A stretch of DNA of 64,000 nt from an uncultured Candidatus Saccharibacteria bacterium (GTDB lineage Bacteria; Patescibacteriota; Saccharimonadia; Saccharimonadales; CAYUUR01), in the NCBI GenBank assembly GCA_964510235.1, contig CAZEBF010000001.1, positions 13,001 through 77,000 of the forward strand. Reading direction: 5' to 3'. Shown here one piece after another: positions 1-64,000 of the stretch (positions within the stretch are counted from its first letter, which is position 1; the number at the start of each line of letters is the position of its first letter). The position numbers and the translations under genes were made by a program. The notes under the pieces were generated by a model that searched no databases, was not told the origin of the DNA, and was given only the letters and a program-made list of their open reading frames with translations.

Positions 1-1574
1 TTGTCGGTGACATCAAAGACGTCCATGTACTTGCCAAACATCAGTCGCGTCTGCGAATACAGCCCCGACATGCCGTTATACAGGATGGTGGTGACCGGGA
101 ACAGGATGTATTGCAGCAGCATGAACACCGTGCGGTGTGGTTTGTAGCGCTTCGGTCGCGGTGGCAGCAAACGCAAGCTCAAATACACGGTCACAAATAG
201 ACCGAGCATGGCCAGCGTCTGGATGCGACTAACCAAAAATGGCAGCTGGTTGGCAGCAATGCTGTCTGGATTGATTAACAGTGGTATGAAGCCAGCAAAA
301 GCCAGAATCATCGGTGAAGTCGCCCAAGACACATGGCCTTCAAGCAAACGTCCAAATTTGGTTACTAGATCCCATCGGTCGACCTGGTTTGGCGTAAAAA
401 AGCCCTTCTCTGCCACGTATGCCACATCGGAGGCGCCGTAAGCCCAGCGACGCAACTGCACAAACTGTGCTTTGAGCGTTTTCCAGTAGGTCGAGGAAAT
501 AACCGCGTCTTGATAGATCGGCAGATAAAGCGGATAGACCTCGTGGCGACCTTCGTAACGGAAGTAGGTTCGCCAGAACTGGTGACCGTCTTCTACCACG
601 GTGCGCACACTCCAGTAATCTGTATCGATGAGTGACTGCAAACACTGTGCGTGTGACGAAAAGTTACGAATCATGTGTGGACGAATCGACAAGACAACGT
701 TCCAGAAGGTATTACCGGTGGCGATAACTCGACTCGGTGCTGGCGCGTCCCAGATATTGTTAGTGAAGACAGGTATTGGCTGGTATGAAACATACAACGG
801 ATCTGGCGTTACAGAATAGAGGTAGCTAAGAGCGTTCAGATAATGTTTGTGCGGATGGTTATCAGAATCGAGCGTGGTCACAATCACCTTTAGCGGGTCA
901 AGTTGCTGAGCCCGTACATAGTCGGTCAGCTTTCTGGCCGCATACGTGATGTTCGGGCCCTTACCAATGACTTCATTTGGGATATCACGCGGGTGTTTAC
1001 TGATCATCATGTGCTTAAAGCGTTTACTGTAGCGTTTGAGGAGTTTATGCGCGAGTTCTTCAGTAGCTGGGCCACCTCGCTCCTCATATGCATGCACAAT
1101 AATAACCTTATCCATGTCGTATTCAGAGGCCAGAATTGACTCATACGTTGGTACCAAAACGTCTTCATCTTCATTGTATGTGGCAATAACAATTGCGTGC
1201 GTTACCTCGCCTGGAGAGATGCGAGCTTCTTTGACACGCATACGCAGCAAGTTGTCATAGTGCCACTTGGGACGCTTTACGGTAGCCGGTACTTCTTCGC
1301 CAGTCTGGAGTTCGTGCAACATGGCGGCCCAGTCCAATTTTTGCTGTTGCTCTAGCAAGCGAAAACCTTGGACACTGCGTACATTCAAGCCGACTGCCTT
1401 CACAAACCACATCAGCAAATACGCGATGATCACAAACGCCGCCACCCCTGGACTCAAGAAGCTCAAGATGAACGGCATGGCTAGGATTGTCCAGCTCAAT
1501 GCCCCAGGTAAAATCTCAAACAGACGATAGCGGAAGCCACGGTCTTCTTTATATGGGATTTCGATATTCTTCAT
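1..1574 (-). CDS. Processive family-2 glycosyltransferase, cellulose/chitin-synthase-like membrane enzyme. Partial: the 3' end lies beyond the window start.
   Basis: I translated the minus strand by hand from the ATG at 1574..1572 (MKNIEIPYKEDRGF...). The frame stays open to position 1. It has a DxD-type TLDSDN motif, a QLRRWAYG (QxxRW) motif and multiple TM segments. It is absent from the ORF track because no stop falls inside the window. Confidence 0.75.
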   Translation of the reverse strand, partial: MKNIEIPYKEDRGFRYRLFEILPGALSWTILAMPFILSFLSPGVAAFVIIAYLLMWFVKAVGLNVRSVQGFRLLEQQQKLDWAAMLHELQTGEEVPATVKRPKWHYDNLLRMRVKEARISPGEVTHAIVIATYNEDEDVLVPTYESILASEYDMDKVIIVHAYEERGGPATEELAHKLLKRYSKRFKHMMISKHPRDIPNEVIGKGPNITYAARKLTDYVRAQQLDPLKVIVTTLDSDNHPHKHYLNALSYLYSVTPDPLYVSYQPIPVFTNNIWDAPAPSRVIATGNTFWNVVLSIRPHMIRNFSSHAQCLQSLIDTDYWSVRTVVEDGHQFWRTYFRYEGRHEVYPLYLPIYQDAVISSTYWKTLKAQFVQLRRWAYGASDVAYVAEKGFFTPNQVDRWDLVTKFGRLLEGHVSWATSPMILAFAGFIPLLINPDSIAANQLPFLVSRIQTLAMLGLFVTVYLSLRLLPPRPKRYKPHRTVFMLLQYILFPVTTILYNGMSGLYSQTRLMFGKYMDVFDVTD

Positions 1575-1577
1575 AGT

Positions 1578-1934
1578 TTACTGCAGCACAAGTAGTGCGT
1601 TACTGACAATCAGGGTCAAAACAAGCAGTAAAATGCCAAAGCCCAGGACCACCAAACTGAGCTGACGCTTGAGTTCATAGACCCGCAAACTCAATACTGT
1701 GCTAACCACTAGAATTGCAACTGCAAAGAAGATGAACGACAGCATATCAAGCACCGTTCCCGCTGCAAAAGCGTTCAGGCCAAGATTCTCGCGGTACTGC
1801 ACGATGAAGTCGCCCCCACTGTTGCCACTAAGGCGAAGTAGGACCATCAGTGTCACAAGAATAGCCAAAAAAAGATTGGCGCTCAGTAAAGCTAAGACCG
1901 GCTTGTCATGAAAGTACTTTTTGGGGATTTCCAT
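1578..1934 (-). CDS. Small polytopic membrane protein of 118 aa, possibly an accessory subunit of the adjacent GT2 synthase.
   Basis: The ORF has 3-4 hydrophobic segments. Its stop lies 4 nt from the GT2 start, so the two are probably translationally coupled. Confidence 0.5.
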   Translation of the reverse strand: MEIPKKYFHDKPVLALLSANLFLAILVTLMVLLRLSGNSGGDFIVQYRENLGLNAFAAGTVLDMLSFIFFAVAILVVSTVLSLRVYELKRQLSLVVLGFGILLLVLTLIVSNALLVLQ

Positions 1935-1967
1935 TTCTTCTATTCTAGAACGTTTTACTCGATGTTC

Positions 1968-3170
1968 CTAGTCCTTACCGAGCGTTGCGATAACCGCTGG
2001 TTCTGCCACCAGCGCATCATCTGCATGCAATGCTTGCCGGCCAACTAGCAGCCAGTAGACCAGCACTACAAACCCGAGAACAGCCATAATCTGTACAGCC
2101 CTAAAAGCACCATAATCGCGGAAGGCCCAACCCAGCAAGAAACTCATTGGTATGCTGATAGCTGTACCTGCTGCTGTCACCGTTGAAAGCAACGAGGCGC
2201 GCACACTTGACGGCGTGTTTTCTTGGATGCGTGTCTCTATCTGGTTATCAAGCGCCGACGAAGCCACAATCTGTACCGCAAAGATAATCAAACCAACCCA
2301 GTGATCGACCAAACCAATCAAGATAAGTGGAACCGTACTGGCAATAATCAAAGGAGTTAATCGCGTCCGCAAGCGGTGCGCAATCACACTACCCAGTGCC
2401 CACATAAATGCATAAATTGCCCACAGAATCCCAAGAAATTCTGCGTCACTGGTGTAGCGCAAAATATAGAGCTGCCCAAAGTCTGCCTTGAACAGCTCCA
2501 TCAGCGATAACGAGATCATCACGATTGTTAGGACTCTAAGTAACCGAATGTGGAGTATCTTTTTGGAGGCCGCACCCAACTCCCGCAGGACACGTTCCTT
2601 GCGTTCCAGCTGATGAAAACGTGGCTCGCGAACGGTCAGGAGAAGCGCGATATTTATGAGGCACGGGACAAGCGATATGTAGAATGTCATCTGATATGAA
2701 GATGCCTCAGCGATATAGCCACTCGCAATGTTGGCAACCCCCGCCCCAGCCAGGAACAATCCATAGGCCCAACCAATCATACGACTATAATCTTTGGTCC
2801 GATTTTCTTCGCGTAAGGTGTCGTAGACGATAGCCTGATAACTTCCTTCGACCAGCACATCGTACAGTCCATACAAAAGCATGCTCAGTGCGTACACAGT
2901 CAGTCCGGGGCTGACACCAGCCAACAACGAACTGAGCGCCAATGCAAATGAGCCCAGTATTAACGTGCCCTTACGACTCCACTTATCGGCGAGTATACCC
3001 GTAGGAATATCAAGCAGGAGCGAGCTAAGTAGGGCAGTTGCTGCAGCAAAACCCACCCCAACTTCGTCGATGCCTATCGAGGCCATAAATAACTTTTCAA
3101 TACCGTACCAAAACACCAATCCTGTCAGGAAGTTACTCAGCAGCAGTTTTTGGATTTGTGTTAGTCTCAC
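1968..3170 (-). CDS. MFS-family transporter.
   Basis: The 400-aa ORF has about 12 hydrophobic helices and MFS-like loop motifs (GxLaDrxGrk-like DKWSRKG). Confidence 0.65.
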   Translation of the reverse strand: MRLTQIQKLLLSNFLTGLVFWYGIEKLFMASIGIDEVGVGFAAATALLSSLLLDIPTGILADKWSRKGTLILGSFALALSSLLAGVSPGLTVYALSMLLYGLYDVLVEGSYQAIVYDTLREENRTKDYSRMIGWAYGLFLAGAGVANIASGYIAEASSYQMTFYISLVPCLINIALLLTVREPRFHQLERKERVLRELGAASKKILHIRLLRVLTIVMISLSLMELFKADFGQLYILRYTSDAEFLGILWAIYAFMWALGSVIAHRLRTRLTPLIIASTVPLILIGLVDHWVGLIIFAVQIVASSALDNQIETRIQENTPSSVRASLLSTVTAAGTAISIPMSFLLGWAFRDYGAFRAVQIMAVLGFVVLVYWLLVGRQALHADDALVAEPAVIATLGKD

Positions 3171-3202
3171 CAGGCATCCTTTGGCTAGGCTTCTCTAATG
3201 TA

Positions 3203-3277
3203 TGGTGCGGGTAGGGAGAATCGAACTCACCTCTCAGCCTTGGGAAGGCTACATAATAACCACTATACGATACCCGC
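3203..3277 (-). tRNA. tRNA-Gly, anticodon CCC.
   Basis: I folded the reverse complement GCGGGTATCGTATAGTGGTTA...TTCGATTCTCCCTACCCGCACCA as a cloverleaf. The anticodon loop is TTCCCAA and the CCA end is encoded. Confidence 0.85.
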
Positions 3278-3285
3278 ATAAACAC

Positions 3286-3362
3286 TGGAGCCACCTGCCG
3301 GAATCGAACCGGCGACCTACACGTTACGAATGTGTCGCTCTAGCCAACTGAGCTAAGGTGGC
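3286..3362 (-). tRNA. tRNA-Thr, anticodon CGU.
   Basis: The reverse complement is GCCACCTTAGCTCAGTTGG...GGTTCGATTCCGGCAGGTGGCTCCA. The anticodon loop is TTCGTAA and the CCA end is encoded. Confidence 0.8.
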
Positions 3363-3403
3363 ACGTATGATTCGTCAGCTATTATAGCAAAAATGTATCT
3401 CTG

Positions 3404-3431
3404 TTGCTTTATCTCTGAAAAAGTGTATGCT
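3404..3431 (+). promoter_or_regulatory. Candidate sigma70-like promoter for the RRM protein gene.
   Basis: TTGCTT, then a 16-nt spacer, then TATGCT, about 95 nt upstream of the ATG at 3531. Pattern match only. Confidence 0.25.
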
Positions 3432-3530
3432 TAAGCCACAGGTTTCTTACTAGCCGTTCGTTTTACTAACTGTGCTGATAAGATAAAAAGGTCGTCCTGT
3501 GTTAGTTAACAAAGAAAAGAGTTCCATCCA

Positions 3531-3809
3531 ATGGCTAGTAAGTTATTCGTAGGCGGTTTGCCCTACTCTACTACCGATGACGAACTGCAAGATGTTTTTG
3601 CCGCACACGGTAAAGTCCTCTCTGCAAAAGTTATCATGGATCGTGAAACAGGTCGCTCAAAAGGCTTTGGTTTCGTCGAGTTTGAAAACGACGACGAAGC
3701 AAAGGCAGCAATGAAGGCCCTTCATGATTCAGAGCTTGGCGGTCGCCGAATTCTTGTGAACGAAGCTCGTCCACAAGAACCACGTGCCCCACGCAGCAAC
3801 AGCTACTAA
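3531..3809 (+). CDS. RRM-type RNA-binding protein (glycine-poor RNP family).
   Basis: It carries the RNP-2 motif LFVGGL and the RNP-1 motif KGFGFVEF. The 92-aa ORF is followed by a strong terminator. Confidence 0.85.
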   Translation: MASKLFVGGLPYSTTDDELQDVFAAHGKVLSAKVIMDRETGRSKGFGFVEFENDDEAKAAMKALHDSELGGRRILVNEARPQEPRAPRSNSY

Positions 3810-3825
3810 TCGTAGTTGAAGCAAC

Positions 3826-3861
3826 AAGAAGCCCCTCATAACGAGGGGCTTCTTAGTATTT
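3826..3861. terminator. Bidirectional intrinsic terminator between the convergent RRM gene and the small KGG gene.
   Basis: A 12-bp GC-rich stem (aagaagcccctc / gaggggcttctt) with loop ataac. It is followed by agtattt on the plus strand and is A-rich on the other side. Confidence 0.75.
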
Positions 3862-3890
3862 GGGGCTTCGCCGACTCTGTCTTGGTTGGA

Positions 3891-4010
3891 CTAGGATTTT
3901 TTCGAGGGTCGACCGCCGCCATGGCTAGCTTTCCCTCCTCTCCGTGCAATTTCAGTTCGTTTAGCTTTAGACATTGCTGCAAAGCCGCGTTTGGCTGTTG
4001 ATTTGGCCAT
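3891..4010 (-). CDS. 39-aa KGG-repeat-type stress-induced peptide (YciG/GsiB-like), not present in the ORF track.
   Basis: Manual translation gives MAKSTAKRGFAAMSKAKRTEIARRGGKASHGGGRPSKKS. It is preceded by AAAGAGGAGGGAAAT (GGAGG RBS, about 6-nt spacing). The RRGGKASHGGG motif resembles the KGG domain. Confidence 0.5.
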   Translation of the reverse strand: MAKSTAKRGFAAMSKAKRTEIARRGGKASHGGGRPSKKS

Positions 4011-4117
4011 ATTTCCCTCCTCTTTCGTTAATGGCCTTCGTATCATAAGAAATAATCCATTAATCAACTATGAGAAATCTCATAGTTGATAGGCGCAATT
4101 ATGAGCGTTGATCCAAA

Positions 4118-5641
4118 CTAGCGGATGGTTGGGCGGTCAGCTTTCCACTTAGCGACAGCGTTGGTCCAAACGGCTTTGTCTTTAGTAATCTTGAAGCAAC
4201 TTGGTAGCGTGTATGGAAATTCGCCCTCACCAAGCCAAACAAACGTATTATTCTTGCAAGACTTCACTTCTGCGTTTGCAGGGATTGATAAGTTACCGAT
4301 GCTCGACTTTCGGTCAGCCATGAATACATTATTCTCAATTACTAACTTGGGTCCTTTGTCTTTCGCGTACCAACCTTTAAACAACATAGCGAAACCGTAA
4401 TTGCCGTACTTCTCTGGCTTAAACATAGTGTAGTACGGTTTCATGCTCATCAGATTGTTGCGGATTGTCCAGGTGTTATTCTGACCATTCGGATTTATCC
4501 CATCGTACGTTGCAGCACTAAAGCCTGCAAAACAGCCCTCAAACAGTGAATCCTCTGTTATGCCATTATGCAGAAAATCATTTTCGACACAGTCATCATG
4601 TATGTCTGACATATACACGTCCTTGATATGGAAGTTTGCCGCCCGTGACTCCATACGAATACCGTCGCCTTGGTTGTGCGCCCGATAGCCCTCCACCAAG
4701 AAGTCACTCATTCGGATCGTCATCGCACCAGCATGATGATAGTCTTTTGACCACGTAACATCTGGCGAGCGGTCATTCCATGCACCAGTGTACTTACCGC
4801 CGTACCAACAGGCTGGGCCAGCTCCATCGACGCCAATTGCCCATGATACCGGTACTCCTGTTGAGGTCGTACCGTCCCAGTAGGCACGACGAGCGTCGTA
4901 GACGGTGTTTTTAGCGATAGAGTAATCGCGGTATTCTCGTTTTTGCAGATCAGACAGTACTTTTCGCGACCCCTTGCGGTTTAGGCAGATGGAATTTTCT
5001 GCAGTTCTACTGCTTGCTGCTTTGTTGCAGTCAATAAATGATGATGGATTGATAGTCGCAGCCTGGAACTCCTTGAGGGCAGCCTGATATGCAGCGTCCG
5101 TTTTGAAGGTCTTCCTAACTGGTTGGACCGAGTACTGAGGCTTTGACTGGCCAGAACGACTTTGTGCGCTAAACACCAGCTCATCGCCACCACTCTGAGA
5201 AAGTACCAGCTGCATGGCCGTAACTTCACCACCCCACCACTGGGTGTTTGTGGTTGTCCGACCGGCAGACTGTGTAGCCCTCTTTTTCTGATACACCGTT
5301 GCGACAGCTTTAGCATTCATAACACTCTTGGGTTTGGTCGCCAGGATAGTTGCCGTAATCCGGTCGCCACTGACTGTTTTACAAGCATGAAAGGCGACCT
5401 GAGCACTACTTTTTGGGTTGCTGCGAATATCAACCTTGGTGTAACTCGCCGCTTTGGCGGTCAAGTCACGCTGATGATATTGCGAATACAGTGTAATTGA
5501 GACCAACGATACAACTCCGGCGAACAGAACCAGCAGCAATAGTTTTTGCCACACACGAAGCCCGCTTAGACCGCGGCGCCCACCAACCCGCACTTGTTTG
5601 CGTTGAGTTTTTTTGGTTTGAGGTTTCTTGCGTTGTGCCAT
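4118..5641 (-). CDS. Membrane-anchored secreted protein with asparagine-ladder, right-handed beta-helix-like (pectate-lyase-like) features.
   Basis: The N-terminus has a basic stretch followed by a TM helix. The C-terminal half has repeated NNxF/NNTF/NNVF motifs. Confidence 0.35.
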   Translation of the reverse strand: MAQRKKPQTKKTQRKQVRVGGRRGLSGLRVWQKLLLLVLFAGVVSLVSITLYSQYHQRDLTAKAASYTKVDIRSNPKSSAQVAFHACKTVSGDRITATILATKPKSVMNAKAVATVYQKKRATQSAGRTTTNTQWWGGEVTAMQLVLSQSGGDELVFSAQSRSGQSKPQYSVQPVRKTFKTDAAYQAALKEFQAATINPSSFIDCNKAASSRTAENSICLNRKGSRKVLSDLQKREYRDYSIAKNTVYDARRAYWDGTTSTGVPVSWAIGVDGAGPACWYGGKYTGAWNDRSPDVTWSKDYHHAGAMTIRMSDFLVEGYRAHNQGDGIRMESRAANFHIKDVYMSDIHDDCVENDFLHNGITEDSLFEGCFAGFSAATYDGINPNGQNNTWTIRNNLMSMKPYYTMFKPEKYGNYGFAMLFKGWYAKDKGPKLVIENNVFMADRKSSIGNLSIPANAEVKSCKNNTFVWLGEGEFPYTLPSCFKITKDKAVWTNAVAKWKADRPTIR

Positions 5642-5726
5642 GTTTGATATACCTTACCCTTACCATAAGCGGTAAAACAGTAATTGGCAAGCGGCATTTA
5701 CGCTGGATGTTCAGACAGACAGACCG

Positions 5727-6746
5727 CTACGGCTCGATCACGCGCAGCAAAGTGTCAACTGAGTCCTCAAGCGTAAAGAAACGGCAGGCTGTTGCGCGCT
5801 CTTTCTTGCTCACCGTGCCAAGGGCGATGGCTTCCTCGATACCTTCTACAAGATCGGGTGGATGACGTGGTTTTACGAGTGTGAGTAATCCGCAGTTTGT
5901 CTGTGGAATACCACCAATATTGCTGGCAACTACACGGCAACCGGCATGTTGTGCTTCGACAGACAGCATGCCAAACGGTTCACGGAACACCGATGGCATC
6001 AGTAACACATCATGCCTTGCTAGCACCCGAGCCATATCTTTCACGGTAGTTTGTGCCGGTATAATTTGCGCATATGGGTACGCCTTGAGCATGCTCTTAA
6101 GTGTTTTGCCTGACTCGACATTCAGACCAGCTGCAACAATGCTGACCCGCCAGTCGTTTGCGCCGTGTTCATAATTCCGGCGGTGCAAAGTCTCGAGCAA
6201 AGTATAGATGCCCTTTTCGGGGTGCAATCGGCCCGCAAAAATGAGTCGCGGATGCTTGGTTGGTTTTGGGCGATGGATATTGTCGTAGATCGGATCGGCA
6301 AACGGTGCCACCACACGCATATGGCTAACCGGGATTTTCAGAAACAGAGCCCATTGTTGAGCATTATAAAAACTGGTGGCGATGATGATCTTGTCCTGCA
6401 TAGCACGGATGTCATACGCGGCCATTTGTTGCTTGTTAGGGATAACGTTATGAACGATGACGGCAATCTGCTGATTCTTGTTGCGCCGCCCGGCAAAGGC
6501 AAAAAAATTGTTCACGAATATCAGGGTGCCTTCTAGCTTGGCTACGTCGGCTTTACTCTTCACATACAGGAACGGAATGCCTTTGAAATGCTTAGAAAGA
6601 GATAGAGGTCGGCGCGCGCCTACAATTACCACTCGCGCCTCAATGCCGCGCCGCAACAGCTCTCGTACCTGGCCGGCTGTGTACGTCTCTGAACCACCCG
6701 TCCCCGCTAACATTTGCTCTCCAGGTGGCCAGATGAAGTTAATCAT
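5727..6746 (-). CDS. GT4-family (GT-B) glycosyltransferase.
   Basis: C-terminal EPFGMLSVEAQHAGCRVVASNIGGIPQ matches the GT4 E-x7-E region. Confidence 0.75.
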   Translation of the reverse strand: MINFIWPPGEQMLAGTGGSETYTAGQVRELLRRGIEARVVIVGARRPLSLSKHFKGIPFLYVKSKADVAKLEGTLIFVNNFFAFAGRRNKNQQIAVIVHNVIPNKQQMAAYDIRAMQDKIIIATSFYNAQQWALFLKIPVSHMRVVAPFADPIYDNIHRPKPTKHPRLIFAGRLHPEKGIYTLLETLHRRNYEHGANDWRVSIVAAGLNVESGKTLKSMLKAYPYAQIIPAQTTVKDMARVLARHDVLLMPSVFREPFGMLSVEAQHAGCRVVASNIGGIPQTNCGLLTLVKPRHPPDLVEGIEEAIALGTVSKKERATACRFFTLEDSVDTLLRVIEP

Positions 6747-6784
6747 TACAGGCCTAGTATACTCCTGGTCTGAGCAATCTGTAT

Positions 6785-7831
6785 CTATTGTTGTTTTTGT
6801 GCGAGCTTACTACGCAGCACGAGTGCCATGGCGTGAGACCATGCCAGCGGCGTATGAGCGCACTGCTTATTACTGGCGAGATACGACTCAGGTAGTCCGT
6901 TCTCGGTATAAAGGGACTCGGTTTGGTGCAAGTAGTGCCGTGCCTTATCAGTATTACCCAACGCAAAGTGAGCAATACCCAACCACGGCAGACCCATCAC
7001 CCACTGAGGTTCTTCGCCGTCTTTTGCTTCATAGTGATCGCCAACGTAGCGGATCACGCCGTGTTCACGCAGTAGCGTATGCTCAACAGCCTTCACGATA
7101 TCCGCATTCAGGTAGCCGTACGGCCACACCAGAGATAACTGCGCCAAGTCGACTTCATGCAGAACACTCTCGCGTGGAAGTAGATTCTCTAAATTCTCTT
7201 TTGCCGATGCCAGCATGTGCTCATCGTGCTCGCAGAACGCAGCCACGTTTTCGATGCCCTTAATACACGCAGCCAACGATGAGGCATGGAGCGTAGCTTC
7301 TTCTTCCCACATGCCATTGTCGGCATCACGAAAGTACTGACAGGCCTCCAGATAGTTTACAAGCTGCTGGCAAAGCTTCTTCATGGCATCACTAAGTAAC
7401 GATGGATCGGTTTGATACAGTCGGCCAAGTCCAAACAACAGCACACCAACAGCATCGTGCTGTTTATTACTCCACTCACCCTCTACCCGTGCGCCATCAG
7501 TAGTGAAGCGCGGTGGCAGAATGTTCTCTGCTTGTGTGGGATAGGCTTTTCTTTCGAGTAATGTGTGGTACTTGGCAACAATACCACAAAGCGCCTCATA
7601 GACTCGTGCGGCGGCTTTGTGCTGGCCAGCTTCTTGCATCGCCAGCGCAACATAGACGTTATCTCGTATCCAGACATGTTGATAATTCGGTCCGTCTCCA
7701 GCCAAGGACAAGCCGTCTGGAAGCTGCTGAGATCTGATTACTTCTAGGTCTTTGTTTGTGTCATTCATACGACCATCATAGCAAAGATCAAATCTTCTCG
7801 TTCTGTACTTGATGATCTCAATCGGATACAT
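6785..7831 (-). CDS. Glycoside hydrolase with an alpha/alpha-toroid fold, GH15 glucoamylase-like.
   Basis: WIRDNVYVA resembles the GH15 WxRD motif, and there are multiple aromatic-rich helical repeats. Confidence 0.4.
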   Translation of the reverse strand: MYPIEIIKYRTRRFDLCYDGRMNDTNKDLEVIRSQQLPDGLSLAGDGPNYQHVWIRDNVYVALAMQEAGQHKAAARVYEALCGIVAKYHTLLERKAYPTQAENILPPRFTTDGARVEGEWSNKQHDAVGVLLFGLGRLYQTDPSLLSDAMKKLCQQLVNYLEACQYFRDADNGMWEEEATLHASSLAACIKGIENVAAFCEHDEHMLASAKENLENLLPRESVLHEVDLAQLSLVWPYGYLNADIVKAVEHTLLREHGVIRYVGDHYEAKDGEEPQWVMGLPWLGIAHFALGNTDKARHYLHQTESLYTENGLPESYLASNKQCAHTPLAWSHAMALVLRSKLAQKQQ

Positions 7832-7850
7832 TGAGCAAGAGACTGTAGAT

Positions 7851-8339
7851 CTAGTCGTCTACGTCGTCTTGATACCACATATCTTCGTAGTCGACGACAA
7901 TCTGGCCCTCACCAGTGGCGGAGTCGATCACAATATCAGCAACTTCGCCTGGTTCGAGCCAACGCACCTCAACGGACGCCTCCAAGATACCGGCTGCTGT
8001 TAGTACTTCTAGGACTTCATCGCGCTGCGTCATCTCCATGACTTCGCCATCCACAGTCACATCCATGGCACCAGCCACCCACGCTTTTAGCTTTGCTGCG
8101 TCAGCACGAGTAGAGCTGATTGCATCCACTACTGCGGCTAGCTGCCGCAGGTCAACCACGCCATCAGAGTGTGTCATGTATGCGGTCTCTGTGGTGGCAT
8201 CGTACATTCCCACACCCGTACACGTACCGAGTCCGTATGTGGCAATTAATTCACCGTTAGTTGCAGTACCGAACTCACCCATGCCGACTACAACGTCAGC
8301 TTCTGGTGGGATGTATTCGTGGTCGTAGCTATCTGTCAT
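7851..8339 (-). CDS. CheD-like protein-glutamine deamidase-fold protein (standalone).
   Basis: VVVGMGEFGTATNGELIATYGLGTCTGVGMYD ... AYMTHS resembles the CheD core (GLGSCVAV...HxMLP) with Cys and His in the expected positions. No chemotaxis genes are nearby. Confidence 0.3.
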   Translation of the reverse strand: MTDSYDHEYIPPEADVVVGMGEFGTATNGELIATYGLGTCTGVGMYDATTETAYMTHSDGVVDLRQLAAVVDAISSTRADAAKLKAWVAGAMDVTVDGEVMEMTQRDEVLEVLTAAGILEASVEVRWLEPGEVADIVIDSATGEGQIVVDYEDMWYQDDVDD

Positions 8340-9123
8340 GGTTTATTGTAGTGTCTCTTACTTCGGCAAGTATAGATGCAGCATCAAGTGGCGGGCCCCA
8401 TACGGTCGCAGTTGCGCGAGTACGGTGGTGATTGAGAACAGTTACCATGTCTTTATGACTGGTAATGACCGTTGGACCATTTGGCGGCATGCCATCGTAT
8501 AGTGTCCAGCTCGGGTTGAACAGGATTGGTCGGCGCGCCAGTGCAAAGAGTGACTTATCTCCAACCGTATCACCCATATGTACATCTAGCTGACTGGTGT
8601 CACCATCCCGAATCACTGCGTACTCCTCCGCTTTATCAATACTGTAGGCCTCGTCTGTAAAACGCCCGCCGCGATGCACATAGGTACTACCAATTAATCC
8701 AACAAATCCAAGATCTTCTGTGAATGGTTCCATGAGCCACTCGGGCATGAGAGAAATCGAGACGACATTATGCGTGGGCTTGAGCTTTTCAATGATTGCT
8801 GTGGTTATGTTCCAGCGTCGGTGCCTTTGCTGGTTGGCCACGATTTGCGCTGCCTCACCTAGCAGGCTAACCGATTTACCAGGCACTTGGTCAATAAAGA
8901 ACCGGACGAGCTGACCAAGATGCGCATTGTACGTTTGCTCAGTGTTATCACCTTTCCAGGCTTGCTTAGCTGCTGTTACTTCCTGGGGAATTGGATCAAA
9001 CACGCCTTGCTCAGACAGCCACTGCGTATACGTCTCCAGTACAGTCATCTTAAAAACCGTACCATCTAGGTCGAAGGTTGCATCGGGCAAGTTTGGGTTG
9101 ATTCCACCGTTGAGCTCAATCAT
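8329..9123 (-). CDS. HAD-superfamily hydrolase.
   Basis: It has the HAD motifs FDLDGTV (motif I) and GDTVGD (motif IV). It overlaps the upstream CheD-like gene by 11 nt. Confidence 0.6.
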   Translation of the reverse strand: MIELNGGINPNLPDATFDLDGTVFKMTVLETYTQWLSEQGVFDPIPQEVTAAKQAWKGDNTEQTYNAHLGQLVRFFIDQVPGKSVSLLGEAAQIVANQQRHRRWNITTAIIEKLKPTHNVVSISLMPEWLMEPFTEDLGFVGLIGSTYVHRGGRFTDEAYSIDKAEEYAVIRDGDTSQLDVHMGDTVGDKSLFALARRPILFNPSWTLYDGMPPNGPTVITSHKDMVTVLNHHRTRATATVWGPPLDAASILAEVRDTTINHDR

Positions 9124-9182
9124 AGCCTTAATATAGCAAAAAACACTTCAAAACTAAGTGGTTGTGGTTAGTAAAACTGAGG

Positions 9183-9563
9183 CTAGTTGTCTTTGGTGAA
9201 GAATGAAATGTTGAAGCCTTCGGGGTCGGTGATGCGGAAGGAGGTATCTCCCCAGCTGTTGTGACGCAGTTCATGAACAACCGGCGTGTTGTCTTTGAGC
9301 TTTTCCCAGAGGCCTTCCACGTCAGTTACTTCCCATGACACATCGGCACCCTGCACTTGCTTGTAACCATCAGGCGGACTGAGCAGTTCGAGCGTAGTAT
9401 TCCCTACCAAGAACATAACACCTTTGTTGTTTGGGCCGTTATCCCACTCGTGAGTAACCACAAAGCCAAGCTTGTCTTCATAGAAGCTACGAACTAAGCC
9501 AAAATCATTAGGGTAGAGCTTGAGCCGAAACTCATTAACAGAAGTTAGTGCAGGGTCAATCAC
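9183..9563 (-). CDS. VOC-family (glyoxalase/bleomycin-resistance) protein.
   Basis: 126 aa with the betaalphabetabetabeta-module pattern (LGFVVTHEW...LEL...). Confidence 0.5.
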   Translation of the reverse strand: MIDPALTSVNEFRLKLYPNDFGLVRSFYEDKLGFVVTHEWDNGPNNKGVMFLVGNTTLELLSPPDGYKQVQGADVSWEVTDVEGLWEKLKDNTPVVHELRHNSWGDTSFRITDPEGFNISFFTKDN

Positions 9564-9955
9564 ACCTTGTCCTTATATGGTTGAATCGCGACTAATAACG
9601 AATCAATGTCAGTAAGTTTCTGATGTTCGATTAAGACCGGTTTTAATTCTTGCAGGATTAGGCCGAGCTCGTCTTTCGTTAGTGCAACGTAGAACTTACG
9701 TTCGTGACCAATACTAGCGCCCCTGTCGACAACAATACTGCCTGCTTCACCATCTGTACTATTACCCACAAAGAAGTCTAGCTCATGAGTGTCCTCGGCC
9801 GTATAACCAGGAATGTTGCCATAGTCTACCGGGTATGTGACGCCCTTGAGTGGATAGTTACTGTCTGGCGCTAATCTAAAGTCATAGTACTGGTTTGCTG
9901 GTACATCGACAACGAAGGTGCTGAGTGGTTCTGGAAGACTTTCTGCAATATTCAT
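9560..9955 (-). CDS. Short inorganic pyrophosphatase (family I)-like protein.
   Basis: FVVDVPANQYYDF...YPVDYGNIPGYTAEDTHELDFFV parallels the PPase motif YVVIEIPAN...YPxNYGxIPxT..DGDPLDVLV. It is only 131 aa, against about 175 aa for canonical enzymes. Confidence 0.4.
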   Translation of the reverse strand: MNIAESLPEPLSTFVVDVPANQYYDFRLAPDSNYPLKGVTYPVDYGNIPGYTAEDTHELDFFVGNSTDGEAGSIVVDRGASIGHERKFYVALTKDELGLILQELKPVLIEHQKLTDIDSLLVAIQPYKDKV

Positions 9956-9972
9956 GACACCATCATAGCAAA

Positions 9973-9991
9973 AGAGACCTGAACGGTCTCT
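9973..9991 (-). terminator. Intrinsic terminator hairpin.
   Basis: agagacc tgaac ggtctct followed by a T-run on the minus strand. It sits immediately upstream of the PPase-like gene start. Confidence 0.55.
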
Positions 9992-10134
9992 TTAAAATAG
10001 TTTTTGTGGTTGGCGGACCGACCGGGTAATGCACGGCTGCGGGCTTTCTCGGAGCAAGCTCCTGTGAGAGCCCTTACCGACCGAACCGCGGCTTCGCCGT
10101 ATCCGGTTCGAATCGCAGACAAGTCTGCCCAATG

Positions 10135-10158
10135 AAAAAGCCCAGTCGCAAGGACTGG
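10135..10158 (-). terminator. Intrinsic terminator directly downstream of tRNA-Asp.
   Basis: On the minus strand: CCAGTC-CTTGC-GACTGG followed by GCTTTTTC. Confidence 0.6.
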
Positions 10159-10168
10159 ACTCTTTCAT

Positions 10169-10245
10169 TGGCGGGCCCGACCGGATTCGAACCGGCGATC
10201 TCCTCCGTGACAGGGAGGCATGTTAGGCCTCTACACCACGAGCCC
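10169..10245 (-). tRNA. tRNA-Asp, anticodon GUC.
   Basis: The reverse complement is GGGCTCGTGGTGTAGAGG...CCTCC CTGTCAC GGAGG...GGTTCGAATCCGGTCGGGCCCGCCA. The cloverleaf folds and the CCA end is encoded. Confidence 0.8.
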
Positions 10246-10320
10246 GCATCTGTTGTTGCGTTCGCTAAACGAACGAATAACAGGGGCAATCATAGCAAGA
10301 TTTTAGTTAAAAAGCAATGA

Positions 10321-10827
10321 TTACTGCGCTGGCACTTCTTGATCGGCAGCAACACTAATGACGTTAACAATCTGGTTGGTGGACGGTCGATAGATAATTA
10401 CTTTGCGCTGTTCCTGGTAAATAAGTAGCTTGTCGCCGTTCTTTACGCCTGCAAAAGCTGGATTGTCAGCAAATCTACTCTCGTCACTTACCTCGGCAGG
10501 AACCGGCTGTTCACCGTTAGGCAAAATCATAATCTTACTCACTTGGCCGACCAAGTCTTTAGACTCCGCTTCGACGGCTTTAACCGGATCGTTAAATCTG
10601 TTGAGTTCAGCACGCGCATCCAAGTACTGCCAAATCAACAAACCAACTGCAACCACAGCAAATACGGCAAGAGCTCGCTTGAGGTTCATCTTGGTAAGTT
10701 TGCTTTTAAGATTTTTGGTTGTTCGTGACGCTTTTTGGTCGCCACTGTTTACTTCGATGTTCATACTTCCCCTGTTACCGTTTAAGTTTATCTTGTTCGA
10801 GCAATTCAAGCAATAAATGCTAGTCAT
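10321..10827 (-). CDS. Hypothetical membrane-anchored protein.
   Basis: 168-aa ORF with a basic N-terminus, a single TM helix (LAVFAVVAVGLLIW) and an extracytoplasmic tail. The start codon is uncertain. Confidence 0.4.
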   Translation of the reverse strand: MTSIYCLNCSNKINLNGNRGSMNIEVNSGDQKASRTTKNLKSKLTKMNLKRALAVFAVVAVGLLIWQYLDARAELNRFNDPVKAVEAESKDLVGQVSKIMILPNGEQPVPAEVSDESRFADNPAFAGVKNGDKLLIYQEQRKVIIYRPSTNQIVNVISVAADQEVPAQ

Positions 10828-10858
10828 TAGGGTAGTGTGTTAGTACAATATTATCTAC

Positions 10859-11803
10859 ATGAGGAAGTTACGAGCGTACCAGATCGCCACGATACTACTC
10901 GCAGTTTTATGCGTAGTGCTGGCTTATCAGGTAATGACAACCAAGGACAAGTTGCCGTCAAAAGCTCAGAGCGAATACCCGCTGCTGGCCAAACGCATCT
11001 TTTTGGATCAACCAAACGACACAATTATCAACTTTTCACCCCTCAGAGAAGACGTCAAAAAGTATTTAGCTGACTCTGGTATTCCGCACAGCTTTTACTT
11101 TGAATACCTGCCAACAGGTACGAGCATTCGTGATGGAGAAGCAAACGAACTGGTCGGAGCCTCACTCATGAAGATACCTATCGTTATGGACCTATACAAA
11201 GCTGCCGAGATGGGCAAAGTCGACCTCGACAAGCAAGTCACCGTGCCTCAAGAAGCCGTCAGTAACGACGGTGTATACGGCAATACCGAGCAGCTCAAGC
11301 CAGGCGATCAGATCACGCTGCGTGAAGCCGCAAAAATTGCCCTTACAGAATCTGACAACACGGCTGCTTACCTTGTCTACGCCGCCACGAAAGACATTAT
11401 AAGCGCCGATGATTCCTCTATTAAACGGCTCGACGTAGAGCTCAATGAGACGACCACGTCGTCGGGAAACTATGTATTAATCGGTGCTCGCTCTTACTCA
11501 TCGTTTTTACAATGTTTGTACTTCAGCTGTCACCTCAGCTTCAACGATTCCCAAGAGATACTTGGCTACTTAACGGAGTCCGAAGACAACAACCGATTAC
11601 GCGCAGGCGTGCCAAGCGACGTCAAAGTAGCACGCAAGATTGGTTCATTTAGCGATCAGACCCAGAGTGACTGCGGTATTGTATATGTGCCGAACCGCCC
11701 GTACACCCTTTGTCTCATGCTTCAAGTCGACGACAAGAACGCCGACAAGCATTTCCAGGTAGTATCAAAGAAGGTCTACGACTACGTTACGACCACCAAC
11801 TAG
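10859..11803 (+). CDS. Class A beta-lactamase-family serine hydrolase, membrane-anchored.
   Basis: It has the SxxK motif (SLMK), the SDN loop (ESDNTAAYL) and a KxG motif (ARKIGSF), after an N-terminal TM helix. Confidence 0.65.
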   Translation: MRKLRAYQIATILLAVLCVVLAYQVMTTKDKLPSKAQSEYPLLAKRIFLDQPNDTIINFSPLREDVKKYLADSGIPHSFYFEYLPTGTSIRDGEANELVGASLMKIPIVMDLYKAAEMGKVDLDKQVTVPQEAVSNDGVYGNTEQLKPGDQITLREAAKIALTESDNTAAYLVYAATKDIISADDSSIKRLDVELNETTTSSGNYVLIGARSYSSFLQCLYFSCHLSFNDSQEILGYLTESEDNNRLRAGVPSDVKVARKIGSFSDQTQSDCGIVYVPNRPYTLCLMLQVDDKNADKHFQVVSKKVYDYVTTTN

Positions 11804-14800
11804 TTAATTTTTAACCGGCGGTACTGGAACGTCTATCGTCTTGGCATCTTTGACGCTTACCGCGGTCCATGCGAACTCGATATCTTGTGTGGCATCTTCT
11901 GGCAAGATGATAGTAAAGCCTTCTTTAGTTAGATCATCGTAGGCGAACTGGGCGAACTTACCGTTCTTAATGTTCACAGTGACAACAGGCGTGTCATCGT
12001 ACGGTTTCTCAAACTTGATCACCACTTTCTTCTGTGTCTTGTAGATGGTAGCGAAGCCGGCCGCATCGTTGTTCTGGGTCAGACGACCCTCAATCTCGAC
12101 ATCGTTACGGAAGATGACACTATCTACGAAAGTGGCCATGCGGTGGAAGACGCTTGTGTTGAGGAATTCGACCGGTCCAACCACCTTGAGCGCGCCGTTA
12201 GCGAATAATGCGCCTTCTACCGTCAGACTCTCGCCCACTTTGGCGGTCTTGACCACGAAGTCATCCAGATTAACGCTAGCCTCTGTGAGTTCACTGCCGC
12301 CCGCTTCTGTCGCCGCCTTTGGTCGTGATGTCAGCTTACCAACCAACACTTCAAGACCTTCGATCTTATTGGCCTTAATACTGTCAGCGGTGATGTCTTT
12401 GGCATTGATACTGACGCCGTTGATTTCGTACGCGCTGACTCGATCAGTTAAGATCTCAGAGTTGTCTTCTCCTGGGGCTTGCTGCTGCTTGCGGCCAATC
12501 AGGTAACGGATGATGTCATCAGATTTCTTCAGCTTATCGGCCAAAACACCTTCTTGCAGATTCACTAATGGACCAAGCACGGTGTCTGGCATGGTAAAGC
12601 CACCGTTGCCGAACTCTTCCATGGCTACTTCAACTCTCTGACCGTTGTAATCGACCAGATTCACAAAGACCATCACCGTGCCACATCGAGCACCAGCAGG
12701 ACTACCGTCTGGGCAGTCAATGAGCGTCTCCGTGTTAAGATCCTCCAACACAGTACCGACTACCCGACCAGCACCAACTGCTTTCATTCCATAACCAGCA
12801 ACCGTACTTGAAGTGATACGGTCACCGGATTTGATGGACTCGCCTGGTTTGATCAAGACTTTTACCGGTACGCGTCCACTCAATGCAATCGGGTACGAGT
12901 TCTCTTCTTGTGGACCAATAATGAGACCTGGGTTGGTGGCAACAATACCCAGTGTTTTGTCGTCATATGGCTTGCTTGATGGTACTACCTCACCAACCGA
13001 GTTGTCTTGCATGCTCACTATGTCACCCGGAACAAGCGAATCAAACGATGTGAAGCGCTCGGCAAGGTCAGCACCACCAACACCACCAACCTCAGACGAT
13101 ACTCCTGCCATACCATCAACAATCAGCTCACCACGAATCGATGAGATGTTGTTAAAGAATCGGTCCATGTCTTGTTCAAGGTTGCGGTCTGATTTCTCAA
13201 GCCACAGGTTAGCTGAGGATCCCATTACAACGATGCCATTTTCGACAGAAAGTGCGTCAATATCATCGGCATCAGCGCCTGTCCAGCTAGCGCCAGAGCT
13301 ATCGGTTACTCCAGTATCTGAATGGTATACATTCGAGACAAAGGCATTGGCGTAACCACTAAACACGCTGACTGCCCCGCCATCGGTGCCATTACTGGTT
13401 CCTACGTACAGATCGGGGTTTGAGCCCAGGAAGTTCGTGTTATTGAGGCCAATTGACGTCACAATGTTAGTATCACCATAGAGTTTTTCCGGTATGACTT
13501 CGTAGTCTGAATCAGTACTAGGCGTAACTGTCCATGCAGGACTGACAGTTAAAGTCGTGCCATCATTAGCAATAACCCGACGAGATTGTCCTGCACCCGT
13601 GCCGGCTGTTATTTCTACAAAGCTGCCGACGAATGAGTTCGGTACATAGGTTTCAGCCGAATCGCCAATAGTCGTACTACTGAAAGTAGTCGCAGCGGTA
13701 ACAACTGTTGAAGGTTTTGCTAGGGCGCCGCGTCCTTCCAGATAGATCTTTCGAATCTGGGCTTGTGTCAAAGTATCTGATACAGTTGCGCCGCCACCCG
13801 AAAAGTATACATCGTCGATATCGCCATCCCAGAAGTTGCCACCGGCTGCACCACTACCGTCAGCACCAATAGTTAAAATCTGTGATGCGTCTAGCGTCAA
13901 GGTAGCAGCCAAAGCCGTATCGCAGGTACTGGCCTGCTTTCCGTCAATATAGAGACAGAGCCCAGTATCCGTATTGACCGCTGCAACATGGTGCCACTGA
14001 CCATCGTTATACGTTTGTGTCGATGTAACCGAATCGTCATAGGCTGCAGTTGCAGCAGTGTCTTGTATACCGAACACTATGCTACCTGAGGAGTTCATTT
14101 CGACGGTGTAGCCCGCACCTTCAGTTCCACCAAGAGCCGAGAATCGCTTGTCAATCAACACATCCGTTCCCGCGATTGCCGTGGAGTGCCTGAACCATGC
14201 ACTAACACTAAACGACAGTGCTGCTACGTTGAAGTCCGCATCTGTATCACAAGTTCCGTCATTGTTAGCATCTGAACAGAGGAATTGGCTCGTGCCGTTG
14301 AATCTCAGCCCTGTGCCATGAACACCATTAACCCCATAAGTTGGCGCAACTTCTGGCTCAAGTACGCTGTTTCTAATCGTCGAGTCCGTCAAATCACCAG
14401 ATAGGTTGTCGAAACTAAACATACCTCGCTGCGTACCAGTCATGTATGAGGTTTCACGACTTGTGTTGTAGTGTTTTGACCAGCCGATTACCGTACCAGA
14501 CGGAACGTTAACATCGTGAACTTCGGTCAAGCCGGCTGAATGACCAACGTAGAGAAGGTCGGCTGCATCGTCTGCCATTGAGGCACGTTCAACTACTTTG
14601 AGTGCGTCTGGCGCACCGACTGCAAATGTTGGAGCAGCGGCACCATTCGCAACATTCGGCAAGTTGCCGGCGGCTTCATCAAACAAGTCAGATGGAGTCG
14701 CTTGGTCAGCCTTGGCAACGTCAATACCGACCGTTCCATTTGCCTGTGTACCATACCGTTCTACCTGGCTGAGCGTTACATTGAGGCCATACAAACGACC

Positions 14801-17800
14801 ACGTTTAGTGACATACACTGCGCTAAACTGATCAGTTAAGTTATCGCCGTAATCTAATGTTTTTTGCTCTGACAGGTTAACTACAGATATCGAGTCATCT
14901 GTGGCTGCAGCGATGAAGGTTTTTCCGTTACCTGGGCCACCGTTAGTTTCAATACTACTTGATCCATACAAGACCGAACCGTGTACTGCATTTACAGCGT
15001 TGTGCCGGATCGCCAAGGCTGTCCTACTATCAAGGTTGTAGGTCACTGCCGTGTTTCTGTTAGCAATGTTCTTATCGCCTTGGTCGCGGTCGGTTGTATT
15101 GTAGTTGTACATCCTATCTTGGGTAAAGTCGATAGCATACATTCCACCCGCTGAAGCGCCATTAGCACCGACGTAAACTACACCGTTAAGCGCAAACACA
15201 CTCGATGGATCGTTATTGGTGTCAACACCAATTGCGTAGCCAGCTGCGTTCTGGTTGAACTTCATAAACATTTTGTAGTCGTTAGCGTCAAAGATGTAGA
15301 CAGCACTGGTAGTCGATACGATAATAGCTTTCTTTGGGAATCCTGAAGAGCCACAACGAGTATCACTCGCGATGTTACAAGCGTCACCAAATCCATCGTT
15401 CTTTGTCTCAGTGTACCAGCTGAGCGACTGAGACGTTGGTGAATTAGTCCAAGCACCGGTGTCCGAATCTTTAGTAGTGTCATAGACGTGTACATCGGTA
15501 ATGCCGGTCAACCCAGTCTGCTTGGTGATACCCTTCTTGACCAGGTCACCGTACAAGTCAATCTGCCCAGCAGCACTCGCGCTACCAACCTGGAAGGTTC
15601 CGTCAGTTTTGAGTGTGGCGACATCGCTACGATAGAGGGTCGTGTCGCGTGATGAGCCAAAAGCGATACCGGCACTTGCTGTCGTATTATTTGCATTACT
15701 ACTAAGCCACAACGTCTGCGTGTCTGCCGCCTCAATTGCCACACCATAGTCACTAGTACCATTGGTTTGCGCCTCAACGAACACTCCATAGTTTGATGTT
15801 ATCGTAGAAGAGCTGATTGACGCACTTTGTATGTGCAAGCCGTATCCGTCTGTCAGCGTACCACCACCTGTTAGATTAAGGTGTCCCTGCAGTCCTGCTC
15901 CTTCAGTTATTGTACCTCCGAAAAGGAAGGAGGCAACTTCACCACGCACTCCTACCGCCATAGTGACCCCGCCGGTAAGTACCGCACTTGCACCACCCCT
16001 GATACCGTACAGATACTCGGCATTCGTGCCAGTACTAGCCCCGCCTGCAAATGCGTTTATACCGTATGCCGTGGCAGTTCCGGCGCCCGAATTATCAGTG
16101 TTATTCAGTATATCTAGGCCGTAAGAATTGATTGTTCCGCCCGTGGCGCCAGTTCTCGTCACGGCAATGCGCTGACCATAGGTACTATCTGTACCTGTAT
16201 TTACGACTCCTGTGTCGCTGACGGTTACTTTCAGGCTATATTCATCACTGGCAGTAGTATTGGTGCTTGTAAGCGCCGTGTCTATCTCGCCGCTATCAGC
16301 AATAGTTAATACTGCGGTACCATTGTCTTGGACAATGAAGTCGCCCGTGCCTGCCAAGTTAGTGACAACATTGCCCGACCCATTGTTCGTTATCGTATAA
16401 GCTGGGTTATCGGTTGCATCAAGGGTGTAAGTATACGCACCGGCATCGCTGAGTGTCATAAATGCCGTGCCGTTGTCTTGGAACTCGATGTCGCCAGCAC
16501 TCGCTAAGTTGAAAACCACATCCGCAGCGTCAACTGAGGCGGACGTGACCCGCAAAGGTGAGGCCGTCGAGCCAGTCAGTGTCGCCATATCAGTTATAAA
16601 TTGATCTTGTGTGCCGCCACCGGTTGACGCTGCGTTCTCAGTAAATGTAAAGCCACTTTCGGCTGCGGTCAGCTGCCAATTCCACACCACATTGTTGTCG
16701 GCGTTGTTGATACTTGCCCCTGTTGTTGCAGCAGTCACTTGATCAAGACGAGCCCCGCTACCGCCAGCACCACAACCGGCATCAGTCGTGTTACAAACTG
16801 TCTTGACGACGCCGTTTTCTATAATCTTCACCTTGTTGAGCGTTGAGTCATAGAACAAGCCACCATTGAGCGCACTCAAGTTGCTCGTCGGATCAGCTGT
16901 TGCAGCATCGAGCTGTAGAATGGTTGTATCGCTATCAGTGCCAGTTGAGTTGCCAACTTTAACCAAATTACCACCGCTACCACTCCGCGCCGCGGTATCA
17001 ACTTGTAGCACATTAGCTCCAGCACTCTGTACCCGGAAAGCGTCTACCGAAGCTGCCGAAGGATTAAACAACGTATTCCCTGTCGCCCCCACTGAAGCCA
17101 GCACCGTTCCAGCACTATTCTGCCACTCCTGGAGATTGGCGGTTTGGCCAGCAAAACCCTGAACGACGAGGCCTTTACGCCCGACTGCGTTTGAATTGAA
17201 CTGTACCGCTGCAGCATCGTCCGCAGTATTATTGGCATTCACGGTAAGCTTGTTGTTCGTTCCGTAGCTTGTTGCGTTTAAACCAAGCTGACCTCCGTCA
17301 CTAAACCGCATCATCTCAGTGTATGTCGTAGAGCTTCCGTCGAAGCCCCAAGAGAAGTAATTCCCGGAAGTATTACCGTCTTGATCAGCAACGTTGATGA
17401 TATTACCGTTGCTCGTAATTGAACCATAGTTTGAACTATAACCTAGGTTAAGCCTACTCGGATTTCCGCCGTTTCCGATTACTAGCGATGTATCAGTAGC
17501 GGCGCCACCCTGTACTCGAAAACTACCGTCTGTAGTCAGTATGTTGGCAGATGAACGATACAGATTAGTGTCACCGGAAGTACCAAATGTAAATCGTCCG
17601 GCCGACGATCGATTCAACACTTCAGTAAAGCCTTCGCCAAGTCGCAAGGTTGTGCCAGTAGATTCGAGGGCAAGATTGTTCGATATATAAACTAAGCCTC
17701 CGCTTGCGGTTGCAACACGTAGCGCCGAACCGGCCACAGTAAGTGAGTCGTCTGTTCTCAGTAAATCAGCTCCTGATCTATACAAATTCACGTCACCCGT

Positions 17801-20329
17801 ACTACCAAAGGTGAAGCCATCAAGATCTTGTGGGATTGCAACTCGCAAAGTTCTCGTAGCGCTGTTGTTCGGCATAACTTCAAAGCGCAGTTCACTACCA
17901 CCGCTGCCACTGGCAAAATCTTGTGAGGCAAAGGCTGTTATACCAGCCGAGTGATAGGCATTGTTGCTTGCGTCATATGCGCCACCTAGCAGTATGTAGC
18001 CTAAGCGGTCGCCTGAAGAAGTCGCCGCGCCGTCGTCTTGTATGCCGATGATGCCTGAGCCGCCAGTTGATGAAGAGGTGGCGGTCTGAATGAAGGCTGA
18101 CTGTACTGCGCCAGCACCTCTAACTGTTAGGTTGGCGGCGCTCAAGTACTGGTTGCCCGAACCTACCACCAAAGATCCGTCGCTCTTTACACTCCCCAAC
18201 ACAGTGCCAGAGCTATTCTGCCACTCTTGAAGGTTGGCAGTTTGACTGCCTGAACCACGCACAACTAACCCTTTAACATCTGTATTGGTATATACACTCA
18301 GACGCACACCGCTCAGTGGCGTCTGGTTACCAACAGATATCTGTTCGGTGGAAACAATGTCGCCATCAGCGGCAATTGCTGACAATACAGTGCCAGTACT
18401 ACTCTGCCACTCTTGAAGGTTGGCAGTTTGCGAGGCTAAGCCTTGGATTACCAACGGTTTGGCGGTCGTGGCAGAGGCGGTGATTATGGTGTTGGCTAAG
18501 TTGTCTACTGTGGTAGGAGTGTTGACACGTAATTTCTCGTTTGTGCCGCCCGTCAAGGAGTAGGCGCCAAACTGAGCGCCATATGACGAGGTTAGGCGCA
18601 GCTTAACCGAGCCGTTTGAACTGAGGTCAAGGTACTCATTCGCGCTTACGTAGGTTAATACTGTTCGCGCCTGGCCGCTACCGCCAAGTCCGTATAAGAT
18701 TGCTCCGTTACTGCCCACCCAGATTGGCGCGGTTGAGACTAACTGGTTAGATGAGTTCACGCCAAACGTGTAGTCGGCACTATTTGCCGCATTACGCCAG
18801 GCAATATTCTCTGCATTTGCCAGGCGGACAAAACCGGATGAAGCTGGTGTGCCCGTCGACACCAAACCTGGCGCATAAATGTACCCATTAGAAGCAACAC
18901 GCATTAATATCGAACCGGCATCGTTCTGCCATTCCTGGAGGTTGGCGGTTTGGCTGGTGGCACCACGAACCACCAAACCTTTGCTTCCCGCTGTTGAAGA
19001 ACCAATCAAAACTGTTGCATCTTCTGTAGTTGGACTGTTTACTGTCAACCGAGTATTGGTATTAACGGTACCAGTTGTATTGATGGCAAGCCTAGTATTA
19101 AGCTTAACTGCAGCTATCGTGTCAGCGTTTGCCGATAAAGTTGACGAATTACTACCTTGCCACAAGAACTGTATTGAACCACCAAAGTCACTAAACCCAC
19201 CCGAACTCAGAACCAGGCCACTACGATAACTTGCACCAGAATTGTAGTATCCGCCTATCTGGAGCGAGCCGCCGGCCGAACCGCTTGCATCGACCGCATT
19301 CGATAGCCGTAAAACCCCTGCGCTGAAGCGATTAAGGACTGCGTCACTGGCACTACCAAAGCGAATAGCGCCACTTGAGCTAACTGAAGTTAGTACCGCG
19401 CCCGTGCTATCCTGCCATTCCTGGAGGTTGGCGGTTTGGCCAGATGCACCCTGTACGCTTAAACCAGCGAAGCTTGCATCTGTACTAGTAACCTGCAAAC
19501 TTGCAGTTGGCGCAGGACTGTTAACCCCAACACGCTTATTTGACGTATCAACGCTAAATATCGTTGATAATCCTGTCGCATTCTTAACTTGTACCGCAGT
19601 AACCGAGTCTGTCTGTGGCTTAAATAATAGGTACCCTGCGTTATCTAGGACGAGCACGTCACTGCCTCCACGCTGTAACTTAAGTATGTCTCCTGTGGCG
19701 CCTGTCTTATTAATGCCGATTGAACCATTAGTCGTCGAATCAACCTGCAAGGAAGCCTGTCCAAGCTGAATCAGCTCATCCTTGGATAGGCCACCAAGTT
19801 TTTTTGCATTCTTTGCGTATGGGGTGGCGCTAAATCTAGTAAACGGCAACATTTCACCATCCCATGACGGACTGGCCGTTCCGCCTACGTCAATTGAGAG
19901 CCATAGGGTGTCTTGATTCCAGTCAACATCATTACCAAAGGGAGTTACCGACCCGAGGTATACTGAAAAATAACCGTTCTTAACCCTAACTTTGTCAGTG
20001 CTGACCCGAGTCTCAGTCCACTCAAGCGTACCGCTACAAGGTGAAGTACCTGATACTTCACAACCATCACCATCCTGATATACCTTAAATCGCAAATTAT
20101 AGAAGCCATCTGGCACAACTGCACCTGTATCATCTAGTAATCGAGCCTGGAAGTTCAACTGCTCGTTAATACCTGCAGAATTAACGGTCTGCCCCTGTTG
20201 CTGTGAGCGATAAAAACCAATCACACCAGATATAAACATGAGCCCTATGGCGCACAGGATGAGTGGATTCCAGAAATTGACTCTTACTCTCATTTGTTCT
20301 CTATGTGTATTAAGTAACCTTAACCACAT
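11804..20329 (-). CDS. Giant 2841-aa cell-surface protein. N-terminal signal/anchor, five QTANLQEWQ-containing repeat modules, a LamG/concanavalin-like domain, and a beta-rich, Gly/Thr/Ser-rich body.
   Basis: One uninterrupted ORF. The N-terminal hydrophobic segment is LILCAIGLMFISGVIGFY. The GLVV(R/Q)G..(S/G)QTANLQEWQxxxGxVL module occurs five times. FSVSAWFRHS...GxWHHVAAV resembles a LamG domain. Confidence 0.8.
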   Translation of the reverse strand: MWLRLLNTHREQMRVRVNFWNPLILCAIGLMFISGVIGFYRSQQQGQTVNSAGINEQLNFQARLLDDTGAVVPDGFYNLRFKVYQDGDGCEVSGTSPCSGTLEWTETRVSTDKVRVKNGYFSVYLGSVTPFGNDVDWNQDTLWLSIDVGGTASPSWDGEMLPFTRFSATPYAKNAKKLGGLSKDELIQLGQASLQVDSTTNGSIGINKTGATGDILKLQRGGSDVLVLDNAGYLLFKPQTDSVTAVQVKNATGLSTIFSVDTSNKRVGVNSPAPTASLQVTSTDASFAGLSVQGASGQTANLQEWQDSTGAVLTSVSSSGAIRFGSASDAVLNRFSAGVLRLSNAVDASGSAGGSLQIGGYYNSGASYRSGLVLSSGGFSDFGGSIQFLWQGSNSSTLSANADTIAAVKLNTRLAINTTGTVNTNTRLTVNSPTTEDATVLIGSSTAGSKGLVVRGATSQTANLQEWQNDAGSILMRVASNGYIYAPGLVSTGTPASSGFVRLANAENIAWRNAANSADYTFGVNSSNQLVSTAPIWVGSNGAILYGLGGSGQARTVLTYVSANEYLDLSSNGSVKLRLTSSYGAQFGAYSLTGGTNEKLRVNTPTTVDNLANTIITASATTAKPLVIQGLASQTANLQEWQSSTGTVLSAIAADGDIVSTEQISVGNQTPLSGVRLSVYTNTDVKGLVVRGSGSQTANLQEWQNSSGTVLGSVKSDGSLVVGSGNQYLSAANLTVRGAGAVQSAFIQTATSSSTGGSGIIGIQDDGAATSSGDRLGYILLGGAYDASNNAYHSAGITAFASQDFASGSGGSELRFEVMPNNSATRTLRVAIPQDLDGFTFGSTGDVNLYRSGADLLRTDDSLTVAGSALRVATASGGLVYISNNLALESTGTTLRLGEGFTEVLNRSSAGRFTFGTSGDTNLYRSSANILTTDGSFRVQGGAATDTSLVIGNGGNPSRLNLGYSSNYGSITSNGNIINVADQDGNTSGNYFSWGFDGSSTTYTEMMRFSDGGQLGLNATSYGTNNKLTVNANNTADDAAAVQFNSNAVGRKGLVVQGFAGQTANLQEWQNSAGTVLASVGATGNTLFNPSAASVDAFRVQSAGANVLQVDTAARSGSGGNLVKVGNSTGTDSDTTILQLDAATADPTSNLSALNGGLFYDSTLNKVKIIENGVVKTVCNTTDAGCGAGGSGARLDQVTAATTGASINNADNNVVWNWQLTAAESGFTFTENAASTGGGTQDQFITDMATLTGSTASPLRVTSASVDAADVVFNLASAGDIEFQDNGTAFMTLSDAGAYTYTLDATDNPAYTITNNGSGNVVTNLAGTGDFIVQDNGTAVLTIADSGEIDTALTSTNTTASDEYSLKVTVSDTGVVNTGTDSTYGQRIAVTRTGATGGTINSYGLDILNNTDNSGAGTATAYGINAFAGGASTGTNAEYLYGIRGGASAVLTGGVTMAVGVRGEVASFLFGGTITEGAGLQGHLNLTGGGTLTDGYGLHIQSASISSSTITSNYGVFVEAQTNGTSDYGVAIEAADTQTLWLSSNANNTTASAGIAFGSSRDTTLYRSDVATLKTDGTFQVGSASAAGQIDLYGDLVKKGITKQTGLTGITDVHVYDTTKDSDTGAWTNSPTSQSLSWYTETKNDGFGDACNIASDTRCGSSGFPKKAIIVSTTSAVYIFDANDYKMFMKFNQNAAGYAIGVDTNNDPSSVFALNGVVYVGANGASAGGMYAIDFTQDRMYNYNTTDRDQGDKNIANRNTAVTYNLDSRTALAIRHNAVNAVHGSVLYGSSSIETNGGPGNGKTFIAAATDDSISVVNLSEQKTLDYGDNLTDQFSAVYVTKRGRLYGLNVTLSQVERYGTQANGTVGIDVAKADQATPSDLFDEAAGNLPNVANGAAAPTFAVGAPDALKVVERASMADDAADLLYVGHSAGLTEVHDVNVPSGTVIGWSKHYNTSRETSYMTGTQRGMFSFDNLSGDLTDSTIRNSVLEPEVAPTYGVNGVHGTGLRFNGTSQFLCSDANNDGTCDTDADFNVAALSFSVSAWFRHSTAIAGTDVLIDKRFSALGGTEGAGYTVEMNSSGSIVFGIQDTAATAAYDDSVTSTQTYNDGQWHHVAAVNTDTGLCLYIDGKQASTCDTALAATLTLDASQILTIGADGSGAAGGNFWDGDIDDVYFSGGGATVSDTLTQAQIRKIYLEGRGALAKPSTVVTAATTFSSTTIGDSAETYVPNSFVGSFVEITAGTGAGQSRRVIANDGTTLTVSPAWTVTPSTDSDYEVIPEKLYGDTNIVTSIGLNNTNFLGSNPDLYVGTSNGTDGGAVSVFSGYANAFVSNVYHSDTGVTDSSGASWTGADADDIDALSVENGIVVMGSSANLWLEKSDRNLEQDMDRFFNNISSIRGELIVDGMAGVSSEVGGVGGADLAERFTSFDSLVPGDIVSMQDNSVGEVVPSSKPYDDKTLGIVATNPGLIIGPQEENSYPIALSGRVPVKVLIKPGESIKSGDRITSSTVAGYGMKAVGAGRVVGTVLEDLNTETLIDCPDGSPAGARCGTVMVFVNLVDYNGQRVEVAMEEFGNGGFTMPDTVLGPLVNLQEGVLADKLKKSDDIIRYLIGRKQQQAPGEDNSEILTDRVSAYEINGVSINAKDITADSIKANKIEGLEVLVGKLTSRPKAATEAGGSELTEASVNLDDFVVKTAKVGESLTVEGALFANGALKVVGPVEFLNTSVFHRMATFVDSVIFRNDVEIEGRLTQNNDAAGFATIYKTQKKVVIKFEKPYDDTPVVTVNIKNGKFAQFAYDDLTKEGFTIILPEDATQDIEFAWTAVSVKDAKTIDVPVPPVKN

Positions 20330-20449
20330 TGTATCTTGTAGAGTCTACAACGACAAGGGAAATACCCCTGTTATAGCCATGAGTTATCCACAAGCTATAA
20401 CTGAACAGTTTTGTTGTTCGATGTACAAAATTTGAGAGTTTTAGAAAGA

Positions 20450-21604
20450 CTAGTGAACAGCTTTTTTATTAATCGAGTGGATAGCGACTCGTTCTCCGAG
20501 CCAAAAGCACAGTGTTAGAATACTAACGACGACAAAGACCGGGTAGGCCCGGTTCACACCATCTACAAGTTGGTTCTGGAATATACAGACTGCGTCTTGT
20601 TGGCAACGCTGAGATAGTGTGCCTGTTGATGACAGGTTAACTTCTTTAACTCCATCTACGATCACAACTGTCTGAAAGATCACTTTAGATCCATTGATAT
20701 CGGTTACTTCAATGATGACACGGTACTGGCCAGGTTTATCATATTGACGCGTCAAAGTGTACTCACCCGCCTCATCATAGACTCGTGTAGTTTGCCGTCC
20801 ATCACCCCACCTGATAAGTACGCTGTATGGACCCTGCCCACCAACAATGGTAAACGAAACACGAGCTTCCTTCTTAACCTGATCAACCCGGAAGTAGCCT
20901 TTAGAGGTCACCAGTAGGTCGGCTGGAGCTTGACCCACTGTACCGGTATTTGGCGGATTTGGACTATTAGTACCAGGTGTTTGTGGGTCAGTCGGGTTCA
21001 AAACTGGCGCGTCGTAAAATACTGTAGTGGTAGTGGAGTCTGGACCGTACTGGCTAATCACATCTCGAGTTCTTGCCACCAACGCATTGCTACCAGTGAT
21101 TAGTGTCACTATCAGGCTAAATGTCCCTGTGGGGCTACACACTACTGAACCAGCTAAATCACCGTTGCGATACAACTCTACAATAAAATCATGGTCACAG
21201 GTTCCCTCTATGGTTACAGTGTTGGCAGTAAATTGCTGTCCGTTAATCGGCTGCTGGATTACAGCAGGTACTGATGGAGGTGAACCAGGCACCAGTCCTG
21301 ACAACTGAATATCTCCAGATTCGGTAGCACCCTGAACAACAGTGTGTCGCACGAACATCAGGCAGCCCATCGTAAACAGTATCAAAAAAAAGATGAGTGC
21401 ATACGAAGTCTGGTGATACGGTAATCGCTTACCAGTGTGAGTATGATGGCTGTAGTGAACCGGCCTACGCTTAGGGTGTGGGTGAGCTTTGGCATGACGC
21501 ACCTGGCTAGTTGAAGCCGTTCGAGATTTATTTCTTCGTGCTACCATTGTTCTTCGAGCGACCTTGCGCCTTCTTAACAATGTAGCGATTGTAGCGTCGG
21601 ACAA
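20450..21604 (-). CDS. Membrane protein with a long basic cytoplasmic N-terminus and an Ig-like/beta-sandwich-looking ectodomain.
   Basis: An Arg/Lys/His-rich N-terminus is followed by a TM helix (YALIFFLILFTMGCLMFV) and a Thr/Pro/Gly-rich extracellular region. It overlaps the upstream gene, so the true start is probably internal. Confidence 0.45.
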   Translation of the reverse strand: MSDATIATLLRRRKVARRTMVARRNKSRTASTSQVRHAKAHPHPKRRPVHYSHHTHTGKRLPYHQTSYALIFFLILFTMGCLMFVRHTVVQGATESGDIQLSGLVPGSPPSVPAVIQQPINGQQFTANTVTIEGTCDHDFIVELYRNGDLAGSVVCSPTGTFSLIVTLITGSNALVARTRDVISQYGPDSTTTTVFYDAPVLNPTDPQTPGTNSPNPPNTGTVGQAPADLLVTSKGYFRVDQVKKEARVSFTIVGGQGPYSVLIRWGDGRQTTRVYDEAGEYTLTRQYDKPGQYRVIIEVTDINGSKVIFQTVVIVDGVKEVNLSSTGTLSQRCQQDAVCIFQNQLVDGVNRAYPVFVVVSILTLCFWLGERVAIHSINKKAVH

Positions 21605-22526
21605 AGAATACGATCAGAACGATGGCTAGAATAACCAGAGCAATTAACTTATACGGTATTACCCAGAAAGTTATGGAATCAGATACGATAGTATTTCTCT
21701 CTCCATATACAACATCAGCCTGAACAGTATATCGACCAAACAGTAACTTATCGCTCAGTTCTTGTTCGAACTTTCGTGTACTACCTGGCAAGACGTTACC
21801 GCCATTTTCGTTAAGAGCGAAAGTTGTTACTTCACGTCCGAACATATTGCTTACCCTGATCGAACCAGTTGGTTTAAAGAATACGTTACCTGTGTTTGTG
21901 ATTCGCTCAGCAATTGTAACTGGTCCATATTCAAACATATTCCTTTTCTTACCGTTCTGTGCTGTATACATTTCACTTATGACAGCCTGCTCCGTTGTAT
22001 CACCTGATACATTCACAAGCATAAGAGTACCGACACTTGCTGATAATGAGACTCCTGTGTCTTCAAGTTCAGGTGGTGTGCCTGTAAACCGAATAACCCC
22101 AAAGTGACCACCTGGACTGGCATTGTCAGGAACGCGCAACGTTACCTTGACTGACTTTTGCTCACCCTTTTTTAGCGTTATTGCTGGAATTGAAACGATC
22201 CAAGATTTGATTGAATATGGACTTTCCTCTTCCGCATCTAACAGCAGCTTTGGTTGACCATCTTCACCGTTAGCTACAAAGTCATTAATCTGTGACTTTA
22301 TTACGAGAGTATCCTGTGTGACATTGCGAACACGGATAGTAGAATTGATTACCTTGCCTGGATCTGCTTTTAATTCAATCAGAGGAGGCGAAATCTCCAA
22401 CCCCTGTCCACTTTGGCCATGCGCAATATCGGGCGTTATAAACATAAGCAACAAGATAGAAGCACTTGCAACAATACTCAACACTCTCTTCATATCAGTT
22501 GATGTCCCTCTTCCCCAAACTCTCAT
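21528..22526 (-). CDS. DUF916/CscA-like cell-surface protein with a signal peptide and a C-terminal TM anchor.
   Basis: The likely true start is MKRVLSIVASASILLLMFITPDIAHGQ, near 22493. The C-terminus is LIALVILAIVLIVFFV followed by the basic tail RRYNRYIVKK...KK. The overall layout matches DUF916 proteins. Confidence 0.4.
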   Translation of the reverse strand: MRVWGRGTSTDMKRVLSIVASASILLLMFITPDIAHGQSGQGLEISPPLIELKADPGKVINSTIRVRNVTQDTLVIKSQINDFVANGEDGQPKLLLDAEEESPYSIKSWIVSIPAITLKKGEQKSVKVTLRVPDNASPGGHFGVIRFTGTPPELEDTGVSLSASVGTLMLVNVSGDTTEQAVISEMYTAQNGKKRNMFEYGPVTIAERITNTGNVFFKPTGSIRVSNMFGREVTTFALNENGGNVLPGSTRKFEQELSDKLLFGRYTVQADVVYGERNTIVSDSITFWVIPYKLIALVILAIVLIVFFVRRYNRYIVKKAQGRSKNNGSTKK

Positions 22527-22548
22527 TGGTAACAGTATATCAGATTAA

Positions 22549-23625
22549 CTAGAACGTTGCGGTTGCAATGTATGTCATTGTCGCAGTATACGTACCGGCC
22601 TCCGTTGCAGTATCGATATTAGCAATGTAGGCTACCTGATAACGACGAAATGACTCAGACGTGCCCTTGCTCGCAACACTATCAGCCGTAACAAACCGGA
22701 ACTGATCGACAGTGTTATAGCTCGCTGCTGGCGTACCCGAGCCCGCACCGTCAGGGTCGGCACCAATATTCGGTGTAGCGTTGTCGCGCAGGTTCATTCC
22801 GAACTGCTCAGTTCCTGTTGTTGACGCAGTTTGAGACGCAAGTGCCGAAATAGTATTACCACCCGAAGTAAGCGTTGCTCCATTAACAGTAATCGCATAG
22901 CCACTTCCCCCGTTTGTACCTACACCCATCTGCGACAAACCAGTACCAGTAGTGCTTGCAGTTAGCGTTCCGAGAGCCACGGCGGAACCGGTCGCACCAG
23001 CACAGCTACTTGTTGTAATGCCACTCGTACCGGTACAAAAAGTAAGCGTCTCGTCAACAGTGGCGCTCACAGTGATTTGTTGGGCTGTACTTGCAGCGAC
23101 GGTACCGGTATCAACTGCTGTTGTCCAGGCGGCGTCAGAAAAAGTACTAATACGTGCGAAGAATGTGGTGTTTTGAGCTGTAGGGTTGGTGACTCCGCCA
23201 AAGACAACAGTCTGAGATCCGGTTGGCGCTGCAACGTTACCGCTCTTCGATATACGCAGACTGCCTGCGGTTACAGTACTCACCGTCCAACCGGAGGCGT
23301 CACCAAGGTTGGTTGGCTGTGAGGCGAGTGTTGAGCTAGAGTTAACAAAACCTGATGGAATGGAACATGCTCCCGAGGCAGTCGTACAAATCTGGGCTTG
23401 CATTGATTGGATTACAGTAGCGGAAGGTACAGTAAAATTAAACGTATAGGTAACGCCCGTGCCTGCACCGGCGGAATTAGAGAGAGTCAACTTGCGAGCG
23501 GTTATTTGAGCTGCTGAAACCTGAGCATTAAAGACAGACTGTAACGCAACCATCGCCAAGACAATGGCGATTACTATATAGGTTATTCGTTGGACTTTCT
23601 GCTGTGTCTGTGCAAATTTGGACAT
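22549..23625 (-). CDS. Secreted Thr/Ser/Gly/Ala-rich surface protein, paralogue A.
   Basis: It has a signal peptide. Its C-terminal block TEQFGMNL..N..P...YNT..FRFV...YIANIDTATEAGTYTATMTYIATATF is shared with the next gene. Confidence 0.5.
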   Translation of the reverse strand: MSKFAQTQQKVQRITYIVIAIVLAMVALQSVFNAQVSAAQITARKLTLSNSAGAGTGVTYTFNFTVPSATVIQSMQAQICTTASGACSIPSGFVNSSSTLASQPTNLGDASGWTVSTVTAGSLRISKSGNVAAPTGSQTVVFGGVTNPTAQNTTFFARISTFSDAAWTTAVDTGTVAASTAQQITVSATVDETLTFCTGTSGITTSSCAGATGSAVALGTLTASTTGTGLSQMGVGTNGGSGYAITVNGATLTSGGNTISALASQTASTTGTEQFGMNLRDNATPNIGADPDGAGSGTPAASYNTVDQFRFVTADSVASKGTSESFRRYQVAYIANIDTATEAGTYTATMTYIATATF

Positions 23626-23691
23626 GTTTGATTGTTACCTTAAGTGCTTTGCTAAATTGTACAATACATCATAAGCATAAACAACGACTTT

Positions 23692-24432
23692 CTAATATGT
23701 TCCTGTGCAAACAAGCGTCTGATTACCACTGTAACTTCCGCCTGCAGTGGTGTTAGCAGCGTTAATAATATACGACATAGTGTACTCGGTTAAGCCAGAG
23801 CTCGCTGCCGCTGAGGCTATCGTTTCACCTGCGACATACCGAAAGTTGTTGGCCGTATTGTAGTTACCCGCGGCTGTACCGGATGAAAAACTACTATCTG
23901 GCGTCTGTACAGGGTTGGCGCCAAACGTTGTTGGCGAAGTGTTAGCAACGAGATTAACACCAAACTGCTCAGTACCGGGCACCGATGGCCCAGTTGAGCT
24001 CATGCCGGCCAACGTATAGACACCTGTACTGGGCGGATTGCCGACTATTTGCACGATATATCCGTATGACGTGTAATTCAGGACACTAAATGTTGCGGTT
24101 GCAGTGGCCGTAACGGAGGTAGAAAGAGCACCAAAGTTGACATTCGCCGTGTCGACCGTACAGCTCAGTGATGGATCATTAGTAGTCACCGGGCCACTAT
24201 CAGCCCTGAAGTTTGTCGAGCCACTTGGCCCACCGCCAACGCCGTTAACTGCTTGCTGACCGGGGGCTGTACCGTAATTAGTAGAAGAACTTTCTAGGCT
24301 TCCACCCGGTCCAATAAAGGATTCGTCTATCTTAAAGTTGCTCGATGAACTCTGGGCAGACGCCAGGGTGCCACCAAAACAGAGCATAGAAACCACCAAG
24401 CAAACCCCTTCTAGAATCTTTCTCATGTACAA
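23692..24432 (-). CDS. Secreted Thr/Ser/Gly-rich surface protein, paralogue B.
   Basis: It has the signal peptide MRKILEGVCLVVSMLCFGGTLASAQ. Its C-terminal block TEQFGVNL...YNTANNFRYV...YIINAAN...GSYSGNQTLVCTGTY aligns with paralogue A. Confidence 0.5.
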   Translation of the reverse strand: MYMRKILEGVCLVVSMLCFGGTLASAQSSSSNFKIDESFIGPGGSLESSSTNYGTAPGQQAVNGVGGGPSGSTNFRADSGPVTTNDPSLSCTVDTANVNFGALSTSVTATATATFSVLNYTSYGYIVQIVGNPPSTGVYTLAGMSSTGPSVPGTEQFGVNLVANTSPTTFGANPVQTPDSSFSSGTAAGNYNTANNFRYVAGETIASAAASSGLTEYTMSYIINAANTTAGGSYSGNQTLVCTGTY

Positions 24433-24485
24433 ATCATTATACGGAGTTGGTCACGACAACGCAAAGCGCTCACGCTTGCAAGGCA

Positions 24486-25577
24486 CTAGTTAACGCTAAT
24501 GTAGACGCGGGCAGCTTGCTTATCTTTGAGGTCGTTGATATAGGTTTCGAGATTTTTGAAGTTAAAGACAACGTGCGCACCTTCGACTTTGTCTTCGTTC
24601 TTACTGATGGTCTTTACAATTTCCAGGCTATAACCAGTGTTAATAATCCCTGAGGTCTCGCCAGCATTGAGTCGAAACAGTGCATCCGTCGTCTGAGCAT
24701 TAATATCGCGATTTGACCGATCAATAGCAAAACCAAATGTACCACCGCGTGCTTTGCTAACCTCATCCTCTGAGTACTGTCGGGCTACGTCCTCAAACTT
24801 ACTACCATTTGTTAACAGCGCCAAAGCCTTCTCGGCGCGAGCCTGAGTGTCGGTATCAATCGCGGCTATGACTTTTTGCTCCAACAACCGTTGCTTGATA
24901 ACACGGCGAAAATCATCTACGGACCAGCCGAAGTTTTGCTTAAGCGCTTCCTCGTAGGCCTGTTCACTACCACCTAAACGGTTTTGACGTCGGAGCAGTG
25001 TAATCTGGTCTTCTACCTCTGTATTGCTGACACTAACATTGTTCTGTTTGGCCAATTCTTTGACGTAGGCATCATTAACTACCTTATCTATGGCTCGTTT
25101 TTTGTACTCCGCAAGCTGCTGTTGACCGGCTTCGGAGTTAAAGTCGAGCTTCTGTTGATTCTCATAGAAATAGATGTAGTGACGTAGTTCAAACAGATAG
25201 TTCTCGTAGGCCACAAAGCGTGAGCCGGTCTTGGCAATTGGGAACGGCACTACTTGTGTGACACGATACATAAAGCTCGATGTTGTCTCGAATCGATACA
25301 AGGCTGCTACTGAATAACTGAGGAAAATCACCGCTGCGGCGATAATGAGAGCAGTCGATATCATTACAATACGGTGTTTGGAATGCTGCAGTGGATATAT
25401 ATACTTACGGGCACTTCCTAGAACCTCTTCGCGGTGAGCGGCAACTGTCTCGTTTGTAATAGGACCTGACTTTGGAGCGTCAGGCGTCGACTTTTTGCGA
25501 TTCAGTATCTTCTTAATTTTCTTCTTCATAATCCTCTTCTTGGACGTCGTCATCTTGCAAATAGGTTTCCACCCCAT
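24486..25577 (-). CDS. Parvulin-type peptidyl-prolyl isomerase, PrsA/SurA-like and membrane-anchored.
   Basis: It has an N-terminal TM helix, a SurA-N-like domain and a PpiC rotamase block (GGTFGFAIDRS...). Confidence 0.65.
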   Translation of the reverse strand: MGWKPICKMTTSKKRIMKKKIKKILNRKKSTPDAPKSGPITNETVAAHREEVLGSARKYIYPLQHSKHRIVMISTALIIAAAVIFLSYSVAALYRFETTSSFMYRVTQVVPFPIAKTGSRFVAYENYLFELRHYIYFYENQQKLDFNSEAGQQQLAEYKKRAIDKVVNDAYVKELAKQNNVSVSNTEVEDQITLLRRQNRLGGSEQAYEEALKQNFGWSVDDFRRVIKQRLLEQKVIAAIDTDTQARAEKALALLTNGSKFEDVARQYSEDEVSKARGGTFGFAIDRSNRDINAQTTDALFRLNAGETSGIINTGYSLEIVKTISKNEDKVEGAHVVFNFKNLETYINDLKDKQAARVYISVN

Positions 25578-26133
25578 GTTCGCGTAAGATCAACGCTATT
25601 TGCTTTACGACTTTGGCGGGATGATGGATATCTTTGATAACCAGGTCACCGATATACGTCTGTATAAGTATTGTACCAAATCTCAGCAGGGTTTCCTGCA
25701 TACCCGAGATTTCGTAGTTGAGTGATTTTATCTGCTGCAAACTGATATCAACGACTGACTTATGGAACAGGCCCTTCTGACTGATCTGGATGAGTCGCTG
25801 GTCAGTCACAATAAATACACTGAAGTACCAGGCAATCCAAGCTGGCGCGAACAGCACAATCATCAGAATGAAACCAGCTGCCAGACCGCCAAAAAAATAG
25901 CTGTACTCTGGTTTAACTAACGCTGGTAAAGTACCGAGTAGCAGACCAAGCATGCCAAAGATCAGCCCTTTACGCATTACCACAGGGTGACGACGAAATA
26001 CTAATAGAACGTCTTCGTCATCAAACTGATCATCGAAGTACTTCTGTTTTTCTGGTTCGGTGTGCGATTTTGCAGCGTTCTTGCCAGCTTTTGCCATAGC
26101 ACTAGCGTAATCGTTTTGACAGGAATAGTCCAC
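25513..26133 (-). CDS. Membrane protein with a bacterial PH-like domain (YdbS/YdbT-like, DUF304).
   Basis: Two TM helices are followed by a PH-like segment (LLVFRRHPVVM...). Confidence 0.35.
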   Translation of the reverse strand: MDYSCQNDYASAMAKAGKNAAKSHTEPEKQKYFDDQFDDEDVLLVFRRHPVVMRKGLIFGMLGLLLGTLPALVKPEYSYFFGGLAAGFILMIVLFAPAWIAWYFSVFIVTDQRLIQISQKGLFHKSVVDISLQQIKSLNYEISGMQETLLRFGTILIQTYIGDLVIKDIHHPAKVVKQIALILREHGVETYLQDDDVQEEDYEEEN

Positions 26134-26155
26134 CCGTTAGAGTAGCCAACTATCT

Positions 26156-26229
26156 GGTACCCCCACTACGATTCGAACGTAGATCTTTTCCTTAGGACGG
26201 AATTGCTCTATCCATTGAGCTATAGGGGC
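26156..26229 (-). tRNA. tRNA-Arg, anticodon CCU.
   Basis: The reverse complement is GCCCCTATAGCTCAATGGATAGAGC...TTCC GTCCTAA GGAA...CTACGTTCGAATCGTAGTGGGGGTACCA. It has a G1-U72 wobble and the CCA end is encoded. Confidence 0.75.
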
Positions 26230-26230
26230 A

Positions 26231-26262
26231 AAACGGCCGCTTTGTCTGCGGCCGATTGTTTT
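26231..26262 (-). terminator. Intrinsic terminator after ndk.
   Basis: cggccgc tttgtct gcggccg, then TTTTGCCCC on the minus strand. Confidence 0.65.
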
Positions 26263-26819
26263 TAGGCGTGTGTTAATTTTTCGTGCACTGTTTCGTACTT
26301 GTACAGTTCGTTATCGTCAAACCACATGCTGATCTCTTGTTTGGCTTCATCAACCGCACCGGAGGCGTGCACCAAGTTAGCTGCACCCTTCTTTTGCAGT
26401 GAAGCACGTCCCAGACTCAAGTGTGCGTAATCACCGCGGATAGTACCAGGAGCGGAATCTTTTGGACCAGTCGAACCAACCATTTTACGAACCACTTCGA
26501 CAGCATGACCACCTTCTAGCACAAAGGCTATTACTGGTGAACTATTCATGAATGAACGAGTAGCGCTAACAATCATTTCACCAATTTCTTCAATCGTTTC
26601 ACTATACTCGACGCCATATCCATCCCAATCAAGCTTTGTCTTGTTGCCGACAATTGGTACTAATTCATCAGGATAGTGTTTTTTAAGCAGTTCCATACCT
26701 GGGATCATCATCTTCATACCAACAATTTTGAATCCAGCGCGTTCAAAGCGAGCGATAATTTCGCCAGCGAGGCCTCGTTGTACTGCGTCTGGCTTGAGAA
26801 TAACTAATGTTCGTTCCAT
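26262..26819 (-). CDS. ndk: Nucleoside diphosphate kinase.
   Basis: LVILKPDAVQRGL and the NDK active-site region (GRASL...NLVHASG) match. The 185-aa length is longer than typical. Confidence 0.8.
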   Translation of the reverse strand: MERTLVILKPDAVQRGLAGEIIARFERAGFKIVGMKMMIPGMELLKKHYPDELVPIVGNKTKLDWDGYGVEYSETIEEIGEMIVSATRSFMNSSPVIAFVLEGGHAVEVVRKMVGSTGPKDSAPGTIRGDYAHLSLGRASLQKKGAANLVHASGAVDEAKQEISMWFDDNELYKYETVHEKLTHA

Positions 26820-26932
26820 GACTTCCCTTCACTTATTTCTTGCTACTAAAAGCACATTCTAACAGATGTGAAGTCGCATAACAAACCAATGCCCAGCGAC
26901 AGCGGCGCAATCGTGTCGTACAATATAAGCAT

Positions 26933-27862
26933 ATGTTGTTTACCAAAGCCAAAACTGATTTTCTGGAGTACCTAGAGATAGAGCAGAACCGCTCACAGAA
27001 AACTATCGCTAATTATGATCACTACCTAACAAGACTAAGTGACTACGCTGGCGACGACATCAAAGTGGCCGATATCGACCCCGAGATGATTCGCAAATGG
27101 CGACTATGGCTGAACCGACTTGGCACCAATACTAGCGACGAGCTACAAAAGACAACTCAGAATTATCACCTAATCGCACTAAGGAGCTTTCTGAAGTTTT
27201 GCTCCAAACGCGACATCCCTGCTCTGTCAGCTGACAAGATTGAGCTAGCGCGCACCGTTCGCAAACAAGTCACATTTCTAAACGCTGACGAAGTACTGAG
27301 ACTCTTCGAACAAACTGACACATCTACACTTGGCGGCCTTCGTGACCGAGCAATTTTGGAATTGCTCTTCTCTAGCGGCTTGCGTGTGTCTGAGCTGGTT
27401 GGCCTCAATCGTGATCATGTAAACCTCAAACGCCGAGAGTTCATGGTGCGCGGTAAAGGACAGAAAGACCGCCCAATATTCATAAGCCCACTGGCGGCTG
27501 AATGGATCCAAAAATACCTTGATGCTCGCCAGGATACTGCACAAGCATTGTTTATCCGCCACGGTAAAGGTGGCGCCAGGACTGTCGACACCAGTGGAAA
27601 CTACAATCGACTGACCGCCCGTAGCATCCAGCGCATGGTGGCCCGCTATGCCCTGCTGGCAGGCATCACTAAGCATGTTTCACCCCATACGTTACGCCAC
27701 AGTTTTGCGACTGATCTGCTGATGAACGGGGCTGATTTACGCTCTGTGCAGGCCTTGTTAGGCCACAGCAACATCGCCACTACCCAGATCTACACCCACG
27801 TAACCGACCCACATCTCAAATCGGTTCACGAAAAGTTTCACCGCCACGGCGACGACGCCTAA
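26933..27862 (+). CDS. Tyrosine site-specific recombinase, XerC/XerD family.
   Basis: It has an N-terminal core-binding domain. The C-terminal catalytic region is HTLRHSFATDLLMNGADLRSVQALLGHSNIATTQIYTHV, which supplies the R..HxxR..Y residues. Confidence 0.8.
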   Translation: MLFTKAKTDFLEYLEIEQNRSQKTIANYDHYLTRLSDYAGDDIKVADIDPEMIRKWRLWLNRLGTNTSDELQKTTQNYHLIALRSFLKFCSKRDIPALSADKIELARTVRKQVTFLNADEVLRLFEQTDTSTLGGLRDRAILELLFSSGLRVSELVGLNRDHVNLKRREFMVRGKGQKDRPIFISPLAAEWIQKYLDARQDTAQALFIRHGKGGARTVDTSGNYNRLTARSIQRMVARYALLAGITKHVSPHTLRHSFATDLLMNGADLRSVQALLGHSNIATTQIYTHVTDPHLKSVHEKFHRHGDDA

Positions 27863-28950
27863 GGGTTACAGGCTGCTTGTTGAGCAGCGCTTTGAGCTGG
27901 CGTAAGAGTGATGTTTGGCTCGTTAGCGCTATTAACATCATTAACCGACTCTCCGGGTAGTGTATAGAATCTTTTACATAGTGTCGTAAAAGTTTGTAGC
28001 GCGTACTCCGGGAAGACTGCACCAGCGTTGGTGAGCGGCACGTTTACTTGAACACGACGCACCACGTCAGCCGCCTTACCAGTCACATCTATCTTAGCCT
28101 GACCATTCTTAAGCTCCTGAACCTGTCCGTCATCAGCGAACGACTGCACCAGTATGCTGGATGGGCTGTAGATGGCTTTAAGCCTAATGTAATACGAGCT
28201 TCGAGTGAGTCCTGTTAAACGCACCTTACAGAAAGGCTCACGAGAGACATTGCAATTACCATTCACAAACAAGCCTTGTTGTCCGGGAGTTGGTGTTACA
28301 GCCGGAACTGGTTGCGAGGTAGTTCCATTACCGGCATTTGGATACAAGAACGCTTGGTACGTATCGGTAATTTGCTGATTACGCGAAGGGACGTCAGGTA
28401 TCAGCATCAGACGTACAACGCCTGTCGTATCGCCCCATCGATTCTCTGGAGTAAGTAAGTGCGTCGGCGACCAAGTAGGGTCTGCAAAACGAGCATCTGT
28501 GGGACGTTGATCTGGCACCTGCCAGTTAATTTCAAGATTACGTACTGGTTGTCCATTAGCAGTCTCGACTTTCATTACCCATGAGGCACCATCAGGGTCA
28601 ATTCTTGTCTGTAATCCGGTCGGCGTGACATCCATAAGTACGCAGGTAAACGATACATTATTGCCTAAGCTTGCTTGATCCATAATTCCAACTTGTGGGG
28701 TATCTTCACAACTGTCAACATCGCTCAGTGTTGCTAGATTGCCATCTATGTAATCACGCGCCACGTTCACACCACTCTCCGCTGCATAAAACGCTTGGGT
28801 GCTCAGCTGTTGATCCAGAGCTTGCCTTTGCTCACGACGCATCAGTGTGGCAAAACCAACGATGATAAGCGTCACGATTCCGAGAATGATAAGCGTAACA
28901 GTGATGGCTGCCAGGCCTGACTCATTACGACGTAAAGTTGTCTGAGACAT
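27859..28950 (-). CDS. Type IV pilus minor pilin/assembly protein, PilX-like.
   Basis: The N-terminus has a TM helix plus the QAFYAAESG motif typical of PilX. It is the last gene of the pilus cluster. Confidence 0.55.
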   Translation of the reverse strand: MSQTTLRRNESGLAAITVTLIILGIVTLIIVGFATLMRREQRQALDQQLSTQAFYAAESGVNVARDYIDGNLATLSDVDSCEDTPQVGIMDQASLGNNVSFTCVLMDVTPTGLQTRIDPDGASWVMKVETANGQPVRNLEINWQVPDQRPTDARFADPTWSPTHLLTPENRWGDTTGVVRLMLIPDVPSRNQQITDTYQAFLYPNAGNGTTSQPVPAVTPTPGQQGLFVNGNCNVSREPFCKVRLTGLTRSSYYIRLKAIYSPSSILVQSFADDGQVQELKNGQAKIDVTGKAADVVRRVQVNVPLTNAGAVFPEYALQTFTTLCKRFYTLPGESVNDVNSANEPNITLTPAQSAAQQAACNP

Positions 28951-29696
28951 TAGTTTGTTCTCCTATAGACTGTTGTTTGTAATTCTGAGGTAGCGCACCA
29001 TTGAGCACCCAAACCAACGCCTGTACAGCGAGCGGTCAAACTGTCACCTGAGCCGCTAAACTCAATCAACTCGTCATCCTGGCCGTACACTACACCAACC
29101 GCAAAACTAGCTAAAGCGTTACTGTCTTGGGGTACTCGTAACCGGTACAAACGCATACCCTCACCTAGCATCTCTCGCCCATTCGAACCCTGCACACCAC
29201 TGGGCAAATCTTCGCGTGGCTCACAAAGTGGACCAGCTTCGTTCTCATCACGCCACATGGCATTTTTGACATAGTTCTCACTGTTGCTACCAGGCTGATA
29301 AAAATTAACGTCTGGGTTCACTTGACCATTAATGATGTAGCTATAACGAACTTTACCGATACAAAAGGCATTAACCTGCACAGGCCCCTGTGCCCCTGGT
29401 ACCGTCCGGGCAGCCCCAACCGATACTTTTTCGGAGGTAAACTGCAGAGTACGACCAATATCATCAGTGATTGTTCTGGTGGTTTCTTGGGTACGAGAAC
29501 TAACGACTCCCTTGTAGTACAGGCGTCCAATCTGCACTAGCATGCTGGCAGCCAGTAATAGTAAAACTGAGAAAACCACAGTAGATATCATCAACTCTAG
29601 GACGGTAAATCCCGACTGGTTTTTGTGCATACTGCTCATTCGTAGCTCCTGTACACCATCTGTAATTGCTCTTTGCCGCCACCAATGCGATCCCAC
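28950..29696 (-). CDS. Type IV minor pilin, PilW-like.
   Basis: The prepilin-like N-terminus GFTVLELMISTVVFSVLLLLAA sits behind a longer leader. Confidence 0.5.
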   Translation of the reverse strand: MGSHWWRQRAITDGVQELRMSSMHKNQSGFTVLELMISTVVFSVLLLLAASMLVQIGRLYYKGVVSSRTQETTRTITDDIGRTLQFTSEKVSVGAARTVPGAQGPVQVNAFCIGKVRYSYIINGQVNPDVNFYQPGSNSENYVKNAMWRDENEAGPLCEPREDLPSGVQGSNGREMLGEGMRLYRLRVPQDSNALASFAVGVVYGQDDELIEFSGSGDSLTARCTGVGLGAQWCATSELQTTVYRRTN

Positions 29697-30085
29697 CGAA
29701 CGTTAATCGTATACGTTGAGCCCTGTTTGACGATGAAGACATTATGAAAGCCGGAGTTTCTGCCGGTACATGCTGCCGGGTACCCAGCAAAAGTGTCAGC
29801 AATATACGAAGCCGGTGGCACGCTAGCAGACCAAGTTACAGCTGCATTAGTGCCAGCCAGACAAAAAGGACTTCCCGCGGTTACGCCAGTAACACCGGCT
29901 TTGATAGTTTCAACTTGGCTCTCGGCTAGCTTGGTGGCTTCGGCCCGCTCTTGCGCCTGCCGACTGTTACGAAGGGCCGCATTCACAATACTATAGGCAC
30001 CACCGATCACCATGCTCAGAACGGCCAGACTAATCAAGACTTCCACGATTGTATCGCCCCTGTTGTTGGATTGTATGCGCATCAT
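29636..30085 (-). CDS. Type IV minor pilin, PilV-like.
   Basis: The N-terminus RGDTIVEVLISLAVLSMVIGG is a class III signal-like segment. Confidence 0.5.
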   Translation of the reverse strand: MMRIQSNNRGDTIVEVLISLAVLSMVIGGAYSIVNAALRNSRQAQERAEATKLAESQVETIKAGVTGVTAGSPFCLAGTNAAVTWSASVPPASYIADTFAGYPAACTGRNSGFHNVFIVKQGSTYTINVRWDRIGGGKEQLQMVYRSYE

Positions 30086-30909
30086 GGATTACACCCCAAT
30101 GGTACTGAATCAACTATCAGCCGTGTGTTGATACCAGATGCTTGCTCAGTGATCTCAAGGGCAGCCTGGCGTGCGTTCGCGTTTGTGTCATTACGGAAAC
30201 AAACCGTCGCAGAAGAGATTCTGTTGCTCTCTCTGATAGCCCCAATAGCCGTGTCAAAGTTGGCAATCGTCTGACCAACAGGGCCAGTTACTCCGTATAA
30301 ACCTGCCGTTTGTGAACCAGCTATTGGATCACCACCGCTGCCAAATGAGCCCAGACTTGTTATAAATGCTATCCCACTGAGAGAGTTATTGGCTTGGTCG
30401 AATACTCGCTTCACCCCTAGCCCATAGCCAAAGGTAAATGGCGTTACATACGGAGAGTTATTAGGAGCGGCGACTGGCTTGGCATCATCCAGACTGTCAA
30501 CATCTGCTCCACCTGCAGTACGATTGCCAGCAATTGTCACAGTACGTGCACCGGTACAATTATTACTACAGCCGGCTTCACTGGGCCCAAACTGAATAGC
30601 TTTGCCCAAGAAAATGCAGTCTTCGTTGGTTCCCTGTTCTTGAGCAGCACCAGCCGCTCTAATCTCTGGTGGCTGGTTGGCAACTGCACTACATCGCCAT
30701 GCGGTTGTTTCTGGAAAAAAGCCACTCGTAACGTCATTGGCAACATCAGTGATACGTGAGTCGGCGTCCCTGGTACCTTGCGTAAATCGGGTACGTTCTT
30801 GCTGGCCATAAAAAGCCGTCACCGCAATAACGAACATGGCGCCGGTCACCGCCAGCACAATCATCGACTCAATAATGGTAAATCCCCCAGCCTGGGCACG
30901 GCGTTTCAT
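30082..30909 (-). CDS. Type IV minor pilin, FimT/PilE-like.
   Basis: The N-terminus is GGFTIIESMIVLAVTGAMFVIAVTAF. Confidence 0.5.
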   Translation of the reverse strand: MKRRAQAGGFTIIESMIVLAVTGAMFVIAVTAFYGQQERTRFTQGTRDADSRITDVANDVTSGFFPETTAWRCSAVANQPPEIRAAGAAQEQGTNEDCIFLGKAIQFGPSEAGCSNNCTGARTVTIAGNRTAGGADVDSLDDAKPVAAPNNSPYVTPFTFGYGLGVKRVFDQANNSLSGIAFITSLGSFGSGGDPIAGSQTAGLYGVTGPVGQTIANFDTAIGAIRESNRISSATVCFRNDTNANARQAALEITEQASGINTRLIVDSVPLGCNP

Positions 30910-30968
30910 ACCCTCAAGTATAGCATAAGCGTTATTGCAGTCGACGCATTTTTACAGATATACACACA

Positions 30969-31799
30969 TTACAAACCAACCAGCGTATTGTACTGATTGA
31001 CGATACGTTCGCCGTACAACGTAACCACAAATGCGGCAGCTATCAGGAAAGGACCAAATGGCAGTTTACTCGTACGTGAAGCCTTGCCCGCTATCATCAA
31101 CGGTAAAGCGACCAGTGTTCCGATAAAAGACGCCAGGAATAGCAGTAGTATCGCGTTCATTGGCCCGCCCACGATGAGCCCGAGGGCTGCACCGAGCTTA
31201 ACGTCACCACCACCTATCCAGCGGCCATCTGATATCTGGAACAACACATAGAAGAGACCGCCACCGATGGCGACGCCCCAAGCAGCAGAGACCAGCGGAT
31301 CAGCATTTCCTGACACAAGAATACTAGCAGCTACATAGAGACCAGCCAATACAGCCAGAGGCGTTACCATTCGGTTGGGCAACAGCATCCACTTGAGATC
31401 ATACACAGCCAGTGCCATCAGACTAACCACAATGCAGAGCCAGAGGCCAAATAACAGCCATACACCGCCTGATACTGGTTCAGGCCACGCCTTGTAGGAA
31501 ATAACGAACAAAACAGCTGTGGCGAGCTCTACAAGCGGATACTGCGCACCAATACGCTTATGACAGTACCTGCACGCCCCTTTCAGCGACAACCAGCTCA
31601 GTACCGGCACTAGATCTTTAGCAGCCAAACCATGCTTGCAGTGCGGACACATAGAACGACCATGTAGCAAAGAGTATTGGTCTGGCTTCTTGTTTGATCG
31701 CTTAGACTTACTGGTGCCCTGCTTATAGATGCGCCACACATAGGCGTTCACAAAACTACCAAAGCACAGGCCGAGAATAAGCAAACTAAGAATAATCAT
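30969..31799 (-). CDS. pilD: Prepilin peptidase (A24 family).
   Basis: It has the Cys pairs CPHC...CRYC in the cytoplasmic loop and multiple TM helices. Confidence 0.8.
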   Translation of the reverse strand: MIILSLLILGLCFGSFVNAYVWRIYKQGTSKSKRSNKKPDQYSLLHGRSMCPHCKHGLAAKDLVPVLSWLSLKGACRYCHKRIGAQYPLVELATAVLFVISYKAWPEPVSGGVWLLFGLWLCIVVSLMALAVYDLKWMLLPNRMVTPLAVLAGLYVAASILVSGNADPLVSAAWGVAIGGGLFYVLFQISDGRWIGGGDVKLGAALGLIVGGPMNAILLLFLASFIGTLVALPLMIAGKASRTSKLPFGPFLIAAAFVVTLYGERIVNQYNTLVGL

Positions 31800-31812
31800 T
31801 TACCCTATCATA

Positions 31813-31842
31813 ACAAAAAACAGCCCGTTGCCGAGCTGTTTT
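31813..31842 (-). terminator. Intrinsic terminator downstream of pilA copy 1.
   Basis: On the minus strand, AACAGCTCGGCAACGGGCTGTT is followed by TTTTTTGTT. Confidence 0.6.
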
Positions 31843-31860
31843 ATTGAATGCTAGGCTATC

Positions 31861-32352
31861 TTAGCCTTCTTGACAGACTTTGTCGCTAGTACCACCAGTT
31901 TCAACTGTGTACATAGCAGCAAATGCTCGTGAAGTAGCGTTGGTTGAAGTTGCATCGTCTCCGTTAGCAGCACACTTTGCACCACGGACTACCACAACTG
32001 TTGACTCAGTAGTGGCGTTGGTGTTAGTTGTTGCTCCGGCTACAAAAGTGACCTGACCAGAATAAATACCGAGCTTGGCATTTGAGAGTGCTGCCGCCTC
32101 TTCATTAGCTGCAGTTACCCCAGTTGGCAACGTAGGCTGACCAGGCAAGCGACCATTATTGTTGTTTGACCATTCCGAGACTGCACCGAGTACGCTCGCT
32201 ACATCATTTTTTCGTTGTGTGTTACGGCTGTTACGCTGCAAGGCTGGTACAGCCAAGAAGACGATTAGCATGATCAGTCCGGCGATTACTAGGACGATCA
32301 AGACTTCGATGATGGTGAAGCCTTTTTCTTGTTGTTTTACTTTTGATAACAT
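31861..32352 (-). CDS. pilA: Type IV major pilin, PilA copy 1.
   Basis: The prepilin leader MLSKVKQQEKG|FTIIEVLIVLVIAGLIMLIVFLAVPAL has class III signal features. The C-terminal region is variable. Confidence 0.8.
   Translation of the reverse strand: MLSKVKQQEKGFTIIEVLIVLVIAGLIMLIVFLAVPALQRNSRNTQRKNDVASVLGAVSEWSNNNNGRLPGQPTLPTGVTAANEEAAALSNAKLGIYSGQVTFVAGATTNTNATTESTVVVVRGAKCAANGDDATSTNATSRAFAAMYTVETGGTSDKVCQEG
32213..32322. repeat. 110-nt perfect direct repeat, copy A. It encodes the conserved N-terminal helix inside pilA copy 1.
   Basis: It is identical base for base to 32818-32927. Confidence 0.9.
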
Positions 32353-32435
32353 TGCTTTATTTCCCCCTTATATGTGCTTAAAGCATAGTGCTTATGTATG
32401 AATGGTAACTGCTCGTTTAGCGAAATGCAACTTTT

Positions 32436-32957
32436 TTATGAGGAGATGCACGTTGCTGTAGCGTTACCACCTGTTTCGACTGCATAGACCACAACTATGC
32501 TGGTGCCGCTCTGAACATCATTGTTAGTGCACTTAGCCTGTCCGAGCATAATTATTAGGCTCTGGTTTGTAGTAATTGTTGTACCAAGAGTACTAGTCGC
32601 TAGATTTCCGGTTTGTCCCGTTGTATTAGCAAGTATATTTAATGCTGAACCACCATATATGCTCAGGCTACCAGCATTAGTTAGAATTGCGGTACGTGTC
32701 GTATCTGGCGCGCCGGAGCATGCAGCCAGTACTGGAAAGCAAGTTGCAGGCCAGGCATTTGCATTATTCGTTCGCCACTCGGAAGCCCCACTTACAATGC
32801 GGCTAGCTTCTGTTCTTCGTTGTGTGTTACGGCTGTTACGCTGCAAGGCTGGTACAGCCAAGAAGACGATTAGCATGATCAGTCCGGCGATTACTAGGAC
32901 GATCAAGACTTCGATGATGGTGAAGCCCTCGGTCTTTTTCTTTAGTTGTGTTTTCAT
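32436..32957 (-). CDS. pilA: Type IV major pilin, PilA copy 2 (paralogue).
   Basis: MKTQLKKKTEG|FTIIEVLIVLVIAG... has the same N-terminal helix as copy 1. The C-terminal domain is divergent. Confidence 0.8.
   Translation of the reverse strand: MKTQLKKKTEGFTIIEVLIVLVIAGLIMLIVFLAVPALQRNSRNTQRRTEASRIVSGASEWRTNNANAWPATCFPVLAACSGAPDTTRTAILTNAGSLSIYGGSALNILANTTGQTGNLATSTLGTTITTNQSLIIMLGQAKCTNNDVQSGTSIVVVYAVETGGNATATCISS
32818..32927. repeat. 110-nt perfect direct repeat, copy B, inside pilA copy 2.
   Basis: It is identical to 32213-32322. The two encode GFTIIEVLIVLVIAGLIMLIVFLAVPALQRNSRNTQR in both genes. Confidence 0.9.
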
Positions 32958-32988
32958 TTAGTGCCCATCCTATTTTTAAACATTAGCT

Positions 32989-34215
32989 TTATACTACAGT
33001 AACCTCGTTGACCAGTCCATAGATTGGCATCAATACTGCCGCCACAATAGTTATGGCCACAATACCGAGCAGAATCATCATTATTGGTTCGATGACCGTA
33101 GAAATAGTCTTAATCTCGTTATCGACTTCTTTCTCATAATAATCTGCTGTTTTACCAAGCATTTGCTCAATTGCACCAGATTGCTCACCGATACGGAGCA
33201 TGTTAGGCACAAGATCCAAGAAGTTATCATTATTTTCTAGTGCTGACGACAACGACTTACCAGCCTTTACCTTCTCGGTAGCTTTAATTAGTGCCGCCTC
33301 AATGTGGACATTATTAATTGATCTACCCGTAATCTGCAATGTTTGCACCAGTGGTACACCACTGGCAACCAGCGTAGTACCCGTTCGGGCAAATCGCGCC
33401 ATATACATCTTCATGAACAGTGGTCCAATTGGCCAAGCCACCATTTTTATTCGGTCGATGACGCGCTTTCCGCCAAAACTACGAGCCCAGCGACTGCCAA
33501 AGAAGATTGCCACAACGAGTATTATGACCACGACATACCAGTACGTCCGTACAAAGCTCGAGAATGAAAGCAAGGCTCGCGTCAGTAACGGCAACGAAGC
33601 ACCGCCCCCGATGCTCGTGTACAATTCTTCTACCTGCGGTAACACCTGGAGCACCATAAAACCTACTACCAAAATCATCACAAACAGCACGATACCCGGA
33701 TATACCATAGCGCCACGGACCTTACTAATAATCTCGGCGTCTTTTTCTTGCTGGTTAGCTAAGCGTTCGAGTGATTTATCGAGCGTACCGGATGCCTCGC
33801 CTGCTGCCACCAGGTTGACGAACACGTTATCAAAAACCATCGGATGGCTGCCGAGTGCAGCAGAGAATGATTGACCAGCCTCAACATCAGCGATTACCTG
33901 GTTAATCACAAGCTTCATATTTTTGTTCTTAGTCTGCTGAGCAATGCTACGCAGCGACTGCACCAAGGGCAGACCAGCGTTAATCAGCGTGGAAAGCTGA
34001 CGCGAGAACAGGATTTTGTCTTTGGTCTTGATGCGCTTTGTAAATCGTCCCAAACCGCCCGAACCAGGACCGCCTGATTTTACCTCGATCTCCAGCACCG
34101 ACAAACCCTGTTGCTGTACCAGTTTAGTAGCAGCAGACTCAGTTTCGGCCTGAACTTCAGCCTTTACTTTTTGGCCTGAGGCTGGGTCGCGTGCGGTGTA
34201 AGAAAAAGTTAACAT
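32989..34215 (-). CDS. pilC: Type IV pilus platform protein PilC (GspF family).
   Basis: It has two T2SS-F domains and three TM segments. Confidence 0.85.
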   Translation of the reverse strand: MLTFSYTARDPASGQKVKAEVQAETESAATKLVQQQGLSVLEIEVKSGGPGSGGLGRFTKRIKTKDKILFSRQLSTLINAGLPLVQSLRSIAQQTKNKNMKLVINQVIADVEAGQSFSAALGSHPMVFDNVFVNLVAAGEASGTLDKSLERLANQQEKDAEIISKVRGAMVYPGIVLFVMILVVGFMVLQVLPQVEELYTSIGGGASLPLLTRALLSFSSFVRTYWYVVVIILVVAIFFGSRWARSFGGKRVIDRIKMVAWPIGPLFMKMYMARFARTGTTLVASGVPLVQTLQITGRSINNVHIEAALIKATEKVKAGKSLSSALENNDNFLDLVPNMLRIGEQSGAIEQMLGKTADYYEKEVDNEIKTISTVIEPIMMILLGIVAITIVAAVLMPIYGLVNEVTVV

Positions 34216-34225
34216 TTATATGTTC

Positions 34226-35302
34226 CTAACCCCTCATCAACCGATCAAGTTCATCGAGATCAATGGCGTAGTTACGTGCCTCATCGTAGGTAATGGTACC
34301 GTTGTGAATCAGCTGAACCAGTGTTTTATCCATTGATTGCATACCGAACTCGGCGCCAGTCTGAATGACTGCCTCGAGCTGGTGACTCTTACCTTCACGG
34401 ATGATATTGCGAACGGCCGGTGTTGCCACCAAAATTTCTGCTGATGCAATTCGTCCACCACCGATAGACGGGATTAGACGCTGTGACACAATGGCCTGCA
34501 AGATGTTCGCCAACTGCGCACGAATTTGTGGCTGTTGGTGTGGTGGAAAAACATCAATCATACGGTCAATACTCTGTGAGGCACTGTTGGTGTGCAGAGT
34601 TGCAAACACCAAGTGACCTGTTTCAGCTATGGTAATAGCCGCAGCAATAGTCTCTAGGTCGCGCATCTCACCAATCAGCACAACGTCAGGGTCTTGGCGC
34701 AAGCTAGAACGCAAAGCGGCTGAGAATGAATAGGTGTCGTAGTGAACTTCGCGCTGAACGATAACTGATTTATTACTCTTGTGAGTAAATTCAATTGGAT
34801 CTTCGATGGTAACAATGTGCTGAGCCCGTTCGGCGTTAATCTTGTGGATCATAGCTGCCAGCGTGGTTGACTTACCAGAACCGGTTGGACCAGTTACCAA
34901 CACCAAACCGCGCGGATAATCAGCAAACTTGTTAACGATTGGTGGAAGACCAAGCTGTTCGATGGTCAAAATCTCGTTCGGGATTAAACGTAAAGCCGCT
35001 GCTAAGTTGCCCCGCTCATGGAAGGCGTTGACACGGAAGCGCCCCAGGTCACCAAAGGCAAAACTGAAGTCAAACTCTTTGTCTTTGAGGAGAATTTGCT
35101 TTTGGTCTTCGTCTAAGATTGCAAAAATAAGTGCTTCAACCGCTTCTTCGGTCAATGCCTCGGTGCCACTGACTGGCAACAGTGAACCATCAACACGCAA
35201 CATCGGTGGCAAGCCCACCTGCAAGTGAAGGTCTGAGCCCTTCTTCTTGATGACTTCTTCTAGTAAGATTTCAATTTTTGGTTGTCCCTGCATACTTCCC
35301 AC
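34226..35302 (-). CDS. pilT: Type IV pilus retraction ATPase PilT.
   Basis: It has the Walker A motif GPTGSGKST, the Asp box, the His box, and the PilT-length (358 aa) layout. Confidence 0.85.
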   Translation of the reverse strand: MGSMQGQPKIEILLEEVIKKKGSDLHLQVGLPPMLRVDGSLLPVSGTEALTEEAVEALIFAILDEDQKQILLKDKEFDFSFAFGDLGRFRVNAFHERGNLAAALRLIPNEILTIEQLGLPPIVNKFADYPRGLVLVTGPTGSGKSTTLAAMIHKINAERAQHIVTIEDPIEFTHKSNKSVIVQREVHYDTYSFSAALRSSLRQDPDVVLIGEMRDLETIAAAITIAETGHLVFATLHTNSASQSIDRMIDVFPPHQQPQIRAQLANILQAIVSQRLIPSIGGGRIASAEILVATPAVRNIIREGKSHQLEAVIQTGAEFGMQSMDKTLVQLIHNGTITYDEARNYAIDLDELDRLMRG

Positions 35303-35305
35303 CTT

Positions 35306-37102
35306 CTATGTATTGTTATCTGAGGCCGCTACGCGGTCAACTTCTGCTAAGCTGGTTTCTCCATCGAGTACTTTGAGATAGCCATCTTCACGCATTGTAA
35401 CCATTCCTTCTGATTGGGCGACCTTTTGAATCTCGGAACTCGGTGCGCGATTGAGGATAAGCTGCTGGATTGCCGGCGATACCTCGAATACTTCGTAGAG
35501 CCCCATTCGTCCCTTATAACCGCCAGGGCTACCGGGACCTTCTTTGCCCTTAGTCAAAGTATAAGCGCTTTGACCCCTCAGAGGCAAGGTCTTATAGCCG
35601 AAATCTTTGGCATACTTGTCCATCTCTTCTTTCTTTTCGGGCAAGAATTTGCCAATTGTAGCATGAATGGCCTCTGTTTCTGGGCCTGTCGACTGATACT
35701 CTTCTTGCTCGGCACCAATTCGACGCACCAAGCGCTGTCCAATCACCGTATGAACGGTGCTGGCGATCAAAAACGGTTCAATACCCATGTCTAATAAACG
35801 TGGCAAGATACCCGCCGCCGAGTTGGTGTGCAGCGTACTGAAGACTAAGTGCCCTGTCAGAGCGGCCTGAACGGCCAATGTCGCCGTCTCTTTATCACGA
35901 ATCTCACCAACCATGATCACGTCAGGATCTTGACGCAAAATTGAGCGCAAACCGCCTGCAAAAGTTAAACCGACGTCAGCATTCACCTGTATTTGGTTAA
36001 TTCCAGGCATCTTATACTCAACTGGGTCTTCCAGCGTGACGATATTGATTGAGTCATTCATAATCTCTTGAATCAAGGCATACATAGATGTCGACTTACC
36101 AGAACCGGTTGGTCCAGAGGTCAGAATCATGCCGTTTGGCCGAGCGGCACCTTTTCTAAGCATACGGAGCGCCCTACCTTTGTAACCCATATCCTCAAGC
36201 TTGAGGCTCGTCCCCGTCTTGTCTAGCAAACGAATAACCACCTGCTCACCCCAAACCACTGGCGATATGGCAATACGTAGGTCAATCTGGTGCTTGTTGA
36301 CCGTCATAGTGAACTGACCATCTTGCGGAATACGGTGTTCATCGATCTTGAGGTTTGCCAAGATTTTGATGCGCGACACAAGTGGCGGTTCAGTGCTTTT
36401 GGGCAATTTCATAATCTCACGCAAAATACCGTCCACTCGACAGCGAATCTTCAGTTCTTTCTCGAGTGGCTCGATATGAATATCACTGGCGCGGTTAGTG
36501 GCAGCATAGTCCAAAATTGCCGTTAGTGCCTTACTAATTGGCGAGTCTTGGACGACTGTTTCGATATTCTGGGCGTCTTTTTTATTCGACTTCTTATCGG
36601 TCTCTTCATCTTCTTCAAGGTGTGTTCCGAGTGCGCCAGCCACCTCTTTATCAATGTTTGAGTTGTCGTATTGGCCTAATACTTGGCGAATACCCTCTTC
36701 ACTGGCTGTGTACACCTTGAGCGGGCGACCAACTTTGTTAGACAAAAAGTCAACAGCCTGCACGTTATCGGCGTCCAGCATGGCGACGACCAGACGATGC
36801 TGCATCTCGCCGAGTGGCACTGCCATGTATTGTTCGGCTGTTTCTTTTGGCAGCAAACTCAGTATCTCAGGATCAATTCGGGCTGTAGCCAGATTCACAT
36901 AAGGCACGTTATTTATCTTGGCGACCATTTTGGTCAGATCTTCATTGCTAATCAGCCCATCGCTAACAAGCTTAGAGAACAATGGTGTTTGCTCTTGTTC
37001 GGCCTTAGTCTTGATATCTGCAAAATCCTTAGCCGAGACGGTACCATCCTTAACTAAGGCTTCTTCGACAAGCTTCTGTGTGGCGGCGGAGAGGACACTC
37101 AC
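35306..37102 (-). CDS. pilB: Type IV pilus assembly ATPase PilB (GspE family).
   Basis: It has an N-terminal GSPII-like domain and the Walker A motif SGPTGSGKST. The 598-aa length is typical. Confidence 0.85.
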   Translation of the reverse strand: MSVLSAATQKLVEEALVKDGTVSAKDFADIKTKAEQEQTPLFSKLVSDGLISNEDLTKMVAKINNVPYVNLATARIDPEILSLLPKETAEQYMAVPLGEMQHRLVVAMLDADNVQAVDFLSNKVGRPLKVYTASEEGIRQVLGQYDNSNIDKEVAGALGTHLEEDEETDKKSNKKDAQNIETVVQDSPISKALTAILDYAATNRASDIHIEPLEKELKIRCRVDGILREIMKLPKSTEPPLVSRIKILANLKIDEHRIPQDGQFTMTVNKHQIDLRIAISPVVWGEQVVIRLLDKTGTSLKLEDMGYKGRALRMLRKGAARPNGMILTSGPTGSGKSTSMYALIQEIMNDSINIVTLEDPVEYKMPGINQIQVNADVGLTFAGGLRSILRQDPDVIMVGEIRDKETATLAVQAALTGHLVFSTLHTNSAAGILPRLLDMGIEPFLIASTVHTVIGQRLVRRIGAEQEEYQSTGPETEAIHATIGKFLPEKKEEMDKYAKDFGYKTLPLRGQSAYTLTKGKEGPGSPGGYKGRMGLYEVFEVSPAIQQLILNRAPSSEIQKVAQSEGMVTMREDGYLKVLDGETSLAEVDRVAASDNNT

Positions 37103-37113
37103 CGTCTTACCCC

Positions 37114-37362
37114 CTAGTTATCTGTCTCAAATGGTGTCGCGTTACCATTGCCACCAATTTCGATGGTCTGCGTTGGGTTAACGGACTTCTCGTTAAAGAA
37201 GCGTGTATCAGGCTGCACAAAGTCAGAGACAATCGGCTCTACTACTTCTACTTGAGCTATTCGCTCACTCGAAGGCACTAGCAAGTAACGCGATGCAAAG
37301 AATGACATAAAGCCACTGACGAATACAATTACCAAGATTAATGCTAAATCTTTCTGTTTCAT
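37114..37362 (-). CDS. Small single-pass membrane protein of the pilus operon (PilP-like position).
   Basis: 82 aa with an N-terminal TM helix, lying between pilO and pilB. Confidence 0.4.
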   Translation of the reverse strand: MKQKDLALILVIVFVSGFMSFFASRYLLVPSSERIAQVEVVEPIVSDFVQPDTRFFNEKSVNPTQTIEIGGNGNATPFETDN

Positions 37363-37363
37363 G

Positions 37364-38119
37364 CTATTTCACCTCCTTAGTGGTGATATTGAGCGTTTTT
37401 TCTGGGAGATAGTAGGTCTTGGCCTCGATCTGCACCTGTAGTTTGGCGTCATCACCGCTGAATGTGATACGGCTAACTGGGAACGGACGAATTGATCGCT
37501 CCATTGATCCAATCAGCCCCTGAATACTCGTGTAAGTGCCAGAGGCACCAATCTGGAATGGAATTTCTACTGGATCCTTTTGACCCACGGCAGTAAGTTG
37601 GTTGACTTCATCATCGGTACCGCTAATGTTTTCGATGGTGTAATTGCCGCTCGTAAGTACTTTCTCCAGACTCGATGCGAGTGCTGGGAAGTCGTATTTG
37701 CTTGGCAAGGCGTCGAGCACAATCTTGGCGTTATCACCATCTCTGTCACCCTTGCCTGCCGGATCACCACCAATCACGTTCTCGGCCGTGCCCGTAAAAG
37801 CTTGGTAGGACGTAACGAGGGTGTCAACTGCTGCTACGTTGGCTTCGAGTTGGTTACGAGCGACCTCTTTTTCTGTGATAACACGCGCCTGGAAACTACG
37901 CTGATCCCACAAAGCCTTGGCCGCTACCAGTGAGAACATAGTTATGAACGAGGCTACCGCCACAACAACAACCATTGTCGTGTTGGCTTTGGTTATCTGG
38001 GTTCGCTTGCCTGAAGGCCGCGTTGATTGTTGTGCTTCTGCCATGTTAGTTGCCTCCTTGTTCGAACAGCGCAGCTGGCTTTTCGGTCTGTGAACGAGTT
38101 GTAACAGTCTTTGGTACAA
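37364..38119 (-). CDS. pilO: PilO-like pilus biogenesis protein.
   Basis: It has a TM helix plus a coiled-coil and a periplasmic domain. The likely true start is MAEAQQ at about 38044, which abuts the pilN stop. Confidence 0.55.
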   Translation of the reverse strand: MYQRLLQLVHRPKSQLRCSNKEATNMAEAQQSTRPSGKRTQITKANTTMVVVVAVASFITMFSLVAAKALWDQRSFQARVITEKEVARNQLEANVAAVDTLVTSYQAFTGTAENVIGGDPAGKGDRDGDNAKIVLDALPSKYDFPALASSLEKVLTSGNYTIENISGTDDEVNQLTAVGQKDPVEIPFQIGASGTYTSIQGLIGSMERSIRPFPVSRITFSGDDAKLQVQIEAKTYYLPEKTLNITTKEVK

Positions 38120-38711
38120 TCAGCTCAACTTTTTGTGCATTGTTGAAGATTGTTGGATCAAACTTGCCAGATATCTGATAAGTTGTGCTTTTTTCGTCAC
38201 GTGAGAAACTCGTCAATACTACCTCTGGAAATGCCTTCTTAGCTTCGGCGCCTTCAACAGTATATGTTGTAAACTTGAGCGTATCGACAAATGTATTAAC
38301 GTCTTGAATGTCGGGAGCGCTACCTGTAAAAATAAGCGTGCCGTTTGCAACATCTAGGTCAAGCTGCGAGATGCTAACGTTGTTCGGAACAACCTGCTTA
38401 AGATAACCAAATAATCGAGTCGTTTCAGCTTTTTGGCCATGCAAACCAGGCAGTGCGTTAAGCTGATTCTGAATTGTTAGAACTTTATTGAGATCAGGTG
38501 TGCTCTGTAACGTTTGGCTGTTTGCGGCGATATCTTCAGTCAAGTTACTAATGTGCTGCTTCTGTAGTATGTTGACGACTACAAATAGAATAATGAGCAG
38601 ACCTAGGCTGATAGTCGCTACACCACTAGCAATCAATGTAACCATACGCTTAGTACGCTTAGTCTTGATGTAATCAAGCTTGATGTCTGGGAGCAGGTTG
38701 AGTTGAATCAT
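38046..38711 (-). CDS. pilN: PilN-like pilus biogenesis protein.
   Basis: It has the N-terminal IQLNLLP motif and a single TM helix. Confidence 0.65.
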   Translation of the reverse strand: MIQLNLLPDIKLDYIKTKRTKRMVTLIASGVATISLGLLIILFVVVNILQKQHISNLTEDIAANSQTLQSTPDLNKVLTIQNQLNALPGLHGQKAETTRLFGYLKQVVPNNVSISQLDLDVANGTLIFTGSAPDIQDVNTFVDTLKFTTYTVEGAEAKKAFPEVVLTSFSRDEKSTTYQISGKFDPTIFNNAQKVELIVPKTVTTRSQTEKPAALFEQGGN

Positions 38712-39820
38712 TATTCGCTCCTCTCCGCCAAGCCTACTGCTACGCCAAAGCTATTAGATACAGCCAGTAATTCATTCTGTTGAGACTGAGCAAATGATAC
38801 GTTCCGCCAAGAGTTACCAATTTCTACACTCAAACCAAACTTGTTAGCAATGTGCAGCGGGAACTCTGGCAGTGATGAAGCGCCACCAGTAACGACAACG
38901 CGCTCGAGCTTGGCATCAACATATCGGGTCTGGAAGAACTTAATAGATTTTTCTATCTCAGCAGTGAGGATTTCTACCGTTCCGATGATAGCGTTATAAA
39001 TCTGCCCCTCAAGTTTGTCTTTACTGAGACCAAACTTAAACACAAACTGCTGAGCTTGCTTCTCGTCGATACTGAGATTTTGCATTGCTGCACGGATGAT
39101 TGCTTCTGAGCCAGTTGGGATTGAACGAGTCAAACGTGGCGCTCCGCCAGTGGTAATAACAAGGTCGGTGTTCTTAGAACCGATGTCGAGCACCATCTGA
39201 GCACCAGCAGAATCAGGTGCAGTTAGTGCGCGAGTTATTGCCAAGTTATCTGGTTCAAATGCAATGACATTGAGGCCAATTGACTCAAGCATGTCGAGTC
39301 GGTTTTCGATAAAGTCGTTTGGTACGCTAGAAAGCAGAATCTCGACCTTTGTCTTATCCTTCGGTGAATCACCCAGTAGCGCCCAGTCAATCTTAGAATC
39401 AGACAGTGGCGTCGGAATAAGTGAATCGGCCTGGAAACGAATGGTTTTAGCTAACTCATCGGGGCTGAGACGATCAATGTCTACAACTGTTGTGAACACT
39501 TTGGCTGATGGAATACCAACGGCAACGTTTTTGGTCGAAACTCGGGCTTCGCCAATCAACTCTTTGACAACCTGGACTAACTTTTGCTGATCAACCTTAG
39601 AATCACTCATGGCAATCTTGCTATCAACGGGTACGTAGGCGTATTTGACCAGTGTCTTGACTGGACCGCTACCGCTCAACTGCACTAAACGAATAGCAGA
39701 GGTGCCGATATCGAGGCCAAAGAAGTCAGACACGCCCGAAATAATACTCACGATTGTCCCCTTATTGCTGTCTGTGTTTGCTGTATATTCATGTGTTTCT
39801 CTGATTCCCGCTTGGCCCAC
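38711..39820 (-). CDS. pilM: PilM, actin-like pilus assembly ATPase.
   Basis: It has the phosphate-1 motif GLDIGTSAIRLV and an FtsA/actin-like fold pattern. Confidence 0.75.
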   Translation of the reverse strand: MGQAGIRETHEYTANTDSNKGTIVSIISGVSDFFGLDIGTSAIRLVQLSGSGPVKTLVKYAYVPVDSKIAMSDSKVDQQKLVQVVKELIGEARVSTKNVAVGIPSAKVFTTVVDIDRLSPDELAKTIRFQADSLIPTPLSDSKIDWALLGDSPKDKTKVEILLSSVPNDFIENRLDMLESIGLNVIAFEPDNLAITRALTAPDSAGAQMVLDIGSKNTDLVITTGGAPRLTRSIPTGSEAIIRAAMQNLSIDEKQAQQFVFKFGLSKDKLEGQIYNAIIGTVEILTAEIEKSIKFFQTRYVDAKLERVVVTGGASSLPEFPLHIANKFGLSVEIGNSWRNVSFAQSQQNELLAVSNSFGVAVGLAERSE

Positions 39821-39882
39821 CCTAAGGCAAAACGGAGATCGCTTACTCCAAATTATAGCATAAGCGCAATGGCGAGCAACCC

Positions 39883-42387
39883 CTAAAGTATCGGTGGCAG
39901 CGAGGTGATAAAGTCAATCTGCGACTTTTGTTGAGGTGTTCCGCCAATCGGTGGCATTATGGTGTAGAGCTTCATGTCAAAGATAAGGTCTTCAGCAGCA
40001 GTAGAAAAGATAGCAGAGCCATTCTCAACACTCGTTCTTCTAGTTCCAGCGGTTCGTTGCAGTTTAACCTGATCGGCAATTACTGCACCGTTAATAACCA
40101 ACTTACCGGTTCCATTAACGCCACTGCCGCCACAGTTATCATAGAGCTGCCCTGCGTTGAAAAGCGTACCGGTGGAACTCGTACAGGTAAACAGTGTCTT
40201 GGTTGTGATGAGTGCAGCGTAAACACGTGGCGTCGTATTGCTGATCTTAATATTACCAGAGGTAATGATATAGAGTGTTGCGTCGTCTTCCGCATCAATA
40301 ATGCCATTGATAACAACTTCAACGTTCTCGCCGGTAAGGAAAATAGCTGTTGGTTCAGTCACAGTACCACCCGTAATGGTAACCACTCCGCTGCGGTTAT
40401 TATGAATGACTCCACCTGTAAATGTGCTGGCTGAAACAGAGGCAGCTTGCGTTGCAGTCAGTCCGGTCGGCAGTCGCGCCAGCCAATCATCAGCACACTG
40501 CCTATTACCACTGACTCCGCCGTAGTCAACAACTTTGCGATTATCTACTGGGTCGGTACCATTAATTCCATTAATCTCTGCGTTGGCAAATGTCAGCCCA
40601 TGTGGTGGCGTTGGCTGAGCTCCACCCCTCGGGCTACGTCTACCCGCACTAAAGAAGTTACGGATCTCGCCAAGGGCCGATACACCATATTCACCCGATG
40701 AGCCAGTGAAGCGGTTCACAAGATCATCGCCACCGTAACCAATAATTGTAGCGTCAGCTTGCCTCACTGTGCAGGCAGTCTGTCCGTTATTAAATCCACC
40801 GCCTACATGTACATCATTAGTCCATACCTTGAAAAACGGCTTTGCCGCCACAACAACCGTTTTATCGCAATCATCGCGAACGGCTATGTTATCACGTAGC
40901 CGCAGTAAGGCGTCATAATTATACTCACCTGCGGCATTGGCGGTATAAGTCCCCATCGAATATGACCCCTCCACTTCCGTACCTCCCGTGTCGGCTATAT
41001 TGGTTGGGCCAACATTCACACGAGTATTGTCGATCCCTGAACTTGTGAATTGACCCCTGCCCTCTAGTGTTGTCGCATCACCACTATAGCCATAATTCAT
41101 CGTAACTCCAAACGACTGTCCTGGTTCTGGATTTCTTGGGTTGAACGTAATCTCGCAGCTAATCTGCGGGATCACATCCACCCCTCTTGGGTCCCACTCC
41201 ATTACTAGCCAAGCCTCGGCAAATGGTACTTTGTTCGGGTTGGGCGAACGACGCGCAATACTATCAACATCGTTACCAAACTGGGGGTCATTAATAAGCG
41301 GGTTACCGTTATAGGTTCCAGAACCATCCTGGTTCTTTATGCCAGCAACAATTAGGTCAAAGTCATCAATTGTGCCATCTGATCTGTAGGTGGCCCCTGG
41401 AATTGCACTTCCCAACGGACATGGCTCACTAACACAGCGCACGCCGGTTGACGTAGTGGAGGTCTCTGCATTCGAACCATTTAACTGACGTGCCCCCATT
41501 GCACCTAGGGCATATGCACCCCAGTTGGTGTCATAGTTACCGCCCGAAGGTCCTGAAGCCTGGCTGCCTGCCTTAAATCTAAAATCCCAATAACAACCTC
41601 CGTCATTGGCATTATCAAAGTTTCCCGGCCACTGAATGTTCGTGCTGCCCGTTAGATCGCCGATACTAATCCCTGCGCACCAGACATTTTGACCATTGAC
41701 CTTATATCCACCCGCGTCAGCAATAAACCCATAAGCACCACCGGCAGTTGACTGCTTAATGCCCGCTGCGCGCTTCACGTCAAGATCAAAGTCGTCCCAA
41801 TCACTCCCTGCTGACTGGCGTATTGAATCTGCCTGTCCTGAAGAGTAAGCCTCTTGAGCACTGGTCACACCAAGGTAGACATTAACGGGCCTCTGCTTGG
41901 TTGCTCCCGATACAGGATTTCTGAACAATTGGTTATCTAAGAATACTCTCTCGCCATTCCAAGCATTGTTATATGTCTCCTTGCAATTAGGCGTACTTGA
42001 ATCCGCGTAACCGCCCGCTTCAAAAACATGCGCACGACCGTCGGCGTTTCCAACTACCTTGAACCTATAAGCATACCGGGGCCTGCCGTTTGGTCCATCT
42101 GGCATACGATGCCGCTCTGTAACAATAATCTCACAATAAGGGTTCGAAGGATTTGCGTCACTTTGTGTCCCTGTATCACTTGGCACATCAGTCCAGTTTC
42201 GATACTGCTGATTAGGGTTCGTACCGATACTGCCGTTAAAATGAGCCAGGGCATCGAGGAATTCACTGCCCGCAACCTCAACATGAGCATTGGCTTTTTG
42301 AGGAAAGACCATTGCAAGTCCGCATAAAACAGAGGATGCCAATAAAAGCATGGTTAGATTTCTTAGGTATGATCTTGTCTGTCTCAT
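39883..42387 (-). CDS. Large secreted protein of 834 aa at the head of the pilus operon, possibly pilus-associated.
   Basis: It has the signal peptide MRQTRSYLRNLTMLLLASSVLCGLAMVFPQKANA. The body is Gly/Asn/Asp-rich and beta-rich. It sits immediately upstream of pilM. Confidence 0.45.
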   Translation of the reverse strand: MRQTRSYLRNLTMLLLASSVLCGLAMVFPQKANAHVEVAGSEFLDALAHFNGSIGTNPNQQYRNWTDVPSDTGTQSDANPSNPYCEIIVTERHRMPDGPNGRPRYAYRFKVVGNADGRAHVFEAGGYADSSTPNCKETYNNAWNGERVFLDNQLFRNPVSGATKQRPVNVYLGVTSAQEAYSSGQADSIRQSAGSDWDDFDLDVKRAAGIKQSTAGGAYGFIADAGGYKVNGQNVWCAGISIGDLTGSTNIQWPGNFDNANDGGCYWDFRFKAGSQASGPSGGNYDTNWGAYALGAMGARQLNGSNAETSTTSTGVRCVSEPCPLGSAIPGATYRSDGTIDDFDLIVAGIKNQDGSGTYNGNPLINDPQFGNDVDSIARRSPNPNKVPFAEAWLVMEWDPRGVDVIPQISCEITFNPRNPEPGQSFGVTMNYGYSGDATTLEGRGQFTSSGIDNTRVNVGPTNIADTGGTEVEGSYSMGTYTANAAGEYNYDALLRLRDNIAVRDDCDKTVVVAAKPFFKVWTNDVHVGGGFNNGQTACTVRQADATIIGYGGDDLVNRFTGSSGEYGVSALGEIRNFFSAGRRSPRGGAQPTPPHGLTFANAEINGINGTDPVDNRKVVDYGGVSGNRQCADDWLARLPTGLTATQAASVSASTFTGGVIHNNRSGVVTITGGTVTEPTAIFLTGENVEVVINGIIDAEDDATLYIITSGNIKISNTTPRVYAALITTKTLFTCTSSTGTLFNAGQLYDNCGGSGVNGTGKLVINGAVIADQVKLQRTAGTRRTSVENGSAIFSTAAEDLIFDMKLYTIMPPIGGTPQQKSQIDFITSLPPIL

Positions 42388-42391
42388 GACA

Positions 42392-42874
42392 CTAAAGGTT
42401 TAGACCGCCTGTCCTCAGCTGCACCTTTTGCGCTGATGAAATCTCGGATGAACGCGTCTTTAGTACGTCACCAATGAGCGATTTTGCCTTGGTTGCGCCC
42501 AAATCACCTGCTTTGATATACAGCACTACGACATCATTTATATCGCCTTTTGTTAGCTCTTCTTTCGTTAGGCTGAAGAGAAAATCACGGTCTATTGCAA
42601 CGTTACTGTCTTTGTCGGTTGTGTATTGTAAGGTTTTCCCGAGATAAGTCGCTGTTGTTGGCTCCACACTAGCGACACTAGGGCCTACTGAGTTAATTAT
42701 TGCCTGATTAATCTCTCTATTCTTAAGCCATATGCCTGTCATTGTACCTGCTGTAAACACCAAACAAATAAAGCATAGAATCAGTAAAGAATATATGACC
42801 AATCTCTTTCTGCTTGACGATACCCCAGTGACAACATGTGCTTTTCTATTGTCGGCTTTTGTTTGCATACACAA
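42392..42874 (-). CDS. Hypothetical membrane-anchored protein.
   Basis: 160 aa with an N-terminal TM helix (IYSLLILCFICLVFTAGTMTGIW). Confidence 0.4.
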   Translation of the reverse strand: MCMQTKADNRKAHVVTGVSSSRKRLVIYSLLILCFICLVFTAGTMTGIWLKNREINQAIINSVGPSVASVEPTTATYLGKTLQYTTDKDSNVAIDRDFLFSLTKEELTKGDINDVVVLYIKAGDLGATKAKSLIGDVLKTRSSEISSAQKVQLRTGGLNL

Positions 42875-42947
42875 CCCCTCTTAAGTGCTAACGCTTATAT
42901 GTAGAGCATTATAGCAGCCTTGGACTCCAGACAAAACACTACAATTA

Positions 42948-43826
42948 CTAGAGCACTGCAACCGGCTCACGTAAGCCAAAGACATGGGATGTAATTGCGT
43001 TCTTGGTTACCTGCACCCCTACGCACTTGCCATACTCATCATTAGCAGCCGACAGATTGGCAACAGAAGTATCTGGCGCAGATAACCAACCCGTGATAGT
43101 TCTACCAAATGTCTGATCATAGCCCGCCAACACTGGCTGGCAGATAAAGTAACCACCTGTTAATAGCGTGAAGCGAAGCGATTTATTGTAGTACTGACCT
43201 GTTGTGACGCCACTATCAACGATCGCCCAGTTAGCATCGTAAATGCGCATAGCAATACCTGCTCGGTGTGGTTCACCGTTAGCAAAATCCGCAAACTGGT
43301 TATCATTTATCTCTTTTACAGCGTGTACCCGAACCTCGCCGTACTCTGGATCTGGAACTACTACAGGATTATTGCTCGTACCTTTTGTTGGTGTTGCAAA
43401 AACCGTGAACGCACCAATGCCATCGGTCAAACGACCAGCTGATTGACCTTGCCCAGGAGCGGCAACACCAGTTGGATAGATAATTGCATCTTCTAATCCT
43501 GTTGGACTATATAGCTCAATAGTGTCACCTGTGTTACCTAAACGTGAACTGACTGGCACGACCAACCAGCCGCCCGCTGGAATCTCATCGGTTGCAGCAA
43601 ACGTCTTTAGATTACTGACAGCCGTGTCACGTAAGTACCAGCCGTTCAACGACACTGCAGTATCACTACCGTTATATAACTCTATCCAATCAATGTCGCC
43701 ACTGACAGGATGCGACACAAACTCATTAATTGACACGCTACTCGCCGCCACTGCCCCGTCGGCTCGAACCCCTAAAATCGCCACTAAACTCACTAGCACG
43801 AATAGTACTTTTGCACCCGTTTTCAT
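42948..43826 (-). CDS. Secreted lamin-tail-domain (LTD) protein.
   Basis: Signal peptide, then SINEFVSHP...DWIELYN...LNGWYLRD...GGWLVV...IELYSP, which matches the LTD motif pattern. Confidence 0.55.
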   Translation of the reverse strand: MKTGAKVLFVLVSLVAILGVRADGAVAASSVSINEFVSHPVSGDIDWIELYNGSDTAVSLNGWYLRDTAVSNLKTFAATDEIPAGGWLVVPVSSRLGNTGDTIELYSPTGLEDAIIYPTGVAAPGQGQSAGRLTDGIGAFTVFATPTKGTSNNPVVVPDPEYGEVRVHAVKEINDNQFADFANGEPHRAGIAMRIYDANWAIVDSGVTTGQYYNKSLRFTLLTGGYFICQPVLAGYDQTFGRTITGWLSAPDTSVANLSAANDEYGKCVGVQVTKNAITSHVFGLREPVAVL

Positions 43827-43918
43827 AGTTTTACACCCTGCACCCTTTCATAGATTTAACTTTATGCCGCCAACTTTAGCATAAACATTTTGCTCAATGC
43901 AAGACTTTTTTTGGGGGC

Positions 43919-44341
43919 CTACTTTGTCTCTGGATAGCCGGGGTTTTTGGCAGCTAGTTTGATAACTTTTTGTAGCGTCGCCAAGTTTACATCCTCCAGT
44001 TTTTTGAACCGAATGCAGCTTTTACCAACGCTTACCTTACCGAGGTCATCTTTGTACTTCTCGGCAATATACTCATTATCTTCCACGGCACAGACATACA
44101 AACTAACGTAGTTTTTCTGGCTGGCAATAGCAATCGTTGGCCAATCAATCACCTCTTTCTTGTAGTTTGTATACTGGAATGTGCCGTACCCAGGCATGTT
44201 GTAGGAAAAGGTCGGCTTAAGATCTGGTGCATTGGCCCGAATCAGCCGATCGAGCTCTTCAAGAATCACCCGCCGTTCCCCTGTTAACTGCGCCATGTAT
44301 TCTTCAGTGTTTTGCGCCTTAACTGGTTTGAACATATTCAT
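43919..44341 (-). CDS. DUF1801 (YdhG/YdeI-like) protein.
   Basis: Size of 140 aa and motif pattern only. Confidence 0.3.
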   Translation of the reverse strand: MNMFKPVKAQNTEEYMAQLTGERRVILEELDRLIRANAPDLKPTFSYNMPGYGTFQYTNYKKEVIDWPTIAIASQKNYVSLYVCAVEDNEYIAEKYKDDLGKVSVGKSCIRFKKLEDVNLATLQKVIKLAAKNPGYPETK

Positions 44342-44400
44342 GTCATTAATTATAACTTACTGATACCAGTACCGCTTAGCACAAGAGTTATGTACAATGG

Positions 44401-45741
44401 TTGTTAATGAAGCAATCACAACAACGTGCGCGCAAACTTTACTGGCTGTTTGCAATCCTAGCCGTCATCACCATCGCCATCGTCTCGACCGCCTATGCGG
44501 CTATGCAAACTGCCCGTGATACACAAGCATCACTGATGCAACGCACTAACACTATTGCCGCGCTCATCCCTGCCAGCAGTTTAACAGAACTAAACGGTCA
44601 CGAAGGAGACATCGGTAGCCCCGCCTATGAAGCCCTCAAGCAGGACCTCAAAGACGTTCGGTCATCCAACCAAGACATCCGCTTTGTATACATCATGGCG
44701 CTCAAACAAGAACAAGCCTACTTTGTGATTGATGCCGAGGAACAAGACTCTGCAGACTATTCGCCACCCGGACAGTTGTATGAAGAAGATGCTGGTGAGG
44801 TCGCAGCGGTTTTCCAATCAAAGCAGGGCATTGTATTGCCGGTTACCAGTGACCGTTGGGGTTCTTGGCTCAGCGCATATAGTCCAATCTTGAATGAATC
44901 AGGCCAAGTGGTTGGCGTGCTTGGCCTTGATGTGCCTGCCAACGATTACTATCGGGCAATCGTCATGAATGCGCTCATTCCGTTCCTGCTTTCAGCAGTT
45001 ATTCTAGTACTGCTTCTCTGGACTAAACGCCGTAGTGAATACCAAGAAAACTACGTCAGTGAAAAAGCTTTCTTCTTATCGTTTGCCGGTCACGAAATCC
45101 GCTCGCCGCTCACCAGCGTTAAGTGGGCCCTGCAACCACTACTAACTACTCTGCCAGAGCACTCTACCGAGCAAAAAACTGTCGAGAAGATTGATGAGAG
45201 CCTGAGCCACATCCTCGATACTGTCGATGATGTGCTGTCACTGCAAGCCACCGAAAGCTCGCGTGACAAAAAGCTCGAAAAAGAAAACGTCCACATCAGC
45301 GAAGTTATCGATACAACCATCGACAGCCTACGCCTGTTCTCGGAAGAGCATCAAACAAAAATTACCAATGTAACCACGACGGAAGACCAAGAAATGATTG
45401 TTAGCGTTGATGCGATGCTCTTCAAGCGCGTGGTGTCTAACTTCTTGGTTAACTCTGTTAAGTACTCGCCGGACCACACAACTGTTGAGGTTAAAGTCTT
45501 CAGGACGCGCAAAGGCTGGGCGGCCAGCATTCACAACGAAGGTGACGGCTTAACACCAGATGAACAAGCCAAGATCATGAAAGGTTTTTACCGGACCAAA
45601 GCTGCCGAGAAATCTGGCCAAAAAGGAACTGGCCTCGGCGTACGCCTCTCTAGCGACATCATCAACCGCCACGGCGGCCACCTAGAAATCGACTCTAAGC
45701 CCAACCAAGGCGTCACCTTCATCATCCACATGCCCAACTAG
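44401..45741 (+). CDS. Sensor histidine kinase with a periplasmic Cache-like sensor.
   Basis: It has the H-box HEIRSPLTSV and the N, G1 and G2 boxes (GTGLGVRLSS...). It has two TM segments flanking an approximately 150-aa sensor. Confidence 0.8.
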   Translation: MLMKQSQQRARKLYWLFAILAVITIAIVSTAYAAMQTARDTQASLMQRTNTIAALIPASSLTELNGHEGDIGSPAYEALKQDLKDVRSSNQDIRFVYIMALKQEQAYFVIDAEEQDSADYSPPGQLYEEDAGEVAAVFQSKQGIVLPVTSDRWGSWLSAYSPILNESGQVVGVLGLDVPANDYYRAIVMNALIPFLLSAVILVLLLWTKRRSEYQENYVSEKAFFLSFAGHEIRSPLTSVKWALQPLLTTLPEHSTEQKTVEKIDESLSHILDTVDDVLSLQATESSRDKKLEKENVHISEVIDTTIDSLRLFSEEHQTKITNVTTTEDQEMIVSVDAMLFKRVVSNFLVNSVKYSPDHTTVEVKVFRTRKGWAASIHNEGDGLTPDEQAKIMKGFYRTKAAEKSGQKGTGLGVRLSSDIINRHGGHLEIDSKPNQGVTFIIHMPN

Positions 45742-45775
45742 TATTCATCGCTCACCTCTGTTATAATGGGCAACT

Positions 45776-46852
45776 ATGAGTTTATCAATTGGGATTGTGG
45801 GATTGCCGAATGTTGGCAAGAGTACCCTGTTTAATGCCCTGACCAACAACAATATTCTGGCAGCTAATTATCCGTTTGCGACGATCGAGCCTAATACGGG
45901 TATTGTGCCTGTACCTGATGAACGCCTGGGCAAACTAGCTGAGATGTATAAAAGCAAAAAGGTTATCCCAGCAAGCGTGACGTTTGTAGACATTGCAGGC
46001 CTTGTAGCTGGTGCATCCCAAGGTGAAGGACTCGGTAACCAGTTCTTGGCCAACATCCGATCATGTAACGCTATCATTCATGTAGTGCGAGCGTTTCAAG
46101 ATGATAATGTCATCCACGTTGATGAAAAGCACGATCCCATCAAAGATATTGAGGTTATCAACACAGAGCTTGTCCTAGCCGATCTGCAAACCGTAGAAAA
46201 ACGTCTGCCGCGTATTGATAAAGAAGCGCGGGCTAACCCCAAGCTCAAGCCAATCGCCGACACCATCAAGCGCGTACACGAGATTCTAAATGACGGTAAA
46301 CCTCTGTCGAGTGTCGATGATATTGAGCCAGAGCACATCGCCGACTTACAGCTCATTACCGCCAAACCAGTCATCTATTTGTTCAATGTTGATGAAGAAA
46401 CCCTGAGTGACGAAGCTCGCAAACAAGAATTGTCCAAACTTGTCTCCCCTGCACAGTGTGTCTTCGTTTGCGCCAAGCTAGAAAGCGAACTCAATGGCTT
46501 GGATGAAGCCGACAGAACAGAGATGCTGGAAAGCTATGGCGTCAAAGAATCAGGCCTGGTACAGCTCATTCATTCTGCATACACCACTCTTGGCTTGCAA
46601 AGCTACCTGACGGCTGGCGAGCAGGAAGTCCGCGCCTGGACTATCCCTAAAGGCGCGACTGCCCCGCAAGCTGCCGGTGTAATCCACGGCGACTTTGAAC
46701 GTGGCTTTATTGCGGCTCAAGTCTTTGACTACAACGACCTCATAGCCCACGGCTCAGAAACCGCTGCCAAGCAAGCTGGCAAAGTCCGCACCGAGGGCAA
46801 AGACTACATCATGCAACCCGACGACGTCGTCGAATTCCGCTTCAACGTGTAA
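45776..46852 (+). CDS. ychF: Ribosome-binding ATPase YchF (Obg family).
   Basis: GIVGLPNVGKSTLFNALT and the C-terminal TGS domain VRAWTIPKGATAPQAAGVIHGDFERGFI are near-collinear with E. coli YchF. Confidence 0.9.
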   Translation: MSLSIGIVGLPNVGKSTLFNALTNNNILAANYPFATIEPNTGIVPVPDERLGKLAEMYKSKKVIPASVTFVDIAGLVAGASQGEGLGNQFLANIRSCNAIIHVVRAFQDDNVIHVDEKHDPIKDIEVINTELVLADLQTVEKRLPRIDKEARANPKLKPIADTIKRVHEILNDGKPLSSVDDIEPEHIADLQLITAKPVIYLFNVDEETLSDEARKQELSKLVSPAQCVFVCAKLESELNGLDEADRTEMLESYGVKESGLVQLIHSAYTTLGLQSYLTAGEQEVRAWTIPKGATAPQAAGVIHGDFERGFIAAQVFDYNDLIAHGSETAAKQAGKVRTEGKDYIMQPDDVVEFRFNV

Positions 46853-46994
46853 GTAATGAGACCCCCACCCTGCTGCGGACTGGGAAGAGCAGCCGGCGTG
46901 ACGAATTTATTTCGGCACCCATCGCGAACGGGGCCCCCAAGAAATACATTTCTTGGGGTGTGGTGAGAAACCCAGAATGGGTGTCTCATATGCC

Positions 46995-48740
46995 TTATTT
47001 ATCCATGTAGTTGCTGATGCGGCGCGACAGGTCAGCAATTTGCGATGGGTTACCACCATAGGTGAAGATTGAAAGCACATAGGTGGATTTTGGGTGATAC
47101 ACAATACCGGCGTCGTGCCGGTAACCGCCCCAGTAACCCACTTTGTTAGCCACGCTACCGCGACTACCAGTCGGAATACCTTCGCGGTAAATCTGACGTG
47201 ACATATAGCCAAGCATTTGCTTGCGATGCGATGAGGCTAACAGCGTGCCACTCTGCAAACGTTGCAGATACCAAGCAGTATCCTGAGCAGTTGTCGTGAA
47301 AACAGCTGGATTAGGGTTGGAAGAACTAAAACCCTGGCCACCAGCAAAGGCGGCAACATTACCCCAGCCACGATTATTACCAATGTTATGGAAGCACGGG
47401 TTATTCGAGTAGACGATCAAAATCTCAAGGCAACCACTCAAAGGACGATCAGCGCCCAGCTTATCATTCATTGTCCACTTACCCTTGGCTACTCCATCAT
47501 ACAAATAGTGTTGCAAGTACAACTTAGCCATACTGGCAGCAATAAACTGCTCGGAACCGTTAATACTGGCGCTACGCCCCTTGCCACCAAGTTCACGAAT
47601 TACCACGCCGGCGCGGAGCCCGGTATCGTTTTGCCAATCTTGCAGTAGAATCTGCAGGCCTTTACTGTTCTCGGAGTACGTTCGGCTAAACTGAGATGCC
47701 GCACTTATCACCTGTGGTTTAACGACAATACTCTGCTGATCGCTTTGCAGCCCTTTCATGATTGTATCGAGTGCTTCTGGCTCGTTAATCTGCTGACCAT
47801 CACGCGCTTTTGTGGTCTTGACGGTCACACCATCGTGAACCCGAATCGTTGCTGCCACAGGAGCGACATACACTTTTGGTGCAATACGTGTGATGTAGCT
47901 AGCAATCGCTTTTTTGTTATAACTAGATGCCAGCACACCACGTTTTTTGTCATAACTGATGGCGATGAAGGACTTCAGCTCGGTCTGCGGAATTAAAAAC
48001 TTCTGATCATCAACTACCACATAGGTTGCTTGAGTTGTTTGGCGTCGAAGCTGCGTTATTGAAGTGCGAGCCTCCTCTGTAGTCACAGCCGGCTCTACAG
48101 TCACCACTGGTAGCTCGACCTGTGCCGTTGTGCCAGGCTGCGCACTCTTGAGCGTAGTAACTACCTGCTCTATGTCGTAGGTCGCTCCATTCTTAGAGGC
48201 ATCTTTCAGCTCATACTCGTCCTTTACCTTCTCGACTGTAGCATTAATAGCCGGCAATGTGTTTTCTTGCTGGATGCGCTTTGCTGTCTTTCGCAAGGCC
48301 TCTTCGTTATGACGCATCTGTACGACTGCACGATTGCTGCTGCGAAACAGACTGAATGGCGTGAGTCGTTCGCGCCAGCTGTAACGCATCAGGCTCGCAG
48401 TTGTAGCCTCTGTATCAACACTTGAGCCAAGGTCTGAGTAGCTCAATGTATAAGCTTTTGTGCGAGCCTGAAGTGTAACCGAGCGATTACCTAGATTATC
48501 AAAGGTCTGTTGAAGACGAGCAGTGCTCTGAGCCCCCACCGATACACCATTAACACTCAGTAATGGAGTAGTTACATTACGCGGATAGACCACCTGCACA
48601 GCGACAACAGCCAGCAAACCAACAGTTGCTCCAGCTACAACTTTTGCACCAATACGAACCGCTCGTTGCAGTTTAGTGCTCGAGCTTGGTGTAAAGTGAT
48701 AGGCCGATGACGGCGCTGACGTTGTAAATTGTGGAGGCAT
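46995..48740 (-). CDS. Membrane-anchored protein with a C-terminal class A beta-lactamase-like serine hydrolase domain.
   Basis: The N-terminal TM helix and an approximately 300-aa domain of unknown function are followed by SMAK (SxxK), SNN and KVG motifs. Confidence 0.5.
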   Translation of the reverse strand: MPPQFTTSAPSSAYHFTPSSSTKLQRAVRIGAKVVAGATVGLLAVVAVQVVYPRNVTTPLLSVNGVSVGAQSTARLQQTFDNLGNRSVTLQARTKAYTLSYSDLGSSVDTEATTASLMRYSWRERLTPFSLFRSSNRAVVQMRHNEEALRKTAKRIQQENTLPAINATVEKVKDEYELKDASKNGATYDIEQVVTTLKSAQPGTTAQVELPVVTVEPAVTTEEARTSITQLRRQTTQATYVVVDDQKFLIPQTELKSFIAISYDKKRGVLASSYNKKAIASYITRIAPKVYVAPVAATIRVHDGVTVKTTKARDGQQINEPEALDTIMKGLQSDQQSIVVKPQVISAASQFSRTYSENSKGLQILLQDWQNDTGLRAGVVIRELGGKGRSASINGSEQFIAASMAKLYLQHYLYDGVAKGKWTMNDKLGADRPLSGCLEILIVYSNNPCFHNIGNNRGWGNVAAFAGGQGFSSSNPNPAVFTTTAQDTAWYLQRLQSGTLLASSHRKQMLGYMSRQIYREGIPTGSRGSVANKVGYWGGYRHDAGIVYHPKSTYVLSIFTYGGNPSQIADLSRRISNYMDK

Positions 48741-48807
48741 ATTTGTTTTTGATTAACAGATATATTTATAGCAAATTACCGACGTTTTGTCAAGTATACC
48801 TACCCTG

Positions 48808-49464
48808 TTACTGCCATTGGAGAACGATGTTTTTGATAGTCTCGACGATTTGTTCATGAGACGGCATTTTGTTGTCATCATAGTAATGATCAATGTCCAT
48901 AAAGTTCTCGACAGTACTCAAACAAGCGATGTCATCGGCCAACAAGTGCATGCGGTCAACTGCTGATATGCTGGCAAGCGGTGTTGCCACAATGAGCTTT
49001 TCGAGTTTGTATGGCTTCAAAAATGCAGCTGCAGCATCAAGCGACACGCCACTACTCAAGCCATCTGAGACTAGAATAACGTTATGGTAGCGCAGTAGCT
49101 TTGGGTCAATAATTCCGCCTCCGCCCAACAGCCGGTTCATAGCATGTAGTTTTTCGAGTTTAGCTTGCTCAATATACTGATGGTACTCTGTTGTAAACTC
49201 TTCGAGCTGGCCAGTTGAATACATGCCGTTATAGGTGAAGATGCCACTTTGATCGATGCTAGCCAAAGCGTCGTTTTCGCCAGGTAGCTTAATCTGTTCT
49301 GTTAGAAGCATCATCATGACGCAGTGCAGTTGCGCTGCAATCTGCGCAGCAACCACCACGCCACCATCGCTAAGTGCCACTACCGCGCAGTTCTCGTACC
49401 GATACTTTGGTACCAGCTGAGCAGCTAGCTGTCGTCCGGCGTCTGAGCGGCTCTTATAATACAT
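48808..49464 (-). CDS. Phosphoribosyltransferase-fold protein with a degenerate PRPP motif.
   Basis: VILVSDGLSSGVSL resembles the type I PRTase loop. There is no Cys zinc finger, so ComFC is unlikely. Confidence 0.35.
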   Translation of the reverse strand: MYYKSRSDAGRQLAAQLVPKYRYENCAVVALSDGGVVVAAQIAAQLHCVMMMLLTEQIKLPGENDALASIDQSGIFTYNGMYSTGQLEEFTTEYHQYIEQAKLEKLHAMNRLLGGGGIIDPKLLRYHNVILVSDGLSSGVSLDAAAAFLKPYKLEKLIVATPLASISAVDRMHLLADDIACLSTVENFMDIDHYYDDNKMPSHEQIVETIKNIVLQWQ

Positions 49465-49637
49465 GTCCCTAGTCTACACTTTGGCGAGTGGTTTTAACAG
49501 ATAGAAGCGTTCGGTGCTTCCATCATGAGACAAACCTACGGTTTTTCTCACCCTGCCCCACAAATTGAGAAATTTGCGGGGACCCCTATCGCTCCGGGCA
49601 AAAAATGCGATTTTTGCTCGGGCTGCTCTTTTCCCTT

Positions 49638-50393
49638 TTAGCTCAGCTTCTTAAGTAGGTAGAAGCGTTCGGTGTTGCCTTTTGAACCCGAGACAGCACT
49701 GTCGGCTTTGTCGATGATAACGCAGTAGTTTTTTATCCACACTTCAAACTCCTTGAGAATCGTACGGCGCATTGACTCGTTTTTGATCACCCCTTTGTGT
49801 TTGAGCGCATCACCAGCCTCAAACTGGGGTTTTACCATCAGCGCAAGTACTGTTTCTTTGTGACTCAGCTTGATTGCGGTTGGCACTATCTCACGTAATG
49901 AAATAAACGACACATCAGCCAGGACAATATCTGGTTTTGGCTGTAAATCTTTAACGTCTCGTATGTCAGTTTGTTCACGTAAATCAATCCGCTCATCACC
50001 CCGCAAGCTTGGATGCAGCTGCTTGGTGCCGACATCGATAGCGTAGACTTTTTTGGCACCATGATGCAGCGCATACTGCGTAAAACCACCGGTAGACGAA
50101 CCGATATCCAAGACTACTTTGTCAGAAAAGTCGAGCTTGAACAGCTCGGCGACAGAGGCCAGTTTGAAGGCGGCCCGTGAAACATACTGTTCCTCGACAG
50201 TTACTTCAATGCGATCATGATCATCAACTTGTCGATGGGGCTTTTTAGCAATCTCGCTGTTCACCTTCACCTGACCAAGCTTAATATAACTTTCGGCCTG
50301 AGACCGTGACGTGACAAGCCCCCGTACCACCATCGCCTGATCAAGCCGTTGTTTCATAGGTTCATTATGCAGCAAGCTGACTCGTGAGGCCAA
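49638..50393 (-). CDS. tlyA: TlyA-family rRNA 2'-O-methyltransferase.
   Basis: It has an S4 domain and an FtsJ-like SAM-binding motif (IDVGSSTGGFT). The likely start is MKQRLDQ at about 50357. Confidence 0.75.
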   Translation of the reverse strand: MASRVSLLHNEPMKQRLDQAMVVRGLVTSRSQAESYIKLGQVKVNSEIAKKPHRQVDDHDRIEVTVEEQYVSRAAFKLASVAELFKLDFSDKVVLDIGSSTGGFTQYALHHGAKKVYAIDVGTKQLHPSLRGDERIDLREQTDIRDVKDLQPKPDIVLADVSFISLREIVPTAIKLSHKETVLALMVKPQFEAGDALKHKGVIKNESMRRTILKEFEVWIKNYCVIIDKADSAVSGSKGNTERFYLLKKLS

Positions 50394-51102
50394 TAATATC
50401 TTCGGTAGGAAGTTGTACTATATGAGAATAGGTGCAGCCTGCATCCTCGAGCCGTCTAACAGCCATTAAGCCAAGCACAGCCCCTGCTCCAAGGTGGAAC
50501 GAGTCTTGCCCGTCAAACCATGCCGAGTATATTTCATCGATTTCATCTGAATCCTGGGCATACCCTTGCTCGTAGAGGGCAGATTCTAGCACTGCATCAT
50601 CTAGCAAGTAGCCTAGCAAACGCTCCTCTATCTCTGGAGAAATCTCACCGCTATATTCTGCAGCATGGTAAGCTGCCTCGCGTGCATCAAAAAGCTCACC
50701 GGCCATGTGCGACTCTCCACGTGCCGCTATTCCTTCTGCCACAACTCTTTCAAGTAAATTGTTCTGAGGGGCGTGTTCTTCGCGAATTGTGTGAACAATC
50801 TCGTGGAAAGTAGTAAGTGCGATATCGCTAAAATAACGTCCGACTTTCTGGCGCTTAATGATCTGATGCGGAATATAAAGTTCAGCCTGTCGTGTGCCTT
50901 CTGCCGATCCAAGGCTACCATCCCAGTGACAACCAACTCGTCGCACTGTTACTGTTTTTGGCTCGTCGTAGCTCACGTCAAGATGTTCCAACATATCATG
51001 GGTTAGTTCAATTGCCCCACGAACCCACGGCTGTGTGGCCGTTCTGTATGGCTTCTTCCATTTGCCCCCACCCCATCGCATTTCGATAGGAGGCTGTTTC
51101 AT
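50365..51102 (-). CDS. Hypothetical protein with a zincin-like HExxH motif.
   Basis: It has a TFHEIVHTI motif and an acidic C-terminal half. Confidence 0.35.
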   Translation of the reverse strand: MKQPPIEMRWGGGKWKKPYRTATQPWVRGAIELTHDMLEHLDVSYDEPKTVTVRRVGCHWDGSLGSAEGTRQAELYIPHQIIKRQKVGRYFSDIALTTFHEIVHTIREEHAPQNNLLERVVAEGIAARGESHMAGELFDAREAAYHAAEYSGEISPEIEERLLGYLLDDAVLESALYEQGYAQDSDEIDEIYSAWFDGQDSFHLGAGAVLGLMAVRRLEDAGCTYSHIVQLPTEDIIGLTSQLAA

Positions 51103-51106
51103 AGTG

Positions 51107-51670
51107 CTATTTTACGCGTTCGCGGTAAGCTCCTGTGGTTGTATCAACGCTGATGAGATCGCCGGTTTTGACAAATGCGGGTACTTTAACAGTGATGCCG
51201 GTCTCAACCGTGGCGTCTTTCATGACTGAACTGGTGGTGTCACCTTTAACAACATCTTCTGCGTAGGTAACTTTGAGCGGCACATTTTTGGCTAGTTCGA
51301 TATTGATAACATGGCCATCAAACAGCTGCGCCTGTACGGTGTCGCCTTCTTTCATGTAACCCTTTTGGTCGGCCATGTCTTCAGCTGGCAGTTCAAATTG
51401 TTCGTAGGATTCATTGTCCATGAAGTAGAACTTGGCACCGTCGCTGTACAGGTATTGCACGTTTTTGTTCACTACGTCTGCTGGTTCAACTGCTTCGTTA
51501 CCCTTAAAAGTCTTATCCAATACGCGACCATCGAGCAAGCTCTTGATCTTGACGTTCACAATTGAACCGCCGCGACCCATCACCTTTTGTGAGTACTCAG
51601 TCACACGATATGGCACGCCATCCATCTGGAAGACGGTGCCTTTTTTTAGATCTGTTATTCCAAACGCCAT
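51107..51670 (-). CDS. efp: Elongation factor P.
   Basis: The KOW-like N-terminal domain and two OB domains match over the full length. Confidence 0.85.
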   Translation of the reverse strand: MAFGITDLKKGTVFQMDGVPYRVTEYSQKVMGRGGSIVNVKIKSLLDGRVLDKTFKGNEAVEPADVVNKNVQYLYSDGAKFYFMDNESYEQFELPAEDMADQKGYMKEGDTVQAQLFDGHVINIELAKNVPLKVTYAEDVVKGDTTSSVMKDATVETGITVKVPAFVKTGDLISVDTTTGAYRERVK

Positions 51671-52089
51671 TAGATTAGTCCCTTCTGTCTTGCAAGTTGT
51701 ATTACATTAATTGTACCTGGCGCTACATCATCTCTCTGCAATAGTTCATCGATACTATACACTTCGCTACCCTCGCCTTCATACACTTCAAAGTTTTCTC
51801 TATTTGTATCTGCTACAAAAAGTGTGTATTCTTTTTCTTTATTTGTACCTCTTGGGTCAAACTTAACTGTAAGTAGTTTTTTGAAGTCTCCGTGTTTGAG
51901 ATCTAAGGATGTCTCTTCACTGATTTCTCGAACTATTGCGTCATGCGAAGTCTCATCTGCTTCGATATGTCCACCAAAAAAGCTTAACAGCCCGGGTGAC
52001 ACTGGCGCATCGTTTGTCCTACGCTGAAGAGCACACGTGCCATCAGGTAAACGTAAGTATGCGAAGGCAATATTGTTTGTATCAGCCAT
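51670..52089 (-). CDS. NUDIX hydrolase.
   Basis: It has the Nudix box GGHIEADETSHDAIVREISEETSL. Confidence 0.75.
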   Translation of the reverse strand: MADTNNIAFAYLRLPDGTCALQRRTNDAPVSPGLLSFFGGHIEADETSHDAIVREISEETSLDLKHGDFKKLLTVKFDPRGTNKEKEYTLFVADTNRENFEVYEGEGSEVYSIDELLQRDDVAPGTINVIQLARQKGLI

Positions 52090-52756
52090 CTAGATCCTGT
52101 ACTTCCTCAGCTTCTTCTGGTGTTAGTCCTTCAGCAGTTAGCGGCGGCACGACTATGCCTTGCTCTGCAGCGAGTCTTACTGCCTTGTCAGCTAAAGGAT
52201 CAACGATGCTTTCCCATGCACTATATGCAAATAGTTCAAGTACAGTAAGGTCAGAGAAGCTAAGGTTGTCGTAACCACGCCTTATATCTTCGGTTGGCGC
52301 GTTCTCTTGCAGACTTGCCTTGATCCTTGCTGCAAGAGCGGCCTGATTAACCCCCGCCCGGTCAATGGCTCTAAATGGCATCTCGTCTTCATCTAGGCAA
52401 GATTCGTACCCAAACATAACAGCCAGTACAGCCGACAAGTCTTTCATAGCGCCAACGAGCTCGTCAGCCTGACCATCGATGTCAGCAGTCCGCACTAGAT
52501 ACATCCTTGAATATCTTTCAAGGTTCTCAGTCCAGCCTTCGATATTACTATCGCTCGCCCCATCTGCCGAGGTACGCTGATAAGCCTCAAGAAATCTAAA
52601 CGTAACGCCTGTTATTTCCTCGTTTTTACGTGTTTGCTGTCGCTCCACAACAAACTGATCAAGTGCACCGAGTGCAACTTGCGCGGTTTGCTCATCAAGA
52701 CCACTAAACACCTGCTGGAGATCCTCACGCGTAAAGGTTTCTGGGCGTTCTGCCAT
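52082..52756 (-). CDS. Hypothetical acidic protein.
   Basis: 224-aa ORF that overlaps the start of the NUDIX gene by 8 nt. Confidence 0.4.
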   Translation of the reverse strand: MAERPETFTREDLQQVFSGLDEQTAQVALGALDQFVVERQQTRKNEEITGVTFRFLEAYQRTSADGASDSNIEGWTENLERYSRMYLVRTADIDGQADELVGAMKDLSAVLAVMFGYESCLDEDEMPFRAIDRAGVNQAALAARIKASLQENAPTEDIRRGYDNLSFSDLTVLELFAYSAWESIVDPLADKAVRLAAEQGIVVPPLTAEGLTPEEAEEVQDLDG

Positions 52757-52768
52757 AAAAAGTACTCC

Positions 52769-53005
52769 TTAGTTATGTGCGACGAATGGAAGCATTGCAA
52801 GGTGGCGGGCACGCTTGATTGCGACGCTCAGGTGACGCTGTTGGCTTTCGCTCAAACCAGTTTTCTTACGTGATTCGATCTGGCCATAGCCGTTTACGTA
52901 GCGCTGCAAGGTCTTAAAATCCTTGTAGTCAAAGTATGCTACTTCACTTTTGTGCTTAAAAATCTTTGCCATAATTTCTCTCCTTTCAGTCGAGAATAGG
53001 GACAA
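52769..53005 (-). CDS. rpsR: 30S ribosomal protein S18.
   Basis: It has [13 protein letters not shown]...[13 protein letters not shown]. The likely start is MAKIFKHK at about 52972. Confidence 0.85.
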
Positions 53006-53072
53006 GGGTTGAGGGCTAAGGGTCTAGTGTATTGTTTCTATCCCCTTGGACCTATATCCTTTACCCTAGTTG

Positions 53073-53555
53073 TTAAAATGGGATGTCGTCGAGGTTAATT
53101 GGTTCATCGCCGATGTCTTCGATGACGACGTCATCTTTTTTCTTGGCCGCTGGTTTGCTGGCTGGCGCAGAAGAAGAACTTCCGCCCTCGTAGCTGCTAC
53201 CGCCGCCGCTATCGCCACCTTCGCTGCGTCCACCAAGGAATGTTACGTCCTGGGCGTTCACTTCTACCTTGTTGCGCTTCTGGCCGTCTTGCTCCCATGA
53301 TCGAGATTGCAAACGTCCATTAACGAGACAAGGACGACCCTTGCTCAAGTACTGTGCCACACGCTCACCGAGCGGGCCCCAGGCTACAACATCGATGTAA
53401 TCAGTTGCTTCTTGCCAGTTACCATCCGCACCTTTGAAACTGCGATTAAGCGCGAGACTAAAGTTACAGACACTCTGGCCGTTTGGCGTTTGGCGCACTT
53501 CTGGGTCTCGAGTGAGATTACCCATCAAAATTACTTGGTTAAATGATCGAGCCAT
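53073..53555 (-). CDS. ssb: Single-stranded DNA-binding protein.
   Basis: It has an OB fold (ILMGNLTRDPEVR), a Gly-rich linker and the C-terminal DDIPF tail. Confidence 0.9.
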   Translation of the reverse strand: MARSFNQVILMGNLTRDPEVRQTPNGQSVCNFSLALNRSFKGADGNWQEATDYIDVVAWGPLGERVAQYLSKGRPCLVNGRLQSRSWEQDGQKRNKVEVNAQDVTFLGGRSEGGDSGGGSSYEGGSSSSAPASKPAAKKKDDVVIEDIGDEPINLDDIPF

Positions 53556-53809
53556 TATTTATTCCTCCTATAAGAACTATGTCTTCAGAACCATGCATCG
53601 GTCAGTTACTTTCTAGCAAAGCTAGAAACTCTCTGCCCTCTTGGCTGATTTCTGGCTTAGAAGCTCCGGTACTCATTCACTGTACTATTAGTACGGTTCA
53701 CTGCGGTTCCTCGCTCCTGCACCAAAACTCAGCTCAAGTGCATGAATTCTGTATGATTTGTTAATTGTACTTATACCCTACCCCCGAGCCGTAGCCCGGT
53801 CAAGCGAAA

Positions 53810-54328
53810 TTAGTCTCGCTCTTCGTCTTTTTCGTCGCGATCATCACGGTCGCCACGCTCTGCAGCCTTTTTGGCTTTTTCTGCTTTGGCTTCTTCTGCC
53901 TTAGCAATTGCTTTGAGGTCGGGCTTTGTGATGAGATAGCGAATCACCTCGTCAGTGATATTAAGCGTGCTTTCGACTTTCTTCACGCCATCTGACGGCA
54001 TTTCTACAGTGTAAAACACGTAGATTGCATGTTCGTTACGTGCAATTGGGTATGCGAGCTTGCGCTTGCCCCAGTTGTCCGTAGCAGTTACTTTACCGCC
54101 GTTGTCTTTGATGATTTTGCTCACTCGCTCTTCGGCCTTGGTAAGGTCGACTTCGAGGTCAGGGTGATACAAAACAGCAATTTCGTACTGTTGGTTCAAA
54201 TTGAACTCCTTCGTTTGGTTAAAGGCTACGCGCTCTAAAGATGGCCGTAACCTGAAGTTTACCCAGCACCACTTCTTGGTTGGTGCTGCGGCTGAGTTTT
54301 CAGCTATCAACAATTCTACTACATCCAC
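53810..54328 (-). CDS. rpsF: 30S ribosomal protein S6 with an acidic/lysine-rich C-terminal extension.
   Basis: It has the S6 core (YEIAVLYHPD...) and the rpsF-ssb-rpsR gene order. The start is uncertain; the ORF is probably over-extended at its 5' end. Confidence 0.75.
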   Translation of the reverse strand: MDVVELLIAENSAAAPTKKWCWVNFRLRPSLERVAFNQTKEFNLNQQYEIAVLYHPDLEVDLTKAEERVSKIIKDNGGKVTATDNWGKRKLAYPIARNEHAIYVFYTVEMPSDGVKKVESTLNITDEVIRYLITKPDLKAIAKAEEAKAEKAKKAAERGDRDDRDEKDEERD

Positions 54329-54422
54329 CCCTGTTAGTCAACTAACATACCTCACCCTTTGATTTGCCCGCTCATCATGTTTATGCTTCAATAGTAACAA
54401 ATGGACGGAAATAAAAACTGAC

Positions 54423-55130
54423 ATGAGCGACAGGCGCGAACTCATACACCCCGAGTCGCTGCCTCCCCGTGATGTTTGGCTGATTGATCCAACTCAAGAT
54501 AAACTGCCTACTCCCCTTGATCAATACGGTCTTATTGACGTGCCGCGGTTGATTACAGACGTAAAGTCAACGATTGATGCAGACTATGAATGGCCGACCC
54601 AAACACGCATACATCACCTCTACTGGGAGGAGAATAATTACCCATTTATTCCAGGGGTACCTCCTGGATACAACCCACGTACATTCCGCGAGCTGCCTAT
54701 TAATAAGGCTGAGATACCTCTAAAATTCGAGCGGTGGCTGCACGCTATAACTCTAGAACCCAAAGTGCCAGATCCAGAGATTATGCGCTTACGTGTACTG
54801 GCATTCCACCATGCACGGCTGATTTTCAAAAAAGCGCACGGCACCGTCCATGAAGATCGCTTGCTGCAGAAACGACGCCGACAAGTTGCAGCCAATCCGG
54901 GCATTTCAAAGAACATTGTGGACGGAATAGATATTGCGAGCGAAGCCTACTTTGCCGAAACAGTTGACCGCGCTTTTGACGCATTATTAGGACATCTCGA
55001 TGAATATCACTCAATACCAGAGGAGCATCGCCTGATTAAGGAAACCGATGCACCTCAAGATATTGCTACCAAGCTCGGTAAGCTAGTGGTTCCGCCAGCA
55101 CAAAAATACACACTTCTTGTAGCTGCCTAG
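54423..55130 (+). CDS. Hypothetical protein.
   Basis: 235-aa ORF on the less-used plus strand, with no recognisable motifs. Confidence 0.35.
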   Translation: MSDRRELIHPESLPPRDVWLIDPTQDKLPTPLDQYGLIDVPRLITDVKSTIDADYEWPTQTRIHHLYWEENNYPFIPGVPPGYNPRTFRELPINKAEIPLKFERWLHAITLEPKVPDPEIMRLRVLAFHHARLIFKKAHGTVHEDRLLQKRRRQVAANPGISKNIVDGIDIASEAYFAETVDRAFDALLGHLDEYHSIPEEHRLIKETDAPQDIATKLGKLVVPPAQKYTLLVAA

Positions 55131-57337
55131 ACAGTTTTGGAATCGTCGGGGAAGTTTTCGTCGTACATTTCGTCATCGGCCTGCACTTCGCCTGCACCGG
55201 CGCTAAAGACTTCGTCGACAGAATTTATAAGCACCTCTCGCGGTCGAGCTCCGTCTGCAGGGCCAATAATGCCCTGCTCTTCCATAGTCTCAATAATACG
55301 CGCGGCGCGGGCGTAGCCGATACGCAGACGTCGTTGCAGCAAGCTGGTACTCGCCTTGCGACCATCAACCACGACCTGGATTGCATCACGCCACATGTCG
55401 TCGTCAGCTTCGTTGGCGCCGTAATCTGCAACTACTCCACCTTTGCCATTCAACTGCACTGGTTGACTGACAACCTCATCGTCGTATTGCGGCGGTCGCT
55501 GACCACGAATAAAATCGTTGATTTTGTATGTTTCTTCAATCTCAATCAGTGCCGCCTGGACGCGCTTAGGCTTAGGCATGTCGGCGGTCAAAAGCAACAT
55601 ATCACCTTTGCCAAGCAACTTCTCGGCACCCATCTGATCAATAATCGTGCGCGAGTCCACCTGGCTGGCCGTTGTGAAGGCAATACGCGCCGGCACGTTA
55701 GCTTTTATAAGACCAGTAATGACATCGACAGATGGACGCTGCGTGGCGAGAATCAAGTGGATACCAACTGCGCGAGCCTTCTGAGCAATCCGTACAATTA
55801 AGGCTTCTACATCGCGCGCCGCTACCATCATTAGATCCGCCAACTCATCAATAACAATCACAATATACGGCATACCTTCATTCTGTTTAAGGTCGTTATA
55901 CTCTTCAATGTTACGTTTCTTGGCCTCGCCAAGTGTTCGATAGCGACGTTCCATCTCGGCCACAGCCCACTTGAGCGCACTAATACACTTTTCTGGCTCA
56001 GTTATCACGGGCGTGAGTAGATGTGGAATATCTTCGTATGGCGCCATCTCAACCGTCTTAGGGTCAACCAGGATGAGCTTAAGGTCACTTGGGCTGTTGC
56101 GGTATAGCAAACTAGTCAGGATGGTGTTGATCATAACTGATTTACCAGAACCAGTTTGACCGGCTACCAGAAGGTGTGGCATCTTGGCGAGATCAGCCAC
56201 AATTGGTGCACCAGCAATGTCTTTACCGATGGCAAAGCCTAGTGGACTAGTGATCTCGGCCCATTGTGATGACTGCAGCAAACTACTCAATCGAACCGTG
56301 GCTGATTTGATGTTAGGCAGCTCAATACCAACGGCGCGCTTACCTGGAATTGGTGCTTCGATGCGAATAGAGTGTGCTGCCAGATCAAGCGCCAGGTTGT
56401 TTTCGAGTGCAGTAATCTTGGTGAGCTTAATACCCGCTGGCGGTTTGAGCGTGTACTGAGTCACACGCGGGCCTACGTTAGCACCTTCCATATCAACATT
56501 AATATTAAAGTGTGCGAATGATTCTTGAATAGCTTTGGCATTAGCTTCGACATCACCGGGGTTGGCTTTGTCTTGCTTGGCGCTCAACAGCTCAAGTGGT
56601 GGGAACTTCCAGTCAGGGTCGCTGGTGGTTGTCAGGGCTTGGTGAGTCTCGGTTGGCGCAAGTTTTTGAGCAGAGTTTTTGAAGTTGCCGAGTTTGGTGG
56701 CGGCATGATCGCTTGGATGCTCAACAGGTACGTTTTCATTCAGTTTAAAGTGGTTCTCGGCGGCTTGTGACTTAAGCTGCGCCAAATCGTTACCCTCTTC
56801 TGGGCGTGAACGGAAGATATCACCAAGACGCAGTAACACTTTAGGTGAGATGCCAAAAGCGAAGAAGAATGACAGCATTGCAAAGACAAAGAATAATATG
56901 AGAGCCGGAATTTTGTTCAGCGCCGCCAAAGCAGTGCCACCAGTTACAGCACCGAGCACTCCACCGCGGCCTGCCTGGTATAAATCAGTTGTGCCGCTAG
57001 GTATAAAAGCCACGTGTAGCCAGGCAGCAGATAGAATCAAGAACGCGAACATGCCAGCAAGTTTATCAAGGGGGATACGTCGATCTTCGCTGGTAAACTT
57101 GAGCACACCCCAATACACCAACGCGACAGGTGTAAAGTACGCTGCCCAGCCAAACACCACATACATCCAATTGAACATACCAACTGGTAAGTCACCACCA
57201 GCGCCAAAGCCACCGAGTAATAGGAAGAATGCCACCACCATCATGATGATAGCGCCAGCCAACGGCCAAAAGACTGAATCCTTTGGTGCTGCTTGGACTT
57301 TCTTCTTTGCGCGTGTTTGTTTTTTCTTCTTAGCCAT
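55127..57337 (-). CDS. ftsK: DNA translocase FtsK/SpoIIIE.
   Basis: It has N-terminal TM helices, the Walker A motif GQTGSGKS and a C-terminal gamma winged helix. Confidence 0.9.
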   Translation of the reverse strand: MAKKKKQTRAKKKVQAAPKDSVFWPLAGAIIMMVVAFFLLLGGFGAGGDLPVGMFNWMYVVFGWAAYFTPVALVYWGVLKFTSEDRRIPLDKLAGMFAFLILSAAWLHVAFIPSGTTDLYQAGRGGVLGAVTGGTALAALNKIPALILFFVFAMLSFFFAFGISPKVLLRLGDIFRSRPEEGNDLAQLKSQAAENHFKLNENVPVEHPSDHAATKLGNFKNSAQKLAPTETHQALTTTSDPDWKFPPLELLSAKQDKANPGDVEANAKAIQESFAHFNINVDMEGANVGPRVTQYTLKPPAGIKLTKITALENNLALDLAAHSIRIEAPIPGKRAVGIELPNIKSATVRLSSLLQSSQWAEITSPLGFAIGKDIAGAPIVADLAKMPHLLVAGQTGSGKSVMINTILTSLLYRNSPSDLKLILVDPKTVEMAPYEDIPHLLTPVITEPEKCISALKWAVAEMERRYRTLGEAKKRNIEEYNDLKQNEGMPYIVIVIDELADLMMVAARDVEALIVRIAQKARAVGIHLILATQRPSVDVITGLIKANVPARIAFTTASQVDSRTIIDQMGAEKLLGKGDMLLLTADMPKPKRVQAALIEIEETYKINDFIRGQRPPQYDDEVVSQPVQLNGKGGVVADYGANEADDDMWRDAIQVVVDGRKASTSLLQRRLRIGYARAARIIETMEEQGIIGPADGARPREVLINSVDEVFSAGAGEVQADDEMYDENFPDDSKTV

Positions 57338-57363
57338 AAGCGTTAGTAATTATACCACCTATC

Positions 57364-57786
57364 TTAGGTGTTGTCCTCTGTTTGTGTCAACGTTAAAAGC
57401 GTTGGTTGAACAGGCTGTTCAAGCTCAGCCTTGACGGCGGTGATTTGTTGGCCAAGCTTTCTTAGAAAGTTATGGTCACCCGGTGCGACTCTGCCCTGCT
57501 CAATACTCTGTTTGATCTCGTCACGACGCATCTGCAGATCGGAGAGCTCTTCGGTCAGGTCACGAGCGGCACGCTCCTTTGGGTCAACAAAGTAATGCTC
57601 TGGTATTGGCTCGCCCGTTTCATACGAGACTTCGAGCTCATCAAATAAATCACCGAGAGTATACCGCAATCCCATAACTTCCCGCCCTTGATTCATGTAG
57701 TAGTCACTAAACAACTCATTGAGCCCATCGTTAAGCTGATGGAACAACTTGTCTGAGGGAAGCCCAGGTGATGCTGTCATGCTCAT
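57364..57786 (-). CDS. Hypothetical protein.
   Basis: 140-aa acidic ORF lying between ftsK and rnj. Confidence 0.35.
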   Translation of the reverse strand: MSMTASPGLPSDKLFHQLNDGLNELFSDYYMNQGREVMGLRYTLGDLFDELEVSYETGEPIPEHYFVDPKERAARDLTEELSDLQMRRDEIKQSIEQGRVAPGDHNFLRKLGQQITAVKAELEQPVQPTLLTLTQTEDNT

Positions 57787-57835
57787 ATTGTAGCACTTTT
57801 TACATCATTAGTCAATGACCAGCTGCTACTGCTGT

Positions 57836-59947
57836 CTAGCTGAGTTGGTCTTTTGAGAGCAGTGCAGCACGCATCTGTGCAAAGCGCTCTTGTGGATCTT
57901 CTGGTGTGGCGTCTGGTTGTTTCTGGGTATCACCGTTGGCAGCAGCATTGCCGTTACCATTCTTTGGCTTCTCGTTGGTCTTGCCCACCACATTCACCAC
58001 TGGGATGACGATTGGCGAACGGTTAGTCTTGTCGAATAAGAAGTGCGTAACGTGCTCACGCAGTTCTTGCTTGAATCGGTCCAGATCAACTCGCTTAAAG
58101 CGCTGTGCAACCGCACGACGTAGCTCTGCCCTAAAGTCATTCATCAATTCTTCAGAATCGCGGATATAGATGAAGCCGCGACTAATGATGTCTGGGCTCG
58201 TCAGAAGTGCACCAGTTTTACGGTCGATTGTGAGCACTACTGCTACTAAGCCTTCTTCGGCTAGCATCAGACGGTCTTTGACAACGATGTTGCTGACCAC
58301 AGCACCAGTTTGGTCAACCAGTAGGCTACCATGAGGCACTTGGCCTGCTGGTTCGTACTTGTCAGCAGTAAAGAGTAGGCTATCACCGTTGTTAGCCAGA
58401 ATAACATTCTCGCGTTTCCAGCCTTCTTCGATAGCCAGTTCAGCGTTATAGCGGCGGCGTAGCATTCCGGCGTGAATTGGCATGTAGTACTTTGGTCGAA
58501 CCATGCGTAGCATATCGCGGTACTCATCACGACGAGCGTGACCAGACACGTGCAATGGGCCACAGCCATCGAGTTCGTGGGTTGGGTGGCGGTACAAATG
58601 TACGCCCAGCTTGGCTAGGTTATTACCGATCATGTCATAGCGGACTTCGTTACCAGGAATTGGTGACGAGCTCACCAGCACAGTGTCGCCTGGCTTGAGC
58701 TTAATGTGGTTGTGCGAGCCTTCGCTCATGCGCATCAGCGCCGCGTTTGGCTCACCTTGCCCACCAGTGGCCATAACGAGGATTTTGTCGTCAGGTAGAC
58801 CTGCTACGTCACGCATAGCCATGATCATGCCCTTAGGTACTTTCAAGATACCTTGGCGCACAGCGATTTCGGCATAGGCCATCATACTGCGACCATCGAG
58901 TGCTACTTTACGACCTGAGGCGACAGCAGCATTGATGATCATTTGAGTACGGTTCATGTTCGAACTAAACACTGCACAGAAGACGCGACCTTGCGCGGCA
59001 ACAATCACGTCATGGAAGCTCTTTTCGAGCGTGTGTTCAGTTGGCGTACGGCCCTCTTTATCGGCGTTGGTGCTATCGGATAGAAGCAGCAAAACACCTT
59101 CATCACCCAGCTCTTCGAGTCGCTTGACATCACTTGGTAAGTGATCAAGCGGTTCTGGGTCGAGACGGAAGTCACCGGTGTTAATGATGCGACCAACCGG
59201 TGTTTCAATACAGACAGCAGTAGCTTCTGGGATAGCGTGTGTAATACGCAGCAGTTCAATAGTAAAGACACCGATCTTAAGACGTTCGTGAGCGTCCATG
59301 TTCATTTTTACCATTTGCGGTGTGAACATTTCTGTTCCTGGAGGTACGTCCTCAAACGTTTTCTCGACAATGCCAAGCGTAAAGCCCGAGCCAAACAGTG
59401 GTGCTGGGAACTTCGGTACGATGTGCTTCAGTCCACCAATGTGATCGAGGTGGCCATGCGTAATAACGTAGCCTTTGATCTTGTGACGAATGCTTTCTAG
59501 GTATGTTGGGTCGGCAATTTCGTAGTTAATACCAGGCAAGTCCACACCGAGGTTGTTGCCGCAGTCCACGATGATTGCATCGTTTTGGTACTCAAAGACC
59601 ATACAGTTCTTTTCACCAACGTCATCAAGACCTCCCAAGAAGGTTAATTTGAGCTTCTCGAAGTCATCAGTCACGCTGTTGGCGCGCTTATCAAGTTTGC
59701 GCATCTCGGCACTTTGATACTCGTTGATTAATTTTTGAGCGGTTTCTGCACTGCGTTTTTGCGCCCGAATTGCGGCACCACGACTGGCTGTCAAGCCATT
59801 AGCAGCTGGCTTTTGACCGTTGCTGCCCTTGCCCTGACCGCTCTTTTGATTATTACGACCGCCGCCTGGGTTGGGTCGTCGATTGTTGTTGCTACGTCCG
59901 CCACTCGGCTTATTGCCTGAGCGCGGTACTTGTTTATTATTCTCCAT
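57836..59947 (-). CDS. rnj: Ribonuclease J (metallo-beta-lactamase/beta-CASP) with a low-complexity basic N-terminal extension.
   Basis: It has the HGHLDHIGG motif and beta-CASP motifs. The first approximately 90 aa are Gly/Asn/Arg/Lys-rich. Confidence 0.85.
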   Translation of the reverse strand: MENNKQVPRSGNKPSGGRSNNNRRPNPGGGRNNQKSGQGKGSNGQKPAANGLTASRGAAIRAQKRSAETAQKLINEYQSAEMRKLDKRANSVTDDFEKLKLTFLGGLDDVGEKNCMVFEYQNDAIIVDCGNNLGVDLPGINYEIADPTYLESIRHKIKGYVITHGHLDHIGGLKHIVPKFPAPLFGSGFTLGIVEKTFEDVPPGTEMFTPQMVKMNMDAHERLKIGVFTIELLRITHAIPEATAVCIETPVGRIINTGDFRLDPEPLDHLPSDVKRLEELGDEGVLLLLSDSTNADKEGRTPTEHTLEKSFHDVIVAAQGRVFCAVFSSNMNRTQMIINAAVASGRKVALDGRSMMAYAEIAVRQGILKVPKGMIMAMRDVAGLPDDKILVMATGGQGEPNAALMRMSEGSHNHIKLKPGDTVLVSSSPIPGNEVRYDMIGNNLAKLGVHLYRHPTHELDGCGPLHVSGHARRDEYRDMLRMVRPKYYMPIHAGMLRRRYNAELAIEEGWKRENVILANNGDSLLFTADKYEPAGQVPHGSLLVDQTGAVVSNIVVKDRLMLAEEGLVAVVLTIDRKTGALLTSPDIISRGFIYIRDSEELMNDFRAELRRAVAQRFKRVDLDRFKQELREHVTHFLFDKTNRSPIVIPVVNVVGKTNEKPKNGNGNAAANGDTQKQPDATPEDPQERFAQMRAALLSKDQLS

Positions 59948-59974
59948 ATATTCCTCTCTGTTATTCGTTCAGTT

Positions 59975-60580
59975 TTATTTGGATTCTAGTTGATTAATGA
60001 TAGCGGGGAGCTTGGTGAAATCGTCTATCAAAGTCTGTCGCATGCCGCCGTTATAGAGTGCAGCTGCCGGATGATAGAGCGGTAAAATAACGATTGGCAG
60101 CTCGTCATTATTGTCTTTCATCTGAAGGCGTATACGCTTGGGTTCCCCGTGTATCTCGGATATCTGTAGATCCGGCAAGAAACAATTCGTACTGTGGCGC
60201 CCGAGCGTCACGACCACTTTGGGTTGAATTATTTCTAGCTGGGCCTGCAGGTAGGGCAAAAATGCCTTCTTCTCTTCTGGTGTTGGGTCCCGATTTTCTG
60301 GCGGCCGATACTTCACTATGTTGGTTATGTAGATATCAGACCGTTTTAAATCGATGTGCCCAAGCATCTCATCCAAAAACTTTCCAGCCGCTCCCACAAA
60401 TGGCTTGCCTGACTCGTCCTCTTTCTTGCCCGGAGCTTCGCCGATGAACACGATGTCAGCATCTGGGTTGCCATTGCCAAGAACTAGTTGGGTAGCCTGC
60501 GCTGCGAGTTCTGGACAGACCTTATCTTCCAGAATCTGACTGGCTAGCGCGTCGAGTTGCTGCTGCTTAGTGTTTGCCAT
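59975..60580 (-). CDS. Uracil-DNA glycosylase, family 4.
   Basis: It has [24 protein letters not shown]. Confidence 0.8.
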
Positions 60581-60785
60581 TGCGGTACGTCAGTGCCTTA
60601 AAGAGGTTGTTGAATGAACCGATAGAAAATACCAGCGTAAAAAAGTAAGCTATCAAACTACCCGAGTCGATCGCCCATGACACAAAACCATATGCCAAGG
60701 CCGCCTCAATGATCGAGGAGATGCCGTAGCCAGCCCGGGTATGCTTCCAGCTATCGAGTCTATCGATAATGTTACTTTTTGCCAC
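60567..60785 (-). CDS. Small hydrophobic protein of 72 aa.
   Basis: It has two predicted TM helices and overlaps its neighbour. Confidence 0.3.
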   Translation of the reverse strand: MAKSNIIDRLDSWKHTRAGYGISSIIEAALAYGFVSWAIDSGSLIAYFFTLVFSIGSFNNLFKALTYRNGKH

Positions 60786-60978
60786 TCTTGTTTCTTTCTA
60801 CTAGTAAGCCAAAAATGAAACCGCTTGTGAGCAACAGCAAACCGCCAGTGCCACCGTAGCCATCATTCTGTACGGCATTGAGGCCCTGGCCTGCCTGCGT
60901 AACAAACGTGAAACCAAAGTAACACGCTACGAGTGCGATAAACAAAAGTGCGTATCTGGCGTTTTTATTCTTGACCAT
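60772..60978 (-). CDS. Small hydrophobic protein of 68 aa.
   Basis: It has two predicted TM helices and lies immediately downstream of pnp. Confidence 0.3.
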   Translation of the reverse strand: MVKNKNARYALLFIALVACYFGFTFVTQAGQGLNAVQNDGYGGTGGLLLLTSGFIFGLLVERNKSGKK

Positions 60979-60983
60979 TGAGG

Positions 60984-63161
60984 TTACCCCTTTTTCTCAT
61001 TAAGTTCGCGTGCGGCAGCTTTCATGCTGAGTTGCAAACGGCCACGATCATCGATAGCTACTAATTTTACTGTGACACTATCGCCTTCTGAGACGACATC
61101 ACTCGGTTTGCTGACGCGTTCTTCGCTCATCTCAGAAACGTGCACCAAGCCATCTTTGCCAGGCATAATCTGCACGAAGGCACCGAAGTCCATGACGCTT
61201 ACAACTGGTACATTCTGGTAGATCTTGCCAACTTCTGGCTCAGCTGTAATTTGCTGCACCATTTGAATGGCAGCGTCGATTGACTTCTTGTCTGGGCTAG
61301 CGATATACACAGTACCGTCGTCTTTGATGTCGATTTCGGCACCGGTTTCGGCAATAATCTTGTTGATGGTCTCGCCACCCTTACCAATAACTTCACGAAT
61401 CTTTTCTGGGTTGATCTGTATTGATTCGACGCGTGGTGCGTATGGGCTGAGCTCGCTCTTGGGTGCGGCCAAAGTTGTCAGCATGTGCTCGAGGATTTCA
61501 GCTCGGCCCTGCTTGCCCTGTTCGAGCGCTTGCTTAAGTATGTTTACCGGCAAACCATGGACCTTCATGTCCATCTGTAAGGCAGTGATGCCTTCAGTCG
61601 TACCAGTGACCTTAAAGTCCATGTCGCCTGCAAAGTCTTCAGCGTCAGCAATGTCGCTCATGATATACGGTTTATCACCGTCGATCATCAAACCCATGGC
61701 AATACCGCTGACTGGTCGTTTAAGCGGCACACCGGCGTCCATCAGTGCTAAACAGCTTGAACATGTTGCCGCCATGCTAGTTGAACCGTTCTGACTCATG
61801 ATCTCGGTGACTGAGCGAATAGTGTACGGGAAGCTGGCTTCATCTGGCAGCACTGCGCTAATGGCACGTTCCGCCAAGTAGCCGTGACCGATTTCGCGGC
61901 GGCCTGGACCCATCAGGCGTTTAACTTCGCCGACTGTCCAACCCGGTGCATTGTAATGGTGCAAGAAGCGGCGCTCACCTTCGCGCTCCATGGTATCAAT
62001 CAGCTGTACATAGCTGAGTGGAGCCAGCGTCACAATGTTCATAGCCTGTGTCAGGCCACGAGTAAAGATACTCGAACCGTGTGCTCGCGGCAAAATACTA
62101 ATTTCACTGCTTAACGGACGAACTTCGGTCAGTTTACGACCGTCAGGACGAATTTGCTTGTCGATAATGCCCTTTCGGACGTCTTTGTGCAGCGCCATGG
62201 TCAGGGCTTCGTGGTATTCGCTCTTAACATCGCTGTAGTCGTCGCCTACTTTTTCTGCAAAAGCTTCATCCATTTGGTCACGGAGAACACTAATCAGATC
62301 GTTACGTTCTGGGTACGGCTTGTGGAGGTTTTCACCGAGCTTACCGTCAACCCAGGCGTCGATTTCTTTCTGAATGTTTTCATCTGGCAAAGTCAGTTCG
62401 TATTCTTGTTTGGTGACACCGATTTTCTTGACCAGCTCTTCTTGCAGTTTGATAGCTGGCTGCATGGCTTCTTGAGCCCACTCCAGTGCTTTGACGACTT
62501 CGTCTTCGGTAGCTTCGTTAGCACCCGCCTCTACCATCATAATACCGTCTTTAGTACCAGCAACCACAAGGTCGAGCTTAGAGTTATCCATCTGTTCGTT
62601 ACTTATGAAGGCTTGGTAGTCATCACCCTTCATGCCAACACGCACACCGGCAACTGGGCCTTCAAATGGTGCACCGGTCAGCATCAATGCTGCAGAAACG
62701 GCCATCATAGCAATCATGTCTGGGCGGAACGCTGGGTCCATGCTCAGAACTGTGGCAATACCTTGGACTTCGTGTCGGTAGCCTTTTGGCCACAGTGGAC
62801 GAATTGGTCGGTCGATGATACGACCGATTAGGATGGCTTCGTCTGACGGACGGCCTTCTCGCTTGATGAATCGGCTGCCACTGATCTTGCCGGCTGCATA
62901 CATTTTTTCTTCGTAATCAATACTGAGTGGAAAGTAGTCAAAACCTTGGACTGGTTTTTTACCAACCATTGCCGTACCGAGTACCACGGTGTCACCGTAA
63001 CGAACCAATACGCTGGCGCTACTTCTAAAACCAACCCGGCCTACCTCTATAGAGAGTGGGCGGCCACAAAAATCAGTTTCTACTTTTACTATTTCTTTTC
63101 CTAGAGGGTTGAGGGTGTTTCCCATGCTATCTCGTTTCCCGTTATTCACTACAGTGTGCAT
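60984..63161 (-). CDS. pnp: Polynucleotide phosphorylase.
   Basis: It has two RNase PH domains plus KH and S1 domains over the full length. The start is possibly MGNTLNPLG. Confidence 0.9.
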   Translation of the reverse strand: MHTVVNNGKRDSMGNTLNPLGKEIVKVETDFCGRPLSIEVGRVGFRSSASVLVRYGDTVVLGTAMVGKKPVQGFDYFPLSIDYEEKMYAAGKISGSRFIKREGRPSDEAILIGRIIDRPIRPLWPKGYRHEVQGIATVLSMDPAFRPDMIAMMAVSAALMLTGAPFEGPVAGVRVGMKGDDYQAFISNEQMDNSKLDLVVAGTKDGIMMVEAGANEATEDEVVKALEWAQEAMQPAIKLQEELVKKIGVTKQEYELTLPDENIQKEIDAWVDGKLGENLHKPYPERNDLISVLRDQMDEAFAEKVGDDYSDVKSEYHEALTMALHKDVRKGIIDKQIRPDGRKLTEVRPLSSEISILPRAHGSSIFTRGLTQAMNIVTLAPLSYVQLIDTMEREGERRFLHHYNAPGWTVGEVKRLMGPGRREIGHGYLAERAISAVLPDEASFPYTIRSVTEIMSQNGSTSMAATCSSCLALMDAGVPLKRPVSGIAMGLMIDGDKPYIMSDIADAEDFAGDMDFKVTGTTEGITALQMDMKVHGLPVNILKQALEQGKQGRAEILEHMLTTLAAPKSELSPYAPRVESIQINPEKIREVIGKGGETINKIIAETGAEIDIKDDGTVYIASPDKKSIDAAIQMVQQITAEPEVGKIYQNVPVVSVMDFGAFVQIMPGKDGLVHVSEMSEERVSKPSDVVSEGDSVTVKLVAIDDRGRLQLSMKAAARELNEKKG

Positions 63162-63250
63162 GTATGGTTCTGGCCTGTGCTGCCAACCATAGCTGCGGCA
63201 CTGGAGTGAAGTACGTTTTGTTTAGTTAATGTGCACAAGTTTATCCGGCT

Positions 63251-63277
63251 GTCCGTTTGCGGGACGGCCGGACTCAT
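63251..63277 (-). promoter_or_regulatory. Stable hairpin in the rpsO-pnp intergenic region (attenuator or processing-site-like).
   Basis: ccggctgtcc g-tttg-c gggacggccgg forms a roughly 10-bp GC-rich stem. Its position matches the classical rpsO terminator / pnp leader. Confidence 0.5.
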
Positions 63278-63286
63278 CTGGGCAAA

Positions 63287-63553
63287 TTAGCGGCGGATGC
63301 CGAGTTTTTCGGTAATTTCGAGGTACTTTTTGCTGTCTTTTTTAGCCAAGTAGCGTAACAATCGTTTGCGGTTGCCAACCATCTGCAAAAGACCACGGCG
63401 AGCCATGAAGTCTTTTTTGTTAGTTTGGAGGTGTTCGGTAATTTCTTTGATTCGTTCGGTCAAAATACCAACCTGGACCTCTGGTGAACCAACATCAGTT
63501 TTGCTGGTTTGTAAATCTTTGATAATGGCGCTTTTCTTCTCGGTTGTGATCAT
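63287..63553 (-). CDS. rpsO: 30S ribosomal protein S15.
   Basis: Full-length match with the [12 protein letters not shown]...[16 protein letters not shown] motif. Confidence 0.9.
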
Positions 63554-63631
63554 ATATTCCTTTAGTTACGTTAGAGATTTGTGATGGCGTTAGGCACAAT
63601 ATATCACAATGGCCCCTGTTGAGCAAGTGTT

Positions 63632-64000
63632 TTACGCAATCGTAATGGTGTCGCCACCGAGGTGACGAGCAAAGTAAGAATCGTGAGAGATATAGATGAT
63701 AGCACCGTTGTAGTGAGCTAGAGCATCTTCGAGCTCTTCGATGCTTGGTAGATCGAGGTGGTTGGTTGGCTCGTCCAGGATTAACACCTGTGGATGCCCG
63801 GCCAGCATGTTAATAAGTTGAAAACGAGCCTTCTGGCCACCACTGAGCCGACTAATCGGTACATCGCCGTCAGTTGCAGGGTTAAACAGATAGTCACTGA
63901 GAAGCTGTTTGACGAGTGATTCACCCACCGGCACGTCTTTGGCCATGTAAGCCCGCTCAATGGCCTCTGATAGCGTCAGAGATAGATAGCTTTCGGCAAT
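63632..64000 (-). CDS. ABC transporter ATP-binding protein, possibly an ABC-F type. Partial: the 5' end lies beyond the window end.
   Basis: It has the ABC signature LSGGQKARF and the Walker B motif ILDEPTNHLD. The ORF runs off the window. Confidence 0.7.
   Translation of the reverse strand: MAESYLSLTLSEAIERAYMAKDVPVGESLVKQLLSDYLFNPATDGDVPISRLSGGQKARFQLINMLAGHPQVLILDEPTNHLDLPSIEELEDALAHYNGAIIYISHDSYFARHLGGDTITIA

Follow-up and report, generated by a model that had tools for sequence, protein, structure and literature searches.

Pam pili are CPR-specific, donor-strand-exchange pili described in a 2026 cryo-EM preprint on Ca. Mycosynbacter amalyticus (bioRxiv 10.64898/2026.03.03.709456). [quoted passage not shown] The same preprint describes chaperones that carry a transmembrane (TM) helix at the C-terminus, PamT as a protein of one domain, and PamR as an RbmA-like protein of two domains that is anchored by a C-terminal TM segment; the chaperone, tip, and terminator roles are AlphaFold-based, in a preprint that is not peer-reviewed (bioRxiv 10.64898/2026.03.03.709456). 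[quoted passage not shown] Three NCBIfam models cover the system: NF058578 (PamR), NF058579 (PamT), and NF058581 (Pam_pilin_C).

Chaperone-usher pili of Gram-negative bacteria (Pap/Fim, Caf1, Csu, and CFA/I) resemble Pam pili in the two-domain Ig-like fold of the chaperone, in the incomplete Ig-like acceptor domain, and in the use of donor-strand complementation and exchange. Pam pili differ in that neither an outer membrane nor an usher is involved, and their chaperone is tethered by a TM helix. Moreover, Pam subunits are two-domain proteins that donate the linker between their domains, not an N-terminal extension, and they build a linear fibre instead of a coiled one. A further related arrangement is found in the Csc/WxL clusters of Bacillota, which encode a CscA or WxLIP protein (DUF916, DUF3324, and a TM helix), small and large WxL proteins, and frequently, though not obligatorily, an LPXTG protein. 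WxLIP has been predicted, and crystallised (9i25), bound to WxL, and a WxLIP strand completes the WxL sandwich, the same principle as donor-strand complementation by a chaperone. In the published interpretation, WxLIP is a stable partner at the cell surface and not an assembly chaperone.

Here we describe a four-gene cluster in a 64,000-nucleotide window (the whole stretch of DNA analysed) from a Saccharimonadia genome of the CPR, which we conclude with considerable confidence to be a minimal pam operon encoding a chaperone-assisted, usher-less, donor-strand-exchange pilus. An ORF check recovers all four co-directional genes of the preliminary description on the minus strand, together with the two neighbours that it had named, a very large surface protein and a PrsA-type foldase (Table 1). 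The listed ORF starts probably lie too far upstream. The chaperone-like ORF likely begins at M12 (22493) and the PamR-like ORF at the ATG at 21547, giving 365 aa and a 20-nt overlap with the chaperone stop, while the true start of PamT is probably M3 (24426) or later. Promoter and terminator counts in a scan of 11.7–27 kb were at chance level and do not inform the operon boundaries.

Table 1. Features of the cluster and its two flanking genes (window positions)
Feature	Length (aa)	Position	Strand	Basis or context
Giant N-terminally anchored surface protein	2841	11804..20329	-	Downstream of PamR
PamR-like anchor or terminator	384	20450..21604	-	NF058578 match below cutoff
Membrane-anchored PapD-like/WxLIP-like (DUF916) two-domain protein	332	21528..22526	-	PF06030, structural matches
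Two-domain Pam shaft pilin	358	22549..23625	-	NF058581 match, AF2 model
PamT-type tip pilin	246	23692..24432	-	NF058579 and NF058581 matches
Membrane-anchored PrsA/SurA-type peptidyl-prolyl isomerase		24486..25577	-	Rotamase matches; upstream of PamT

The two upstream genes of the cluster encode proteins with an N-terminal signal-type hydrophobic segment and a combined Thr, Ser, and Gly content of 39–40%. As the preliminary description had noted, they share a C-terminal block; a BLASTP comparison of this block gives 36% identity over 123 aa with E 9e-19, well above what chance would produce; the 246-aa and 358-aa proteins are true paralogues. The block corresponds to Pam_pilin_C, which scores 157.6 bits in the shorter protein and 169.1 bits in the longer one against a cutoff of 55. 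The 246-aa protein also matches NF058579 (CPR_pilus_PamT) with E 1.7e-84 over profile positions 8–241 of 241, and its 283 bits exceed the equivalog cutoff of 240. Its hydrophobic N-terminal segment lies at residues 5–25. The signal peptide is followed by a Gly/Ser-rich N-terminal region of ~65 aa with three S-x-N-[FY] motifs and then by one Pam pilin CTD; there is no N-terminal sandwich domain.

The 358-aa protein has the architecture of a Pam shaft pilin, with a nine-strand NTD, one linker strand, and a truncated Ig-like CTD. Its signal peptide ends at about VSA/AQ (residues 37–39). An AF2 single-chain model (pLDDT 91.6) reproduces this layout, and DSSP places the NTD β-sandwich at residues 42–179. 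The conserved linker strand (QQITVSATVDETLTF, about residues 182–199, with a DSSP strand at 194–199) is the putative donor strand, and the acceptor CTD spans about 212–358, with strands at 227–356. Many columns of the family alignment are invariant or nearly so in the linker and CTD, and two Cys pairs (80/87 and 197/208) are conserved. PDB sequence searches for solved Pam proteins gave no match in a copy that did not contain the deposited PamA and PamB models.

The 332-aa protein contains a signal segment, a C-terminal TM helix (283–314), and a K/R tail (RRYNRYIVKKAQGRSKNNGSTKK), and matches Pfam PF06030 (DUF916/WxLIP_PGBD) at 29.5 bits, above the gathering score of 27.3. Many members of its family match PF06030 as well and bear the NCBI name ‘DUF916 domain-containing protein’. 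Profile–profile alignment with hhalign relates the family to actinobacterial and Deinococcus DUF916 proteins at 97–98% probability. The corresponding value for an Enterococcus (E. mundtii) WxLIP is 94.5%, over the first domain only, and the conserved N-terminal motif occupies an equivalent position in both. A second Ig-like domain is present structurally in the model, and no DUF3324 (PF11797) match was found in a Pfam scan at E ≤ 1. The best two-domain structural matches are the E. faecium WxLIP structures 9i1y and 9i25 and chaperone-usher chaperones; matches over both domains include SafB, FimC, CfaA, Caf1M, CsuC, and WxLIP. The PF06030 score and the presence of WxLIP among these matches bear out the DUF916/CscA assignment of the preliminary description, and the protein is a member of the DUF916/WxLIP family. 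Its likeness to PapD-like chaperones is at the level of the fold only. A PapD/FimC-like chaperone with a C-terminal TM helix characterises the Pam system, and the 332-aa protein fits this layout. We consider it a putative Pam chaperone of the PamC/PamD type, although WxLIP, its closest solved relative, is viewed as a surface partner.

The last of the four proteins had been described as a TM protein with a basic tail. The basic tail is present at the N-terminus, but hydropathy indicates two TM segments (65–90 and 352–375) instead of one. The protein matches NF058578 (CPR_pilus_PamR) with E 4.3e-59 over profile positions 8–294 of 297; at 199.8 bits it lies below the equivalog cutoff of 300, and it is therefore best described from its sequence as a PamR-like homologue that does not reach equivalog status. 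The N-terminal segment is basic and His-rich and carries the conserved motif HHxHTG(K/R)xLPxHxTSY. TM1 is followed by a conserved strand at the start of the ectodomain (GDIQLSGLV), two Ig/FnIII/PKD-like domains, and the C-terminal TM helix. Weak Pfam matches are to Glucodextran_B, PKD_4, and Big, and profile comparison of the ectodomain reveals no relationship with pilin, chaperone, or WxL profiles.

The closest loci are from Ca. Saccharibacteria MAGs. Among 79 such Saccharibacteria loci, a set that does not contain Ca. M. amalyticus, the co-occurrence that had been proposed as a check on the cluster is strong. Most loci have the one-strand order PamT, pilin(s), chaperone, PamR, and giant protein; a pilin is present in 76 of the 79, a PamT-like ORF upstream of the pilins in 75, and PamR directly downstream of the chaperone in 72. 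Pam-CTD genes number one to five per locus, with just two in 19 of 76 loci. The giant protein also belongs to this pattern: a conserved N-terminal module (about aa 50–250; window 19580–20182) directly follows PamR in 65–66 of the 79 loci at about 50% identity. The middle of the protein is conserved only in the closest relatives and the remainder is variable, with a Laminin_G_3/ConA-like domain at aa 2029–2177 (Pfam Laminin_G_3, E 4.6e-18). No NCBIfam model matches the giant protein, and its N-terminal module is unrelated to the pilin, chaperone, and WxL profiles. It is probably the counterpart of the ‘tail fibre-like protein’ that co-localises with the Pam genes in the preprint. The isomerase matches Pfam Rotamase_3 (E 9e-13), Rotamase, and SurA_N_3 and has an N-terminal TM anchor (67–96). 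It adjoins the cluster in only 18 of the 79 loci, all close relatives, and is a contextual gene outside the conserved core.

Family membership, folds, topology, and conserved synteny support the assignment to the Pam system, which is already named; the preliminary description had taken the complex to be undescribed. Shared with the M. amalyticus system are the protein families (PamT at equivalog level, the Pam_pilin_C domain of both paralogues, and a PamR homologue), the pilin architecture, a TM-anchored PapD-like chaperone, TM anchoring of PamR, the CPR/Saccharimonadia lineage, and a giant ‘tail fibre-like’ neighbour. The two differ in that one shaft pilin and one chaperone are encoded here, as opposed to PamA/PamB/PamE and PamC/PamD there, and in that PamR here falls short of its equivalog cutoff. 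The surroundings also differ: no ATP synthase genes were found among the annotated ORFs of the window, and the genes found upstream are instead those of a type IV pilus cluster, XerC/D, NDK, and PrsA.

The preliminary description had compared the cluster to a Csc/WxL-type complex, in which the DUF916 protein would be a permanent WxLIP-like scaffold and the small and large paralogues would be held non-covalently by strand insertion, displaying adhesive domains without a long polymer. The PF06030 match, the alignment with Enterococcus WxLIP and its positionally equivalent motif, and the two WxLIP structures among the best two-domain matches all point in this direction. So does the four-part logic of the cluster, in which one client is small and consists of the domain alone, the other is larger and has N-terminal domains as well, their partner with its two Ig-like domains is TM-anchored, and the fourth protein is anchored too. 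The clients, however, carry Pam_pilin_C and not WxL. The C-termini of the paralogues had been read as WxL-like, but a Pfam scan found no PF13731 match in either of them, nor in any of 44 pilin family members even at E ≤ 10, and neither paralogue has a tryptophan at either position of the W-x-L motif. Hhalign comparisons of the Pam pilin and CTD profiles with a small-WxL profile of 40–120 sequences give probabilities of 0.3–0.5%, whereas in a positive control this WxL profile recovers a divergent large-WxL domain with a probability of 98.8%. A large-WxL C-terminus was compared in addition. Only the last β-strand is aligned (YTATMTYIATAT vs YTSTLTWELTTT), which is not significant, and we reject the paralogues as WxL proteins. 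Thus, of the profiles proposed for checking the comparison, DUF916 is matched and DUF3324 and WxL are not. There is also no LPXTG motif in the four proteins, the fourth being TM-anchored instead, and no sortase, and homologous pilins form long filaments by cryo-EM. We therefore regard a Csc/WxL-type complex as improbable; the broader idea of a non-covalent surface or adhesion assembly holds, in the form of a system that builds filaments rather than a wall-bound Csc-type complex.

Saccharibacteria have no outer membrane. This argues against a misread classical chaperone-usher or sortase pilus with its usher or sortase encoded elsewhere in the genome, as does a Pfam scan and reading of the sequences in which neither the cluster nor its neighbours showed an usher, a sortase, or an LPXTG motif. 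The same genes lack PapD and usher Pfam matches, and the 332-aa protein has a TM anchor that periplasmic PapD-type chaperones do not. Such a pilus is exceedingly unlikely. A non-filamentous envelope layer, S-layer-like or a matrix scaffold linked in the manner of RbmA by PamR and the 332-aa protein, appears very improbable too: the matches to RbmA reach a TM score of only 0.24 over what is essentially one domain, and the pilin family retains the conserved linker and CTD, from which the donor-strand interface is built in the filaments seen by cryo-EM.

For the Pam pilus that we favour, we infer the chaperone, tip, and terminator roles and the order of assembly in this Saccharimonadia bacterium as follows. 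All four proteins would be exported by Sec. The 332-aa protein, tethered by its C-terminal helix at the outer face of the cytoplasmic membrane, would cap newly secreted pilins by filling their open C-terminal Ig-like domain with one of its strands. PamT, which has only the C-terminal domain, would start the fibre as the distal acceptor, and the 358-aa pilins would then add serially, each inserting its linker strand into the CTD of the previous subunit. Insertion of the N-terminal strand of PamR (about 365 aa) into the last pilin would stop growth and tie the fibre to the membrane. The giant protein, whose N-terminal module is linked to the cluster, is probably an adhesin that works together with the pilus. 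The system likely serves contact with host or prey in an epibiotic lifestyle.

The preprint makes no mention of WxL, DUF916, or Csc (bioRxiv 10.64898/2026.03.03.709456). It is possible, though on balance doubtful, that Pam chaperones belong to the DUF916/WxLIP superfamily (about 11,000 clusters at 50% identity) and are more than convergent with PapD, such that a single ancient monoderm design has diverged into the Pam pilus, the Csc/WxL clusters of Bacillota, and the DUF916 clusters of Actinomycetota and Deinococcus. The shared design may be a membrane-tethered two-domain chaperone whose inserted strand completes the incomplete β-sandwich of its secreted clients. Bridging families were sought on Clavibacter and Deinococcus plasmids, where the small secreted proteins encoded next to DUF916 genes match neither the Pam CTD nor WxL. 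If the relationship is real, donor-strand complementation or exchange would also assemble WxL/Csc complexes, perhaps into short fibres that the N-terminal strand of the LPXTG protein anchors. Conversely, the Pam chaperone could remain in the mature structure.

Pam pili are thought to make the first host contact of epibiotic or parasitic CPR bacteria. The stripped-down operon described here, with PamT and PamR, a single shaft pilin and a single chaperone, and a giant adhesin-like protein encoded next, represents one common form in Saccharimonadia. Its small gene set, which lies beside a type IV pilus cluster, recommends it as a simple system to reconstitute. Beyond the published description, only the link between Pam chaperones and DUF916/WxLIP may be new. 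Membership of a Pam chaperone in this family connects a CPR pilus with the Csc/WxL surface clusters that have long been enigmatic in lactic acid bacteria and enterococci, and suggests a shared strand-complementation mechanism across monoderm phyla.

The four-gene cluster is a further, minimal member of the Pam pilus system, which is already named and structurally characterized in a relative, the Saccharibacterium Candidatus Mycosynbacter amalyticus; the complex is therefore not an undescribed one, contrary to what the preliminary description had proposed. Profiles from the June 2026 NCBIfam release match three of its proteins (see the table). The Pam nomenclature is taken from a preprint of 2026 (10.64898/2026.03.03.709456), which reports two Ca. 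M. amalyticus filaments solved by cryo-EM and whose own survey covers Saccharimonadia. In the PamA and PamB pilins, one linker strand connects a nine-strand β-sandwich N-terminal domain to a truncated Ig-like C-terminal domain (CTD), which takes in the linker of the adjoining subunit. From AlphaFold models, the authors propose that PamC and PamD are TM-anchored, PapD/FimC-like chaperones, that PamT is a single-domain tip pilin, and that PamR is a TM-anchored, RbmA-like terminator and anchor; no usher takes part (10.64898/2026.03.03.709456).

Features of the window and of the comparison DUF916/WxL loci outside Saccharibacteria (L080–L082, own coordinates), with NCBIfam matches (bits; cutoff in brackets) and presence in 79 related loci
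Feature	Location	Strand	Length (aa)	NCBIfam match	Loci (of 79)
PamT-type ORF	23692–24432	minus	246	NF058579 ‘CPR-type pilus protein PamT’, 283 (240); NF058581 ‘Pam pilus system pilin subunit’ C-terminal domain, 157.6 (55)	75, upstream of chaperone
Shaft pilin ORF	22549–23625	minus	358	NF058581 C-terminal domain, 169 (55)	76, upstream of chaperone
Chaperone ORF	21528–22526	minus	332		
PamR-like ORF	20450–21604	minus	384	NF058578 ‘pilus system RbmA-like protein PamR’, 199.8 (300), E 4e-59, near full length	72, directly downstream of chaperone
His-rich PamR motif, residues about 52–68 of the ORF	21400–21450				also among these loci (L001–L079)
Giant ORF, downstream of cluster	11804–20329		2841		
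Giant-protein N-terminal module, aa about 50–250	19580–20182				65–66, directly after PamR; about 50% identical
PrsA/SurA-type rotamase, upstream of cluster	24486–25577				16–18, close relatives only
XerC/D-like recombinase	26933–27862	plus			16–18, close relatives only
Type IV pilus gene cluster	27859–39820	minus			
Beta-lactamase2 protein	10859–11803	plus			
Beta-lactamase2 protein	46995–48740	minus			
Canonical WxL locus segment, L080 (Enterococcus mundtii pLDW-8)	4608–5772				
DUF916-type protein, L081 (Clavibacter phaseoli plasmid pCCh)	5101–6915				
DUF916-type protein, L082 (Deinococcus sp. plasmid)	4848–7259				

The four genes are consecutive and co-directional, and the C-terminal block shared by the 246-aa and 358-aa paralogues is real: it spans ∼120 residues, 36% of them identical (E 9e-19), well beyond chance. 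Thr, Ser and Gly make up 39–40% of both proteins. By hydropathy, the N-termini of both paralogues are of the signal type. In the 332-aa protein, a signal segment is joined by a C-terminal TM helix, behind which comes a Lys/Arg tail; the 384-aa protein begins with a basic tail and contains two TM segments, the second of them C-terminal. Some ORF starts are probably over-extended upstream; homologue alignments and NCBIfam match positions suggest M12 as the chaperone start and M3 or later for PamT. For PamR, the probable start is the ATG at 21547, which leaves it overlapping the end of the upstream gene, stop codon included, by 20 nt. Within 21528–21604 the chaperone and PamR frames thus share 77 nt if the longest ORF is taken and 20 nt if translation begins at the likely ATG; a similar overlap in the closest relative (L001) suggests translational coupling of the two genes.

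Gene order is widely conserved. The 79 related loci came from a scan of GTDB species representatives, nearly all of them Saccharibacteria or Saccharimonadales MAGs, and tblastn with the window proteins found the cluster genes together in most of them (see the table). The bPH-domain protein and NDK genes, like PrsA and XerC/D, are present in 16–18 of the 79, close relatives only. The loci carry one to five Pam-CTD genes, most commonly three; 19 have two, as in the window. In a 90%-clustered database the chaperone family has about 1400 members and the pilin family at least 1800, and the named members of both are from Ca. Saccharibacteria.

Two sequence features of PamR recur among the relatives. 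The N-terminal ectodomain strand has the consensus SGSVxLxGxVPGPPP (68 loci), and most of these homologues carry a His-rich juxtamembrane motif, HHxH(T/S)G(R/K)xLPxHxTSY, directly before the first TM segment. Automatic PamR gene calls (306 aa) begin downstream of this motif and would omit it, and the NCBIfam profile also seems to start after it. The motif could serve in metal binding, sorting or regulation. In PamT, the mature N-terminus (residues ∼27–90) is a Gly/Ser-rich stretch of ∼65 aa ahead of the acceptor domain, with three S-x-N-[FY] motifs (SSNF, STNY and STNF); it could form an adhesive or flexible tip region.

The giant protein beside PamR has an N-terminal TM anchor. Only residues ∼50–250 are broadly conserved; the remainder of the sequence is hypervariable and includes a Laminin_G_3 domain (aa 2029–2177). 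The protein is therefore a cluster-linked N-terminal module ahead of a variable, adhesin-like body. The module has no profile similarity to Pam pilins, the chaperone, PamR or WxL. Two class-A beta-lactamase-fold proteins with N-terminal anchors are also encoded in the window; one of these genes lies immediately next to the 3′ end of the giant gene, in the opposite orientation, and 4 of the 79 loci have a homologue in this position. About 3.4 kb upstream of PamT, beyond the XerC/D-like, NDK and bPH-domain genes, lies a type IV pilus cluster encoding a PilX_N protein, two N_methyl pilins, prepilin peptidase A24, PilC (T2SSF), PilM, and PilT-like and PilB-like ATPases. Two different filament systems are thus encoded side by side.

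The preliminary description likened the cluster to Csc/WxL surface complexes, and the resemblance holds in part. Its DUF916/CscA-like assignment of the 332-aa gene stands: the protein scores above the PF06030 gathering threshold, and family members carry the NCBI name ‘DUF916 domain-containing protein’. The predicted model has two β-sandwich domains and a long C-terminal helix (pLDDT 83.5). In hhalign comparisons, the chaperone matches the E. mundtii WxLIP, the TM-anchored partner of WxL proteins, at 94.5% probability over the DUF916 domain with the conserved N-terminal motifs aligned. Its profile matches the Clavibacter protein at 97.9% (both domains, reaching the C-terminal TM region) and the Deinococcus protein at 96.7% (both domains). 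Neither paralogue, by contrast, is a WxL protein: PF13731 matches none of 44 pilin-family members at E≤10, and the family profiles reach 0.3–0.5% probability against the WxL profile, which as a positive control picks up a divergent large-WxL domain at 98.8%. DUF3324 and LPXTG are likewise absent from the four-gene cluster. With one homologous component in common but no WxL, DUF3324 or LPXTG, the cluster is a Pam system member, not a Csc/WxL family member, and the two share a related working principle. A WxLIP hairpin strand is predicted to complete the WxL β-sandwich (PMC10599100), the same mechanistic principle as donor-strand complementation; a structure of a WxLIP–WxL complex now exists (9i25). 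In L080, the LPXTG and small WxL proteins have a common N-terminal segment: hhalign aligns 49 columns at 45.8%, and the WxL N-terminus is also hit by the NCBIfam model EF0750_LPXTG (E 1.3e-5). This likeness is reminiscent of the Pam model, where the N-terminal strand of the anchor protein imitates the donor strand of a pilin.

A minimal Pam pilus is the best-supported reading of the cluster, which has the profile membership, folds, topology and synteny of the system. All four proteins would be exported by Sec, and the TM-tethered chaperone would cap each pilin at its open CTD. The distal end would be nucleated by PamT, and the single shaft pilin would polymerize as its linker strand, at residues ∼182–199, enters the subunit before it. 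PamR would then stop growth and anchor the fibre via its conserved N-terminal ectodomain strand, which reads GDIQLSGLV in the window protein. Filaments have been demonstrated only for the M. amalyticus homologues; we infer the chaperone, tip and terminator roles, as does the preprint.

The DUF916/WxLIP superfamily comprises 10,952 clusters at 50% identity (E≤1e-3). The small secreted neighbours of the L081 and L082 DUF916 genes match neither Pam CTD nor WxL, which suggests that this chaperone-like superfamily has further, uncharacterized client families. WxL, DUF916 and Csc go unmentioned in the preprint (10.64898/2026.03.03.709456), and placing the Pam chaperones within this very large superfamily may be a modest addition to the published description.

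Follow-up and report, generated by a model that had tools for sequence, protein, structure and literature searches.

A modular secreted protein family encoded beside the T4P-1 pilus locus of a Saccharibacterium

A type IV pilus (T4P) locus in the 64-kb stretch of DNA analysed here (the window) is preceded by a gene for an 834-aa protein with a signal peptide. Does this protein belong to the pilus, and what could it contribute there? An earlier note on the same DNA had taken its gene for the operon head of a secretin-less pilus locus and the protein for a possible tip adhesin.

Gene content and transcription units of the pilus locus

The gene list of that note held throughout: all 15 ORFs between 27859 and 42387 were present on the minus strand, encoding the 834-aa protein, PilM, PilN, PilO, an 82-aa protein, PilB, PilT, PilC, two pilins, PilD and four minor pilins. 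Pfam matches were counted as positive above the gathering score. The core genes are:

38711..39751 (-), pilM, 346 aa from GTG 39751; PF11104, 1e-39
38046..38711 (-), pilN-like gene, 221 aa; PilN (21.3 bits) and GspL_C matches below the Pfam threshold, position conserved
37364..38044 (-), pilO-like gene, 226 aa from the refined start ATG 38044; PilO 20.3 bits (cut-off 22)
37114..37362 (-), 82-aa bitopic membrane protein with one TM helix, conserved between pilO and pilB
35306..37102 (-), pilB, extension ATPase; T2SSE 4e-119 and MshEN
34226..35302 (-), pilT, retraction ATPase, 358 aa; T2SSE 8e-51
32989..34215 (-), pilC, platform protein; T2SSF 5e-59, two repeats
32436..32957 (-), pilin 1, 173 aa, leader ..KTEG followed by FTIIE; N_methyl match
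31861..32352 (-), pilin 2, 163 aa, leader ..QEKG followed by FTIIE; N_methyl match
30969..31799 (-), pilD, prepilin peptidase/methylase; A24_N_bact 3e-28 and Peptidase_A24 2e-15

The pilM start was picked by its ribosome-binding site and the length of 345-348 aa in relatives. Because their matches stayed below threshold, PilN and PilO were accepted mainly on position, which for pilN is conserved in all loci compared. PilO matches were present in some of the relatives' proteins at the pilO position, and the S. epibionticum protein there carries a structure-based EpsM/PilO-type annotation. The two pilins are nearly identical over their first ~45 residues; some relatives have one pilin gene where the window has two.

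Domain matches and gene-for-gene synteny with SEML1_0100-0120 of Southlakia epibionticum identify the region as the T4P-1 cluster of a Saccharibacterium, encoding a retractile, secretin-less, T4aP-like pilus. A complete co-directional retractile cluster, with PilT present, was confirmed, and the synteny covers the flanks as well (EF-P, serine hydrolase, TlyA, YchF, XerC, NDK, tRNA-Arg). The cluster itself is not new: T4P1 loci have been described in Nanosynbacter lyticus TM7x (TM7x_00415-00475; Grossman 2025, PMC12206443) and S. epibionticum (SEML1_0104-0116; Wang 2023, PMC10633639), with the same order from pilM to the PilX-like pilin, the unnamed small gene between pilO and pilB included, and with YchF on one side and XerC, NDK and tRNA-Arg on the other. 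The TM7x pilus from this locus is the thick one, which is essential and has been linked to twitching (PMC12206443); in S. epibionticum the T4P1 genes are essential by Tn-seq and motility is apparently T4P-mediated (PMC10633639). No Secretin or PilP Pfam match was obtained in the 40 window ORFs scanned, which included nearly all those of >200 aa. The lack of PilQ and PilP in the 64-kb window, likewise claimed before, fits a monoderm envelope and published CPR genomics, which already documents the absence of PilQ (PMC6744442).

In all loci inspected, the 82-aa gene separates pilO from pilB. Its protein, with the pattern MKQKD-TM-..VEPI..DF..PD..FN..S.NPT..I.IG..N..PF, was found in at least 1,938 clusters, the named ones from Saccharimonadales or Patescibacteria; none of these clusters contained a Pfam domain, and the window copy had no NCBIfam match. 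A role as PilP substitute, suggested before, has only gene position in its favour: the small gene directly follows pilO, where pilP sits in diderms. This reading is not supported; the protein had no PilP Pfam match, and its ectodomain of only ~55 residues is too short for a PilP beta-domain. In S. epibionticum the protein at the same position, SEML1_0107, is essential by Tn-seq (PMC10633639); the TM7x counterpart, TM7x_00430, was left unnamed (PMC12206443). The 82-aa protein is a conserved bitopic component that probably forms part of the PilMNO platform.

Transcription signals were placed as follows:

42907..42915 (-), extended -10 promoter TGCTATAAT of the 158-aa/834-aa gene pair, read from sequence
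39852..39865 (-), pilM promoter GCTTATGCTATAAT (TRTGn extended -10), with a ~100-nt leader downstream
31817..31842 (-), intrinsic terminator downstream of the pilin genes, 11-bp stem and T run
30917..30930 (-), promoter GCTTATGCTATACT, 7 nt upstream of the start of the first minor-pilin gene

The first promoter is followed by the ribosome-binding site AGAGGGG and then by an ATG. The pilM promoter, the sole exact match to its sequence in 64 kb, lies in the 131 nt that separate the 834-aa gene from pilM, and a recognisable form of it (TRTGnTATAAT) was present in ~30 of 47 corresponding gaps of related loci. The locus consists of at least four co-directional transcription units, which would comprise the partner gene with the 834-aa gene; pilM to the second pilin gene, closed by the terminator; pilD; and the four minor pilins. 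The 834-aa gene is therefore not an operon head: a 158-aa gene ends 4 nt upstream of it, and the pair and pilM have separate promoters, so that the pair need not be co-expressed with the pilus genes.

Architecture of the 834-aa protein and its family

The protein is made up of five parts:

42286..42387 (-), Sec signal peptide, aa 1-34, cleavage between ANA and HVEV, from sequence features
41221..42285 (-), N-terminal module, aa 35-389, Cys/Trp-rich, lineage-restricted
40849..41166 (-), Ig-like seven-strand beta-sandwich, aa 408-513, AF2 pLDDT ~90
39922..40848 (-), conserved beta-rich C-terminal core, aa 514-822, family-defining, from profile search and AF2
39886..39921 (-), C-terminal tail QIDFITSLPPIL-COOH, from a logo of 152 sequences

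As had been supposed, neither the 834-aa nor the 82-aa protein belongs to a curated family; the former has no Pfam or NCBIfam match. A profile search returned 2,904 cluster representatives at E<1e-3, with matches confined to about positions 390-827 and extending to the C-terminus, and signal peptides were found throughout the family. Judged by sequence, the C-terminal ~440 aa represent a large undescribed family of ~2,900 clusters, and this is the new part of the locus. For the C-terminal core AF2 gave, from a 72-sequence alignment, pLDDT 86 and pTM 0.84; its model of the N-terminal module was poor. Foldseek matched the Ig-like domain to generic Ig/CARDB-like sandwiches only and, beyond this domain, gave no PDB or BFVD match for the C-terminal core.

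The N-terminal module was found in only ~10 cluster representatives and in 2 of 185,579 GTDB species genomes. The description of both proteins as lineage-specific applies to this module, but not to the C-terminal module or the 82-aa protein, which are widespread in Saccharimonadia. Compared with the related protein P0003, the N-terminal module is 60% identical and the C-terminal part 46%; within this close clade there is thus no sign of point-mutational diversifying selection. Between family members, the N-terminal module has been replaced. N-terminal similarity was detected in only 5.6% of family member pairs, and one locus (L078) encodes two tandem paralogues that are 62.5% identical over ~600 C-terminal residues and unrelated over the first 340-440. 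In 103 members scanned, the C-terminal module had no Pfam match, and the few N-terminal matches were of binding or stalk types (discoidin, SdrD_B, Ig-like). Together with the C-terminal-only profile cover, these observations point to modular, adhesin-like evolution, and the family may serve to link exchangeable surface modules with the pilus.

The most conserved part of the family is the tail, with the pattern Y-D-x-I-T-S-L-P-P-[IV]-[LFY] (in 152 sequences: Y122, D118, I128, T101, S119, L148, P147, P152, [IV]141, [LFY]151). The proline at position -3 was present in 152 of 152, and all 39 family ORFs from metagenome loci end in a tail of this type. In the otherwise confident AF2 monomer model the tail is disordered (pLDDT <50), a combination with its conservation that suggests a docking peptide.

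Short terminal peptides of this kind are known from type IVb pili, where the small released colonisation factors TcpF and CofJ carry N-terminal peptides that bind the tip minor pilin (TcpB and CofB, respectively). By analogy, a flexible peptide on the 834-aa protein could be the element recognised at a tip; it differs in being C-terminal and in following a conserved module of ~310 aa. Such a peptide could also be a recognition signal on a cargo that the pilus machine presents or releases in the manner of a T2SS. This would agree with the short, invariant and disordered tail, with the diversity of the N-terminal modules, and with a retractile pilus that could serve as a piston. The ~310 conserved residues besides the tail exceed what a secretion signal needs, however, T2SS-like export after Sec would not be required in a monoderm envelope, which lacks an outer membrane, and the 103 members scanned contained no enzyme domains; we consider the cargo reading very unlikely.

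Linkage to pilM and the membrane-anchored partner

A lack of adjacency between the 834-aa gene and pilM in relatives had been named as refuting the earlier reading; adjacency was found. The big gene lay directly upstream of pilM in 10 of 10 contexts reached via the protein (24-51% identity) and adjoined it in 37 of 40 loci sampled independently via the 82-aa gene; in one further locus of the 40 it was 5 kb away, and two (L062 and L064) were without it. The gene is accompanied by a partner:

42392..42868 (-), 158-aa single-pass membrane protein, stop 4 nt before the 834-aa start

Its N-terminus is basic, a single TM helix is present and the ectodomain is helical; neither Pfam nor NCBIfam gave a match. 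Genes for TM proteins of 100-350 aa occupied the same position in 20 of 23 related loci, mostly with a 4-nt (ATGA) overlap. Among their products, several matched TPR models with scores exceeding the Pfam cut-off and some are weakly SurA_N/rotamase-like; in P0159, partner and big protein seem to be fused.

Between ychF and pilM the window contains genes for a histidine kinase, a DUF1801 protein, an LTD protein, the 158-aa partner and the 834-aa protein. Across loci this gap also holds unrelated variable genes (histidine kinase, DUF1801, LTD, GDSL lipase and others), whereas at the S. epibionticum locus nothing lies between ychF and pilM. As T4P1 is essential there, and as L062 and L064 have no big gene either, the 834-aa protein appears to be accessory rather than a core component.

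These findings bear on two other readings. The protein could be pilus-independent, fixed to the cell wall or S-layer by its conserved C-terminal module and tail and displaying its variable N-terminus as a close-range adhesin, with adjacency to pilM arising only from a gap that tolerates surface-protein cassettes. The gene pair's own promoter, the unrelated variable genes in the gap and the empty gap of S. epibionticum with its essential T4P1 agree with this, and Wang et al. name several non-pilus adhesins essential in that species. Adjacency in 47 of 50 contexts, at identities down to ~24%, is nevertheless hard to explain without a functional link, and no known wall-anchoring motif was present (no LPXTG with TM, no SLH, LysM or similar Pfam match). 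We regard a pilus-independent protein as rather unlikely.

Diderm secretin systems use PilF/Tgl pilotins, which are TPR proteins, and a large beta-rich exported protein with a TPR partner near pilMNO recalls their arrangement of PilQ, PilP and PilF/Tgl. The C-terminal module might accordingly oligomerise above PilMNO and form a passage for the pilus across the wall or S-layer, with the tail binding PilN, PilO or the 82-aa protein in the way that PilP contacts PilNO by its N-terminus, and with the partner in the place of the pilotin. The position directly upstream of pilMNO, the resemblance of the membrane-anchored TPR partner to pilotins and an invariant tail suited to a conserved platform target would agree. 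Unlike PilQ, however, the big protein is dispensable at the locus in some lineages, as just described, the unrelated N-termini and tandem paralogues do not resemble a structural ring, and there is no Secretin or PilP homology. A substitute for the secretin/PilP layer is thus quite improbable.

Minor pilins and a possible place at the pilus tip

The minor pilins are encoded last:

27859..30909 (-), four translationally coupled minor pilin genes; N_methyl and PilX_N matches, weak NCBIfam matches
30082-30909 (-), minor pilin 1, GspH/FimT-like
29636-30085 (-), minor pilin 2, PilV/GspI-like
28950-29639 (-), minor pilin 3, GspJ/PilW-like, 229 aa from ATG 29639, ATGA overlap
27859-28950 (-), minor pilin 4, PilX/GspK-like, without Glu5

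N_methyl was above cut-off in the 149-aa and 248-aa minor pilins and below it in the 275-aa one (16.2 vs 21.2 bits); the 363-aa one matched PilX_N, and the weak NCBIfam matches were to GspH, PilV/GspI and GspK. The genes, joined by ATGA overlaps, are transcribed in the order GspH-, PilV/GspI-, GspJ- and GspK/PilX-like, and order and sizes equal those of SEML1_0113-0116 in S. epibionticum. A set of this type, with a PilX lacking Glu5 and no PilY1 gene in the pilus locus, would leave room at the pilus tip.

We therefore favour, with a probability of about 0.4, a Sec-exported modular accessory protein of the pilus, which would be a PilY1-like adhesin by analogy and not by homology. From the N-terminus, a lineage-specific module would be the surface- or host-binding part, followed by the Ig-like spacer and by the ~310-aa beta-rich module, which, with the flexible C-terminal peptide, would attach to some conserved part of the pilus, with the tip complex of minor pilins as the most likely site. 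As the pilus extends and retracts, the binding module would be presented and pulled on, as with PilY1 in diderms, and the co-translated, membrane-anchored TPR/SurA_N-like partner could assist the exported protein once Sec has released it, as a chaperone or holding factor.

The tip adhesin proposed before thus stays plausible as an analogy, while homology to PilY1 was not found: the 834-aa protein had no PF05567 match, no seven-bladed repeat in its predicted secondary structure and no Foldseek match at E<=1e-3. What it shares with PilY1/PilC, the tip-associated adhesins of diderm T4aP, is a large size, a signal peptide and a gene located with those of the pilus. Variability at the N-terminus and conservation towards the C-terminus are common to both; the C-terminal part of PilY1 is presumed to dock on the minor-pilin complex (Treuner-Lange 2020, cited in PMC12206443). 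Unlike PilY1, the 834-aa gene lies upstream of pilM and not among the minor pilins, and its family has an invariant C-terminal peptide and a coupled membrane partner.

Tapirins of Caldicellulosiruptor, novel-fold adhesins encoded beside a monoderm T4P locus, offer a second parallel, that of a lineage-specific adhesin-like protein next to such a cluster. Gene position differs, and there was no sequence or fold match, the NCBIfam tapirin model touching only the N-terminal helix of a minor pilin. Finally, the near-invariant tail contrasts with the sequence-variable minor pilins, which argues for a target that varies less, for example PilN, PilO, the ectodomain of the 82-aa protein or an enzyme.

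Pilus locus and its known counterparts

27859-42387 (-): type IV pilus (T4P) cluster, type IVa-like in its monoderm/CPR form, including the gene of the 834-aa protein
42392-42868 (-): gene of a 158-aa single-pass membrane protein upstream of the 834-aa gene; the two form a pair, hereafter the cassette

The pilus interval holds 15 consecutive minus-strand ORFs, which bear out the gene run proposed in an earlier note from the sequence, with gene starts and operon structure corrected. In Pfam searches, PilM was above threshold (PF11104, 1e-39), and PilB (T2SSE, 4e-119, plus MshEN), PilC (T2SSF, two repeats) and PilD (both A24_N_bact and Peptidase_A24) were far over their cut-offs. The gene directly 3' of pilB encodes a PilT of 358 aa (T2SSE, 8e-51), and its counterpart in Southlakia epibionticum is annotated PilT. 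PilN (21.3 bits vs a cut-off of 22.8) and PilO (20.3 vs 22) fell just under their Pfam thresholds; we accept both calls on position, size and transmembrane (TM) topology, and the protein at the PilO position in S. epibionticum carries a structure-based EpsM/PilO-type annotation. N_methyl was found by Pfam in both pilins and in the minor pilins of 149 and 248 aa, with the 275-aa minor pilin sub-threshold. The class III signal peptide motif, G|FT(I/V)(I/L)E or G|DTIVE, occurs in the two pilins and three minor pilins, and the PilX-like product of the last gene has a PilX_N match, without Glu5. Weak NCBIfam matches among the minor pilins (GspH, PilV/GspI, GspK) hint that these are H-, I-, J- and K-like in transcription order. 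The products of the two pilin genes (31861-32957, -) are nearly identical over their first ~45 residues and divergent beyond; relatives have one or two pilin genes, and the paired arrangement suggests a recent duplication.

The absence of PilQ and PilP claimed in the earlier note holds for the window, where none of the 40 ORFs scanned matched Secretin or PilP in Pfam. The flanks correspond gene for gene to those of S. epibionticum ML1, with EF-P, a serine hydrolase, TlyA and YchF on one side, and XerC, NDK, tRNA-Arg, a PH-domain protein and a PpiC/SurA-like protein on the other. In that strain, SEML1_0104-0116 constitute the T4P1 locus, and Tn-seq found the majority of them to be essential (Wang 2023, PMC10633639). 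The same locus in Nanosynbacter lyticus, TM7x_00415-00475, makes a thick pilus that is essential and has been linked to twitching (Grossman 2025, PMC12206443), and throughout CPR bacteria PilQ has been reported to be missing (Meheust 2019, PMC6744442). Therefore, the complete secretin-less T4P locus is real but not new, and the pilus cluster flagged by the earlier note is already known. The window and S. epibionticum differ between ychF and pilM: this interval is empty in S. epibionticum, whereas in the window it holds the 834-aa gene.

Every locus examined has a gene of 81-95 codons that separates pilO from pilB. Its 82-aa product in the window has a well-conserved pattern, MKQKD, one TM helix and then VEPI..DF..PD..FN..S.NPT..I.IG..N..PF. 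A profile search placed at least 1,938 clusters in this family, none with a Pfam domain, and those that are named are Saccharimonadales or Patescibacteria hypothetical proteins. The positional counterpart in S. epibionticum, the 75-aa SEML1_0107, is essential (Wang 2023, PMC10633639), and TM7x_00430 was left unnamed by Grossman 2025 (PMC12206443). The 82-aa protein has no lipobox and no match to PilP (PF04351) at E<=0.1, and its ectodomain comprises only ~55 residues; with neither lipobox nor a sizeable ectodomain, gene position is all that is left of the idea that it substitutes for PilP. Our working view is that it is a small platform subunit on PilNO. It is not a pilin, as the G|F..E motif is missing.

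The 834-aa protein and its family

The 834-aa protein consists of an N-terminal module (aa 35-389), an Ig-like domain (aa 408-513), a C-terminal core and a conserved tail. Only 8 full-length relatives were found among 5.8 billion proteins. A GTDB scan matched 2 of 185,579 species genomes; it used N-module patterns, and this number measures the rarity of the N-module, not the size of the whole family. For the latter we relied on an exhaustive profile search of cluster representatives, which recovered 2,904 at E<1e-3 and 1,926 at E<1e-10, while a word-indexed protein search with the C-module alignment gave at least 19 proteins. Nearly all of the best 150 of the 2,904 match positions ~390-827 only and reach their own C-termini, and signal peptides are present in nearly all full-length members. 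What characterizes the family is a signal peptide, a C-terminal module of ~310-440 aa and a tail of the form ..YDxITSLPP[IV][LFY]-COOH. The 834-aa protein has all of these: it matches the C-module HMM at 7.5e-121, ends in ..IDFITSLPPIL and is the sole such ORF in the window. Across 152 sequences, the tail positions are occupied by Y (122), D (118), any residue, I (128), T (101), S (119), L (148), P (147), P (152), [IV] (141) and [LFY] (151), followed by the stop.

The run S-L-P-P-[IV]-[LFY] is the C-terminus itself with nothing beyond it, unlike an LPXTG sortase substrate. Sortase, PEP-CTERM and outer-membrane beta-signal readings of the tail were rejected, given that no TM helix follows the motif, that it contains a Pro-Pro pair and that there is no outer membrane.

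The N-terminal regions share similarity in only 5.6% of member pairs. Within the clade of the window, the N-module is 60% identical to that of the relative P0003, vs 46% for the C-terminal module; as the N-module is thus the better conserved of the two within the clade, variation proceeds by whole-module replacement more than by rapid point change. Pfam matches (Ig-like, discoidin, SdrD_B, DUF7402, SurA_N) were found in 8 of the 103 members scanned. In Pfam, NCBIfam and the literature searched, we found no description of the large family to which this protein and its membrane partner belong. It was probably overlooked because neither database has a model for it and because pilM has no such neighbor in S. 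epibionticum.

AlphaFold2 (AF2) modeling of the C-terminal 445 aa on a 72-sequence alignment (pLDDT 86, pTM 0.84) yielded a seven-strand Ig-like sandwich (aa 408-513) and a non-repetitive beta-rich core of ~310 aa, with the final 12 residues disordered. Foldseek against PDB and BFVD matched the Ig-like part alone, with whole-query TM-scores <0.2, and a profile search of PDB sequences returned only marginal Ig-like matches to sialidase (E 0.005); in these searches the core had no recognizable relative. The full-length AF2 model, built on 7 homologs, reached a pLDDT of 50, and its N-terminal module is unusable. The earlier proposal to look for PilY1-like domains found no PilY1/PilC (PF05567) match in Pfam at E<=0.1 and no beta-propeller, as the AF2 C-terminal model has a different fold and no PDB match was obtained at E<=1e-3. 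PilY1 is the closest functional analogy; homology was tested and not found.

Two further observations concern individual residues and relatives. The predicted mature N-terminus is a histidine at aa 35 (AxA|H; 42283-42285, -). Of the 10 proteins with the same N-terminal module, 9 have this histidine, and H49 and H120 are invariant among them; this loosely recalls N-terminal-histidine copper sites, a resemblance that finds no support in Pfam. The copy in the closest relative, P0002 (83% identical, 533-kb NCBI contig), stops at 579 aa; its tail is unrelated and the conserved C-terminal core is missing. The shortening could reflect a frameshift, pseudogene formation or misassembly.

Gene order, promoters and linkage to pilM

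Adjacency of the large gene to pilM in relatives, on which the earlier note had made its reading depend, was found in 10 of 10 contexts reached via the protein: the gene lies directly upstream of pilM in each, at identities spanning 24-51%. To avoid circularity, 80 metagenome loci were fetched via the 82-aa gene and scanned with the C-module HMM; they were the best matches, and the sample therefore leans to relatives of the window organism. Forty of these loci contained pilM and sufficient upstream DNA:

Family gene directly upstream of pilM: 37 of 40 loci
Family gene 5 kb upstream, with two genes inserted in between: 1 of 40 (L039)
No family gene: 2 of 40 (L062, L064)

The 834-aa gene is not the operon head that the earlier note took it for, since the 158-aa gene ends 4 nt upstream of it; between the 834-aa gene and pilM the gap is 131 nt. 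A gene for a single-pass membrane protein of 100-350 aa directly precedes the large gene in 20 of the 23 loci with enough sequence, most often with a 4-nt overlap. The partners vary in sequence, several with TPR over the Pfam cut-off and some weakly SurA_N- or rotamase-like. P0159, a 1,198-aa family member (L009 6973-10569), has a TM helix and a SurA_N-like stretch at its start and then another signal-like segment. It has no partner gene of its own upstream and looks like a fusion of partner and large protein. Locus L078 (1034-7578) carries two complete tandem cassettes between ychF and pilM, whose large proteins are 62.5% identical across ~600 C-terminal residues and unrelated at their N-termini.

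The most likely start of pilM is GTG 39751, with the ribosome-binding site AAGGGG 5' of it; the resulting 346 aa match the 345-348 aa of PilM in relatives. For pilO the start is ATG 38044, and for the third minor pilin ATG 29639, in an ATGA overlap with the preceding gene. TGCTATAAT and a ribosome-binding site lie 5' of the 158-aa gene. Between the 834-aa stop codon and pilM lies GCTTATGCTATAAT, its sole exact match within the window, and a recognizable form of this pilM-promoter element occurs in ~30 of 47 gaps between the large gene and pilM in related loci. A one-mismatch copy is located 7 nt 5' of the first minor-pilin gene, and a strong terminator follows the second pilin gene. The motif matches the TRTGn extended -10 that is typical of Gram-positive promoters. 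As looser matches also precede unrelated genes, GCTTATGCTATAAT is not read as a pil-specific operator, and CTTATGnTATAAT was likewise rejected as a pil-specific regulatory site, being a TRTGn extended -10 of this type.

The pilM leader of ~100 nt (39752-39851, -; likewise in L001, L003, L004 and L007) contains a small hairpin and then a T run, at 39833-39850 in the window, and a conserved GGTGGGC ~30 nt past the -10. Many other loci have only 12-14 nt between the end of the -10 and the start codon of pilM, and their transcripts are predicted to be nearly leaderless.

Proposed role of the cassette and neighboring genes

Type IV pili are the best-supported player in the way ultrasmall epibiotic CPR bacteria locate a host and stay attached to it. 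To our knowledge, no receptor-binding component of the essential T4P-1 pilus has been identified so far. A family of thousands of members that is tied to pilM, with swappable N-terminal modules and an invariant terminal peptide, is a candidate. We read the 834-aa protein as a pilus-associated adhesin, with a probability of roughly 40%. The conserved C-terminal module and tail would attach it to something conserved, the replaceable N-terminal module would serve binding, and the membrane partner would be a dedicated chaperone. An invariant tail speaks for a docking target that is itself conserved and counts against the variable minor pilins in this role.

A surface adhesin working independently of the pilus would agree with a gene pair that has its own promoter and sits in a variable gap, yet the position next to pilM is kept across deep divergence, which makes a purely pilus-independent role less likely, though it is the second most probable reading. 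Core structural roles, including that of an envelope conduit substituting for the secretin, are less likely, because the family gene is missing from the S. epibionticum locus, whose pilus is essential, and because the N-termini are interchangeable; the conduit has little weight. We give similarly little weight to a pilus-dependent cargo, and the remaining probability falls to something else.

Going beyond the pilus-associated adhesin, the C-module and invariant tail might form a previously unrecognized docking system that loads interchangeable recognition modules on Saccharibacterial T4P, a proposal we hold to be rather doubtful. If true, the two-gene cassette would be a main genetic determinant of the host or surface to which an environmental Saccharibacterium attaches, and for the oral G1 model strains, having lost or relocated it would point to an altered mode of host recognition. 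The C-module HMM and tail motif provide simple metagenome markers for these genes, and the module-swap pattern suggests host-range experiments. For environmental Saccharibacteria, the cassette offers a concrete candidate for host recognition that can be tested, with a function that we infer.

Several neighboring genes were recorded as well. The pilus cluster is met at its end by a convergent gene for a XerC/D-type tyrosine recombinase (26933-27862, +). We rejected this integrase as a mark of a mobile element, since S. epibionticum carries its counterpart, SEML1_0117, at the same chromosomal place, and regard it as a chromosomal neighbor. An orphan histidine kinase (HisKA + HATPase_c; 44401-45741, +) lies between ychF and the cassette, and a similar kinase occurs near the cassette in the context of the relative P0009, and possibly also in L064. 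Just upstream of the cassette lies a gene with its own promoter-like GTTTATGCTAAAGT (42948-43826, -), whose secreted 292-aa product has a Lamin Tail Domain; among the relatives, only the closest two, L001 and L002, have this gene. Finally, a 2,841-aa ORF (11804-20329, -) has Laminin_G_3 as its sole Pfam match. Upstream on the same strand are three ORFs (20450-21604, 21528-22526 and 22549-23625, -), among which a weak glucodextranase-B match and a WxL-interacting peptidoglycan-binding domain were found; together they look like a giant surface-protein cluster.

Follow-up and report, generated by a model that had tools for sequence, protein, structure and literature searches.

Apparent recent gene conversion of the N-terminal segment in two old tandem type IV pilin genes of an uncultured soil Saccharibacterium

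Introduction

Saccharibacteria use type IV pili (T4P) to attach to their hosts, to move and probably to take up DNA (PMC11623550, PMC9894109). In the DNA of an uncultured soil Saccharibacterium (Saccharimonadales), two neighbouring pilin genes that otherwise diverge have exactly the same nucleotide sequence across the segment encoding the N-terminal helix. How did this identity arise, and does it serve to vary the pilus? A first-pass annotation of the locus attributed it to recent gene conversion and proposed that the resulting repeat is a recombination substrate for antigenic or receptor-specificity variation, noting that a collapsed assembly would undo the whole argument. We have compared the pair with the corresponding genes of related lineages. 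Throughout, "the window" (WIN) refers to the entire stretch of 64,000 nucleotides that was analysed, and the related lineages are named by L numbers.

Results and discussion

Two complete pilin genes within a T4P cluster

The bacterium's single complete T4P cluster lies in the window, in the order pilMNO-BTC-pilin-pilin-pilD-minor-pilin, with every one of these genes on the minus strand. Upstream of the pilins are pilM (38711-39820; Pfam PilM_2), a pilN-like gene (38046-38711) and a pilO-like gene (37364-38119), although the GspL_C, PilN and PilO Pfam matches of the genes in 37364-39820 fall below the curated cutoffs. These are followed by genes for a pilB-like ATPase (35306-37102) and a pilT-like ATPase (34226-35302), recognised together by Pfam T2SSE and MshEN, and by pilC, the T2SSF platform protein (32989-34215; Pfam T2SSF, E=5e-59). 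Downstream are the A24 prepilin peptidase gene pilD (30969-31799; Pfam A24_N_bact and Peptidase_A24) and a minor pilin operon (27859-30909; Pfam N_methyl, PilX_N and a motif scan) consisting of genes at 30082-30909, 29636-30085 and 28950-29696 and a PilX_N-type gene at 27859-28950. The two pilin genes lie in tandem immediately between pilC and pilD, and both are complete: gene 1, here called alpha (32436-32957), encodes 173 amino acids and gene 2, beta (31861-32352), encodes 163. They are separated by a spacer (32353-32435), and a hairpin resembling an intrinsic terminator (31817-31842, minus strand; 11 pairs followed by a T-run, fold energy -19 kcal/mol) lies 3' of beta.

Both products are recognisable as type IV pilins. 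Their leaders and cleavage motifs, MKTQLKKKTE-G|FTIIE and MLSKVKQQEK-G|FTIIE, have the short basic leader and the glutamate at +5 of class III, and both proteins match Pfam N_methyl (PF07963) above the cutoff of 21.2 bits (28.3 bits for gene 1 and 31.3 for gene 2). Among 65 homologues, the columns G11, F12, T13 and E16 are invariant, as are two cysteines. AlphaFold2 predicts a lollipop fold for each protein, with a helix at 14-64 followed by a beta-sheet (pLDDT 84.6 for alpha and 87.4 for beta). Foldseek searches of the PDB returned no significant match for either model, the top match being the gonococcal pilus 5vxx (E=0.37), and the best PDB relative of the pilin sequence profile is Streptococcus sanguinis PilE1 (8pfb_G, E=1.8e-4).

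The two proteins are themselves clearly related (BLASTP E=4e-35, 42% identity over their whole length). The alpha1-N helix is identical over 36 residues, and the C-terminal parts are about 29% identical, with a common cysteine pair and a common Y-x-V-E-T-G-G motif. The C-terminal domains, which the first-pass annotation had called unrelated, are therefore homologous, and its same description of the leaders needs correcting, given that each is 10 residues long and lysine-rich and that the two are identical at 16/30 nt.

A perfect direct repeat of 112 nucleotides

Positions 32211-32322 in gene 2 and 32816-32927 in gene 1 (both minus strand) are identical over 112 nt, slightly more than the 110 nt first reported. 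The copies are in direct orientation, 605 nt apart from start to start, and cover codons 11-47 in both ORFs. Each begins at GGC, which encodes the glycine at the cleavage site, and ends one base beyond CAA CGA. They encode GFTIIEVLIVLVIAGLIMLIVFLAVPALQRNSRNTQR, that is, the glycine at -1 and mature residues 1-36 of the alpha1-N helix, and the nucleotide identity ends exactly where the amino-acid similarity ends. A 44-mer from the repeat matches twice in the window when up to 3 mismatches are allowed, versus no match in 100 dinucleotide shuffles, and the window contains no further copy besides these two.

This arrangement is not a product of assembly. Two further full-length assemblies, L081 and L082 (JGI samples 3300056999 and 3300056789), carry an identical pilin arrangement, and a short Logan contig (L168) links the alpha C-terminus, the spacer, the repeat and the beta gene. 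This contig begins 7 nt after the gene-1 repeat, just as short-read assemblers break at true repeats, and so also argues against a collapsed copy.

An old duplication with two conserved C-terminal domains

The gene order pilC, alpha, beta, pilD is found in WIN, L083, L084 and L001. In the C-terminal domains, alpha orthologues are 59-78% identical in nucleotide sequence and beta orthologues 54-77%, as against approximately 42% between paralogues, for which synonymous sites are saturated (pS about 0.8; 0.81). Since L083, L084 and L001 retain orthologues of both genes, the alpha/beta duplication is older than the split from these related species, which rules out a recent duplication. Values of dN/dS in the C-terminal domains are 0.08-0.09 for both alpha and beta (0.08 for alpha against L083), indicating strong purifying selection on both.

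We also considered whether alpha might be an orthologue of the older extra pilin found at 28 other loci between pilC and the canonical pilin, with an overwritten N-terminus. This origin was rejected, as the alpha C-terminus scores 37.8 bits against the canonical profile versus 20.3 bits against the profile of the old first pilin.

Apparent recent conversion of the N-terminal segment

The N-terminal segment tells a different story from the C-terminal domains. Within its 37 codons, the paralogues differ synonymously at 0/36 codons in WIN, compared with 6/36 in L084, 9/36 in L002, 11/36 in L083 and 19/35 in L001. In the sister lineages, 17-54% of synonymous codons thus differ between paralogues although the encoded peptide is practically unchanged, and at their pooled rate (45/143) the probability of finding 0 in 36 is approximately 1e-6. 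Expressed as paralogue dS, the segment gives 0 in WIN and 0.24, 0.40, 0.60 and 2.4 in the four sisters. Low divergence within a pair, pointing to a recurrence of conversion in other lineages, is also seen in L003 (2/37) and L080 (2/35), as opposed to L131 (16/34), whose pair resembles that of L080.

The phylogenetic signals of tract and flanks are likewise incongruent. The C-terminal domains group by orthologue, whereas the N-terminal segment carries no orthology signal (all pairs are 78-95% identical) and the WIN paralogues are each other's closest relatives within it. Because relatives with equally old paralogues differ at 6-19 of 35-36 synonymous codons and WIN at none, the codon comparison argues strongly that the identical tract is the result of recent non-allelic gene conversion, and neither of recent duplication nor of nucleotide-level constraint. 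In this respect the original proposal is borne out.

Mechanistically, RecA-type non-allelic conversion would account for the tract, which may be limited to the only stretch where protein constraint leaves the two nucleotide sequences similar enough to form a heteroduplex. The spread of segment dS between paralogues, from 0 to 2.4 across five lineages, suggests that such conversion recurs episodically. The direction may well have been from beta to alpha, because leaders like that of gene 1 otherwise occur only on beta or canonical genes; the gene 1 leader resembles that of L001 gene 2 (26/30 nt). Since it differs from the gene 2 leader of WIN, two or more events would be needed, or else a donor from outside. 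We regard this as a genuine though unremarkable instance of conversion within an old gene pair, one that reveals no new mechanism.

Beta as the probable canonical pilin and alpha as a probable accessory

The two genes differ in what precedes them. The spacer upstream of beta holds, on the minus strand, a promoter-like element consisting of TTGCAT (32430-32425), a 17-nt gap and TACCAT (32407-32402), whose role in transcription is presumed, and a 5'UTR, together with a CATAAGCA box (32396-32389), a small palindrome (32393-32381) and a strong Shine-Dalgarno sequence, AAGGGGGA (32369-32362; given also as AAGGGGG). The element is conserved across WIN, L083, L084, L001 and L002, and the single pilin gene of L086 has the same 5'UTR upstream. 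Across the order, the promoter-like motif precedes 124 of 152 canonical pilin genes, compared with 9 of 760 random 125-mers. It should be noted that a generic sigma-70 scan leaves the spacer element unflagged, its -35 hexamer agreeing with the consensus at only 3/6 positions, and that the element is recognised by its conservation alone. The alpha gene begins 31 nt behind pilC with the Shine-Dalgarno sequence AGGATGGG and without the pilin promoter-like element. Against the canonical Saccharimonadales pilin C-terminal profile, beta scores 71 bits and alpha 38.

Given that beta has a promoter-like element of its own, conserved across the order, and a strong Shine-Dalgarno sequence, it is probably the canonical major pilin and highly expressed; alpha would be a clade-specific accessory paralogue of it, co-transcribed with pilC. 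The description of the locus as two major-pilin genes therefore holds in that both encode type IV pilins, but they are probably not equivalent majors, the promoter-like element and 5'UTR being found at beta only. An identical stem may allow alpha to use the same PilD/PilC/PilB machinery, and alpha probably enters the same filament as beta.

Apparent exchange of a cassette between two lineages

A comparison of L001 with L002 indicates what the two segments can do. Against a background of approximately 88% identity, two exact blocks, 7117-7309 and 7899-9095, lie on either side of a non-homologous cassette; it should be noted that these 100% blocks come from metagenome-assembled genomes, in which chimeric assembly is possible. 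Exact identity breaks off 21 nt inside N-terminal segment 1 and resumes at the first base of segment 2, so that the exchanged unit comprises C-terminal domain 1, the spacer and leader 2, with alpha in L001 and gamma in L002. For this one species pair, the block boundaries show the two N-terminal segments apparently serving as homology arms between which a unit is exchanged across lineages. More generally, the pilins of different lineages combine leaders, N-terminal segments and C-terminal domains in a mosaic fashion. A PilC-based scan added only one close relative, L086, whose single pilin is beta-like.

Alternative explanations

Does the repeat therefore act as a programmed or high-frequency device, in which recombination deletes or amplifies the cassette or swaps C-terminal domains and so varies antigenicity or host-receptor specificity? 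Perfect direct copies at this spacing would be a competent RecA substrate, and the single pilin of L086, the mosaic structure among lineages and the exchange between L001 and L002 are all in keeping with such a role. However, four independent samples of the species have the same two-gene arrangement and the pilin pair hardly varies among them, with one substitution in total; the variation among strains at this locus lies in the PilX-like minor pilin and the other minor pilins. Strong purifying selection acts on the C-terminal domains of both genes, and orthologues of each persist in three other lineages. Were the cassette deleted by recombination between the repeats, leader 1 would be joined to the beta C-terminus and beta would lose its promoter-like element. 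No silent cassettes, inverted repeats or dedicated recombinase were found at the locus. We consider such a device improbable. The idea of the repeat as a recombination substrate thus finds support in the boundaries between lineages, but nothing in the four samples or in the dN/dS values points to ongoing antigenic or receptor variation within the species.

The conversion reading must also be weighed against purifying selection on the nucleotide sequence without recombination, for instance through an mRNA or translation element, codon optimisation of a highly expressed hydrophobic helix, or a small-RNA target. The peptide is invariant, and between species the segment differs synonymously at 0.22-0.45 of codons, somewhat below the pilC baseline of 0.51-0.60, from which we infer that some codon-level constraint, or frequent exchange between lineages, probably acts on the segment to some degree as well. 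As an explanation of perfect identity, however, constraint is very unlikely and indeed largely refuted: the paralogues of L084, L002, L083 and L001 differ at the 6-19 codons given above and species differ from one another at 8-16, so that the same peptide is written with differing codons and no unique nucleotide sequence is required. That identity stops exactly at the end of amino-acid similarity also speaks against it.

Equally poor are the prospects of a scenario in which one or both N-terminal segments were overwritten by the DNA of another strain through natural transformation. PMC10187176 describes Saccharibacteria as naturally competent, 100%-identical blocks form a mosaic across the locus, both between strains and between lineages that are otherwise 88% identical, and the likeness of the gene 1 leader to that of L001 gene 2 suggests an outside source. 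Two independent imports yielding the same 112 nt are nevertheless less parsimonious than a single intragenomic conversion, and no donor with the exact sequence was found outside the species: a degenerate 56-nt repeat pattern gave 0 matches in metagenome contigs, and the closest relatives reach at most 95% identity in the segment.

Finally, a recent tandem duplication with very fast divergence of leaders and C-termini, or an assembly artefact, has nothing in its favour besides the identity itself and a negligible probability in view of the orthologues in L083, L084 and L001, the C-terminal pS and the three agreeing assemblies.

Comparison with known systems

A close counterpart is found in Streptococcus sanguinis, where the two tandem major pilins PilE1 and PilE2 form heteropolymeric T4P (PMC6497953, PMC10628169; PDB 8pfb). 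In both systems the T4P cluster is of monoderm type and contains a pair of adjacent pilin genes encoding a common alpha1-N stem. Co-assembly by means of that stem is established in S. sanguinis, and for the present pair it is proposed by extension. The Saccharibacterium also differs in that its globular domains are only about 29% identical and that a promoter-like element precedes one gene only, and compared with S. sanguinis its feature of interest is the nucleotide-perfect homogenisation of the N-terminal segment alone.

With respect to recombination, the Staphylococcus aureus lpl cluster offers a parallel, as a conserved segment inside each tandem ORF is the site of homologous recombination (Tsuru & Kobayashi 2008, PMC2568036). 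The L001/L002 comparison displays the same pattern, an internal conserved recombination site, in a different protein family, with two copies and with the conserved segment near the 5' end rather than in the centre; unit exchange is documented here for one species pair and in lpl for many strains.

Pilin antigenic variation by gene conversion is known from Neisseria pilE/pilS (PMC12871193, PMC4023411), and there, as here, conversion takes place between pilin paralogues with a constant N-terminal and a differing C-terminal part. In Neisseria, however, pilS copies that are silent, promoterless and 5'-truncated act as donors, it is the variable C-terminal region that is converted, and the process is programmed and of high frequency. 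In the Saccharibacterium, by contrast, both copies are complete genes with start codon, leader and Shine-Dalgarno sequence, the constant N-terminal region is converted, and the pair barely varies among samples.

Invertible systems provide another comparison. Q/I pilin inversion in Moraxella (Piv) and the R64 shufflon (Rci) rely on inverted repeats and a dedicated site-specific recombinase. As in the L001/L002 exchange, C-terminal pilin domains are swapped behind a constant N-terminal coding segment. In the window, by contrast, the repeats are direct and the only nearby recombinase is a XerC/D-like tyrosine recombinase gene (26933-27862) that lies approximately 4 kb from the pilins and whose position is conserved in relatives. 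A search of 26000-40000 returned no inverted repeats of 25 nt or more, which rules out a shufflon or inversion both for the pilins and for the PilX gene beside the tyrosine recombinase.

Within the phylum, Nanosynbacter lyticus TM7x has two systems, T4P-1 and T4P-2, at separate loci with one PilA each (PMC11623550). Small lollipop major pilins, assembly genes, PilA and V/W/X-type minor pilins are common to both organisms, and by gene content alone the window cluster resembles TM7x locus one (T4P-1). Tandem same-stem pilin pairs are not described for TM7x in PMC11623550, and our literature search returned no description of tandem same-stem pilins or of pilin gene conversion in Saccharibacteria.

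Implications for Saccharibacteria

Taken together, the comparisons make it quite probable that the locus holds two old, retained tandem T4P paralogues whose stem has been homogenised by conversion, with beta as the major and alpha as an accessory pilin and with arms between which cassettes are exchanged. It follows that some environmental lineages keep two pilins that are identical in the stem and divergent in the head, that the stem region undergoes concerted evolution, and that the pilin locus is a recombination mosaic. Such pairs offer specific candidates for heteropolymeric pili among Patescibacteria, and the converted tract may serve as a natural indicator that uncultured episymbionts undergo homologous recombination. 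A practical annotation rule also emerges, in that the canonical major pilin can be recognised by the conserved promoter-like element and 5'UTR upstream of its gene. More speculatively, and in our judgement rather doubtfully, the invariant alpha1-N segment could be a portable arm which, together with competence, brings in cassettes (globular domain, promoter and next leader) from other species. Recurrent conversion within the genome would then be selected for holding the stem of the accessory pilin identical to that of the major pilin, which would let the two co-polymerise into a heteropolymer with two surfaces. If this were true, a heteropolymeric, two-surface pilus would be a way for episymbionts to tune their binding to host bacteria.

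The repeat and its two pilin genes

The two tandem type IV pilin genes are adjacent on the reverse strand, with gene 1 (alpha, 32436-32957) encoding 173 aa and gene 2 (beta, 31861-32352) encoding 163 aa. They are exactly identical over 112 nt (32816-32927 in gene 1, 32211-32322 in gene 2; 605 nt start to start), and comparison of both genes thus bears out the perfect 110-nt repeat of the first-pass annotation while adding two bases to it. This tract runs from the GGC that encodes the cleavage-site glycine to one base past the mature Arg36 codon. A 44-mer from it has two matches in the window at ≤3 mismatches (none in 100 shuffles), and no third copy was found in the window. The same 173-aa and 163-aa pair with the same 112-nt identity is present in two JGI metagenome contigs of the species from different samples (L081 and L082). 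Another contig of the species, from Logan (L168, 1003 nt, one mismatch to the window), begins 7 nt downstream of the gene-1 repeat and continues across the C-terminal part of gene 1 and the spacer to cover gene 2 completely, its leader and the second repeat copy included. The second copy therefore has unique flanks in independent data, and the two-copy arrangement is not an assembly artefact.

The Pfam N-terminal methylation motif scores above threshold in both products, and each has a lysine-rich leader of 10 residues ending G|FTIIE. For each, AlphaFold2 predicts a long helix over residues 14-64 and then a small beta-sheet (pLDDT 84.6 for gene 1 and 87.4 for gene 2). Across 65 aligned homologues, the cleavage motif, Glu+5 and a pair of C-terminal cysteines never vary. 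The family profile matches PDB entries for Streptococcus sanguinis PilE1 (8pfb), gonococcal and meningococcal PilE, and geopilin; Foldseek searches with the full models gave no significant match. The C-terminal domains had been described as unrelated, which is too strong: the whole proteins align by BLASTP at E=4e-35, and the C-terminal parts, with ~29% identity, a common cysteine pair and a common Y-x-V-E-T-G-G motif, are divergent but homologous.

Gene conversion between older paralogues

The order pilC, gene 1, gene 2, pilD is common to the window and three relatives, L083, L084 and L001, whose gene-1 proteins are 83%, 70% and 60% identical to that of the window. C-terminal domains cluster by position, with nucleotide identities of 59-78% among alpha orthologues and 54-77% among beta orthologues, as against ~42% between paralogues in every genome; the duplication therefore predates the split of these four lineages. 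Between the window and L083, both C-terminal domains are under strong purifying selection (dN/dS 0.08 and 0.09, dS ~1.2-1.3).

The 37-codon N-terminal segment behaves differently, with 78-95% identity in every cross-comparison and no orthology signal. Its encoded peptide is unchanged across the genes examined, save one substitution in L001 gene 1. Synonymous codon differences between paralogues number 0/36 in the window, 6/36 in L084, 9/36 in L002 (another relative with a pilin pair), 11/36 in L083 and 19/35 in L001 (Nei-Gojobori dS of 0, 0.24, 0.40, 0.60 and 2.4, respectively), a spread among lineages that episodic homogenisation, or concerted evolution, would predict. For pilC, the fraction of synonymous codons differing between these species is 0.51-0.60. 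At the relatives' pooled rate (45/143 codons), the probability of no differences in 36 is ~1e-6. Nucleotide-level constraint as the cause of identity is ruled out, as relatives use many different codons for the same peptide. The identity stops exactly at the end of amino-acid similarity, which fits conversion limited by the available homology.

The proposal of gene conversion is thus upheld, the paralogues being older than the species split. The absence of differences at ~29 synonymous sites bounds the conversion at roughly dS <0.1; on this estimate it is young compared with the L083 split, and it precedes the diversification of the sampled strains, all of which have the tract. The window gene-1 leader (MKTQLKKKTE) resembles the L001 gene-2 leader (26/30 nt) and canonical single-pilin leaders, and the gene-1 leaders of L083, L084, L001 and L002 are of another type. 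This favours overwriting of alpha by beta and also implies more than one event.

Exchange between lineages

Leaders, N-terminal segments and C-terminal domains are reshuffled among lineages. Against a background identity of ~88%, two blocks of the pilin region match between L001 and L002 without a single difference. The first, L001 7117-7309, takes in the end of pilC, the spacer, leader 1 and the opening 21 nt of N-terminal segment 1; the second, 7899-9095, starts with the first base of N-terminal segment 2 and reaches into pilD. The two blocks are separated by the remainder of segment 1, C-terminal domains of unrelated type (alpha versus gamma, a third type found in L002), the spacer and differing leaders. 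The block ends therefore indicate an exchanged unit bounded by the two N-terminal segments. These blocks would indicate recent inter-lineage recombination in the pilus cluster, with chimerism in the metagenome-assembled genomes a less likely source of the identity; such recombination is plausible because natural competence is described in Saccharibacteria (PMC10187176). The bounded unit supports the earlier suggestion of the conserved segment as a substrate for recombination, the exchange here being between lineages. Further 100%-identical blocks occur at L001 ~4500-5100 and 9475-9875.

Recurrence in the Saccharimonadales

Two pilin genes follow pilC in 40 of 166 Saccharimonadales loci surveyed (160 distinct places). 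Pairs with the same N-terminal stem occur in three lineages: the window's clade, L003 (2/37 synonymous differences, exact matches of 107-146 nt) and L080 (2/35), with a similar pair in L131 (16/34). In 28 distinct loci the pairs are older, with diverged N-termini (21-29/37 residues identical). The canonical-pilin profile describes the alpha C-terminus better than the older-extra-pilin profile does, which identifies alpha as a clade-specific duplicate of the canonical pilin gene. The older extra pilin lies between pilC and the canonical pilin (e.g., L017-L021, L026, L030-L034, and further L044, L046, L049, L052 and others), with its own diverged N-terminal helix (e.g., GFTIVETMIVLAVAGIILMIVLLAIPALERGSRN) and without a separate promoter-like element; judged by sequence, these extra pilins are a distinct subfamily. 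A relative with a PilC 86% identical to that of the window, L086, has a single beta-like pilin (2587-3081). This gene carries the canonical 5'UTR, and its leader falls between the two types seen in the tandem clade; the arrangement may represent either the ancestral single-gene state or secondary loss of alpha.

Expression signals

The 83-nt spacer between the genes (32353-32435, reverse strand) is conserved across the clade. Its elements are TTGCAT and TACCAT, set 17 nt apart, followed by a CATAAGCA box, a small palindrome and the Shine-Dalgarno AAGGGGGA. The order-wide form of this promoter-like element (TTGnnnT, ~17 nt, TAnnnT, CATAAG box, AAGGGGG Shine-Dalgarno), with its 5'UTR, precedes 124 of 152 canonical Saccharimonadales pilin genes versus 9 of 760 random 125-mers; the same architecture precedes the single pilin of L086. 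In tandem pairs it marks the canonical member, which is gene 2 in the window's clade and gene 1 in L080 and L131. Gene 1 of the window starts 31 nt after pilC, with a weaker Shine-Dalgarno than gene 2 and without the element, and a terminator-like hairpin follows gene 2 only. We infer that beta is probably the canonical, strongly expressed major pilin and alpha an accessory pilin read through from pilC.

The pilus cluster and strain variation

The same-strand gene order is pilM, pilN-like, pilO-like, pilB, pilT, pilC, the two pilins, pilD, and then three small minor pilins and one PilX_N-type pilin. PilC homologues place the source organism in the Saccharimonadales (Saccharibacteria/TM7), with 85-86% identity to the nearest relatives. 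An extended -10-like motif, CGCTTATGCTATA (reverse strand; 30909-30938 and 39844-39873), lies directly 5' of both the minor-pilin operon and pilM, and a similar CGCTTATG(C/G)TATACT precedes minor-pilin genes in many related loci; this may be a common pil-operon promoter. Immediately upstream of pilM is an 834-aa ORF (39883-42387, reverse strand) without a Pfam match. The sole Pfam match of a 2841-aa ORF (11804-20329, reverse strand) is a Laminin_G_3/concanavalin A-like lectin domain (residues ~2029-2177), making the protein a possible giant adhesin on the episymbiont surface.

The repeat had been proposed as a device for antigenic or receptor-specificity variation. This reading is argued against, as the pair is essentially invariant in four samples of the species, both pilin heads are kept under purifying selection, and a deletion between the repeats would take the promoter-like element of beta with it. 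Between the window and L081, identity is 99-100% from pilM through the pilins, then falls to 92-94% for pilD and 85-90% for the minor pilins, and is ~50% across most of the PilX_N-type gene (27859-28950, reverse strand; window 27818-28757 versus L081 ~10200-11140). The strain-variable part of the locus is, on this comparison, the PilX-like gene (a putative tip pilin), not the major pilin pair. A convergent XerC/D-like tyrosine recombinase gene (26933-27862, forward strand) abuts it; no inverted repeats of ≥25 nt were found within 26000-40000.

Comparison with known systems

The pilin region has neither the hallmarks of Neisseria pilE/pilS variation nor those of an invertible pilin switch. Its closest functional model is the heteropolymeric pilus of S. 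sanguinis, with two tandem pilins (PMC6497953, PMC10628169). Evolutionarily, it is closest to the Staphylococcus aureus lpl cluster of tandem paralogues, in which Tsuru and Kobayashi described the same pattern of an exchanged unit bounded by conserved segments (PMC2568036). The account of TM7x has one PilA per system and does not describe tandem same-stem pairs (PMC11623550). Overall, this locus of an uncultured Saccharibacterium is a solid, well-controlled case of gene conversion within a tandem pair of pilin paralogues.
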